Virus record (IMG/VR): IMGVR_UViG_3300028586_000376
Coordinates: 1-42,059 of that record
DNA length: 42,059 nt
Direction: 5' to 3' (one strand)
DNA from: a virus
Taxonomy: Duplodnaviria > Caudoviricetes
Shown here: positions 1 through 42,059 of the stretch, in pieces
Layout of the letters: every line of letters starts with the position of its first letter
Numbering within the stretch: position 1 is the stretch's first letter
Program-made: the position numbers and the translations under genes
Notes under the pieces: model-generated
Database searches by the model: none
What the model saw: only the letters and a program-made list of their open reading frames with translations
Told to the model about the DNA's origin: nothing

Positions 1-133
1 CATCGACCGGGAAGGGTCGGCCCCTGTCTCGCTCGCTTCGCTCAACGCCTTACTCCGCAACGCTTCGTGGCGCATTGCATAGGCATGCCCGGCGACGTCA
101 TGCAATTGCGCACGATTGTGCTAGCATTGCGTC

Positions 134-547
134 ATGACCGATCCCGGCGATCCGATCGACGCGCGAAAGGGCCATCGCGCCCGGCTGCGCCAGCGCCTGT
201 TCGACGGCGGCGGCGAAGCGCTGCTCGACCACGAACTCATCGAATATCTGCTCGCCGTCGCGATTCCGCGTGGCGACACGAAACTGCTCGCCAAGGCGCT
301 GATGCGCGAGTTCGGCGGTATTGGCGGCGTGCTGACCGCCGATCCGGCAGCGCTCGCGCGCGTCGACGGGATGGGCGACATCGCGACAGCCGCGATCAAG
401 ATCGCGCACGCCGCCGCGATCCGCCTGCTCCAGTCGCACGTCGGCGATCGTCCCGTGCTCGCCAACTGGCAGGCACTGCTCGATTATCTGCGCGCGGACA
501 TGGCGCACCATACGATCGAACGGTTCCGCGTGCTCCACCTCAACACG
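134..547 (+). pseudogene. radC: radC (JAB-domain protein), 5' part, interrupted by the prophage
   Basis: GHRARLRQRL...LLDHELIEYLL...AIPRGDTKLLAKAL...ERFRVLHLNT is the RadC N-terminus. It joins in frame to 41546-41824 (414+279 nt = 231 codons). Confidence 0.95.
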
Positions 548-566
548 TACAACGCCAACTGCTAAA
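541..566 (+). repeat. attL: core CAACACG (541-547) plus phage arm AACTGCTAAA (557-566)
   Basis: The core is repeated at 41539-41545. The arm is the exact reverse complement of TTTAGCAGTT at 41517-41526, so attP would be dyad-symmetric. Confidence 0.9.
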
Positions 567-618
567 AATATCGGTTGCTCTCCTGTTGTCCTGAACGCAG
601 ACGCTTTGGGTTAATAGG

Positions 619-2349
619 ATGCCCAAAATGCCACACGCATACCGCTATCACCGGTTCAGCACTCCCGAGCAAGACACCGGCACATCGCTTGAGCGCCAGC
701 GTCGCGCAACGAAAACCCTATGCGAGAAACACGGCTGGGAAATCAGAGACCCGCCGCTTGAGGACAAGGGACTCAGTGCCTGGAAGGGCGACCATCTGCG
801 TGTTGGTGAACTCGGTCGATTTGCCGAACGTGTAGCAGGGGGCGAAGTCGAACCGGGTAGCATTCTTGTCATCGAGAATTTGGATCGCCTCAGCCGCGAG
901 AAGCTGAAGAAGGCTCGTCGCTGGATCGAGGATATCAACGAAGCAGGCATAACGGTTGCTGTCTGCTCACCGGAATTGCTGCTCGACGAAGAAGCCATGA
1001 GCGGCAGCAACATGGGTACGATGGTCCTGTACCTGATGGAAGCAGGACGCGGCCTTGGTGAAAGCAACCGCAAAAGCGACCTTCTGCTCGCGGCTCAGGA
1101 ACGCCGCATGGAGGACGCGCGCAAGCAGATCATTTATACCAGTCGAATGCCATCATGGTTAACGGGAACCAAGGGCGGCAAATTCGAGGTGATCGAGGAA
1201 CGTGCTCAGGTCATTAGGGACATCTACAGCTGGTGCGCCGAGGGGCTGGGCTTTCAAGCCATAACCAAGCTGCTCAACGATAGCGTTGAGCCGTGGACTG
1301 AACCTCAGAAGAAAAGCACTGCCACTTGGAAATCCGGTTACATCCGAGACATCCTGACCAAGCCGCTCGTTGAGGGCGAGTACCATCGCCGCACAGGTGA
1401 CGCCCGCCAGCTAACCGGTGAAGTCATCGACTACTATCCCAGGATCGTCCCTGCCGAGTTGGTAGCCAGGGCGCGAGCAGCAATGCGCGATCGATCCACC
1501 ACCGGCCCCAACCACCATGAGGCTCGCAACCTGTTTTCCGGCCTGCTCCAGTGCGGCCATTGCGGTGACACCATGGTCCGCGTTGTCAGTCGCGCGAAGG
1601 GCAAGGAGTATGAACACCTCAAATGCCTGCGCTACAATAACGCGGGTGCGCCAGTCGCAGGTGATCCCGAGGAAAAGAACGCGCGTCGTTGCGTGAATAG
1701 CACCTACTATCGGTACGATGCCTTTGAACGCGCTGCGCTGGACCAGATTCTCCACCTCGCGCTTGATAACACCTACTTCACTCGTCCCGACCTAACCGCA
1801 CCACTCGTAGTGGAGGTTGCTCAGCTGACCAAAGACCTGGAAACCCTGCTGGCCAAACAGCGCCGGTACATGACGTGGATCGAAGAGGACGACGAAGCCA
1901 CCGAAGCCAAGGACATGCTTCGCGAAATGCGCCCTGCCGTCGCAGCGGTGCGCCTCAAGTTGGAGCAAGCCAAGCTGTCATTGGAACGGGCCAGAGGAAA
2001 CGTCAGCCCCGATGAACACCTGCGTCGTGTCCTAGAGGTAAAAGATGCCATCTACAGCGAGGATGCTGAAACCCGACAGGCTGCTCGCCGTCGTGTGGCT
2101 GAGGCAGTCCGCAGCGTCGTGAGCGTGGCCACGTTTCGACGTGATTATGTGGAGGGTAAACGCACTCCAGTGCGGCAATCTATTCTCGCGCTCGCGGGTG
2201 GCGCGCTGTCCTACCAGTTCAGCAACGATGGCCAGCTTATCGGCAAAGCGGACTTCACCAGCGCAATGGATCAGTTTGGTAGCACCAACACAGGTGCCGA
2301 GGATGTCGTACCGACCATTCGGGAACGCGCACAGGCGCAGCAGTCATAA
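619..2349 (+). CDS. Large serine recombinase (integrase)
   Basis: YHRFSTPEQ (catalytic Ser), ENLDRLSR, recombinase domain, zinc ribbon LLQCGHCG, coiled coil; adjacent to attL. Confidence 0.95.
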   Translation: MPKMPHAYRYHRFSTPEQDTGTSLERQRRATKTLCEKHGWEIRDPPLEDKGLSAWKGDHLRVGELGRFAERVAGGEVEPGSILVIENLDRLSREKLKKARRWIEDINEAGITVAVCSPELLLDEEAMSGSNMGTMVLYLMEAGRGLGESNRKSDLLLAAQERRMEDARKQIIYTSRMPSWLTGTKGGKFEVIEERAQVIRDIYSWCAEGLGFQAITKLLNDSVEPWTEPQKKSTATWKSGYIRDILTKPLVEGEYHRRTGDARQLTGEVIDYYPRIVPAELVARARAAMRDRSTTGPNHHEARNLFSGLLQCGHCGDTMVRVVSRAKGKEYEHLKCLRYNNAGAPVAGDPEEKNARRCVNSTYYRYDAFERAALDQILHLALDNTYFTRPDLTAPLVVEVAQLTKDLETLLAKQRRYMTWIEEDDEATEAKDMLREMRPAVAAVRLKLEQAKLSLERARGNVSPDEHLRRVLEVKDAIYSEDAETRQAARRRVAEAVRSVVSVATFRRDYVEGKRTPVRQSILALAGGALSYQFSNDGQLIGKADFTSAMDQFGSTNTGAEDVVPTIRERAQAQQS

Positions 2350-2353
2350 GAAT

Positions 2354-2380
2354 GGGAGGGTGTCTGCTCCTCACCCTCCC
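2354..2380. terminator. Hairpin between convergent genes after the integrase
   Basis: GGGAGGGTG / CACCCTCCC 9-bp stem. Confidence 0.6.
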
Positions 2381-2403
2381 CTTGCCTGCCCAGTAATTAA
2401 ATC

Positions 2404-2532
2404 TCAGGGCCTCTTATAGCCCCGACGTTCCAAGTATGCCCCCAGCGCACCATGGCGCTCTAGCGGGATCGCAGGGGGTCTTTGCTTGAGGAAGCGCAGC
2501 AAGCGCGGGTTAGCTTTGCTGATCGGCAGCAT
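2404..2532 (-). CDS. Small basic hypothetical protein (42 aa, MLPISKANPRLLRF...)
   Basis: Translated by hand. Its ATG overlaps the stop of the upstream ORF (TAATG coupling). Confidence 0.4.
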   Translation of the reverse strand: MLPISKANPRLLRFLKQRPPAIPLERHGALGAYLERRGYKRP

Positions 2533-2720
2533 TAGCAGCGCGGCAGCTTGTGACGGGCATTGCCTACGTGAACGACGAAGTGGCTGCGCTTGCGCTCGCA
2601 GTAAACGCGCACACCCTCGAACGGAACTGCCCAGGCATCGTCCTCAAACTCAGCCGAGTAGTCGAAGGTGTTGAGTGCGTAGTTAGCGAAAGCTGCGAGG
2701 TCGATCTGGTTGTTGAACAC
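2532..2720 (-). CDS. Small hypothetical protein (62 aa, starts VFNNQIDL)
   Basis: GTG preceded by AGGAG Shine-Dalgarno; lies within track ORF 2532..2795. Confidence 0.5.
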   Translation of the reverse strand: MFNNQIDLAAFANYALNTFDYSAEFEDDAWAVPFEGVRVYCERKRSHFVVHVGNARHKLPRC

Positions 2721-2882
2721 GTTGCGTCTCCTTCCCCAGTTATCTGCTTCCAGAGTAGGAGGAGAGCGAGCAAAGAGTTCAACGACTCGTCGCAATATAC
2801 TCAGTACATTCTAGATGAATCAGTGGTTGATTTGCTTCCGTATTGGCTTCGTATGTTCTGGTGGCAACAAGGAGCAAGCCAC

Positions 2883-3260
2883 ATGGATAACAAGCAGTTT
2901 GCGTTTGTGGATGTGATATCACCGGAGGCAATTCAACAACTCATCAACAACCACGTCGAGCAACAGCCCCTCAAGGGTACGCGCGGCGAACGTGACTTCC
3001 CGCCAGTATGTAAGCTGTTCCTACCCTGGACCTCGGGGACCTGGTTGCTGACGGAACTGGACCCCGATGATGGGCTGGCATTCGGGCTCGGTGATCTGGG
3101 ATTTGGTACGCCGGAACTGGGCTACATCAGCCTGGACGAGATATACGAGATAACGGGACCGGCAGGGTTGAAGGTGGAGCAGGACATTCACTTTACGGCG
3201 TCCAAGCCACTCAGCCAGTACGCAACCGAAGCCCGCGAGCATGGGCATATCAGGGCCTAG
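2883..3260 (+). CDS. DUF2958-like protein
   Basis: PVCKLFLPW..GTWLLTELDP...AFGLGDLGFGTPELGYISLDEI signature; AGGAG SD before ATG 2883. Confidence 0.8.
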   Translation: MDNKQFAFVDVISPEAIQQLINNHVEQQPLKGTRGERDFPPVCKLFLPWTSGTWLLTELDPDDGLAFGLGDLGFGTPELGYISLDEIYEITGPAGLKVEQDIHFTASKPLSQYATEAREHGHIRA

Positions 3261-3308
3261 GTAAATAGCTGGCGCTGGTTTCTGTCAGTAACAGCGTCAT
3301 TGTAACGG

Positions 3309-3396
3309 GAGCCGGGATGCCAAGCGCGTCCCGGCTCTTCCCATGAGCAGCGCAGGTGGAAAAGACACGGAAAAGCCCCGGCATCACTGCCGGGGC
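3309..3396. terminator. Two hairpins between convergent genes
   Basis: Stems 3309-3320/3326-3337 and 3375-3383/3388-3396; the second has a T-tract on the minus strand. Confidence 0.65.
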
Positions 3397-3419
3397 GGGG
3401 TATCACTAGGAGTGAGGTG

Positions 3420-3827
3420 TTACGCTGCGGGCTCAGCGGCCTTTTTGCGCGTCTCGCTCATCCGCTTGCTGCGGTCGCGCACCTTGCCCTCGATGGTATC
3501 AAGCTGCGCTTTGAAGTCCCCCTTGGCTACGTCGGCACGGATGCCCGCCATGACGTCCAGGAACTGCGCTTTAGGAACAGCCATCTGCTTTTCCTCGCCG
3601 ACCAGTTTGAGCGCGCTGTTGGCGTAGCGGATCGTGAACCCCACGTTGTCACCCTCTAGGGTGAACCACCGCTTGCCCTCCGTGTTGGGCTTCTTGAACA
3701 ATTCGATCTGCTTGTCGATGCTTGCCACTAGAACATCTGCTGCGCCGCGAGCCTTTCCGCCAGCAGCTTTGCTGAAGCCCTCAACAGTGTGCGCGGGCTT
3801 TACGATTGTTTTCCAGGAAGCTGCCAT
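3420..3827 (-). CDS. Hypothetical protein (135 aa, basic)
   Basis: Clean ORF with AGGAG SD and a downstream terminator. Confidence 0.75.
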   Translation of the reverse strand: MAASWKTIVKPAHTVEGFSKAAGGKARGAADVLVASIDKQIELFKKPNTEGKRWFTLEGDNVGFTIRYANSALKLVGEEKQMAVPKAQFLDVMAGIRADVAKGDFKAQLDTIEGKVRDRSKRMSETRKKAAEPAA

Positions 3828-3907
3828 TTCAATTACTCCTTTGTTGGCGTTTACGCCGTTCCATCTATCAAGCGCCTCTATGAATAGAGAGCAACCAGTC
3901 TTTTCAA

Positions 3908-4432
3908 TTAGTTGAACATCGCGTTGCGTAGCATTGCGTCCGTTACGCCGATGTAGCTTTGCGTCGTTGCGATGCTGCTATGGCCGAGCATTGCGCTAAC
4001 AACGGCGATGTTGACGTTGCGGTCGACCATGCTCGTAGCAAGCGTCCGACGACCCGAGTAGCACGAGCCCTCAACGTCAGCTTGCTTGTAGAGCCGGCGC
4101 AGCGCTTCGCTGATGCCGTTGGCCGTGAACGCGTTGCCCTGCTTGTTTAGGAACACGCGCCCTACGTTGCCCCGCATGTGGGCCTTAACCGCTGCCTGTA
4201 TTTCCTCGCTGATGGGCAAGGAACGCCCCTGCTTGCGCTTGGAATGCCCGACCGGGATGCGCAGTTCTTCGCCCCGGAACCAAGAGCTTTCCAGGCCCGC
4301 CAACTCCATCGGGCGCAATCCCAAGCGCACACTCAGCAGCAACATAAAACGATACATTGCTGGGCGTGAGGACTGAGCAGCTTTGTCAAAGACTTTGTTG
4401 AACTCATCACCAGTTTTGATCGGGGCGCGCAT
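3908..4432 (-). CDS. Minimal tyrosine recombinase (catalytic domain only)
   Basis: GLRPMEL (R), SK (K), YSGRRT (HxxR position), LGHSS..TTQSY (H, Y); only 174 aa. Confidence 0.85.
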   Translation of the reverse strand: MRAPIKTGDEFNKVFDKAAQSSRPAMYRFMLLLSVRLGLRPMELAGLESSWFRGEELRIPVGHSKRKQGRSLPISEEIQAAVKAHMRGNVGRVFLNKQGNAFTANGISEALRRLYKQADVEGSCYSGRRTLATSMVDRNVNIAVVSAMLGHSSIATTQSYIGVTDAMLRNAMFN

Positions 4433-4513
4433 TGCTGAACTCCTTGTTGCTCAGCTTGTCTGCTGCCTTCCTATCCCAGTGTCATCCTAAACCAGATCAA
4501 ATGCGACGAGCTG

Positions 4514-5026
4514 TTAATCCAATCCAAGCAATGCCCGCTGTACGCGAATTTCAGTATCCGCAACTCGCTTCGCCACCGCCTTACAACGAAGTCCAATCAT
4601 GACACTAAGGTATGAGAATATGATCACGGGTAGAGCCAAGTAGAAAGCAATAATGAATAGCACCCCCGATCGCAGTGCTTTTTGGTCTTGCCAGACTGTC
4701 GTGTAGCAAAAGTAACCAAGGCTAATAAGGAAGAGTGCGAATACGCTGATTAAGAGGCGACGGTTTAGGTCATGGAAGCCAATCTCAAGCCCTCCAACGC
4801 TACCGGACAGCCGCCTGACGTTTTGTCGCTCAGAATTGATCCGTGCTCCATTGACCGACCGCTTCAACGTCTCAACCCGTCGGTTGAGGCCGGCGATGCC
4901 TGTTGCCGAAAGCGCTTGAATCACACCCAGGGCGAGATACAGTCCGATCCCTACCGTTTGGACGTTGGCCATTTGCGCAAAAGTCAGCCCAACATCTATG
5001 TTAAGCCAGGTCAGTAAATCGCACAC
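4514..5026 (-). CDS. Membrane protein, about 3 hydrophobic segments; start uncertain
   Basis: Hydrophobic stretches VGIGLYLALGVI, LLISVFALFLISLGYF, GVLFIIAFYLALPVIIF. Confidence 0.65.
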   Translation of the reverse strand: MCDLLTWLNIDVGLTFAQMANVQTVGIGLYLALGVIQALSATGIAGLNRRVETLKRSVNGARINSERQNVRRLSGSVGGLEIGFHDLNRRLLISVFALFLISLGYFCYTTVWQDQKALRSGVLFIIAFYLALPVIIFSYLSVMIGLRCKAVAKRVADTEIRVQRALLGLD

Positions 5027-6166
5027 GTGAAGCTCCCCGCCGCCGCCCTGAATAACGTCCTTAGAGCGCGAGGCCTGGACGTGGCTACTCTCGCGCTCCG
5101 ATCAGGCGTGTCAGAGGCTCGCCTTAAAAAGGGCCTCGCCGCGGATGTTGAGTGGAAAGATGACGATGTTTCCGCGATCGCGTCTGAGCTGGCTGTTCCC
5201 GTTCAAGCCCTTTTTTCCAATGGCCCGCTTCCACTCTTTCCGGCTGTAGATTTTCGTTCCGCCACCCCCGGTGTCGGCGAATTCGAACGCGGGACCCTTC
5301 AAGCGATCGGCTTCGTAGAGCGCTTATCGAGCACGTTTGCCGCTTTGAAGATGGATGTAAGCCTTGACGACACCGTCAAAGAGTATCGCACCACGACGTA
5401 CTCGCAAGACGAGGCCGTCAAGCTGGCAGCACAATGGCGGAAAAACTGGGGCATAAAAGATAGCGATCAGATTGAATGGCAGAATGCCAACAAACTCTAT
5501 GTAAGCCTTCGAACTTACATTGAGGATCTCGGAGTTCTGGTCGTCCATCGCCAGTTCAAAACAGACGAAGCGGCGGGGATGTACGTTCATGTCGACGGCG
5601 GTCCACATACGATCGTCATAAACACGACGGGAAGTAGCAAGGCACGGAAGCTGTTTACGCTTGCGCATGAATTTGGTCATGTGCTGTTGCGCGCCGAAGG
5701 CGCAAGCAACCCGTCAGTACTTAAGAATCGAATAGAGCGGTTTTGTAATCGGTTTGCGGCATGCTTGTTGGCACCGAAGCGATTGATCAAGAAGGCTCTT
5801 CAGGCCTTTCGATACACGCCTATCGCCGACGACGATTGGATACGCCTGTTCGCCAAAAAGATCGGCCTCAGTCAGGAAGCAACCTACCTTCGGCTGGTTG
5901 AAACTGATTACTTGACGCGCAGCGACTACGTTCGCTGGAAATCCAAGTTCAATAACGTCAATCATGTGCCCACTGGCGACCAAAGCGATGGCGGCGGCGG
6001 GGGCGGGACCGCTGATCCAATCAGGGACAAGCAGACACAATACGGTTCTGCGCTGCTTGGACTTCTTGGGCGAGCGAGGCGCGACGGTCAGCTAGATGAG
6101 ATAGACATCTATCGCCTTTCTGGCCTTAAGCCAAAATACCAAGATCAGCTGTTCGGGGTTGCCTAG
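5027..6166 (+). CDS. HTH + ImmA/IrrE-family zinc metallopeptidase fusion
   Basis: N-terminal XRE-like HTH; RKLFTLAHEFGH (HExxH) and ERFCNRFAACLLAP. Confidence 0.9.
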   Translation: MKLPAAALNNVLRARGLDVATLALRSGVSEARLKKGLAADVEWKDDDVSAIASELAVPVQALFSNGPLPLFPAVDFRSATPGVGEFERGTLQAIGFVERLSSTFAALKMDVSLDDTVKEYRTTTYSQDEAVKLAAQWRKNWGIKDSDQIEWQNANKLYVSLRTYIEDLGVLVVHRQFKTDEAAGMYVHVDGGPHTIVINTTGSSKARKLFTLAHEFGHVLLRAEGASNPSVLKNRIERFCNRFAACLLAPKRLIKKALQAFRYTPIADDDWIRLFAKKIGLSQEATYLRLVETDYLTRSDYVRWKSKFNNVNHVPTGDQSDGGGGGGTADPIRDKQTQYGSALLGLLGRARRDGQLDEIDIYRLSGLKPKYQDQLFGVA

Positions 6167-6169
6167 CGA

Positions 6170-6613
6170 ATGGCGTCCCCACCCAAGAGCAAGCCGGTGC
6201 CTAAGTGGGTGATCGACCTACACGGTATTAAAGAAGCGCTTACCACCAGATCGAACGCGCGAGCGCGCATCATTGACGCAATTGAATGTGGCGAGATGCT
6301 CGTGCTGCGGTCCGTTCAAGACGAACTGAAGGCTGCGTATGAGCACCTTTGGGCCGACTTCATGGCTATCAAGCCTCGGAAATATACAGACGCGAACATG
6401 GCTGTTTCCGCTATCGCCGCTCAATTACAGGCAACGCATGGCTCATCACCATTAGGAGGCATACCGGACTTTGCGCACTTTGAAGCGGTAGCACTCGCTC
6501 GATCGTTGAAATGTAAGCTCGTATCGGCTGGTAAGGGGCTGTCTGATTGCTGCGATATTGCGAAGAAGGGAGGCCTTCCCAGCACCACCGTCCAAAGCAT
6601 AAGCGACGTTTAA
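6170..6613 (+). CDS. PIN-fold / DUF4411-like protein
   Basis: WVID first strand, VQDEL, AVALARSLKCKLVS; 3 nt after the ImmA/IrrE gene, a known pairing. Some PIN acidic residues look degenerate. Confidence 0.6.
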   Translation: MASPPKSKPVPKWVIDLHGIKEALTTRSNARARIIDAIECGEMLVLRSVQDELKAAYEHLWADFMAIKPRKYTDANMAVSAIAAQLQATHGSSPLGGIPDFAHFEAVALARSLKCKLVSAGKGLSDCCDIAKKGGLPSTTVQSISDV

Positions 6614-6701
6614 ATATATGCGGATATCAAGCCAATAAGCTGCCTGGGTTGCCAGCAGCCGATCCAATACCTAGATGCGCCTCCAGAATTGGAGCCCATC
6701 T

Positions 6702-7205
6702 ATGTCCGACAATACCATTGAACTGAATTCCGTCGAACTCGCCACCGAACTGACGATCGCTTGGCTCAGCAACCCCAACACGCGCACCAATGCTGACGAC
6801 GTTCCGGCGTTCCTGAACAAAATGTACGAAACTGCTAGCGCGCTCGTCACCGGCAACGCAACGGCTGCTGAGCCCGACGCAGCGGCGCAGGAACACACGC
6901 CAGCCGTGACGGCGCGTAAATCGCTGGCCAGCCAGGATCACATCATCAGCATGATCGATGGCAAGAAGTACAAGACGCTGCGTCGTCACCTCGCCACGAA
7001 TGGCCTTACTCCTGAGCAGTACCGGGAGCGGTACAACCTCAAGGCTGATTATCCCATGGTTGCTCCCACGTACTCGGAAGCACGTCGCACGATGGCCAAG
7101 AGCATTGGTCTGGGACGCAAGCCCGGTCAGACCGTCGCACCTAAGGCAGACACCAAGCCAGCAGCGGCACCCCGCAAGCGCAAAGATGACGACGCAGCGG
7201 AATAA
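6702..7205 (+). CDS. mucR: Ros/MucR family transcriptional regulator
   Basis: PAVTARKSL..DHIISMIDGKKYKTLRRHL...GLTPEQYRERYNLKADYPMVAPTYSEARRTMAKSIGLGRK. Confidence 0.95.
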   Translation: MSDNTIELNSVELATELTIAWLSNPNTRTNADDVPAFLNKMYETASALVTGNATAAEPDAAAQEHTPAVTARKSLASQDHIISMIDGKKYKTLRRHLATNGLTPEQYRERYNLKADYPMVAPTYSEARRTMAKSIGLGRKPGQTVAPKADTKPAAAPRKRKDDDAAE

Positions 7206-7212
7206 TTTATGG

Positions 7213-7241
7213 GGCTGGCTTTCGAGAAGAGGGAGCCAGCC
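7213..7241. terminator. Hairpin between convergent genes
   Basis: GGCTGGCTTTC / GGGAGCCAGCC stem. Confidence 0.55.
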
Positions 7242-7246
7242 TACCG

Positions 7247-7555
7247 CTAGCGCTCGTCAGGAGCCGCATTGGCCATCTCTGCCCTCATGCGCTCAGATTT
7301 AGCTCGCAATGCTTCGACCTGAGCCTTCTCGGCATCGTTTCCCGCGCTGGCATAGTAGATGGTGGTTATATCGATGGGATTGCGGCCCAGCTTGAGAACG
7401 ACCTCGCTGCGGAACGAACCACTCCCCCGAATGTCGTTGGGCCCCATGGACTCGCAGCGTAATGCGCCACTGTCTGCCTCGATCCAATATACCAGCGCTG
7501 TGTCTTTGCTCATGAGCCCGAATACCATGACACGCGCAGCGATACGAGTGTACAA
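7247..7555 (-). CDS. Hypothetical protein
   Basis: ORF only; start uncertain. Confidence 0.45.
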   Translation of the reverse strand: MYTRIAARVMVFGLMSKDTALVYWIEADSGALRCESMGPNDIRGSGSFRSEVVLKLGRNPIDITTIYYASAGNDAEKAQVEALRAKSERMRAEMANAAPDER

Positions 7556-7597
7556 CAGTTAACGCTCTGGCGAGACATGGACAGGTAGACGGCTCCC

Positions 7598-8257
7598 ATG
7601 AGCAATATCATCCATGATGCCCTCCAAGCAATTAAGCCCGCGAGCGCACGCCGCCAGCCCAACAGCCAAGGCGTCAAGTACAGCTTCAATTGCCCCATGT
7701 GCCCCAGTCAGGGCACAAGCGCGGACAAACGACAGCGCGGCACGATCTTCCTCAACAATGACGGGTCGGCGGGATACAACTGCTTCAACTGCCACTACTC
7801 GACCCGTCAGATACCCGGCAGGAGGCTCGCGCAAAAGATGGAACGGTTGCTAAGTCAATTGGGCATGAACGCCGAAGAGCTCCAGAAGTTGAGCTTCTCA
7901 CTCTGGCAGATTACGACCGGCAAGCATAGCAGCGCTTCACCAGCAAGCCCGCCACTACCCAGCGATGCCAGACCCATTGGTGCTTGGATCGCGGAGAATA
8001 TAGCTGATTCCAACTTCAACGACCTGCTGATCGACCTAGCGGACATGAGCCCCCGTATCCGCGACAGCTACTATTGGACACCAGACGAAGGTCCGAGTGG
8101 GGATATGAACCGCCGCTACATCTGGTTGATAGGCGATCCCCAGCAACCCGATGCGTGGACGGCTCATGCCATCGATGACGACAACCCAGAGCCCATTGTC
8201 GGCGACACAAACTCGTGGGCAGCCGCAATTGAACGAGACGACAGCTCAAAGAGCTGA
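7598..8257 (+). CDS. Primase-like protein: T4 gp61-type zinc-binding N-terminal half, no TOPRIM domain visible
   Basis: SFNCPMC...DKRQRG...GYNCFNC matches the CxxC...RG...CxNC pattern of T4-type primases. The protein ends at 219 aa without EGxxD/DxD motifs. Confidence 0.65.
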   Translation: MSNIIHDALQAIKPASARRQPNSQGVKYSFNCPMCPSQGTSADKRQRGTIFLNNDGSAGYNCFNCHYSTRQIPGRRLAQKMERLLSQLGMNAEELQKLSFSLWQITTGKHSSASPASPPLPSDARPIGAWIAENIADSNFNDLLIDLADMSPRIRDSYYWTPDEGPSGDMNRRYIWLIGDPQQPDAWTAHAIDDDNPEPIVGDTNSWAAAIERDDSSKS

Positions 8258-8330
8258 CTGCGATCGTCAGTCAAACGAGCCTAAGCCCTCGCGCCCGAAG
8301 ACCTACTAGCCACAAAGCGACTGTTTGTAA

Positions 8331-9158
8331 TCAGTCACCCTGTTGAATAATCACGTCTTCATCAATTGAGTCCACAGCATTGCCTCGACCAGATTTTGCC
8401 CCACCGTCCTTTTCCTCATCCGCTGAGCCTATGCCAAGCATGTTGGCGCCACTTGTAATCATTTTGTCCGCCTCCTGAACGGTGGCACTGACCGACATGA
8501 TAGCCAGATGTATCGTGCCGATTATTGGCAGTACCTTTTTAGTGAATGCCTTGTACTCTGCTTTTTGCGCGCCCTTCATGCCTTGGCTTCGCGAAATCTC
8601 AGCGGCCATAGCTCCCCATGCGCGACTTATACCCTCTACGCCAACTATGTGATGGTTCTGGATGCTCCAAAGAAATTGAGAAATTTGTGCTGACAGGAAT
8701 GCCTTTAGCCGGGGATCTAGATTTGCCTCTTCGAGATCACCCATCATAGCCTGAGCTTGCTTTTTCAGGCTCTTGAGAAAGTCTCCGCTCATATTGCGTG
8801 CGTCGAGAGGCGTCAGATAGTCATCTATAAGTGTGAGAAGCTGAAATGCCTGTGCTTCACCACGCACGGCAGAATTAGCGGTACTCTGAAGATGACCAAT
8901 TCTCAGATAGTTGGCAAACGTGTTTACAGCGTTGGCATAAAGCTGCTTGCTTCCTACTTTAAGACCACTCGCATGGATATCAGCCGTGAGCTGATCACAA
9001 TTTGCCTTGGCTGCTGATAAGGCGGCAAAGAATTTGTCTGAGTCAACAGCGGTATTTGATACGTTCGCAAACGCCTCTTGAAGTAAACGATCGGGCTTCT
9101 TTGCCAAGGACTGGAAAAACGCCCTTACTTCAGTCGCCAGTGTCTGCTCTTCTTCCAT
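8331..9158 (-). CDS. Hypothetical cargo protein (lower GC, helical)
   Basis: Long ORF; ATG 9158 (MEEEQ) chosen because the track start overlaps the terS promoter and start. Confidence 0.65.
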   Translation of the reverse strand: MEEEQTLATEVRAFFQSLAKKPDRLLQEAFANVSNTAVDSDKFFAALSAAKANCDQLTADIHASGLKVGSKQLYANAVNTFANYLRIGHLQSTANSAVRGEAQAFQLLTLIDDYLTPLDARNMSGDFLKSLKKQAQAMMGDLEEANLDPRLKAFLSAQISQFLWSIQNHHIVGVEGISRAWGAMAAEISRSQGMKGAQKAEYKAFTKKVLPIIGTIHLAIMSVSATVQEADKMITSGANMLGIGSADEEKDGGAKSGRGNAVDSIDEDVIIQQGD

Positions 9159-9194
9159 CTGCTCGACAAAGTCCCTATTTTCAATCCCAGCCTC

Positions 9195-9200
9195 TAAATA
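9195..9200 (+). promoter_or_regulatory. TAAATA motif before terS (leaderless spacing)
   Basis: TAAATA-GCTGT-ATG. Confidence 0.7.
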
Positions 9201-9205
9201 GCTGT

Positions 9206-9763
9206 ATGGCGCAGAAAAGACTAACAAAACTAGCTGATGAATCGAAACGGGCAATCCATTGTGCGGCTCGCACCGCCGAAAGTGCCAAGGCTCTCAGCCA
9301 ACTAGCAGATCGCAATCTGGCGGAAAGCGACACCAACGCATGGCGACGTATTAGCGAAGAGCACAAAGAGATCATCCTATACCGCATTCGCGGTGGCCAC
9401 ATTCTGTCAACGGCCTGCCGTGAGATTGGCGTTGATCCAGCAACGATCCGCAATCTGGCAGCCATCGACGAGGAATTCGATAAACGGCTCGCCCTTGCCT
9501 GTGCGCATGGACAATCAGCTCAGGTCGAGAAGCTGTATGAGATTCCGTACGACGACACTCTGAGTGACGCGGCCAAAAAGCTGCTCAGCGACAACATCAA
9601 ATGGATCGCAGCACGGTCCAACCGAAAGGCATGGGGCGATAACGTCAATCTCCACCAATCTGGAACTATAACGGTCAACGCTCCACAGTGGATGTTTGGA
9701 GCGCCGACCAGCGAGCAAGTAATTGACACGGACTTCACGGAGGACCCCGACACTGAGGAATAA
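9206..9763 (+). CDS. terS: Terminase small subunit
   Basis: HTH-like GHILSTACREIGVDPATI, then DNIKWIAARSNRKAWGD (Sf6-type TerS pattern); ATG 5 nt after TAAATA. Confidence 0.75.
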   Translation: MAQKRLTKLADESKRAIHCAARTAESAKALSQLADRNLAESDTNAWRRISEEHKEIILYRIRGGHILSTACREIGVDPATIRNLAAIDEEFDKRLALACAHGQSAQVEKLYEIPYDDTLSDAAKKLLSDNIKWIAARSNRKAWGDNVNLHQSGTITVNAPQWMFGAPTSEQVIDTDFTEDPDTEE

Positions 9764-10217
9764 CTATCCATGCGAGTAGCGTGTGGGAAAGCCTCGTTGG
9801 AAACAGCGAGGCTTTTCTATGACTGCCAGAGTCTTTGGTAGATTGGATAACCGCGCGGCTTTACATCGCTTGATAGCAAAGGGATTCAATCATGGCACCA
9901 TACCTAGTCATCGACAACACAGACTACCACAACTGGCTGGGCAATCTAATGCGAGCCATCTATCATCCAGTCAGCAAGCCAATGCCTCAGGATATGAAGG
10001 ATCTACTGCTCAGCATTGACGCAGACGAGGCAGAAGAGCATTTGTGCCGAGCAATGGCTCTGGGCCTATAACGCGTCACTGATACCCGTAGATGCTTTGG
10101 GAGGGCCATATCAGCCCTCCAGCAATCCATGTGCCCCGGCATCAATCAGCCCCTCACAGGGGCTCTTTGGCCGGAGGGGGTCTGTCTTTCAGCCCCGCAA
10201 TCGCCTACGCTGGCGCC

Positions 10218-10349
10218 ATGCCAATGCTTCCTGACAATCGCCTCGTCCGTGTGATCCTCGCAGTTGTCGCTATCGCGCTGCTTCTGTTCGGCCTTGGCCT
10301 CGCGTGGATCGCATACAACGATGTGAGCCACCTTCCAGCTACCAGGTAG
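10218..10349 (+). CDS. Small single-pass membrane protein
   Basis: MPMLPDNRLVRVILAVVAIALLLFGLGLAWIAY; part of track ORF 10092..10349. Confidence 0.4.
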   Translation: MPMLPDNRLVRVILAVVAIALLLFGLGLAWIAYNDVSHLPATR

Positions 10350-11092
10350 CCGATCAGCAGGTGTGTTGGTGTCTTAATACGCCAGAGTATCAGCTCATCC
10401 GCTAGATGCGAATGGTTCTCGGCTAACAGTTCAGCTCTAGATGCGATTGCGTCGTAGATGCGGTTAGTTGCCGCCATGTGGCTCGCCAAAGATGTTCACA
10501 CTTCCACATCTACTGTCTATCATCGCCAAAGAACTCTGCGACCAAAGAGCGACGAACCGTTGCGACTTTGTTGACCATGTGGCTGAGGAAAGAGTCATGC
10601 TCCTGCTCATTCACACTATACCCAGACAAGAGCAAATCAACCGCTAAGGCGTGGTCTGGACAATATATCTAAACCAGACCACATGACGTGCGGTTGAGTG
10701 AAGAATATCTTTCGTCAAGCCCCAAAGATATATCCGCCTGGGTTGCTCTTTGACAGCAGTGGCAACATAGTGAATGGGTAGTAGAGCAACCTCCTACCTG
10801 AACCCACATAATTACCCCAACAGCAACGACTCGTCGTAAAGGCAGAAAATATATCTGTCAGGGCCTTCTTTGGTTGATTAGGCGAATGGCCTGTATAGTG
10901 TGAACGTGTGAAGTGTGAACAGGTTGATTGAACTGAACGGCAAGCAAGACCAGAAAGAAGTGATGTCAACCGCATTGAATGGTTGACCTTTGATTCTCAG
11001 GTGGTCGGAGGGGATACGCCCCTTTCTGACAGGCGGGTGGGCGGCTTAGGATTTCTACAAAGCCATTTCAAAACCTGGATTCACCCGAGCAA

Positions 11093-12367
11093 TTATGACC
11101 CAGATTGCGGGGCCTCCGGTAGCCGCTGCCTAATAGCTCGATCGATGAGCAGCTTTACCGTTCGATCCATGTTAGTAAAACGGCACAGTGTGTTGAACTT
11201 GTCCTCGCCTAGTTCAACAAGCAACTTACCAAATACCTCATCAGCGTAGCTACTAGATATTACATGTACACCCGCGAAGTCAAAAGTCACCGCGATTGTG
11301 AAATTGTCCATGAGGTTTTCCGCTTTGTAGCGAGCCTCTCTGCCGGCCTCACGCGTGCCGAACGATGGACTTTCCTCTAGCGCCTTGAAAAGCATGCTAT
11401 CATCATCGGCTTCATAGTATTTCTCGATAATGTCGAATGAAGGTGTATGCGCACGACCACGAAAGACCAAGGCTTCTTCTAGAAGGCGATTATAATCCCA
11501 ATTGATACACGCGCGTACAAATGTCCCGTTGAATGGAATCGTCGCGGTGTTTACAACTGTCGATGCGCGATGATACCGACTTTCAGGTCTATTTCTAAGC
11601 GCTACACGACCGGACAAAATGTCAAACTCTCCGCCACTAACTTCGCAGCAGCGAAAAGTGCCGTAAAGCCCATTTCCTCTGTTTGTCTTCTTATTTTTTG
11701 TGACACCTTCGTTGATCGCCTGACGTAGAGCGATTGCGTCATTGTCGTACCCATATTCCGATTGCCGGAGTGAGCGAGGTATGGTCATCCCGGCATCACA
11801 AACATAAAACTCAATCTGCCTCCGCTTTGGGTACGTCATTACTTGAATGATCCCGCCGACTGGGGAGGCAGCATGATTGAGGACGTTATCGACGACCTCA
11901 TCGATTGCCCATTGAAGCGCGCTAATGCGATTCCGATCAAGCCCGGTAACCAAGCCCATCATCATTCGGATGCTGGTATCAACGGCCGCATGAGCCTGAG
12001 TGGCGTTCTCAAAAACGGTTGCTGACAAGTTACGGCGGTTAGCTGTCGCCATTGATCCATAGTTTTCGGAATCAATGAGGTAGGCCCAGTCCGTATTCTG
12101 AAGCAGCCGTGCGCCCGTCGAAAGTGTCGGTAGGATCAGTTCAAAATCGAGACCATCCAGGCGGTACTTTCGACACATGACAATGATTGGCAGCATGAAA
12201 GGTGCCGACACGAAGGTGGCATTCGAAAAATCCAGGACCACGTCCTGATATCCCTGCTTCATCAATACCGTATGTAGTGCCGCCAAGGTAGGTAACGGGT
12301 CATCGCCGACGTTTCCTGAGAAGCTGAATACGTTGCCATCGCTTCTGAACAAACCGCAGGCTCCCAC
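11093..12367 (-). CDS. STAS-like + GHKL/HATPase + C-terminal STAS-like (DUF4325-type) protein
   Basis: VVLDFSNATFVS; EVVDNVLNHA (N box), DAG, NRGNGL (G box); FDFAGVHVISSSYADEVFGKL. Confidence 0.8.
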   Translation of the reverse strand: MGACGLFRSDGNVFSFSGNVGDDPLPTLAALHTVLMKQGYQDVVLDFSNATFVSAPFMLPIIVMCRKYRLDGLDFELILPTLSTGARLLQNTDWAYLIDSENYGSMATANRRNLSATVFENATQAHAAVDTSIRMMMGLVTGLDRNRISALQWAIDEVVDNVLNHAASPVGGIIQVMTYPKRRQIEFYVCDAGMTIPRSLRQSEYGYDNDAIALRQAINEGVTKNKKTNRGNGLYGTFRCCEVSGGEFDILSGRVALRNRPESRYHRASTVVNTATIPFNGTFVRACINWDYNRLLEEALVFRGRAHTPSFDIIEKYYEADDDSMLFKALEESPSFGTREAGREARYKAENLMDNFTIAVTFDFAGVHVISSSYADEVFGKLLVELGEDKFNTLCRFTNMDRTVKLLIDRAIRQRLPEAPQSGS

Positions 12368-12423
12368 GACGAGATTTGAATGGCTTGTCCACGGCCGAGA
12401 TTGGACACGCTTGGTACTGAGGA

Positions 12424-13299
12424 TTACCCCACCTCTTCAGGGCGTCTACCATCCCACTCAGCTGCGAAAACGTCCAGCTTCAAACCAAATTCATTTTCGA
12501 TACGATCAACCCGCGCCTGGAAGGGCCGGCGATGCTCATGGGTCGATGGCTCATCCTCACGGCAATATCTCGCTGCCATCATGCTCGATCCATCCAGATA
12601 CGCGCTCAGCATTCGCACTGATGTCGTTATGCCGCTGCGCCATGCCTCCCAGCGAATGTCATCCTTACGTTGCTGCCACGTGACGAACTGACGGGCCGCG
12701 AAGGGCAACACGGCGTCGTTGGACGGCAGATTGTCAGGTAGTTCGTCCGGCATGGGGAATGGGAGCAGCTGATACCCTGCCCTGTCCAGCTCATTGAGCA
12801 CCCTGCCCCGATCCCTGAGGTTCAGCAGCAGGTCGATATGTTCTTCCCGTTGCCCTGCCATGTGGGCGTGGATCAGTTGCGTCCAGGTAGCGCCTTGCGG
12901 GTCGCTGATAAGCCGATCGCGCTCATAGAGCTTCTCTGACTTGTCCTTGACGTTGGCATGCTGTTCCCGGCTCAACCGCATGGCCGCATAGCCATCCAGC
13001 CTCTCATCAACGAGCAAGTCCAGGGGCGCCAGATTATTGAAGGGTATGTTGTGGTAGCCACCCACGCCGCGACGGAAGGACCGTCGGAAGTCATTGGCGG
13101 TTCTGCCGCACGCCAGCAGCACCACGGGGTATTCGCTGGCGCTACGCCCCAGCACGTCGTCCAGGCCCTTTATATCGCCCTCAATCCGGGCACGCTGGAG
13201 AGCTTTGACAATCTCGACGGTAAAGTCCTCAGTCGTCCGCTTGGGCCTCTGGACGTGGTAATATCGTTGATCACTTGACCGCATATTCGCCCCTGTCAC
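12424..13299 (-). CDS. Hypothetical protein (about 290 aa)
   Basis: Long ORF with phage-like codon usage; no motif recognised. Confidence 0.7.
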   Translation of the reverse strand: MTGANMRSSDQRYYHVQRPKRTTEDFTVEIVKALQRARIEGDIKGLDDVLGRSASEYPVVLLACGRTANDFRRSFRRGVGGYHNIPFNNLAPLDLLVDERLDGYAAMRLSREQHANVKDKSEKLYERDRLISDPQGATWTQLIHAHMAGQREEHIDLLLNLRDRGRVLNELDRAGYQLLPFPMPDELPDNLPSNDAVLPFAARQFVTWQQRKDDIRWEAWRSGITTSVRMLSAYLDGSSMMAARYCREDEPSTHEHRRPFQARVDRIENEFGLKLDVFAAEWDGRRPEEVG

Positions 13300-13349
13300 T
13301 CCTAGTGGCGAGTATCCAGACGGCGGTTAACGGCCTGCTAAATTACCAT

Positions 13350-13637
13350 ATGGACGAAGAAATTGACCACAAGGCCGAGTTTGAGAAAGCGGCTCGCGAG
13401 ATACGAACTCACTCGCACCGGATCACCGATTTGCGGGAGTATTGGGCAGCAAAGCGGCTCGATCCACAGGCGCAACCGGAGTGGCGCAAGGAGGGCAATC
13501 GCAAGCATGCCAAGCGCCAATTCACCCCCGAGCAAATCGACGATATGAAATACAGCGCCGACAGCTTGCGGGTTGTAGCTGCGCGGAATGGCACCACAGC
13601 CCCCACTGTCGCGTTCTTTCGCCTCATGAGTAAATAA
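13350..13637 (+). CDS. Small basic protein with a possible C-terminal HTH
   Basis: MDEEIDHK...FTPEQIDDMK...SLRVVAARNGTTAPTV; ATG 5 nt after the variant TAAATT. Confidence 0.6.
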   Translation: MDEEIDHKAEFEKAAREIRTHSHRITDLREYWAAKRLDPQAQPEWRKEGNRKHAKRQFTPEQIDDMKYSADSLRVVAARNGTTAPTVAFFRLMSK

Positions 13638-13640
13638 CAG

Positions 13641-13840
13641 ATCAGGGCGTGCTGCTAATCTCCTTTACAGTCCGTTTGTCGCGGGATCGTGAACATGCTC
13701 TAGCTGCTCATCAATGGGCTCCCGAGAAGTCATATTAGGCTGCTGATGAGTAAACGCGACGCAGCAAGTCCCTTTGAGGGCATAAGTCGTCTAAGCTAGT
13801 GGAAAGACAGAAATGGCCGGGGTGACCCGGCCATTTGCGC
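13641..13840 (+). ncRNA. Candidate structured non-coding RNA
   Basis: TAAATA at 13631, nested helices, closing 11-bp GNRA-capped hairpin 13811-13836, no credible ORF. Confidence 0.4.
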
Positions 13841-14101
13841 CTCTGATCCCCGTAGAAGCCCAGCTAGGGCTTGGACTGCTCCACGGCAGCCTGCGTACCC
13901 TGTGGTGTAGTTGGCAGCGCATCGGTTGCCCAGAGGGCAAGCACAGCCAACCCCGAAGTCATTACAACATCGCGCCACCCAAGCGGTTTAACAGCACTAC
14001 CCGGCATACTTGTTCTCCCTACCATGTCAGCAATTTATTGCCGTAGACAAAAGCTGTCATCCTCTAAGGAGGGCCAAGGCGAGAAGACTGCTCGGATCGC
14101 T

Positions 14102-14107
14102 TAAATA
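14102..14107 (+). promoter_or_regulatory. TAAATA motif before terL (leaderless spacing)
   Basis: TAAATA-TGCG-ATG. Confidence 0.7.
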
Positions 14108-14111
14108 TGCG

Positions 14112-15500
14112 ATGACAGAGCAATCCTATCGCAAAGAGTTCATCCCCAATGCCAAGCAGCAGCAGCTAAACCAACTGGTTTGGCATGATCCGTATGTTGA
14201 GAACCTATTGGCCTTCGGGCCTAGCCGATCCGGCAAGAGCGCGATCATTACCGCCATGATCATCAATCGGGCGATGAGCTATCCAGGAACCAAGCACGCC
14301 ATCTTCCGTCTAACGATGCGAAGCTGCCGCAGTCACCTGTTCAACGGCACATTCCCCGACATCATGAAGATGCTCTATCCCGACTTGTGGGAGTGGATGG
14401 GCAAGAACGGCAAGATCAACAAGGCCGAAAGCTGGGTCGAGTTCCCCAACACCAGCAAGATACACTTTGAGGGTCTTGATCCCAACAACATCGACAAGGT
14501 GTTGGGTGCGCAATACGCAACCGCTTGGGTCAACGAGTGTAACGAGGTCCAGGACTACGATATTATTCAGCAGTTGGCTTCTCGTTTGGCCGACACTGCG
14601 CCGTTGGTTGACCTCAACACCAACAAGCCGGTCCTAGACGCCGACGGCAAGGTCCAAAAGCTCCGGCCCTTGATGATCTACGACTGTAACCCCGACGTGA
14701 AGACGGATTGGGATTACCTGTGCTTCGTTGAAAAGCGCCACCCCATCACGGGCAAGCCATTCAAGCCAGAGACGTTGCGCAAGTGGCGTAGGGTGTTCTT
14801 GCCGCGTCAGGAGAACGACCACAACCTCGCTAAAGGCTACGGCGACTCCCTGGAAGATCGCTATGACGGCTCGCCGGAAATGGCCTCTCGCTTTCTTGAG
14901 GGCCGCTGGCGCGATGACAACCCGGACGCGCTGTTTCGCAAGAGCATGTTCAAATACCGGGATCGTCCCCAAGACGATTTTCTGCTGCGCATTATCGTCG
15001 CCGTCGATCCCGCAGGTAGCAACGGCAATAACAGCGACAGCACGGGTATCTGTGTTGTCGGCCTGGGTATGGACGGCTGCGCGTACATTCTGGAAGACGC
15101 CTCGATCAAGGGCACACCCGAGCAGTGGGCAAAGAGAGTGGGCGAACTCTACGACAGCTATGGTGCGGACCTCGTAGTCGCGGAAAAGAACTACGGCGGT
15201 CAGATGGTCGAGCACACGATCCGAACCTATCGCCGCAACATGCCAGTGAAGATGGTCACAGCAACAAAGGGCAAGCGAGTTCGCGCCGAACCCGTCGCAA
15301 TGGCTTATCATAAAGACAAGGTGTTCCACACCGACACGTTCAAGGAACTTGAAAGCCAAATGTGCGCGTACAAGTCGGATACAAAAAAGTCACCGGATAG
15401 AATGGACGCACTCGTTTGGGGAGTTAGCGAAGTCCTGAAACTCAGCGGGGGTTCCGGTGGATTCCATATCAGTAACATGGGCGGTCTGCCGAGTTTCTAA
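14112..15500 (+). CDS. terL: Terminase large subunit
   Basis: Walker A GPSRSGKS, Walker B AWVNE, nuclease IIVAVDPA...EKNYGG...DRMDA; ATG 4 nt after TAAATA. Confidence 0.93.
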   Translation: MTEQSYRKEFIPNAKQQQLNQLVWHDPYVENLLAFGPSRSGKSAIITAMIINRAMSYPGTKHAIFRLTMRSCRSHLFNGTFPDIMKMLYPDLWEWMGKNGKINKAESWVEFPNTSKIHFEGLDPNNIDKVLGAQYATAWVNECNEVQDYDIIQQLASRLADTAPLVDLNTNKPVLDADGKVQKLRPLMIYDCNPDVKTDWDYLCFVEKRHPITGKPFKPETLRKWRRVFLPRQENDHNLAKGYGDSLEDRYDGSPEMASRFLEGRWRDDNPDALFRKSMFKYRDRPQDDFLLRIIVAVDPAGSNGNNSDSTGICVVGLGMDGCAYILEDASIKGTPEQWAKRVGELYDSYGADLVVAEKNYGGQMVEHTIRTYRRNMPVKMVTATKGKRVRAEPVAMAYHKDKVFHTDTFKELESQMCAYKSDTKKSPDRMDALVWGVSEVLKLSGGSGGFHISNMGGLPSF

Positions 15501-15510
15501 GCGATACCAA

Positions 15511-15536
15511 TAAATACCTCATAATCTAGTGAGGTA
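15511..15536 (+). promoter_or_regulatory. TAAATA plus RBS-occluding hairpin (portal)
   Basis: TACCTCA 15515-15521 pairs with TGAGGTA 15530-15536. Confidence 0.7.
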
Positions 15537-15541
15537 GCAGT

Positions 15542-16924
15542 GTGGGAATTAACGAACCATCGGAGTTTTATAGCGAGAACGTAGGTCGCTGGACCACGAA
15601 CCGGGATGTTATCGCCGGATCGAACGCGGTTCGCAAAAAGACGATCACCTATCTGCCGCTGGCCTTTCCAGACCAAGACCTCGTCACCCAGTACCCAGCC
15701 TATCAAAAGGCCGTCAGCTTTTATCCAGCAGCTAACCGCACCTGCGACGGCATTCTAGGGCTGATGATGCGCCGTGACCCGGTTGCGGAACTCCCAGACG
15801 CGCTCAAAGACATCAAGGCGGTCATTACCAGCCATGGCGACAGCTTGGAAACGCTGACCCGTCGCGTCTGTAAAGAGGTGCTAACCACCAACTATTGCGG
15901 TTTGGTGGCCGATTACAGCACGGTGAGCGCATCAAGCAAAGGCGCGGCAAAGGACGGAGCCGAACGAGCATTCCTCAATTTCTACCCTGCTGAGAGCATT
16001 CTCGAATGTACCCCCGGCCCGGTCGGTAAGCGTCAGCTACCTATTCGTGTTCGCCTACTCGAAAATGGCGGTCAGACGGTCCGCCTCATGGAGTTGGTTG
16101 ACGGCTTAGTCGAAGTTAAGGTCTATCACCGCAACGACGGTAAGTGGCCTGACGAGAGCAGCCCTAATGAGGTTCATCTACCAAAGGCACGAGGCCAGCG
16201 TCTTACGGAAATTCCATTTGACCTTATGACGGTCGCGGACGACTATTATCCATATGAGGCACCGCTTGATAACGTCGTAGCCCTCAATCTGGACCACTAC
16301 ATCGCGCAATCGATGCTGACCAAGCAAATACTGTTCAATCTGTCGCCAATGATTTTTGTCAGTGGCATCGAGAAGTCCGAAACTGTCATCAAGTGGGTTC
16401 CGGGCCGTATCTACAGCTTGGAGAATGCGGAAAGCAAAGTATTCCAGGTAAGCACTCCTAGTGACTCGTCGTTGGCAAACGAAAAGATGATCGCAGCGCT
16501 TGAAGACAAAATCGCAGTTTGCGCCAACCGCATTCTCGCCCGTCAGAAGGCAGTTGCCGAAGCTGCTGAGACTGAGGCGGTTCGACAGGGCGCTGAAAAC
16601 AGCGTTCTGGCCATGACGGCAAACGCGATCAGTGAGCGGTTTGAGCGCAGTCTCAAGCGCGCCGCCAATTATACTGACGAGGATGTGGAAATCGCGTTCC
16701 AGATTAACACTGACTACCTGCCAGTGAATATCAGCTCTCAGGAAATCACCGCCATGCTCGGCCTCTATGAAGCCAAGTTGATGAGTCGTGAAAGCGCGTT
16801 CTACAAGCTGCGCGAAGGCGGCATGTTTGACGAAACGCACAAGTGGGATGCTGAACGGCAGCGTATTGATGCCGACCCCGCCGTTGCCAGCCCCATCAAG
16901 CAGATTCCACCCGCAGCCGTCTGA
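15542..16924 (+). CDS. Portal protein (DUF4055-type)
   Basis: Follows terL, 460 aa, YLP...Y..AVSFY..ANRT and PLDNVVALNLDHY motifs. Confidence 0.85.
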   Translation: MGINEPSEFYSENVGRWTTNRDVIAGSNAVRKKTITYLPLAFPDQDLVTQYPAYQKAVSFYPAANRTCDGILGLMMRRDPVAELPDALKDIKAVITSHGDSLETLTRRVCKEVLTTNYCGLVADYSTVSASSKGAAKDGAERAFLNFYPAESILECTPGPVGKRQLPIRVRLLENGGQTVRLMELVDGLVEVKVYHRNDGKWPDESSPNEVHLPKARGQRLTEIPFDLMTVADDYYPYEAPLDNVVALNLDHYIAQSMLTKQILFNLSPMIFVSGIEKSETVIKWVPGRIYSLENAESKVFQVSTPSDSSLANEKMIAALEDKIAVCANRILARQKAVAEAAETEAVRQGAENSVLAMTANAISERFERSLKRAANYTDEDVEIAFQINTDYLPVNISSQEITAMLGLYEAKLMSRESAFYKLREGGMFDETHKWDAERQRIDADPAVASPIKQIPPAAV

Positions 16925-16930
16925 ATACAG

Positions 16931-16998
16931 TCCTCTCCGCTAAATAATTCCGGAGGCCAGCAAGGCTCCTGACTTACCGGCCAGCTAGGCGGAGAGGA
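16931..16998 (+). promoter_or_regulatory. TAAATA (16941) within RBS-occluding hairpin (scaffold)
   Basis: TCCTCTCCGC 16931-16940 pairs with GCGGAGAGGA 16989-16998. Confidence 0.75.
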
Positions 16999-17004
16999 TA
17001 CCAA

Positions 17005-17640
17005 ATGACTAAAACTGTAGAACAGCTACAGGCTGAAATCGAATCGGCCTTGGCGAGTATCAAAAAGCTCGAAGGTCTGAACGACACTTTGAAGCTGGAA
17101 AATAAGACATTTTCCAGCAAGGTAGCTGAGGCGCTGTCCGAGAAGGAAGCTGCTCAGGAAAAGGCCGACCGCGAAGCCGGTAACATCGAAGCCCTAGAGC
17201 GTCGCCTTACCACCAAATTCCAGAACGAAATGAACGCTATTACCAAGGAGCGCGACACTCTCGCGAACGACCTCCGTACGGTTCGCGTCGATAACGAAAT
17301 CAAGAGTGCGCTGACAAGCAACAAGGTGATGGCTGAACTATCGGAGGGCGCAGAAGCGCTACTGCTCCGCAAGGTCCAGTACGAAGACGGAGTCGCGACA
17401 ATCGACGGCAAGAGCATTCAGGATGCCGCCAAGGCGCTCTTCAATAGCAAGGCTGGCGCTTACTACGTGGCTGGCCCTGATAGCTCTGGCAGCGGAAGCA
17501 CAGGCGCAACATCCGCGAAGCCAGCATCTCGTCCATTCAATGAAACTGAATACTCGATTCAGCGAAAGACTGATCCAGTTGGCGCAGATGCGTGGGCTAA
17601 AAACACAAACAACGATTGGATCATTCCACCAGCGCAGTAA
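17005..17640 (+). CDS. Capsid scaffolding protein
   Basis: Coiled-coil N-half and GSGSTG linker; lies between portal and capsid genes. Confidence 0.75.
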   Translation: MTKTVEQLQAEIESALASIKKLEGLNDTLKLENKTFSSKVAEALSEKEAAQEKADREAGNIEALERRLTTKFQNEMNAITKERDTLANDLRTVRVDNEIKSALTSNKVMAELSEGAEALLLRKVQYEDGVATIDGKSIQDAAKALFNSKAGAYYVAGPDSSGSGSTGATSAKPASRPFNETEYSIQRKTDPVGADAWAKNTNNDWIIPPAQ

Positions 17641-17653
17641 TCAACTGAAAACA

Positions 17654-17726
17654 TGCCTCCAGGGTCTCGGGAATAAATACTTCCGGACAGCCAGTTTTGT
17701 CGGGCTCGTCATAAACTCTGGAGGTA
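17654..17726 (+). promoter_or_regulatory. TAAATA (17674) within RBS-occluding hairpin (major capsid)
   Basis: TGCCTCCAGGGT 17654-17665 pairs with ACTCTGGAGGTA 17715-17726 (two G-U pairs). Confidence 0.75.
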
Positions 17727-17732
17727 TTGATT

Positions 17733-18746
17733 ATGGCGACCCCCCGCCTGGAAAACGCATTTGATCCCGTTACATACACCCGCATCGTCGAAAAGGCTGT
17801 TATGGCCAAGTCGGCTTTGTTTAATTCCACCGCAATCGCTCGGTCGGCTGAATTCGATGACCTCGCACGTAGCGCAGGTACTTCGGTTATCATGCCCTAC
17901 ATCGATGAACTCGACGGCACGGCAGAAGTCGGATCGCGTGACGCGTCCATCCGTGGCGAAGTTCATGCTCTCGCGATGGGCGACGTAAAGGCCCAGAAGG
18001 ATTACCTCAGCCACAGCTGGGGCGTTAGCAAGCTGGACGCGCAGTTGGCTGGCGTTGAGAACGTCCTTCGTACCGACGCAGAACGCACCGCTGGCTTCTG
18101 GGTACGCAACTTCGACCGCCTTCTGCTCAACAAGCTGACCGGCGTTATCGAGAACAACATCGCCAACGACGGCGGCGACATGGTCAAGGACATCAGCAAG
18201 GACACCACCGGTGCCGCTGGTGCTACCAACAAGGCCAGCGCAGAAGCCATTATCGACACCGTTCTTACGATGGGCGATAGCTTCGATGAACTCGGCCTGT
18301 GGGTTTTCCCAACTCAGGTTTATGGCACGCTCCTAAAGCTGGACGCTGCTATGTTTGTTCAGCCTTCGCAGCTTCTGCCATTCCGCACCTACCGTGGCGT
18401 TCCATGCGTCGTCACTGACGGCGTTGCGCCAAAGCAGGGCACCAACCAGAAGATCTTCACCTCGTTCGCACTGGGCGCTGGTTCGGTTCTGTTTGGTTCG
18501 GCAAACGGCCTTGGTGGTGAAAACGTCATCGTCAACGACGAGCACGCCGCTAAGAACATGGGCGCTAAGGACCTCATCACCCGCCAGAATGGTCTAATCA
18601 TGACCATCCAGGGTCACACGTCCAAGGCTCCAATCGTTGGCGCGAACGCTGGCCCAGAAGTCGACGCTTACGCAAACGCCTCTTCGTGGGACCGCGTTTA
18701 CGACCGCAAGTTCGTTCGTATCGCAGCACTTCGCAGCAACGGCTAA
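17733..18746 (+). CDS. Major capsid protein
   Basis: 337 aa, strong GGAGG SD, biased codon use, ends WDRVYDRKFVRIAALRSNG, followed by a terminator. Confidence 0.85.
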   Translation: MATPRLENAFDPVTYTRIVEKAVMAKSALFNSTAIARSAEFDDLARSAGTSVIMPYIDELDGTAEVGSRDASIRGEVHALAMGDVKAQKDYLSHSWGVSKLDAQLAGVENVLRTDAERTAGFWVRNFDRLLLNKLTGVIENNIANDGGDMVKDISKDTTGAAGATNKASAEAIIDTVLTMGDSFDELGLWVFPTQVYGTLLKLDAAMFVQPSQLLPFRTYRGVPCVVTDGVAPKQGTNQKIFTSFALGAGSVLFGSANGLGGENVIVNDEHAAKNMGAKDLITRQNGLIMTIQGHTSKAPIVGANAGPEVDAYANASSWDRVYDRKFVRIAALRSNG

Positions 18747-18762
18747 TCGAGTAGGTTACAAA

Positions 18763-18790
18763 GGAGCCCCGGCGGTAACGTCGGGGCTTC
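18763..18790 (+). terminator. Terminator-like hairpin after the capsid gene
   Basis: GGAGCCCCGGCG-GTAA-CGTCGGGGCTTC. Confidence 0.7.
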
Positions 18791-18802
18791 GTTGTGACTG
18801 AC

Positions 18803-18808
18803 TAAATA
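18803..18808 (+). promoter_or_regulatory. TAAATA motif before the adaptor gene (leaderless spacing)
   Basis: TAAATA-TCGAT-ATG directly after the capsid terminator. Confidence 0.7.
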
Positions 18809-18813
18809 TCGAT

Positions 18814-19203
18814 ATGAACATCGAAACAGCAGACGCATTTCATCTGGTACGCGACAACGTCGATTGGGCTGGCACGAACACCGAGAAGTCGGCTGCTATC
18901 TTGCGGGCTCAGGACTATATTGCCGCCTACTATACATTGAAGCCGGATATTGACCCCAACGAACCGCTTCTGGTGCGCGCAACCTGCTTGCTGGCATTGG
19001 AGTTTTTGAACGGTGCTAATAAGCTAAAAGCCGAACGGGCAGTTATCAAAAGCAAGATCGCCGTCGAAGGCGTTGTGCTTGAGGAATTTGAGTACGCCGA
19101 AGGCTCACCTGATGCTGACCTCTACCCCTTTGTAACCGCCACCCTGCGTCCATTGCTTTCTAGCCAATCTGGCGGCTTTGGCTATATTCAGTTTGTACGC
19201 TAA
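18814..19203 (+). CDS. Head-tail adaptor (DnaT-like family)
   Basis: ADAFH..R...W.....K.AAILRAQDYI...ATCLLAL pattern and position after the capsid gene. Confidence 0.7.
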   Translation: MNIETADAFHLVRDNVDWAGTNTEKSAAILRAQDYIAAYYTLKPDIDPNEPLLVRATCLLALEFLNGANKLKAERAVIKSKIAVEGVVLEEFEYAEGSPDADLYPFVTATLRPLLSSQSGGFGYIQFVR

Positions 19204-19550
19204 TGGAGGCGCTGTACGCACGCGCTCGCCAGAGCGTTAAAGACAAGATCGCCAAGTATGGTGGCACTGCCGTCATAACTCGCACAATCGAGGGCGGGTA
19301 TGACGACGAGGGCAACCTCCTGCCGGTTGTCACGACGAGCAAGAAAATCCGAGCCATCTATCGCGACGGCTCATTCTTCAACGCCGGTTCGTACCTCGCT
19401 GGCAAGGCCAGCTTGCTGCTGGACTTCACATACGCGCCATCGCCCCAGGATCGAGTTTCCATGGGTGGCACCGATTGGACCGTAGATAGCGTCATCGCTG
19501 TAAAACCCGACGGCGTCACGGTCATCAACTACACTGTGGTGTTGGAATAA
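19203..19550 (+). CDS. Head closure / head-tail joining protein
   Basis: IAKYG...GGYDDEG...P.PQDRV...VKPDG; translationally coupled. Confidence 0.65.
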   Translation: MEALYARARQSVKDKIAKYGGTAVITRTIEGGYDDEGNLLPVVTTSKKIRAIYRDGSFFNAGSYLAGKASLLLDFTYAPSPQDRVSMGGTDWTVDSVIAVKPDGVTVINYTVVLE

Positions 19551-19680
19551 TGGCCTCCGGCGTCTCGAACCTCGGCGGTGTCGTGAAGAGCCTTGCGGCA
19601 GCAAAACGCAAAGCGCTGGCCGACGCACAGAAGGTGGTCCGCAATACAGCGAACGGCATCCTTACCGGCGTCGTTGAGGG
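19550..19680 (+). pseudogene. Truncated HK97 gp10-like tail-completion gene
   Basis: Helical N-terminus ends at ...ILTGVVEG and runs out of frame into tape-measure DNA. Confidence 0.55.
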
Positions 19681-22600
19681 CAGGCTCAGGCAGACGTGTC
19701 ACGCATCAGCGCCGTCACTCGAAGTGAGCTGACCAGCACTGCCGTTCTCTATGGCAAGATGGCCGCCAGCGGTAAGAACCTGAATGCCAGTCAGGCACAG
19801 GTCGCACGCGCTACCGAAACTGTCACCAAGTCCTTGAAAGTCAGCGATGCGTCTGCCGGTGAAACAGCTTCCACGGTCCTCCAGCTTGGGCAGGCGCTAT
19901 CGAGCGGCAAGCTGAACGGCGACGAATTCCGCTCCCTTGCTGAGAACGCGCCGCGCTTGATGAAGTTGATGGCCGACAGCATGGGCGTGCCAATCGGTGC
20001 GCTGAAAAAGATGGCCAGTGAGGGCAAGCTGACCAGCGAAAAGCTATTCCGCGCTTTCACGGACCCCAAGTATTTTGCGGCACTCGACGCCGAGGCCAAG
20101 CAGATCCCCGCCACCTTTGGTGACGCATTCACGGCCATTGAGAACGTGGCAACGCGCACCTTTGGCGCGTTCGATAGCGGCGGCGGCTTCAGTCAGGCAC
20201 TCTATAATTTCGCCAATCAGGGCACCGAGAACATGAACAGCATCACCAAGCGCGCAGCAGACGCGGGTGGTGAAATCCGCGATGCGTTCGCGGGTCTGGG
20301 CGATGCTTTCCAGCCGCTGCTCAACGGAGCCAACGGCGTCTTTGATGCTCTGGGTATCCGCATCGGCACTGTGAAAGAGCAGATTAGCGGGTTGCTCGGC
20401 ATCATGGACAACATCGCCAACGCCCCAATCAAGCTACAGAACTGGGCCAACGATGTTGATCGCAGCATCCGTCCCGAGTGGGCGCAGGCAGGTATTCCGA
20501 AGAACCAGCCGCTTCAGAACATGAAGGGCGATTTTAACGCCGGGTTTGAAAAGAGCCGTCGTGATCGCGCGCTAGACAAGCTGATTGCCAACACCCGCAT
20601 TGTGACTGGCGACAGCAGCTTCACCGGCAAGGGTATGACCCCCAAGGCGATCTTCGATAAGTTCTGGCAAGCGATGCCTGCGTATAAGGCTCGTCAGGGC
20701 GGGACCGGTCAGCTTCGTGCGGCTCCCGGCACGTCCACCACGACGAGTGGCGGCAGTGGTAGCGGGCGCAGCCGTCGTGATGTCGATGACATTATGAACA
20801 GCATCGGTGCCCGCGTTACCAGCGGCTACCGCACCTACGAGCATAACAAGGAAGTTGGCGGACAGCCCAACAGCCGCCACCTGACTGGCAACGCCCGTGA
20901 CATTGCGAAGACCAAGGGCATGTCGCTCGGCAAGATCGTCAGCACACTTCGCGAGCAGGGCTATGATGTCGTGGAAAAGCTGGACGAGGGCGATCACTTC
21001 CACGTCGCCTGGAAGGGCAAGGGCGACAAGTCCAAGTCGGAAAGCGAGCGAGCGGCAGTTTCCGCGCAACGTGAAGCTGAGAATCTAGCCGAGCGTCGTC
21101 AAAAGCAGGAAGCTGAATTGTGGTCCACAATGGATAACCAGCTCGCGCTTGCCCGCTTGATGCCAGCCGAGGCCGAGAAGCTGAACGCAGAGCAGGAACT
21201 GACCCAAATCCGCAGTGCCGAAATCACCAAGCAGGACAAGGAGCGCATCGGCGTGCTCATGGATCAGACCCGTGCCGCCAAGCTGCTCACGGAGGTAATC
21301 GCCGCCAACGATAACGGCGCACGCGAACTGGACTTCCAGAAGCGCAAGCTAGGTATGACCGACAAGGAATCCGCAATGGCGGAAGCCGCGTGGGAGTTTG
21401 AAAGCAAGGCCCTCGCTGACAAGGTCGACACCAGCAATGCGCTTTATCAGATCACCCTGGCGACGATCAAAGCCCGTGCTGGTGAGACGTTTGAAATCGA
21501 GAAGCAGAACCGGATGCTCAAGGACCGGGAGAGCTTGCTCAGCGAGTATAGCCCCCGTGAAGCTGACAACCAGCGCCTCGACCAGATTAACGCTGACCGC
21601 AATCGCCTGACGCTTCTACGTAGCAAGCCGGTGGCCGATGGCGGCATCACGGAAGAGCAGTACCGCCGCGCCCTCGATGGTGTGGAGAGGGCCAGCGTCG
21701 AAATCGCAACCCGCTGGGAACGTGAATTTGGTGGCAAAATCGACCAGCTTGGCGAGCAGCTAGGCGGCGTCTTCGGTTCGGCAGTCGGCAAATTCGGCAA
21801 GCTGATTAGCGGTCTGGCTGATGCCGCCGCTGGCAAGTTCAGCGGCCTCGGCCCTCTTGGCAGCGTTATTGACCTGCTGGGCACCAAGAGTGATGGCACG
21901 GCGAATGCTCTGGGTAAGGCAGCAGCTGACGCCAGCAAAAAGAGCCTCGATCAGCTACTTGGCCGGAACGGCGAGACCAGCGCGTTCAAGAATCCACTCA
22001 AGTCGCTGAGCAGCGGCTTCGACGGCTTCAAGACCGACCTCAAGGGCATCTTCGGCAAGAACGGCGATTTCACGAAGGGCATGGGTAGCGTGCTGGGTAA
22101 GGCCGCTGGCGGCATGAAGATGGGCGAGACCGCCGATCAGGTAATGAAAGCCATTGGCCTCAAGTCCAGCAAGCTGGGTAGCCAAATTGGCGGTGCCATC
22201 GGTGGAGCGGTCGCGGGTCCAATCGGCAGCGTAGTTGGTGGTATTGCGGGTGGCCTGTTCGGTGGCCTGTTCAAGAAGTCCAAGCAGGGAAGCGCAGGCC
22301 TCCAGATGGACAGCTTTGGCAACCTCGTTGGCATGGACGCCACCGGTCGCGGCGCTGCGGAGAAGGCGGCGGCACAGGCACTAGCCAGCAGCGTTGCCAG
22401 TGGCCTGAACGGAATCGCATCGGCACTTGGCGGTACCCTGACCGGTACCGGCGGCATCAGCGTTGGTTATCGTCCGGGCCATAAGGCCGGTGCGTATCGC
22501 GTTGATCCGACGGGCCGTGGCGCGGTCAAGGGCGGCAGCGTCATGGCCTTTGAAAACGAAGCTGATGCTATCGCGGCAGCGATCAAGCTGGCCTTGAAGT

Positions 22601-23349
22601 CGGGCATCCTCGATGGCGTATCGGATTTCAGCAAGCGACTGTTGAGCGCGACTGAGAACCTGGATTCTGCTATTGCTTTGGCTACCACCTATGAGAATAT
22701 CCTCAAGGAACTGGCAGCTATCGATGACCCCATTGGCGCTCCGCTAAAGCAACTCAACGAACAGTTCGAGAAGCTCAACAAGAGCATGACGGCCAACGGC
22801 GCAACCGCTGGCGAACTCGCGAATGTGGATCGCTATTACATGGTCCAGCGTCAGAAGATGCTTGAGGATCAGCTTTCCAGCATCAAGAGCCTACAGGATA
22901 AATTGAACGGCGCGGAAAGCGGCGTATCAAGCAAGATCCGTCTGGATAAGCAGCTAAAGGAATTCCGCGCTTACGAGGATACGATTGCCAAGGGTGGCAG
23001 CGTCGATCCAACCAAGTTCGCTGAACTGGGATCGTCCATCTTTGATATCGCCCGCGATCTCTATGGCACGTCCGGTCCTCTTTTCCAGAACATCAGGAAC
23101 GAACTGCTCAACGCCAGCGATGCGATGACCAAGAATGTCGAGTCCATGTACGGCACCAGCAGCGACAGCACGACGGTTGTTCAGGCAGTCGATACGCAGA
23201 CGCAGCTTATCGCGCAGGGCATCAAAGAAACTCAAAAGGGCAACGCAATTCAGGAGCGCATCGCGGCGGCATTGGAAGCTGCCAACGATGTTGAAGGTCT
23301 CATGCGCAATGCCAAGGCAGTCAACGGCTACCAGTACGGAACTGTGTAA
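19678..23349 (+). CDS. Tape measure protein, 5'-truncated, with internal peptidase M15-like domain
   Basis: QLGQALSSGKLNGDEFRSLAENAPRL...GALKKMASEGKLT tape-measure motif at the very start; TSGYR...NSRHLTGNARD...DHFHV; Gly-rich membrane-like repeats. Confidence 0.85.
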   Translation, partial: GQAQADVSRISAVTRSELTSTAVLYGKMAASGKNLNASQAQVARATETVTKSLKVSDASAGETASTVLQLGQALSSGKLNGDEFRSLAENAPRLMKLMADSMGVPIGALKKMASEGKLTSEKLFRAFTDPKYFAALDAEAKQIPATFGDAFTAIENVATRTFGAFDSGGGFSQALYNFANQGTENMNSITKRAADAGGEIRDAFAGLGDAFQPLLNGANGVFDALGIRIGTVKEQISGLLGIMDNIANAPIKLQNWANDVDRSIRPEWAQAGIPKNQPLQNMKGDFNAGFEKSRRDRALDKLIANTRIVTGDSSFTGKGMTPKAIFDKFWQAMPAYKARQGGTGQLRAAPGTSTTTSGGSGSGRSRRDVDDIMNSIGARVTSGYRTYEHNKEVGGQPNSRHLTGNARDIAKTKGMSLGKIVSTLREQGYDVVEKLDEGDHFHVAWKGKGDKSKSESERAAVSAQREAENLAERRQKQEAELWSTMDNQLALARLMPAEAEKLNAEQELTQIRSAEITKQDKERIGVLMDQTRAAKLLTEVIAANDNGARELDFQKRKLGMTDKESAMAEAAWEFESKALADKVDTSNALYQITLATIKARAGETFEIEKQNRMLKDRESLLSEYSPREADNQRLDQINADRNRLTLLRSKPVADGGITEEQYRRALDGVERASVEIATRWEREFGGKIDQLGEQLGGVFGSAVGKFGKLISGLADAAAGKFSGLGPLGSVIDLLGTKSDGTANALGKAAADASKKSLDQLLGRNGETSAFKNPLKSLSSGFDGFKTDLKGIFGKNGDFTKGMGSVLGKAAGGMKMGETADQVMKAIGLKSSKLGSQIGGAIGGAVAGPIGSVVGGIAGGLFGGLFKKSKQGSAGLQMDSFGNLVGMDATGRGAAEKAAAQALASSVASGLNGIASALGGTLTGTGGISVGYRPGHKAGAYRVDPTGRGAVKGGSVMAFENEADAIAAAIKLALKSGILDGVSDFSKRLLSATENLDSAIALATTYENILKELAAIDDPIGAPLKQLNEQFEKLNKSMTANGATAGELANVDRYYMVQRQKMLEDQLSSIKSLQDKLNGAESGVSSKIRLDKQLKEFRAYEDTIAKGGSVDPTKFAELGSSIFDIARDLYGTSGPLFQNIRNELLNASDAMTKNVESMYGTSSDSTTVVQAVDTQTQLIAQGIKETQKGNAIQERIAAALEAANDVEGLMRNAKAVNGYQYGTV

Positions 23350-23367
23350 ATACTCGTGGAGGTAGCC
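23326..23367 (+). promoter_or_regulatory. TAAATA (23347) within hairpin over the RBS
   Basis: GGCTACC 23326-23332 pairs with GGTAGCC 23361-23367. Confidence 0.65.
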
Positions 23368-23368
23368 A

Positions 23369-23740
23369 ATGGCCATTGATAACAATCGCGGTTCGTTCGT
23401 TAAACAGGAATACCGCTACGAAACGGATGACGCGCCAGAGGTGCTGGAAAGGCAGCCAAACGCGCGGACTATCAAGCTGGAAACTAATCTCGACAGCTTG
23501 TCCGCAAAGGCGCTGGCTGTCGAACTGTTGACCGAACACAAACACGTGGCGCAGGCTTACCGCGTTACTGTAGCAGGCGTGGACGTCTGTGAGGACGACA
23601 AGTGGATTGACAGTCCACCGACTTTCTCATGCGTGTTTCCAGACTGGCCGATTGCCCAAACTGATGTGCTGCGCACCGTCACGACAACGACGGATTACAA
23701 TCTCTTCACTACGACAATCACCGCAAAGGGGCCGCAATGA
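23369..23740 (+). CDS. Hypothetical tail-region protein
   Basis: GGAGG SD; position after the tape measure gene. Confidence 0.7.
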   Translation: MAIDNNRGSFVKQEYRYETDDAPEVLERQPNARTIKLETNLDSLSAKALAVELLTEHKHVAQAYRVTVAGVDVCEDDKWIDSPPTFSCVFPDWPIAQTDVLRTVTTTTDYNLFTTTITAKGPQ

Positions 23741-24519
23741 TCGCAGAACCGTTTCTACTGACCAGCAACCCCCTGTTTTACGAGACTACCGGCGTTCAGC
23801 TTGCCAGTTCGCCGGTCGAGAACCTGACAAACGACAACATGGATATGGAGTGGGGTTCGCTGGGCCTCAATGATGTATATTTCGTCCTCCGCAACGTGGG
23901 CGCAGTTGATACGGTTGCCCTGTTGTTCAGCAACCTGCGTCCCGGCGACACACTCAGAGTGAGGGCCGCAAACAGCGTCTCAGCAACCCTGTCAGCCCCT
24001 CTGTGGGATAGCGGGGCGCTTCCCGCAGTCGTGGGCACCCTTGTTGCGCCCTACACGGCAAAGACCCTCATTGACGTTCCTAAGGGGACACAGGCCACCT
24101 ACTGGCGCTTTGATTTCTCGTCTCCCAGCAATCCTGACGGGCAGGTCAAAGCCTCGCGCGTCGTAATGGGCGAACGCTTGGATATCGGAAGTGGTATCGA
24201 CTACGAATGGTCGAAGAGCGTTATTGATGACAGTATCCTCAGCACGGCTCCCAACTATGAAGACGTTCAGGAGTTTCCTAGTCGTCCATCGGTCCAAGCG
24301 ACATTCGGTCAGATGAACGAGCAGGACTTCAATACACTCGATGCGTTCATGATGCGTGTTGGCATGAAGCGCCCAGTGTTGTTCGCACCAGAACCTGCCA
24401 ACTTCGATAGCGTTCAGAGCTGGACAGTTTATGGGCGCATGAAGGTCGCCTACAAGGGCGTAAACCTCTACCACAACTTGTGGGAGAGCGATCTAGAGGT
24501 CGGCGGCCTGAGGGCCTAA
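23737..24519 (+). CDS. Putative tail (distal-tail-like) protein
   Basis: VDTVALLFSNL...WDSG...YWRFDF beta-rich pattern; ATGA overlap with the upstream gene. Confidence 0.65.
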   Translation: MIAEPFLLTSNPLFYETTGVQLASSPVENLTNDNMDMEWGSLGLNDVYFVLRNVGAVDTVALLFSNLRPGDTLRVRAANSVSATLSAPLWDSGALPAVVGTLVAPYTAKTLIDVPKGTQATYWRFDFSSPSNPDGQVKASRVVMGERLDIGSGIDYEWSKSVIDDSILSTAPNYEDVQEFPSRPSVQATFGQMNEQDFNTLDAFMMRVGMKRPVLFAPEPANFDSVQSWTVYGRMKVAYKGVNLYHNLWESDLEVGGLRA

Positions 24520-24581
24520 TAATCGGCTTGTATAGCCAGCGGCCCCCGTTAGTCTGGCCCCTCATGCCGAGGGGCCGGTAA

Positions 24582-25322
24582 ATCGATACTAAGACCATCT
24601 TCGTCAGCTACTCGCACGCAGACCGCGAGTTCGTTGATCGCCTTTTATCGGCGCTGAGGCCGATCGTGGGGGAGCGTGTCGACTTCGTTCTCGACACGCA
24701 GGCAATTCACCCGGGCGATAACCTAACCGCCTCGATTGGCAACCTAATCGAACATAGCGATGGCATGTTGGCCATCCTGCCAAAGCGTGGCAATAGCAGT
24801 TGGTTTTCAGCAGAGATTGCCATTGCGCTGGCCAAGGCTAGTAAAGAGTCTAGTTTTAGCCTGATCCCCATCGTAATTCATCCTGCCGACATACCATACA
24901 TGATGCGAGACAGGCTATACGTTAGCTTCTCTGATCCCAATAGCTTTTCTCCTAACGTCAGGATGATCGCAGAGGCCCTTCTTTCTGATAGGTCTCAACC
25001 CGATTTTAACCCTGCCGACGTTGACGCTATCCGAAAGGCGTCGATAGATGCGAAGCGCGCTCTTCTTGAAATAAACAAGGCGCAGCATGAGCGTCAAAGA
25101 GTCAGCGAGTATCGAGTTGTTGGGCTTGCTGTTGTAGCCTCAGTAATTTCAGTTATCGCTACTGCTGTGCCGTGGATATTTTCAGCGAAGTTGACCTACA
25201 CTCAACTCGGCTCATCGCTGATCGGGTTTCTAATGCTCTTTGTCGGGTTTGCGTTCGGCCGCCTTAGCGCCCATCGCAAATCTCATAGCAAATCCTCCTC
25301 AGCCGGGTCAGAACAACAGTGA
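24582..25322 (+). CDS. TIR-domain protein with two C-terminal TM helices; no canonical start before the TIR first strand
   Basis: In-frame upstream extension IDTKTIFVSYSHADREFVDRL; SSWFSAEI (catalytic Glu position), LIPIV; hydrophobic C-terminus. Confidence 0.8.
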   Translation: MDTKTIFVSYSHADREFVDRLLSALRPIVGERVDFVLDTQAIHPGDNLTASIGNLIEHSDGMLAILPKRGNSSWFSAEIAIALAKASKESSFSLIPIVIHPADIPYMMRDRLYVSFSDPNSFSPNVRMIAEALLSDRSQPDFNPADVDAIRKASIDAKRALLEINKAQHERQRVSEYRVVGLAVVASVISVIATAVPWIFSAKLTYTQLGSSLIGFLMLFVGFAFGRLSAHRKSHSKSSSAGSEQQ

Positions 25323-25657
25323 GCGGCGATCTCAATGCTATCACCTTTGCTCGCGCAGAGGAGCAGCTTAGGCAAGAACGAGAGGCCTTTGATCAATTGA
25401 AATCTAAGGACATTATGTGGTTCTACCTTCGATTAGTCGTCGGCAGTACCTCTATCGTTCTTTTAATTGCCGTAATAGCCATTTGCTGCTATATATTCTT
25501 GAACAATAAATACTTTCCTGAATTCGTCATTAAGGCTGCCAGTGTCGCACTTTTTGGGGACGTTCTCGGTCTCATAGTTTTGGTGTGGAAGGTCATTTTG
25601 AACACTGGGGATACCAAGGTCCTCGCACCAGTTACGAAGGCAATAGCAGAGGCTTAA
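25319..25657 (+). CDS. Small two-TM membrane protein
   Basis: Two hydrophobic helices; GTGA overlap with the TIR gene; AT-rich. Confidence 0.75.
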   Translation: MSGDLNAITFARAEEQLRQEREAFDQLKSKDIMWFYLRLVVGSTSIVLLIAVIAICCYIFLNNKYFPEFVIKAASVALFGDVLGLIVLVWKVILNTGDTKVLAPVTKAIAEA

Positions 25658-25664
25658 CTACGGC

Positions 25665-25704
25665 CTCTGCCCGCTAAATATCGGAAACGATATGAGGTGC
25701 GGAG
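25665..25704 (+). promoter_or_regulatory. TAAATA (25675) within hairpin before the tail-tip gene
   Basis: CTCTGC/GCGGAG outer stem and ATATCG-GAAA-CGATAT inner stem. Confidence 0.65.
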
Positions 25705-28506
25705 TTGCGACAGGTCTTTCTAGCAGAAATTACAGCTTACGATCCACGCGAGGATAAACTCGTAACTCTCCGCATGTGCTCCGGTGGTCAGGGTCATGTA
25801 GCATTTCCTGAGTTTCCCGACGAGCAGTACATCCCCTGTATCGCATCCGCGCCTACCCAGACCCGCACGGTCACAGACAATGGCATTCCCGGTCAGATCA
25901 GTATTGATTACGGCGCTATTTCGATCCGTTTTACCCGTGATCACCGAAACACTCATTGGCGTCGATACGACTTCGACGGTTATCCCTGCCGCCTTCTCCA
26001 TGGCGAGTATGGCGCACCCTACAGCAGCTACAAACAGATCCCGGCTGGGCGCGTTGGCTCCCTTGATGTCCAGTCCGCAGGCCTTGGCGAACTGCCCCTT
26101 CTTGGTCCCGACGCCGAACTCAAGAAGGAAGTCCTGACTGTCACCTACGCAGGAACCGGCGGCGCACAGGGCCAGGAAGGCGACAAGGGCGTTCTCAAGC
26201 CTTTCGCCATCGGCCGGTGCGAGAACATCGAAGCCTTGCTCATCGATCCCGTAAATCTCATCTGGCAGTATCACGGCTACGGTCCAACGCAGGACGTAGA
26301 AGCCGTCTATGAGAACGCGCTGACGCTCGGTGGACCCAAGCTGATCGCTGAGAGCTACGAACAGTTGGCCAGTTACACGGCTGACGAACTACCGCCTGGC
26401 ACATGGGCAAAGGCCCCGGCTGTTGGCATGTACCGCTTTGGCGGCGAGCCGATCGGCAAGGTCACGGCTGATGTCATCGGCGCAGTGGATAACGGCGTTG
26501 CCCCCCGCAGCGTTGGTGCCATCTGCGCCTATATGCTGCGTCAATTTGGCGGTGTTCCTGCCTCCCTAATCGACATGGCATCAGCGGCTAAAATGGACCG
26601 CGATTTTCCTCACGAGTGGGGCCAGTACATCGATGCGCGGGCTAAGCCCGAGGACGCTGACGAAAACGAACCCAGCTACAGCGTTGGTGATTTCGTTCGC
26701 GAGGCCACGAGCCACGTAGCGGGCTACCTATTCGCAGACGCGTTGGGAGCGTGGCACTTTGGCCGCAACGTCTCGAGCAAGACGCCTATCGTTTTGCGCT
26801 CTGGCCGCAGCAGCAAGCCAGCCGTTATTGATATTGCTTCCCCGGCTACCACGACGCGCGTTCACAAGGTCCGCGTTGGTGGTCGTCGTTGCTTTTCCGT
26901 CCACAGCGATAGCGAAATCAGCAGTGCGTTGAAGGACGCTGTTGAGGGAACCCTAGAGGTTATCAACGGGGTCAAGCAGGACGTAAAAGAGGCCCAGGAC
27001 AACGCAAATGCGATCCGCCAGCAGCTTCCCGATCTTGTCGGCCCTCTGCTCAAGAAGCCCATCAACGAACTATCGGCGCTTCACCTCAAATATGGCGCGG
27101 CGCAGTTCAACACCACCCTCGCCCTCCATAACCAGAATCTCGTCGCTATCCGCGCTTTGGGCACCCGCATGGATGAGGATGGCAACGCGGTTGCCGAAGA
27201 CCTGCTCCAGCTAACCACAAGGGTCGATAAAGCGGAATCGGGCCTCATCGAAATCAATAGGACCGTTGCGGGCCTGGACTTCGCGACCGCCGAGGAGATT
27301 GACCAGAAAGTCGCCAACTTCGGCAAGGGCGTGACTGCTTGGCAGGTGGAAGAGCAGCGAGTTCGCAGCACCAAAGATACCGCGCTCGCCGAAGACATCA
27401 ACGCCATGGGCACGAGGATCACAAAGGAAGTTGGTGACATCAAAACCACCTATGACGGACAGTTTACAGATGTCAGGCGCCTCATTGTCGACGCCGCAGA
27501 CGGCACGATCAAAGCGGAAGATCTAGACCGCCTTGACCTTAAGCTGACCAAGGCCATTGGCGATGAGATTACCACGCGCGAGGTGGCAATCAGCAATGCC
27601 CGTGAGGCATGGGTCGAAGGCGACCGCGTAGTCGCGCAGACCGTCAACGAACTAGGCTCTCGCGTTACCCGCGAAGTCGATGGCGTGAAGACCACCACCG
27701 AAGCGGCAATCCGTGACGGCTTGAAAACCGTTGTGGATCAAGCTGGTGCTGCCACAGAGGCAGTCCGTGTCCTATCGAGCAGCGTCAACGGGCTGACCGG
27801 CCCCAACGGCGTCATTCAGGTCATTCAGGAAACTGAGGCGCGTAACGATGGCGCTCGTGCTCAGGAAACACGCAACCTCCAGAGCCGTCTAGACAACTTC
27901 AATGGCGCATCACTGGAACAGCAGTTCAGCACCTATGCCAACAAGGTCGATGGGGTTGGCGCTCAATACGTCTTGAAGGTCCAGACTGACAATAATGGCG
28001 TCCGCTCCATCGCGGGTATGGGCTTGGCGATTGACAATAATGTATCCGCGATTGCTTTTACCGCTGACAGCTTCCGCCTAACCACACCGGGCTCATTCCC
28101 ACAGCAGGTATTCTACGCAGACGCCGATGGCGTTTACATGCCTAATGTCACGGTGGACAAGCTCAAGGCTGGCGCGATTGATTTCGAGTTTATCAGCAAG
28201 CAGTCAATCCGCGATCCCAACGCTGGATATCAGGTCATGCCCGGTGGCCTGATTTTCATGTGGGGGCGTTTCCGTCAGGTCATTCGCAACGAAACCACCT
28301 TTTCGATCTCCTTCCCCATCGCATTCCCAAATCAGTGTCTCAGCTTCAACGCAACACCGTACCTCATCTACTTCAATAACGAACGTGACTTGTGGATTCA
28401 GAACATCGGACAGACCAGTCGGTTTGGCGCAACCGTTGCTACCCAGGCCGCTCGCCGTGACGATCAATATCTGGATGGCTTCGACTGGTTCGCGGTCGGG
28501 TTCTAA
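25705..28506 (+). CDS. Tail tip / host-specificity protein
   Basis: Tail-hub-like N-terminus, coiled-coil middle, AQYVLKVQ...IAGMGL...AFTADSF (DUF1983-like), GYQVMPGGLIFMWG...FPIAFPN (gp53-like) C-terminus. Confidence 0.8.
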   Translation: MRQVFLAEITAYDPREDKLVTLRMCSGGQGHVAFPEFPDEQYIPCIASAPTQTRTVTDNGIPGQISIDYGAISIRFTRDHRNTHWRRYDFDGYPCRLLHGEYGAPYSSYKQIPAGRVGSLDVQSAGLGELPLLGPDAELKKEVLTVTYAGTGGAQGQEGDKGVLKPFAIGRCENIEALLIDPVNLIWQYHGYGPTQDVEAVYENALTLGGPKLIAESYEQLASYTADELPPGTWAKAPAVGMYRFGGEPIGKVTADVIGAVDNGVAPRSVGAICAYMLRQFGGVPASLIDMASAAKMDRDFPHEWGQYIDARAKPEDADENEPSYSVGDFVREATSHVAGYLFADALGAWHFGRNVSSKTPIVLRSGRSSKPAVIDIASPATTTRVHKVRVGGRRCFSVHSDSEISSALKDAVEGTLEVINGVKQDVKEAQDNANAIRQQLPDLVGPLLKKPINELSALHLKYGAAQFNTTLALHNQNLVAIRALGTRMDEDGNAVAEDLLQLTTRVDKAESGLIEINRTVAGLDFATAEEIDQKVANFGKGVTAWQVEEQRVRSTKDTALAEDINAMGTRITKEVGDIKTTYDGQFTDVRRLIVDAADGTIKAEDLDRLDLKLTKAIGDEITTREVAISNAREAWVEGDRVVAQTVNELGSRVTREVDGVKTTTEAAIRDGLKTVVDQAGAATEAVRVLSSSVNGLTGPNGVIQVIQETEARNDGARAQETRNLQSRLDNFNGASLEQQFSTYANKVDGVGAQYVLKVQTDNNGVRSIAGMGLAIDNNVSAIAFTADSFRLTTPGSFPQQVFYADADGVYMPNVTVDKLKAGAIDFEFISKQSIRDPNAGYQVMPGGLIFMWGRFRQVIRNETTFSISFPIAFPNQCLSFNATPYLIYFNNERDLWIQNIGQTSRFGATVATQAARRDDQYLDGFDWFAVGF

Positions 28507-28518
28507 GGCAAACGAGCA

Positions 28519-28552
28519 CTCCCGCTAAATATCGGAAACGAATTAGCGGGAG
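28519..28552 (+). promoter_or_regulatory. TAAATA (28526) within RBS-occluding hairpin (tail fibre)
   Basis: CTCCCGCTAA 28519-28528 pairs with TTAGCGGGAG 28543-28552. Confidence 0.75.
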
Positions 28553-28562
28553 AGCCGACCAA

Positions 28563-31500
28563 ATGGCATTTGAATATGAGGACAGCGGCTCAGTAAATCT
28601 GGTAGGCGGCTCCACTGAAGTTACAGGCAATAATACTAACTGGGTTGTCAATTATGATGGCATCGCGCTCAACATCGCTGGTCTCAGCTATCCCGTGCGC
28701 AGCATTGACGCACGGAACCGACTGACCCTCAAAGAGCCTTACACCGGCCCCAGCGTCAGCAATGTCAGCTACACCTTCCTGCCATTGGCCAACGAGGTAT
28801 ATTCGCTGTCCGGTCAGGTCGCGACAGTGCTTGAGCGAGCTGGCGAATTGATTGACGCCAAGGTCGGCCCGGCTGGTCCAGCAGGTCAGCAAGGCCCCGC
28901 AGGTCCCAGCGGCAAGAACGGCGACGCGGGCTTCGGCGCAATTACCAATTTCACTGAATACACCGGCCAGCCAGCAGGCGGCAGCGGCGTCTATATGATC
29001 GTCCCTGTTGCTCAGGGCGAACCAGGCATCACGCTCACTCAGAGCGCGAAGGTCATTCTCCCCCGTGACAAAGCAAACGCAGGCATTGGCTTGTGGATCA
29101 ACGCCACGACGAGCGGCTACGCGATCACCCTCGGACTCAGCAACGCACCTGAACCCCAGCCAGACGTTCCGACTGAACCCGTCGATTTGTCCGGTAGCAG
29201 CACCATCTATGGCGCTCCCGGCACGATCATTCCTCTTGGTATCACTCTGGGTGGCAGCACGGCCAGCTTTACGGTCAACCGTCCCGAAGAACTGCCCATC
29301 ATGATCGAGCGCAAGGTCGATATCGTCACCCCTACCAGCAGCCAGTGGACGCTTGGCGGTTCGGGCGCTCCCTATGTGGTGAGCGGCAACGCCGTCAGCA
29401 GCACCGCAGGCTTGAACAAGAACGGCACAGGCTTTGATTTCCGCAACGGTCACGTCGTCGTCAACCAGGGCAGCTACCTGTTCAGCCAGGCACTGGCCTT
29501 GGATTTCAAGACGAGCAGCAATGACATCGTAACCCAGACTCCACCGTCGATGCGTCTCAGCTTCAAGGGTGTCGTTCCTGCCGGTGCCATGGAGCCAATT
29601 CTCGCAAACGTGCTCGACTACAGCACGGGCGGCATGACGCTGAAAACCTACTGGCAGGGCAGCACCCTACAGCTACAGCTTCATCGCAACGGCTCGACCG
29701 AAAATATCATCAGCCCCGAGGCTCCCTCGCGCATTCTCGGCACCAATCAGCTTTACGAAGCAGAGTGGAACGACAACCCCGGCGGCGTCGGCGGTACGGT
29801 TACGTTCTACGTGGACGGACAGCAGATTGGTTCGCCGGTCGCCACGACTAGCAAGCCCCGTGTCGCGGCAGCGGCTTCGTTGGAAATCAACGCATCGGTG
29901 GGCAACACCTCGCAGAGCATCAACAACCTGGAAATTGAGTATGTGAAGGTCGGCGCAGGCAAGCCCGGTATCCGCAGTGACTACGTGACGGTCAGCGATG
30001 GCCCGATCAGCGCGGCCGATCTTGAGTCCCTTGTAGTTGATGCGCGAGCACTCACGGGCAACCAGACTGCGCGACACCTGACCTACACGGCCAACGGCTC
30101 GCAGATGTATGACATCGAAATTGTCGTCGGTGAAATGGTGCTGCCAGCCGGTCGCGCATACAAAGCGGTTCTTGAGGATTGGTCGAGCGGATCGGCTGTT
30201 GAGCATCCCAACCACCTCGTCATGACCAAGGCCAGCGCGCAGAATTGTAAGTTCGAGGACGCTCCGCTGTATGGTTCGCAAGCCACCTGGACCGAGGTTT
30301 TGCCGCAGGGTCCTGTACCCAATATCAACGGCATCAACTACTATTGCGAGGGCATTCGCATGGGTACGTATGTCCAGTTCCAGTTTGGCTACGACTGGGA
30401 CACCAACACCATGCCGAGCGCGCCCTTTGGCGATCCATCGGGCAAGGACAGCTACATGGTCCCCCATAAGTGGAAGATCATCGACAACGCCGGTACGCTG
30501 CTGGCGCGCATCGAGAAGCCAAACGGCGAGCCGCTGAACAGCAACAGCTCTCCCGCTACGTGGCAGGGCACTTACGATGGCCGCGGCGTGGCACAGATCA
30601 CGACGGCCAACCCTTGGTATCCACATGGTACCGTACGCAGCGGCGTCATCTGGCGCAGTCACGATCCCGTGGCTTACACCCAGCAGCAGGTCTGGAACAC
30701 GGTTCCGGTTTACGACTTCCGTGTTCCGTTCGCGTCCAAGACCGGCTTTTCGGTTAACGGCGGCGACATGCGTATCTTTGGCGACGGTCAGGCTAACGGC
30801 TTCGCGAACTACCGCGTTATGTCGTGGGAGCAGACCACGTACCTGGACATTCAGGCGCAGGCACAGGCCACCAAGGACCCCTGGAAGGGCGGTGTCTACA
30901 ACCCCGATGGCGCAGTACCCAACGCAGGCGTCTGGCTAAAATACACTCCATTCAACCAGATGGGCCGATCGCCGATTACCGGTCCTGGCGGTACGCGCGA
31001 TGATCGTCAGATCATGCCGGAAATGGTTGCCCTATATGCCCGCGATGTGAACGCAAAGCGTCCGCACGACGAGCGATCCATGAAGCAAATCGCGCTCGAC
31101 TACCTCACCGGCTATGTCAGCGATCCATATCACGCCTTTGAGAACGGCAGGAATAAGCCGCTCTACAAGGGCAACATGCGCCGCAATATCACGATGCGTA
31201 ACCACTACTATGGACCGGGACAGGCAGCTACCCCGGCAAGCCAAGCCTTCTACGTTCAGGGTGGTCGCCCTTACGAATGGTCCAGCGGTAGCAGCCCACT
31301 TCGAGTGAAGGTGCCCTACGGTGGCGTCAATCCAACGAAGCCCATCTTCGGTACCAACCAGATTGACGAAGCACACGGCCATCAGCTTCCCCATTGGGGC
31401 TCGCTGCTATTCCAGACGCCTGAATTTGCGTTCTTGGGCCACAGGTTCTTCGATCAGGTCAAGCTCTACGACAACGTGATTCTAGGCAAGAGCGACAGCA

Positions 31501-32336
31501 ACAAGGAATTCGCTGAGCGTGGCGCAGCTTGGAAATTCCTCCAGACTGCCATGGCGTGGAAGACCGCTTCGAATAACTCGGATCGCCTCTACAGCCGTGC
31601 CGATGTCATGGACTTCATCACCTTTGATTTTGAGGTATTCTACGACACTTGGTATGCGACCGATCCCGGCTTCCTAAACCCGCCAACCAACATCATGACT
31701 GGTGGCCAGTATGATCCGACCAAGGCGGTGTTCGCAGGCGCAGCGCGTTTCGGCCCATGTAAAGCTGATGGTGAAGTCGACGGACTCTTCGCTCACGACT
31801 TCTACGCTGGCTACTGGCTGAGCGCGCTTCACGTAACAGAACGTCTTGGTTTCAATGACGCTCTTCGCGATGCCTCTCCCAAGGTCAAGGCAGTCATCGA
31901 CTGGCTACTGGCGTGCCACCGGAAGCGCATTGTTGGCCGTACCAATGACGGCGCGCTTATCAACGGCACCGGCTCTGACTATCTCACCCAATACTGGTCC
32001 CCCGCCGAGATCTACGCGGCTAAGGGTGATGTGACGAAGCTACACCAGAATATGGCAGCAGTCGCAGTCGCACGTCCGGCACCAAGCTGGGACACCTACA
32101 AGCCGGGCAACACCCCTGAACTGCGCGATGGTCAGGCAATGGACCAGCTTCTCGCCGGTCCCGCACTACTCAAGGATATGGGTATGAGCGGAGCCGACTT
32201 GGACAAGGCAGTGACGACCGCCGAGCAGCGTTTCCAGGAGAAGCTGACAAGCGAGACTGCCAAGGGAGCGGGACAGGCAGGTGTCGACTGGTTCAGATAT
32301 CACCAAGCAACCAACAACAGGCCCGTGAGGCCCTAA
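28563..32336 (+). CDS. Large tail fibre/spike protein
   Basis: GSV....GSTEVTGNNTNW fibre N-terminus, short collagen repeat, lectin-like VTFYVDGQQIG region, large aromatic-rich C-terminal domain. Confidence 0.75.
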   Translation: MAFEYEDSGSVNLVGGSTEVTGNNTNWVVNYDGIALNIAGLSYPVRSIDARNRLTLKEPYTGPSVSNVSYTFLPLANEVYSLSGQVATVLERAGELIDAKVGPAGPAGQQGPAGPSGKNGDAGFGAITNFTEYTGQPAGGSGVYMIVPVAQGEPGITLTQSAKVILPRDKANAGIGLWINATTSGYAITLGLSNAPEPQPDVPTEPVDLSGSSTIYGAPGTIIPLGITLGGSTASFTVNRPEELPIMIERKVDIVTPTSSQWTLGGSGAPYVVSGNAVSSTAGLNKNGTGFDFRNGHVVVNQGSYLFSQALALDFKTSSNDIVTQTPPSMRLSFKGVVPAGAMEPILANVLDYSTGGMTLKTYWQGSTLQLQLHRNGSTENIISPEAPSRILGTNQLYEAEWNDNPGGVGGTVTFYVDGQQIGSPVATTSKPRVAAAASLEINASVGNTSQSINNLEIEYVKVGAGKPGIRSDYVTVSDGPISAADLESLVVDARALTGNQTARHLTYTANGSQMYDIEIVVGEMVLPAGRAYKAVLEDWSSGSAVEHPNHLVMTKASAQNCKFEDAPLYGSQATWTEVLPQGPVPNINGINYYCEGIRMGTYVQFQFGYDWDTNTMPSAPFGDPSGKDSYMVPHKWKIIDNAGTLLARIEKPNGEPLNSNSSPATWQGTYDGRGVAQITTANPWYPHGTVRSGVIWRSHDPVAYTQQQVWNTVPVYDFRVPFASKTGFSVNGGDMRIFGDGQANGFANYRVMSWEQTTYLDIQAQAQATKDPWKGGVYNPDGAVPNAGVWLKYTPFNQMGRSPITGPGGTRDDRQIMPEMVALYARDVNAKRPHDERSMKQIALDYLTGYVSDPYHAFENGRNKPLYKGNMRRNITMRNHYYGPGQAATPASQAFYVQGGRPYEWSSGSSPLRVKVPYGGVNPTKPIFGTNQIDEAHGHQLPHWGSLLFQTPEFAFLGHRFFDQVKLYDNVILGKSDSNKEFAERGAAWKFLQTAMAWKTASNNSDRLYSRADVMDFITFDFEVFYDTWYATDPGFLNPPTNIMTGGQYDPTKAVFAGAARFGPCKADGEVDGLFAHDFYAGYWLSALHVTERLGFNDALRDASPKVKAVIDWLLACHRKRIVGRTNDGALINGTGSDYLTQYWSPAEIYAAKGDVTKLHQNMAAVAVARPAPSWDTYKPGNTPELRDGQAMDQLLAGPALLKDMGMSGADLDKAVTTAEQRFQEKLTSETAKGAGQAGVDWFRYHQATNNRPVRP

Positions 32337-32351
32337 GAGCCGGTATCCAAC

Positions 32352-32382
32352 TAAATATCCGTGATAACTGCGAGGTCACGGA
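32352..32382 (+). promoter_or_regulatory. TAAATA plus hairpin abutting the start codon
   Basis: TCCGTGA 32358-32364 pairs with TCACGGA 32376-32382; ATG at 32383. Confidence 0.65.
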
Positions 32383-32736
32383 ATGGCGTTGGATACTACT
32401 CCTATTGAACTACGAGCATATAATCCCGCGTCCGCTGGATCATTGGTCTTCAACCGGATTTGGGGGCTGGTCACTCAGGGTGAGCCAGTCTCCCATTCAA
32501 TTGTTGAAGCCTTCTTTCACGTGCGTGACAATGGCCGCACCAAGCTAGAGCTATCGCTTGGCAAGGGCCTGACTTGGGATGACGCAGCCAAGTCTATTCA
32601 CATCCAGATCACCAATGAACAAGTGGCTTTCATCCGGGCGACGTCTGAGATGGATTACAGCTTCTATGTCGTTTGGGATCATGGCGCGGTCCAGACCCTC
32701 AAAGAAGGAACCGTAACAGCGGTCAAGGTGGCCTAA
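32383..32736 (+). CDS. Small beta-rich tail accessory protein (BppU-like)
   Basis: Ends YSFYVVW...TLKEGTVT; precedes the collagen fibre gene. Confidence 0.55.
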   Translation: MALDTTPIELRAYNPASAGSLVFNRIWGLVTQGEPVSHSIVEAFFHVRDNGRTKLELSLGKGLTWDDAAKSIHIQITNEQVAFIRATSEMDYSFYVVWDHGAVQTLKEGTVTAVKVA

Positions 32737-32738
32737 AC

Positions 32739-34541
32739 ATGAGTTCGGGAAAAGAAGTCGGGATCACCGACCTGCTCGCAGAAGCTGAATACGAAGTCCT
32801 GGAAGTAGCAGCCGGTCTGGTGTCAGTGCCCGGTCCACAGGGCGAGACCGGTCCTGCCGGTCAACCCGGTCCCGCTGGTCCTGCCGGCCGTGACGGTATG
32901 GATGGTCGTGATGGCGTTGACGGACTGCCCGGTCGCGATGGACTGGACGGACTTGATGGAGCTCGTGGCCCCGCTGGTATCGACGGCATTGATGGCCAGA
33001 ACGGCAAGAATGGTGCCGACGGTCAACGCGGTCCAGCAGGCGCGGATGGCCAGCCGGGAGCAAAGGGCGACAAAGGCGACGCAGGAACGAATGGCCGCGA
33101 TGGCGTTGATGGCGCAATCGGACCGGCTTCTACAGTTCCAGGTCCTAAGGGCGACAAGGGCGATAGTGGTCCAGCAGGACCAGCCGGAGCCGATGGCCAG
33201 CCAGGGGCAAAAGGCGACAAGGGCGATCCCGGCGCGACTGGACCAAAGGGCGACACTGGCCTCCCCGGTGAGACCGGCGCACAGGGTCCACAAGGGCCTA
33301 CCGGCCCCGCTGGCGCAACTGGTCCTACCGGTGACGCAGGCCCTAAGGGTGACGCTGGCGCACCCGGCGCCAAGGGTGACACGGGCGCGACCGGACCAAA
33401 GGGTGATACCGGAGCGACCGGCCCAACTGGCGCAGCAGGAGCCAACGGCACCAACGGCACGAATGGCGCGAATGGACAAGGCGTACCGAGCGGCGGTGCT
33501 GCTGGTCAGGTGCTGAGTAAGGTCAACGCTACCGACTACAATACCGCCTGGGTCACACCAGAAGGCGGCGGCACGACGGGCGGACTGCCCACGGGCGGCA
33601 CGGCGAACCAGTTCCTCATCAAGACCAGCGCCACAGATTATGCGGCTAGCTGGCAGACCAAGACCCTCTTGGCGACAAACGGCAGCGGCAGGGAAGTTCA
33701 GTTTAGGAATGGCGCGTCGCTCGCCGCAGCAAGCAAGGTGTCGATCAACGCAGACGGCAACCTGTTCCTCGCCAACGATCTAGTGGTTCGTCAGGCACTC
33801 GTCGCCAACCGCAGCTACCTGAGCGTCAGCGATCAGTACAATCTACAGACCCAGTTCCCCCTTGGTATCTCGCACGGCTTTAGCACCCAGCGTGAGTGGC
33901 TGGCGCATGGCGAGAACCTGAGCATCTACACCAAGGCCTTTGATGCCACGTATCAGGGCACTGCCGTTCCCGTAGCTATGGGACCAACTGCTCAGACTGC
34001 CGAGCCTCAGATCACTTACGAGACGGCGGCTACGGCAGGTTCAGTGGCCTCGATGGTGTGCGGAAATCCGGTGATCAAATCGACCACTTCGGGCGTCGGC
34101 GGGCATTTCGTCACGCTGCGCCTTCGCATCCCTGCTTGGACTGCTGGTCAGCGTTGGTTCGTGGGTTTGGTCGCGGACAGCAATGCTCCCGTTGACCAGG
34201 ACCCAAGCGCACTAACGAATTTCATCGGCTTTGGCGTCAACAGCGGTGACACAAATGTCCAGTACATGACGCGCACCACTGGCGCACTGACCAAGTCCGA
34301 CATTAACATGCCAGCCGCTATCGGCAACACGTTCTACACGTTCATGTTTTACACACCTGTTGGCCTAGCAAACACAACTGCCACCGTCATCAGCGACGTT
34401 TACAACATGGGTGGCAGCACGACTGCCCTGCCAGATGGCAAGTATTACCTCAAAGTCTACATGGGCAGCGGCGCGGTAGCTACCAAGGCAGCAATCAGCA
34501 TCAGCCGTGGCTACATCGAAAATCTGTATAACAAACTCTAA
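32739..34541 (+). CDS. Collagen-like tail fibre protein
   Basis: Long Gly-X-Y run, two GG.AGQVL.K....DY...W repeats, globular C-terminus. Confidence 0.85.
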   Translation: MSSGKEVGITDLLAEAEYEVLEVAAGLVSVPGPQGETGPAGQPGPAGPAGRDGMDGRDGVDGLPGRDGLDGLDGARGPAGIDGIDGQNGKNGADGQRGPAGADGQPGAKGDKGDAGTNGRDGVDGAIGPASTVPGPKGDKGDSGPAGPAGADGQPGAKGDKGDPGATGPKGDTGLPGETGAQGPQGPTGPAGATGPTGDAGPKGDAGAPGAKGDTGATGPKGDTGATGPTGAAGANGTNGTNGANGQGVPSGGAAGQVLSKVNATDYNTAWVTPEGGGTTGGLPTGGTANQFLIKTSATDYAASWQTKTLLATNGSGREVQFRNGASLAAASKVSINADGNLFLANDLVVRQALVANRSYLSVSDQYNLQTQFPLGISHGFSTQREWLAHGENLSIYTKAFDATYQGTAVPVAMGPTAQTAEPQITYETAATAGSVASMVCGNPVIKSTTSGVGGHFVTLRLRIPAWTAGQRWFVGLVADSNAPVDQDPSALTNFIGFGVNSGDTNVQYMTRTTGALTKSDINMPAAIGNTFYTFMFYTPVGLANTTATVISDVYNMGGSTTALPDGKYYLKVYMGSGAVATKAAISISRGYIENLYNKL

Positions 34542-34573
34542 CGGAGGGGATTGCCACTGGCGTCCAATACCAA

Positions 34574-34708
34574 ATGACGGGAGCAAAGCTAACGAAGCTG
34601 GCCAAGGCCATCATTTCCAACCCGATTGTCCGGGTTGCGGCAGATCGCATCTTTGATGTGGCATTGAACAAGCTGATTGAGGCGAAGCTAAACAGGGCCA
34701 AGCGGTAA
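34574..34708 (+). CDS. Small amphipathic basic peptide (44 aa, MTGAKLTKLAKAIISNP...)
   Basis: Translated by hand; fills the gap between flanking plus-strand genes. Confidence 0.5.
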   Translation: MTGAKLTKLAKAIISNPIVRVAADRIFDVALNKLIEAKLNRAKR

Positions 34709-34713
34709 CTGAT

Positions 34714-35211
34714 ATGCCGCATGGTCCTTTTCCAGCTAGTTTCGACGGCTCACCGTTGCTGTTCGGATGGGCGCTTTTCAGCCTCATCCTTATGCCGTCA
34801 CTCGCGTTGATGATCGGCGGATACCTTGGCCGAGATTTGTGGAAGGATCGCAGGCGCGGCGTCGATGCCGTGTCGGCGCTCAGAAGCCTCGTCGCTGCTG
34901 TCTGTACGGCTGTCGTCCTGCGATGCGTACCCGAGGTGATTTACATGATCGCATACGCGGAAGCCTCGCAACCTACGATTGCCTCGATCCTCACGGTCAA
35001 ACGCGTCTGCGATATCCTCAGCCTCGGTCCCGTGATCTTCTGGATGGGCACGTTCTGGCTTTGGTATCCAGACATCGTGCTCAAGCTGCGCTCACCTGTT
35101 GCGCTCGTCTGGGCTGATAACCGCTGGCCGCGCCTTGGACGCTTTGCCGGAGTGTCGTTCCTATGCGCGGCCTTTGCCGCATCAGTCGCGCTTGGGCGCG
35201 CTTTCTCTTAA
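34714..35211 (+). CDS. Multi-pass membrane protein (lysis-region candidate)
   Basis: About 4 hydrophobic segments. Confidence 0.7.
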   Translation: MPHGPFPASFDGSPLLFGWALFSLILMPSLALMIGGYLGRDLWKDRRRGVDAVSALRSLVAAVCTAVVLRCVPEVIYMIAYAEASQPTIASILTVKRVCDILSLGPVIFWMGTFWLWYPDIVLKLRSPVALVWADNRWPRLGRFAGVSFLCAAFAASVALGRAFS

Positions 35212-35214
35212 ATA
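35209..35214 (+). promoter_or_regulatory. TAAATA motif before the holin-like gene (leaderless spacing)
   Basis: TAAATA-CGGTA-GTG. Confidence 0.65.
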
Positions 35215-35219
35215 CGGTA

Positions 35220-35618
35220 GTGTTCGACCGCATCAGCCTATCCGGCCTCGTCCTCACGTCGGCTGGTACGGCGGGGCTGGCGACGGCGCAAACCACCACG
35301 CCTTATGAGGTTTGGGCACCGCTCATGTGCGGCTGTCTCGCGGCTCTCATTGTCCGTGGCATCTCGATTACCACCCCCAGCAAAAAGAAGCGCTACATGG
35401 TCTTTGAGATCCTCGTGACGCTTCTATCCGTACTGCTCACGGGCACGGTCATCTACGACCGCCAATACACGATCATGTACGCCACATTCACGGGCATGGG
35501 CATCGGCGCACTCGGCGTCGGCGTCATCGGCATGGCACGTTCATGGGCAAAGACAATGCTCCAGAATCTCGCTAGAAGCTACCTAGCCGCCAGCGATCCC
35601 AAAAAGCCTGGCACCTGA
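35220..35618 (+). CDS. Putative holin-like membrane protein
   Basis: About 3 TM segments and a basic tail; GTG 5 nt after TAAATA. Confidence 0.6.
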   Translation: MFDRISLSGLVLTSAGTAGLATAQTTTPYEVWAPLMCGCLAALIVRGISITTPSKKKRYMVFEILVTLLSVLLTGTVIYDRQYTIMYATFTGMGIGALGVGVIGMARSWAKTMLQNLARSYLAASDPKKPGT

Positions 35619-35625
35619 CATAGCA

Positions 35626-35656
35626 AAGCCCGCCACTCACTCCGAGTGGCCGGCTT
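35626..35656. terminator. Hairpin between convergent genes
   Basis: AAGCCCGCCACTC / GAGTGGCCGGCTT. Confidence 0.6.
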
Positions 35657-35677
35657 CGTCGTGCTACCGTCTATTAG

Positions 35678-37099
35678 TTAGCTACCGTTTTCACTGGCTA
35701 GGCGAAGCCGCGCATTCAAAGCCTGTTCGGCAGCTTTCTTCCTCTCCCTAAGTGCCGCCTGCCGCTCTCTATTGGTCAGCGGCTTGGCCTTCTTTGGGCG
35801 ACCGCGCGGATTGGGTTCTTTGATCCCGCTTTCCAGCTTTTCGACGCGGGCACCGGGAAATAGGTCGGCCAGCCACTCCGCTGACCCCCTGCTCATCACC
35901 ATGACTGTCACCGGCTGGACTGCCTTGGGATCGCGCAGCGAGCAACGCATCAGCGTCTGGTACTCGGTCTGATATGCGAGCATTGCTTGAGCTTGCTCGC
36001 TGCTGATGCCCAGCATATCGAGGAACTTATAAGCTGGCGTGGCGTGGTTGAGCGCGCTTACCAGCACTACGTTATGGATGCCCCGATAATCCTCGCGATC
36101 AATGCCGTGAATCACGCTGTCTAGGCGATAGCGACTGCGGAACAGTTCACGGTCAGCGTCAGTGTTGGCATGCCAGAGGTAATCTCGGCCATCCATGTAA
36201 TCCTCAACGTACTCGGCTACCCTCGCTAGGTTGCTCTGCTCGCCCTCGTCGCGGTCTGCGTGTCGCCTGCTCCAGTTGGCATCCAGCAAATAATTGATTG
36301 TCAGCCGGTTGCCGTTCTGATGGGTGCTATAAAGCAGGTATTGACCGATGGTGGAGTGCTCAACCCAATCCACGTTCAATACCTTCTCCCAGACTGTATA
36401 GAGTTCAGTGGCTTTGAAGTTAGCAGCCATAAACGTGGCGCTGGCAAATCCGCTAACGAACGCGTCCAGGAGTATCGAGAAGAAGTCTACATGGCCCATC
36501 GTGCTTGGGTTGCTAAGCAGGTCGGCATAGTTGCTCTCACCAACGCATACCAGCTTGCCGTCGTCGCTTACCGCGTTGAGCAGTGGGGCGAAGGCTGCGA
36601 TGTTCTGGTCGTCCGTCTCATTGACAATGAGTTCTTCTACCTTGGCAGCGTTGCCCACCTTCACGACCTTGACGCCGGGTGTGAGGTCGCTGCCCACATC
36701 CAGGTAATCGGTCACGATGTGGTGGGTTCGCGCAATCTGGTAGGGCATGTGGACGAATGCGCTCGGCACCTCATCGACAACTAGGTTCCAGTGCTTGCGA
36801 TTGTTGGTGCTGAGCCGCTTCAAGCTCTCATGCGTGATGATGAGCACTTCGCCGTGGTTGGGCGCTGCGTGCTCGATATGCGCTTCTATGCGTCGAACAG
36901 CATCCTCTCCATAGATAACGGAGACTGGAACGCTGCGATCGATCTGACTGATCTGGCGCTTGGTCTGTTGGATGAGCTTTTTGGTAGGCTGCGCGATAAT
37001 CAGTTTCTGGTGCTGCTTCGCGAGGTCAGCCGCGTGATGGCTGAGGCCGTAGGTTTTGCCTGATCCCGCTGGTGCGGACACGTAATAGAATGTGGTCAT
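35678..37099 (-). CDS. SF2-helicase-like replication / origin-binding protein
   Basis: SAPAGSGKT (Walker A), IAQPT (Ia), ITHES (Ib), LVVDEVP (Walker B), YQTLMRCSLR (motif VI-like), basic tail with RGRPKK. Confidence 0.75.
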   Translation of the reverse strand: MTTFYYVSAPAGSGKTYGLSHHAADLAKQHQKLIIAQPTKKLIQQTKRQISQIDRSVPVSVIYGEDAVRRIEAHIEHAAPNHGEVLIITHESLKRLSTNNRKHWNLVVDEVPSAFVHMPYQIARTHHIVTDYLDVGSDLTPGVKVVKVGNAAKVEELIVNETDDQNIAAFAPLLNAVSDDGKLVCVGESNYADLLSNPSTMGHVDFFSILLDAFVSGFASATFMAANFKATELYTVWEKVLNVDWVEHSTIGQYLLYSTHQNGNRLTINYLLDANWSRRHADRDEGEQSNLARVAEYVEDYMDGRDYLWHANTDADRELFRSRYRLDSVIHGIDREDYRGIHNVVLVSALNHATPAYKFLDMLGISSEQAQAMLAYQTEYQTLMRCSLRDPKAVQPVTVMVMSRGSAEWLADLFPGARVEKLESGIKEPNPRGRPKKAKPLTNRERQAALRERKKAAEQALNARLRLASENGS

Positions 37100-37199
37100 T
37101 TAGAAGTCCCTGCCGAAGTCCGCTCGTTGAGTGTGGAGGAACCGCGAGCGGGACTTCGGTGCTCTAGGCCAGGGTAGCAACTCCCTGACTGGCTCCTCC

Positions 37200-37350
37200 A
37201 AATGTATTTACTCAACAATCGCAATATACGCCCTGAAAGGGTCAAAATCACTATTCTCGTGCTGTAACGGCGCTCTGATTGAGTGTAACGATAATACTTT
37301 ACATATACATTTTTCGTTACTCTTTTGGTGTTCATTCCTGAATTAATCGC
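37200..37350. other. Candidate replication origin
   Basis: AT-rich intergenic patch; inverted GTAACGA/TCGTTAC flank a 22-nt spacer with 19 A/T; lies upstream of the helicase gene. Confidence 0.5.
37205..37210 (-). promoter_or_regulatory. TAAATA motif pointing into the helicase-like gene
   Basis: TATTTA on the plus strand, about 105 nt upstream of the start; the only minus-strand copy I found. Confidence 0.6.
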
Positions 37351-37993
37351 GGGTGGTCCTATGGGGTCTGATTTGTACGGGGACGCGAAGCGGACCATGA
37401 CAAATCAGGCACCAATGGGCCATTCGCAGGCAAGCCATGTGGACGCCGCTAGGTGGCCAGATGGCTCTGCCTCCGAGTTCTATCAGTCCGGTTAAAAGGC
37501 CGTGGCGGCATCTGTGCTCGGCAGGCAAGCTGCCTTCACCCAGATACCTAGCGCCTAGCTGCCGCGTGTCCTGGCGGCCCCGCTGAGCAGCAAGCGCATT
37601 ACGGGTGACATGGAATTCCTGGAAATCAGCTATCTCGTCATCCCGCCAGAACAAGATGAATTAAAAGCGGGCGCAGCCCTTGTTCCAACAGAGCGCCGTT
37701 ACGCCTTCACCAGATTTTAACCGATCAGCCATAGCCCAAGAGCATCGGGAGAAATCTCGTGTGCTCTTTGAACGAACGGGTTCCGTAGCTGGTGTGGTCA
37801 TCAGTCGTCACTCCTCGTGACGGCAATGTCTGGGATGAAAGTCCCTCGCAGGTCAGCGCAGCGGTTGGTCAGAGACCTGGGGCCGTGCCTCAGGCCGACG
37901 AGGCTTGTCCTCACCATACGCTGAAGGTCGAGAGTTGCGGCAGTAATGTCGCGCAAGGCTGCTCGTCCACCATGCTGGCAAGGAGCCTATCTA

Positions 37994-38710
37994 ATGAGCA
38001 CTGTTACGAACAACGTCATCACGATGGTCGATGATTTCCGGGCTGCTACGGTGAACCACCGTGGCGAACTGGATCAGATTACCCTCAACGGGCGTCGGAA
38101 GGTCTGGGAGAACGTGGCGCAAGCCGCATTGCTTGCCCAGGACATCCTCAAGCCGGAAAACAAGGAAAGCTATTACGCGGCGCTTCTGGCGCACGGGCTG
38201 GCCGCACCTGTCGATGGCAAGAAGGTGAACCCCTACGCGCTCGTCGTGAAGCTGCTCTACGGTGAATGGGAGGATGAACAGGCTAACGTCTTTCAGCCCA
38301 ACCGCTCTGCCGAAAAGTACGCTTGCGTCTTCCGCTATTTCGCCAAGCGGCGCGGTCGGTTCGATACTGTCGAACTGATTGTCAGCCACATCGAAACCAC
38401 TGAGGGCAACCTCAAGGGGATCGAGGCACAGGATCGCACCGAACACCAGACGTCCAAACCCTCGCCTTCGGCGTCGGCCAACGACAATATGGAATTGGGT
38501 CTGCGCCTGGATCAGGGCGAGGTCACTCGCCTGGATGAGCGGCCTGAGTTTATCCCGGAGGACGTGTCCTATGGGAAGCTCTGGTTCCGCATGGTGGATG
38601 GCGAGGTGATCGTCATGGGTTACGAAGCGGTCTCTGAGGCCGCGTACAAGACCCTTGCTACCAAGCGTGGCAAGACCATCCGCGAAGCGCACAACGCCAA
38701 GCTGTCGTAA
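37994..38710 (+). CDS. Hypothetical protein (238 aa)
   Basis: AGGAG SD, biased codon usage, terminator downstream. Confidence 0.8.
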   Translation: MSTVTNNVITMVDDFRAATVNHRGELDQITLNGRRKVWENVAQAALLAQDILKPENKESYYAALLAHGLAAPVDGKKVNPYALVVKLLYGEWEDEQANVFQPNRSAEKYACVFRYFAKRRGRFDTVELIVSHIETTEGNLKGIEAQDRTEHQTSKPSPSASANDNMELGLRLDQGEVTRLDERPEFIPEDVSYGKLWFRMVDGEVIVMGYEAVSEAAYKTLATKRGKTIREAHNAKLS

Positions 38711-38724
38711 AGTGACAACAAGAA

Positions 38725-38761
38725 CCCCTGGAAAGCCTCATACGCTTTCCAGGGGCTTTTT
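38725..38761 (+). terminator. Rho-independent terminator
   Basis: CCCCTGGAAAGC / GCTTTCCAGGGG 12-bp stem followed by CTTTTT. Confidence 0.85.
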
Positions 38762-38815
38762 GTATTGAACTAGTGGATTGAGCAGCCACTATGGAAACGC
38801 TCACTGCGAGCACTA

Positions 38816-39154
38816 CTATTTAAGCAGCCGCATAAAGTCTTCCAGGGTCAACACTACCAGCGCGTCCTTGCGATCCGCCTTGATGACAGCGAGGGGCGTT
38901 AGATCGTTCTGCGACCGGGCTTGGCCCAGAGCATCATAGACCAGCGCGATTTTGGCGCGGGCCTTACACTCGACGGAGAAGGGAAACGCGGCCTTCGCTG
39001 CCGTCGATAGCTGAATGTCCTCGCCGTTGCTGCCCATGGGGCAACTGCGAACATCGTCCTCAGTCAGCGAAGGATGCGCCGCAAGGACGGCATCGCGCAC
39101 CTTCTTCTGGAGGTTGCGGCCCTTGGCCTTTGCCGCTGCCGTGCTGATGGCCAT
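38816..39154 (-). CDS. PD-(D/E)xK nuclease, Holliday-junction-resolvase-like
   Basis: AKAKGRNLQ...MGSNGEDI...FPFSVECKA. Confidence 0.75.
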   Translation of the reverse strand: MAISTAAAKAKGRNLQKKVRDAVLAAHPSLTEDDVRSCPMGSNGEDIQLSTAAKAAFPFSVECKARAKIALVYDALGQARSQNDLTPLAVIKADRKDALVVLTLEDFMRLLK

Positions 39155-39642
39155 TAGGCTTCGTTCTTCGACACTGCGCCCTTGGCATTGAGCCAGGGTA
39201 GAACTTCGGTGCTGACAGGAACGCCAGCTGGCCAGCGCACCGCTACTGCGCGGCTCTTCTCAATCCATGTCTCATTGACACCATCGCTCTGGTTGCCGCC
39301 GAGGACGCGGTACGCGGTTGCGTTCTGACCGACGAGGAAGCCCACATGGCCACCACCGGGACGCTGGAACACCACCACTGCGCCGACGACTGGCTTACAT
39401 GCGACGCCCCAAGTTGCCCATGCGCTCGTACGAACTGCGATAGGCGCGGGAGTTAGCCCAGCTTCCTTTACGCAATGCGCGACAAACAGGCCGCACCAGG
39501 GAGTGCCGTCTTCGTTGTAGGCCATACCAAGTGCCTTGTTACCAAGTGCCTTTGCCCAGCCGATGATTGTTGGATTGCTCTTCGCACCAGGAACTTCCTT
39601 GGTGCCGATGAGCGACTTTGCTGTTTTGATCCACTTTTCCAT
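39154..39642 (-). CDS. Endolysin candidate, TIGR02594-like NlpC/P60-CHAP peptidase
   Basis: GTKEVPG..SNPTI, TPWCGLFV (Cys), GGHVGF (His), LGGNQSD; ATG 5 nt after the variant TAACTA. Confidence 0.85.
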   Translation of the reverse strand: MEKWIKTAKSLIGTKEVPGAKSNPTIIGWAKALGNKALGMAYNEDGTPWCGLFVAHCVKEAGLTPAPIAVRTSAWATWGVACKPVVGAVVVFQRPGGGHVGFLVGQNATAYRVLGGNQSDGVNETWIEKSRAVAVRWPAGVPVSTEVLPWLNAKGAVSKNEA

Positions 39643-39712
39643 ACAAGTAGTTAGCGAATCGACCAAACTGAGCTTTTTGACCCCGTTTGAAGCCCTATTT
39701 GGGCATTCCCTG

Positions 39713-39718
39713 TAAATA
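39713..39718 (+). promoter_or_regulatory. TAAATA motif before the 39763 gene
   Basis: Intergenic; divergent from the TAACTA variant at 39648-39653. Confidence 0.6.
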
Positions 39719-39762
39719 GTTGAGCGGAAGACAGAACCGCGCAAACTACAAAGGGGATTACA

Positions 39763-40506
39763 ATGACACCGATTACACTCAGCCGCTTCGAAAAGTCCGC
39801 CCGTGCTTTCACATTCAGGGACAGTTACAAGGGTTGCCTCAGCAATGCTGACGACAACTGCGCTCCCATTGAGTCCCACATGGAAGGACTCATTAAACAG
39901 CTAAAGACTTACGCCGACTAACCAACGGGTTGGTCTTTTGCCGAATGGCTCAAGGGCACGAACGTGGCTTCCAATCTCGTGGGCGCGAACGCGATCATGC
40001 TGGAATACGCGCTATCCCGTGACGACACCGAGATTGTTCAGCGGCTTCACGACCGCGCATCAGCACTGGGTTGGGCTCACTTTCTCATCGATACCGAGGC
40101 AAAGAGCGGCAACACCATCACAATCGTCTTCCCGCTAACCAGCCACATCGACCCCGCCAAGTTCGCCCGCTTGGCTTCCATCTTGGCCGAAGAGCTCGAT
40201 GAGTATGGCATGGAGCATGGTTGTCTCGCAGCCACGCACATCATCCAGGTTCACCGTTCTACGATGTCCTGCGTGTTTCCCGGTACGCCTCTCGATCCCG
40301 TCAAAGAGATCAAGCGCACGGCCAAAATGTATCAGAGGCTGAATGCCCGCAAGTATGAAGGCACACGCCCTGTTAGCAACTCAACCACTCAGGGTGATGG
40401 ACCGCTGGAGATTCAGGACGGCTTGTTCGTCTTTTTCGAGACACCAGCGGAAAAAACTCAACGACAGGCGCTGGAGGTCATGGCCCGGTTTGGTTTTGCC
40501 GACTGA
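39763..40506 (+). pseudogene. Hypothetical gene split by one in-frame TAA (39919-39921)
   Basis: ATG 39763 with AGGGG SD is in frame with track ORF 39964..40506; only one stop lies between them. Confidence 0.6.
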
Positions 40507-40950
40507 GACGCTGACATTTCACAGCGCAGCAATCACACGTCACAGCAAATAGCTTGTGTGAATTGCCGGATCGCGCAAAGCTAAATGTGGGTAGGAAGAC
40601 CGTGCGTGCGATCCTTCTGGAAGGGAGCGCCACCTTGGACGGAGACCGTCTTCCTACCCACTCAACACCTCCCCTTGAACCGGTTCGGCGTAGGCTAGTG
40701 CTGCGGACGATGAGGCCGCTGGGCACTAACAATTATGGTTCTACGGCGAGTCGTCGAGATAACCAACCATGAACGCCGGCCATTTCCACCCGTTTGTTAC
40801 CCGTCACGCTCAGCGATCGTCGAAATGGCCGCGGTTTTAAGCGATGCGACTTCACGATCTTATGGAGCGCTTCGAAAACGGTCATCGCTAAAACCTCGCC
40901 GTTCTTGCCTCGCCGAGCACGAACCAGATTAGCAGCATCCACAGGAACTC

Positions 40951-40980
40951 TTGCCTTCTGTTCTTGTTCTGTTCCATAAT
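40951..40980 (+). promoter_or_regulatory. Sigma70-type promoter overlapped by an alphaproteobacterial LexA box
   Basis: GTTC-TTGTTCT-GTTC (40960-40974) fits GTTC-N7-GTTC, between TTGCCT (-35) and CATAAT (-10). Confidence 0.8.
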
Positions 40981-41001
40981 GCGCAGTGAATGGAGGCAGA
41001 C

Positions 41002-41193
41002 ATGGCAAGCGTGATCACGGCAGAACGGATTGGGGAGTTGATCGCTGAGGCGCCAGCATGGGCCAAATTAGGCCTCACGGTGCCAAACGAGCGGCTCAGG
41101 GCCGATGCCCAGCGTGAACTAGCCCAGCATGTCTATAGCGCCCTCTACCAGCCTCTAGACGTGGATACCGAGCAGCTACGGCTTCCGCTTTGA
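41002..41193 (+). CDS. Small SOS-box-preceded protein (DUF6771-like)
   Basis: GGAGG SD; APAWAKLGLTVPNERLR..A..ELA; ends QLRLPL. Confidence 0.7.
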   Translation: MASVITAERIGELIAEAPAWAKLGLTVPNERLRADAQRELAQHVYSALYQPLDVDTEQLRLPL

Positions 41194-41194
41194 C

Positions 41195-41488
41195 GTGGGT
41201 AACGCTCGATATCGCACGCTGAGCGATTTCGGGAAGTATCAGGCCAACGTCGGAGCCATCTGCGGCTCCTGCGATCACAAGGGCGTTGTTCATCGCGACC
41301 CCTTTGCGCGCTGGTGCTTTCTTCATCGCAAAAATACGTCGCTGGAATGCCTGCCAGGCTATCTACGCTGCTCTCAATGCGGGGCACGGCCACGGCACAT
41401 CTTACCAACGGCGAAGCCGCCGACCTTTCCAGCCTGGGGAGCGGACGAACGCAAGTGGCAGAGGCTCCAACGCAGGCTGAGGGGCTAA
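41195..41488 (+). CDS. Small zinc-binding protein
   Basis: CGSCDH...LRCSQCGAR; 1 nt after the upstream gene. Confidence 0.65.
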   Translation: MGNARYRTLSDFGKYQANVGAICGSCDHKGVVHRDPFARWCFLHRKNTSLECLPGYLRCSQCGARPRHILPTAKPPTFPAWGADERKWQRLQRRLRG

Positions 41489-41516
41489 AGTCTGAGAAAA
41501 CAACGATTCGTGATAG

Positions 41517-41545
41517 TTTAGCAGTTTCCACTTTACGGCAACACG
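41517..41545 (+). repeat. attR: phage arm TTTAGCAGTT plus core CAACACG
   Basis: See attL. The radC reading frame resumes immediately after the core. Confidence 0.9.
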
Positions 41546-41824
41546 CGCAACATGCTGATTCGCGACGAGGTGATGAGCAAGGGTTCGATCGATCAGGCGG
41601 CGGTCTATGTCCGCGAGGTGATTCGCCGCGCGATCGACTTCGGCTCGGCGTCGCTCATCCTCGTCCACAACCACCCGAGCGGCGATCCGACCCCCAGCCG
41701 CGCGGACATCGAGATCACCCGCACGATCGCCGAAGCGGGCAAGCGGCTCGGGATCACCGTCCATGATCATATCATCGTCGGCGCGACCGGGCATACCAGC
41801 CTGCGCGCGCAGGGCCTTGTCTGA
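41546..41824 (+). pseudogene. radC: radC, 3' part carrying the JAB motif
   Basis: RNMLIRDEVMSKGSIDQAAVYVREV...LVHNHPSGDPTPSRAD...VHDHIIVG (HxHxxG...D JAB motif). Confidence 0.95.
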
Positions 41825-41989
41825 CGCGGCGTCCCCGCCCGCGACGACATCCGGACGCGACCGCGGCGTGATTTGAACCCGGCGCCCCGGCCTGCTACCG
41901 GGCGCGCGATCGCTGGCGCTACTCCCGACCCCATGGGAGGCGCGTCGCCCATTGCCGAGCCACCCCCGCAGACTCCCGAGGAAAACCCG

Positions 41990-42059
41990 ATGGTCCCCCG
42001 CTATTCCCGCCCCGACATGGTCGCCATCTGGACGCCCGAAGCACGCTTTCAGATCTGGT
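41990..42059 (+). CDS. purB: Adenylosuccinate lyase, 5' end (runs off the window)
   Basis: MVPRYSRPDMVAIWTPEARFQIW resembles the alphaproteobacterial PurB N-terminus; GAGG SD. Confidence 0.8.
   Translation, partial: MVPRYSRPDMVAIWTPEARFQIW

Follow-up and report, generated by a model that had tools for sequence, protein, structure and literature searches.

The TAAATA boxes of the element analysed here probably act as promoters of the T4 late type, and the hairpins flanking them would make translation depend on the position at which the RNA starts. The boxes, their strand bias, a spacing of 4–5 nt and complementary arms upstream of the inferred start site occur in 16 records, including that of the window (the whole stretch of DNA analysed, 42,059 nucleotides of IMG/VR record IMGVR_UViG_3300028586_000376), and from the sequences we infer the promoter function, the start site, the folding in vivo and the purpose. 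In RNA entering from upstream, an anti-Shine–Dalgarno (anti-SD) arm would pair with the ribosome site and the gene would be shut; in RNA begun 4–5 nt past TAAATA this arm would be missing and the ribosome site open. There would be three layouts: a direct lock, with the arm 5′ of the box or within the 4–5 nt 3′ of it; a leaderless start, with the SD absent; and a relay in the long capsid leaders. The purpose may be to prevent virion protein synthesis in the lysogen with no need for a cascade of repressors.

The window carries an entire prophage of 41 kb, though with a deletion in its tail genes, that sits in the host radC gene and belongs to a Sphingomonas-type family. Outside the attachment cores, the translated flanks are the N- and C-terminal halves of RadC, and the element has its own integrase, terminase, portal, capsid, tail and lysis genes besides many genes without a known family.

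541..547, + strand: left attachment core, a 7-mer repeated at 41539, marking the radC break
41539..41545, + strand: right attachment core, closing the second end of the element
19682..19702, + strand: internal deletion of about 2.95 kb, where relatives have extra tail genes and the start of the tape-measure gene
18755..18798, + strand: likely terminator, a strong hairpin 3′ of the capsid gene (z = -8.2)
24603..25657, + (late) strand: TIR-domain gene and small gene (cargo), directly 5′ of the tail-tip leader

A near-identical contig has 2966 letters between the edges of the deletion site. Unlike the deleted window copy, relatives have complete tail modules, and their gene order indicates that the deleted stretch brings additional TAAATA leaders. 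A short tyrosine recombinase (3908–4432) is conserved in 8 of the 17 records that make up the family set. The fetched records G014 and G176 were excluded from this set, as were distant capsid/terminase relatives (about 35% identity or less), which are mostly without TAAATA enrichment.

TAAATA occurs 18 times in the window against 5.5 expected, a count reached by none of 100 shuffles, and 16 of the 18 copies lie on the + strand. In the 17 family records, an ATG follows TAAATA at a distance of 4 or 5 nt at 58 of 227 sites, every other spacer from 0 to 12 nt being found at 1–7 sites each, and the spacer is 4–5 nt in 63 of the 68 leaderless cases. Therefore, the inferred transcription start site is placed at this distance. 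Alignment of 156 TAAATA promoters revealed no conserved -35 element, and the position just 5′ of TAAATA takes any of the four bases (A 57, C 48, G 24, T 27). The sigma-70 -10 pattern, TANNNT, is absent from the box, and a sigma-70 promoter scan gave 3 sites versus 8.4 expected. On these sequence features, TAAATA is likely to be a -10-only promoter of the T4 late type. Replication-type genes and ORF-less units also lie behind TAAATA boxes, and two such leaders are found towards the right end of the window.

37099..37210, - strand: helicase-like gene; TAAATA and a structured leader of 105 nt
39713..39765, + strand: TAAATA leader of a primase-like gene, which is split in the window copy (39763/39964)

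The helicase-like gene leader shows no clear lock (9.4 versus 7.3 kcal/mol), the opening cost of the primase-like gene leader against shuffles gives p = 0.11, and gene 39763 is primase-like at best.

The first-pass annotation had proposed that hairpins bury the ribosome-binding site of seven leadered genes unless transcription starts at the internal TAAATA, and all seven of its arm pairs are present where it placed them. In each of these leaders, TAAATA lies 16–58 nt 5′ of the start codon.

15511..15544, + strand: portal leader; TAAATA 15511–16, 5′ arm 15514/15–21, 3′ arm with SD 15530–36, GTG 15542
16931..17007, + strand: scaffold leader; 5′ arm 16931–42, TAAATA 16941–46, 3′ arm with SD 16987–98, ATG 17005
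17637..17735, + strand: capsid leader; 5′ arm 17653–65 (extension 17637–43), TAAATA 17674–79, 3′ arm with SD 17715–27, ATG 17733
23326..23371, + strand: gene 23369 leader; 5′ arm 23326–32, TAAATA 23347–52, 3′ arm with SD 23361–67
25640..25707, + strand: tail-tip leader; TAAATA 25675–80, inner hairpin 25678–93, TTG 25705
28519..28565, + strand: tail-fibre leader; 5′ arm 28519–28, TAAATA 28526–31, 3′ arm with SD 28543–52, ATG 28563
32343..32396, + strand: gene 32383 leader; outer arm 32343–51, TAAATA 32352–57, inner arm 32358–64, 3′ arm 32376–82 and beyond, over the start codon

The stems are entirely Watson–Crick in the portal (7 bp), scaffold (10 bp), gene 23369 (7 bp), tail-fibre (10 bp) and gene 32383 (7 bp) leaders, and include 2 G-U pairs in the capsid leader (12 bp) and 1 in the tail-tip leader (6 bp); those of the capsid, fibre and gene 32383 leaders exceed the length originally reported. 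In the predicted ensemble of the long RNA, the mean probability of the reported pairs is 0.96–1.00 in six of the seven leaders and 0.00 in the tail-tip leader. Tested against 300 dinucleotide-shuffled versions of each leader's upstream block, the opening cost of the initiation region gives p ≤ 0.040 for five leaders (portal 0.040, scaffold 0.013, capsid 0.003, gene 23369 0.027, fibre 0.003), 0.053 for gene 32383 and 0.24 for the tail tip. The proposed burial of the SD or start is thus borne out by the predicted pairing in six leaders and not in the tail-tip leader, in which a competing hairpin at about 25646–25670 is predicted to capture the reported 5′ arm; this leader may be a weak lock in another register than the one reported. 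The gene 32383 stem is predicted to hide the spacer and the start codon, not the SD. The 5′ arms span -31 to +2 relative to the inferred start site, which lies at about 15521 in the portal leader, and the 5′ arm of gene 23369 falls within the coding end of the tape-measure gene. The SD of the window capsid leader has an unpaired probability of 0.00 in long RNA and 0.91 in short RNA, the AUG being paired even in the short RNA.

Over 104 leadered genes of the family, the opening cost is 12.5 kcal/mol in read-through RNA versus 6.5 kcal/mol in RNA from the local start, and control upstream DNA placed before the same 104 genes gives 8.1 kcal/mol when swapped or shuffled and 9.05 kcal/mol when taken from the block of an orthologue. 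The own upstream block gives a higher cost than the average swap in 89 of the 104 leaders, in 16/16 records and in 11/11 gene clusters, and it is higher than the orthologue-block swap in 71 of 95 comparisons; 15 of the 104 leaders are not above their swaps, and only 47 beat all 20 of them. Since the family records share ancestry, p-values overstate their independence. Box-free flanking genes lose 1.2 kcal/mol versus 6.4 kcal/mol for boxed genes. Moving the 5′ end inward lowers the cost until a plateau is reached at the fourth to fifth base after TAAATA, and pairing with the ribosome site, computed for 69 leaders, peaks at -26 to -9 and at -2 to +5 and is at most 0.11 from +6 onwards. Pairing of sequence upstream of the start site with the ribosome site is found for the portal in 12 of 14 leaders, for the scaffold in 8 of 14, for the fibre in 6/6 and for the gene 32383 cluster in 6/6. 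At equilibrium, the SD is open in the short RNA of 53 of 103 leaders, and it is both shut in the long and open in the short RNA of only 40 of 103, or 6 of the 34 leaders longer than 60 nt. In helix, arm position and conservation, these folding models would fit a module-wide lock gated by the start site. The extension of the logic of T4 e, soc and I-TevI to much of the virion module, as put forward by the first-pass annotation, agrees with the predicted long-versus-short fold difference and the family controls and is kept in relatives (104 leaders, 16 records).

The further claim that read-through RNA of the whole module is untranslatable is not supported. The SD of genes 23737 and 32739 is predicted to be open even in long RNA, at 5.0 and 7.0 kcal/mol, and the genes listed here are predicted to be leaderless.

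9195..9208, + strand: terminase small subunit; TAAATA, 5 nt, ATG; layout in 6/6 cluster records
14102..14114, + strand: terminase large subunit; TAAATA, 4 nt, ATG; 4-nt layout in 8/8 cluster records
18803..18816, + strand: head-tail adaptor; TAAATA, 5 nt, ATG; 11/14 cluster records leaderless
35209..35222, + strand: small family-less gene 35220; TAAATA, 5 nt, GTG; same in G406

In 4 other records the orthologue of gene 23369 has no leader, and the locked and the leaderless form alternate between orthologues. Initiation in C. crescentus requires low structure, as described in the available text of bioRxiv 10.1101/2022.10.10.510831, and by analogy with that text SD-less open starts could be translatable on long RNA too.

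Among 13 long capsid leaders of relatives, 12 are predicted to fold as a three-helix relay. With the cut point of the nascent RNA chosen by the analyst, the capturing helix has a probability of 0.52–1.00 in short RNA and a far lower one in long nascent RNA (12 of 13 leaders), and the relay helices show C-G/A-U and G-C/A-U/G-U pair changes. At equilibrium, 7 of 16 capsid leaders are shut in short RNA, and therefore their opening would depend on a kinetic relay. Loss of the four 5′ bases would shorten hairpin 1, and the bases thereby freed would capture the anti-SD arm during transcription. The capsid-leader relay is thus modelled as sensing a 4-nt difference at the 5′ end, which would make it a compact switch that responds to the transcription start site with no protein involved. 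The first-pass annotation overlooked the relay in relatives, the leaderless class and the missing factor that would read TAAATA.

The identity of this reader is the least certain part of the explanation by start-site-dependent leaders. No gp55 was found through phrog_234 in 10 records or genomes (the second scan having no positive control), T4 and phiM12 gp55 had no match among all ORFs of the 17 records (best E 0.11 and 0.92, respectively), profile scans detected neither gp33 nor gp45, and PHROG/Pfam scans found no sigma factor. The T4-like alphaproteobacterial phage phiM12 has TAAATA before gp23, gp22, gp19, gp18 and gp3, with a strand bias of 16:1. For two non-structural proteins, the best phages among the matches listed have genomes of 129–490 kb and are led by or include Atu_ph07, which encodes a gp55 homologue. 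Since no reader was detected in the element, the most likely candidate is a late sigma of the gp55 type supplied by a T4-superfamily or jumbo phage that infects the same cell, and by this analogy TAAATA is likely to be read by a late sigma borrowed from an infecting larger phage. If so, the prophages would parasitise large lytic phages in a new way, and might also defend the host population. We tentatively extend this to the family as a set of repressor-less, infection-triggered prophages: every part of their programme would answer to the late sigma that T4-superfamily or jumbo phages bring in, the element would wake only upon such an infection, and lysogeny would be sealed post-transcriptionally by RNA that senses its 5′ end through direct locks, leaderless starts and the 4-nt capsid-leader switch, a picture somewhat more apt to be wrong than right.

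The best-surviving alternative, itself rather doubtful, is an autonomous element in which TAAATA is read by an unrecognised factor of its own, or by the host RNA polymerase with an activator, and the locks work without a helper. The element's own integrase, head, tail and lysis genes and its many family-less genes favour autonomy. Against it, no non-structural gene is common to all family records, the replication-type genes are themselves behind boxes, and the box shows neither the sigma-70 -10 pattern nor a conserved -35 element. The main box-free candidate for the reader, gene 37946, was rejected: 5 of the 17 records carry it, and its model, a predicted fold with pLDDT 81, matches neither a sigma factor nor any entry of PDB or BFVD.

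If TAAATA and its leaders work as proposed, a temperate phage would be silent without a repressor cascade, through promoters that the host cannot read and leaders translatable only from them. The earlier suggestion that no repressor is needed is overstated: PHROG scans of 42 and 133 proteins found no cI and no late activator of the cI/cro type, but the window has a MucR/Ros homologue and an HTH-IrrE fusion. Such regulators are patchy in the family (HTH-IrrE fusion in the window and G001, MucR/Ros in the window and G406, an HTH antitoxin in G335). The read-through RNA, attributed by the first-pass annotation to the host, could equally come from upstream TAAATA promoters or from cargo genes within the module, and the TIR-domain cargo pair is a possible origin of RNA running into the tail-tip leader.

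It is also conceivable, if unlikely, that the same locks insulate nested late transcripts during lytic growth and so set stoichiometry, not lysogen silence, each gene being translated from its own promoter or by the ribosome finishing the upstream gene. A terminator scan finds few terminator-like sites on the late strand, so that upstream late RNA would cross later leaders, and the 5′ arm begins 6–21 nt past the upstream stop in six of the seven window leaders and within the upstream gene in one, which puts the arms within or near the reach of a terminating ribosome. However, lytic phiM12 has many late boxes and yet only about 2 of its 8 tested leaders look locked, and leaderless starts substitute for locks between orthologues. 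A role in stoichiometry is compatible with, and not exclusive of, leaders gated by the TAAATA start site.

Per-sequence folds in 16 records show that the arms differ in sequence across relatives and keep their location upstream of the start site. RNAalifold on a MAFFT alignment of 7 tail-tube leaders recovered the stem; such alignments of the portal (12 sequences) and fibre (6) leaders gave no consensus structure because the arms change register or position. Conservation of structure under changing sequence, related to the covariation named earlier as a check, is supported by the per-sequence folds, the pair changes, the orthologue swaps and the tail-tube stem, and not by the portal and fibre alignments. 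It is very unlikely that the inverted repeats are DNA elements, such as operators or cruciforms, or terminators of antisense RNA. Many arms are perfect palindromes, the long leaders fold as readily on one strand as on the other, a T-rich tail would arise from the box read as its reverse complement, and the terminator scan rates the portal hairpin as terminator-like on the minus strand; however, this score is obtained for only one of the seven leaders, the arm sequences vary among genes and relatives and leave no single operator sequence, the 3′ arm follows the position of the SD or start codon, paired arms can enclose other hairpins over distances of up to about 70 nt, and the relay logic is of an RNA type with G-U pairs. 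A strand test of G-U against A-C asymmetry gave 5 versus 0 in strict helices, which are too few, and an uninformative 69 versus 67 in a loose count. An integron-like attC reading of the hairpins was rejected, since leaderless boxes lack a hairpin and the arms track the SD, and an Rfam search gave no match.

Fortuitous pairing in leaders rich in GC, or hairpins that stabilise the 5′ end and have no translational role, would account for the rise of about 1.6 kcal/mol caused by any added upstream sequence, the short helices also seen in 198 of 520 swapped controls, the tail-tip case and the hairpin that scaffold leaders often have at the inferred start, and may apply to individual leaders, but is highly improbable overall, being contradicted family-wide by own blocks 3.6–4.5 kcal/mol above four kinds of control and by the loss of an arm in the short RNA, which most stems therefore cannot stabilise.

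The lock mechanism itself is already known from T4. Hairpins that sequester the ribosome-binding site and embed a late promoter are described for T4 e, soc, 49, I-TevI and segB and for Aeh1 mobE, with a 100-fold effect at gene e (available text of PMC3014915). As in these e-type leaders, the SD or AUG is paired in long RNA, and a late promoter in or after the 5′ arm removes that arm. In T4, a lytic phage with its own gp55, the device serves a small number of genes, whereas here it would serve most leadered virion genes of integrated elements in which no late sigma was detected. Unlike the T4 e-type leaders, the family alternates locks with leaderless starts, and relatives add a three-helix relay. 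The module-wide use, the leaderless interchange and the relay would be new; a literature search for such an arrangement found nothing relevant, most subscription papers lying outside its coverage.

Late boxes reported in the available texts are TATAAATA in T4, CTAAATA in Aeh1, NATAAATA in S-PM2 and ATAAATA in jumbo phage CBB (PMC1524935, PMC2984593, PMC5259590, PMC7892883). Late promoters of T4 occupy -13 to -6 (PMC1524935, available text), which leaves a 5-nt gap to the start. The family boxes resemble such gp55-dependent promoters in the TAAATA core, the absence of a -35 element, the distance of about 5 nt to the start, the coding-strand orientation and the position before virion genes. T4 gp55 holds A-12 in a pocket (PMC7892883, available text), whereas the base before the core varies in the family; in phiM12, C or A precedes the core, as in the prophage family. 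Unlike the gp55 systems, the family has no detected gp55 and also places boxes before replication-type genes and ORF-less units. In helper-dependent satellites (P4, PICIs and PLE), the programme is switched on by an infecting phage. Like them, these prophages are integrated and would have their programme triggered by an infecting phage; unlike them, they carry their own head, tail and lysis genes, and the item putatively borrowed would be a late transcription factor.

TAAATA, the core of T4 late-type promoters, occurs 18 times in the window, where 5.5 occurrences are expected, and 16 of these boxes lie on the gene strand. Sphingomonas sp. CFBP 13728 (G001) provides a related host genome, in which 19 of the 158 boxes fall inside a 35-kb prophage. 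A family of 17 records, the window included, was built from capsid and terminase searches and fetched stretches; more distant relatives (identity of about 35% or below), most of which lack box enrichment, were excluded. Among its 239 boxes, 235 are scorable: 68 are directly followed by a start codon, 119 by a gene led by a Shine–Dalgarno (SD) sequence and 48 by neither. ATG stands at spacer 4 or 5 after 58 of 227 boxes, each other spacer from 0 to 12 occurring 1–7 times, and just 5 of the 66 genes starting at these two spacers have an SD. T4 late promoters carry TATAAATA at -13 to -6, as given in the portion of PMC1524935 used here, and have the same box-to-start geometry as the family's boxes; the late promoters of Aeh1, S-PM2 and the jumbo phage CBB are variants sharing the TAAATA core (excerpts of PMC1524935, PMC2984593 and PMC5259590). 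The base before most family boxes is A or C, and no conserved -35 was found at them. We infer from these sequence patterns that the box is a promoter marking the transcription start site. A variant box with one base changed lies 5 nt ahead of the ATG of the endolysin gene (39642-39653, minus strand), which has no SD.

Folding was analysed for 104 SD-led genes with homologues elsewhere in the family and leaders (the RNA between box and gene) no longer than 110 nt, with one near-duplicate record removed; the window supplies 9 of them. The predicted mean cost of opening the initiation region is 12.5 kcal/mol with a gene's own upstream DNA (long RNA) and 6.5 kcal/mol from the inferred start (short RNA), and 8.1, 8.0, 8.1 and 9.05 kcal/mol with blocks from other leadered genes, leaderless promoters, shuffles and the orthologue, respectively. 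The own block exceeds the mean swap in 89/104 leaders and the orthologue swap in 71/95, 47/104 leaders beat all 20 swaps, and every record (16/16) and gene cluster (11/11) has a positive mean excess; since the family records are related, p-values overstate independence. When the 5' end is moved inwards, the cost falls up to the fourth or fifth base past the box and is then flat. Counted from the box end, the ribosome site has its pairing partners in two stretches, -26 to -9 and -2 to +5; from +6 the pairing values are 0.11 or less. The cost drops by 6.4 kcal/mol from long to short RNA in 97 boxed leaders versus 1.2 kcal/mol in box-less flanking genes (68 draws). Among the leaders listed, per-sequence folds have at least four pre-start pairs in 12/14 portal, 7/7 tail-tube, 6/6 fibre, 6/6 32383-type, 9/16 capsid and 8/14 scaffold leaders, with varied pair types. 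Conservation in relatives is seen in individual folds; RNAalifold gives no structure in two of three alignments because the arms shift or move. In these models, the lock is systematic across leadered genes.

The first-pass annotation had proposed hairpins burying the ribosome site at seven window genes, and all seven arm pairs are present. Six stems are predicted in long RNA (probability 0.96–1.00), whereas the tail-tip stem (0.00) is absent from the predicted ensemble because another hairpin takes its arm. Against 300 shuffles of the upstream block, five leaders are at p < 0.05, while gene 32383 (named, like others here, by its start coordinate) and the tail tip give 0.053 and 0.24; five of the seven beat all seven blocks swapped within the window. 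The burial claimed across the virion leaders appears as an excess in the family but fails at 23737 and 32739, whose SD sites stay open. In short RNA of the window capsid leader, the SD is predicted to be freed with the AUG still paired. The tail-tip (25671-25691) and tail-fibre (28522-28542) leaders match exactly over 21 nt around the box, and their inner tetraloop hairpin is seen again in 32383-type leaders of relatives.

Several results run against a simple lock. At equilibrium, only 40/103 leaders combine a shut SD in long RNA with an open one in short RNA (34/69 at 60 nt or less, 6/34 when longer). The SD stem lies entirely downstream of the start site in 7/16 capsid leaders, seven leaders of about 100 nt ahead of a tail gene show nearly no lock effect, and the strand test of G-U against A-C pairs is thin. 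Most capsid exceptions are accounted for by folding nascent RNA to 8 nt short of the SD, a cut point of our choosing. Hairpin 1 would begin directly past the box, a start at the fifth base would remove its lowest 3–4 pairs, and the released bases would close a second helix enclosing the anti-SD arm. The outer pairs of the second helix are at least 0.3 likelier in short than in long RNA in 12 of the 13 long capsid leaders, with probabilities typically of 0.9–1.0 versus 0.0–0.25; since we took this helix from the short fold, with a cut point of our own choice, what carries information is its disappearance from long RNA. Its first pair is C-G in 11 leaders and A-U in 2, and its fourth is A-U, G-C or G-U. 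The model predicts a kinetic relay that senses the start site. A direct upstream arm replaces the relay in the capsid leaders of the window, G001 and another relative, G002.

The window contains a single integrated element, phage-like and about 41 kb long. An identical 7-mer lies at 541 and 41539, where host radC is split into halves matching RadC Pfam models; since these flank the element, both its ends are in the window. Profile scans recognise genes for terminase, portal, scaffold, capsid, adaptor, closure, tape-measure, tail-tip and fibre proteins and for lysis, and the capsid is at most 31% identical to those of cultured phages. Further genes are as follows.
Beginning at 619: serine recombinase.
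3908-4432, minus strand: 174-aa tyrosine recombinase, catalytic domain only; at 54–73% identity in 7 relatives, it is conserved above most virion genes.
5027-6613, plus strand: HTH-IrrE gene pair, present also in G001.
6675-7205, plus strand: MucR/Ros homologue; the relative G406 has one too.
24603-25657, plus strand: TIR-domain gene, with no ATG start found in its frame, and a small gene within the tail module, which look like defence cargo.
39763-40506, plus strand: gene broken up into two ORFs; relatives have it as a single ORF (about 250 aa).

A near-identical contig from sequencing run X2 has 2966 extra letters between 19682 and 19702, the place at which relatives have additional tail genes and the beginning of the tape-measure gene. 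By this comparison the window copy is tail-deleted, about 2.95 kb of tail genes being missing, which would probably leave it unable to make tailed particles. Since Sphingomonas sp. CFBP 13728 carries the nearest named relative, the host is likely a sphingomonad.

The reader of the box would likely be a borrowed sigma factor. T4 and phiM12 queries against all ORFs of the 17 records found no gp55 homologue, nor did profile searches of 10 records or genomes, of which the second had no positive control. PHROG scans of 42 window and 133 further proteins gave no sigma factor or cI, and no non-structural gene is common to all records. phiM12, which belongs to the T4 superfamily and infects an alphaproteobacterium, has gp55; its box precedes gp23, gp22, gp19, gp18 and gp3, and boxes in its first 50 kb favour the gene strand 16 to 1. 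Atu_ph07 likewise encodes a gp55 homologue, and a box precedes its portal gene. The 15 listed best matches of the window primase zinc-finger (7598-8257, plus strand) and helicase-like (35678-37099, minus strand) proteins are large phages, the listed cultured ones all being of 129–490 kb. Helper dependence of the element is close to an even question, and reading of the box by an unrecognised factor of the element's own is rather unlikely. Gene 37946 was considered as this reader and set aside, its predicted model matching no known fold.

Depending on the record, the portal, fibre, tail-tip and 23369 genes have either an SD-led or a leaderless start, and this interchange suggests that both forms serve one purpose, translation bound to a local start. 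In C. crescentus, initiation requires low structure and an SD is effective only if accessible (portion of bioRxiv 10.1101/2022.10.10.510831 used here), which supports the locks and also implies that long RNA may allow leaky translation from open SD-less starts. RNA reading through from radC faces 15 kb in which genes point the other way and a strong hairpin stands at 13811-13836; upstream boxes and late-strand cargo, the TIR cassette for example, lie nearer as sources. That the locks serve lytic insulation instead of lysogen silence is disfavoured, since only about 2/8 tested late leaders of lytic phiM12 are predicted to be locked. The phiM12 gp18 and gp3 leaders look locked, with opening costs of 11.7 and 10.0 kcal/mol in long versus 5.0 and 3.0 kcal/mol in short RNA. 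For lysogen silence, an element without a repressor is plausible; MucR/Ros and HTH-IrrE genes are found in some family members. MucR binds AT-rich DNA, and the MucR/Ros homologue could act on the boxes.

Some boxes are followed by no ORF.
13631-13720, plus strand: box with a conserved unit, free of ORFs, behind it; the terminase gene lies downstream.
L034:5881 and L059:14913, minus strand, and L141:928, L055:6680 and L139:5807, plus strand: second, similar unit behind a box in five relatives.
3262, plus strand, and 38822, minus strand: window boxes unrelated to the second unit.
Within the unit at 13631-13720 are a pyrimidine run resembling an anti-SD and a core of 16 nt that is invariant in 5/5 aligned records; the unit has no Rfam match or stable fold, and is a candidate small RNA.

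The T4-like logic proposed at first reading stands, the mechanism matching that of T4 e, soc, 49 and I-TevI as described in the part of PMC3014915 used. The element itself is not a T4-like phage, and it differs from classical satellites because its virion genes are its own. A literature search scarcely covering subscription papers gave no account of such an arrangement in a prophage. On these models, the arrangement is a real, conserved, module-wide variant of known T4 control with predicted functional steps, to which it adds use across the module, a predicted relay sensing the start site and a likely borrowed sigma factor.
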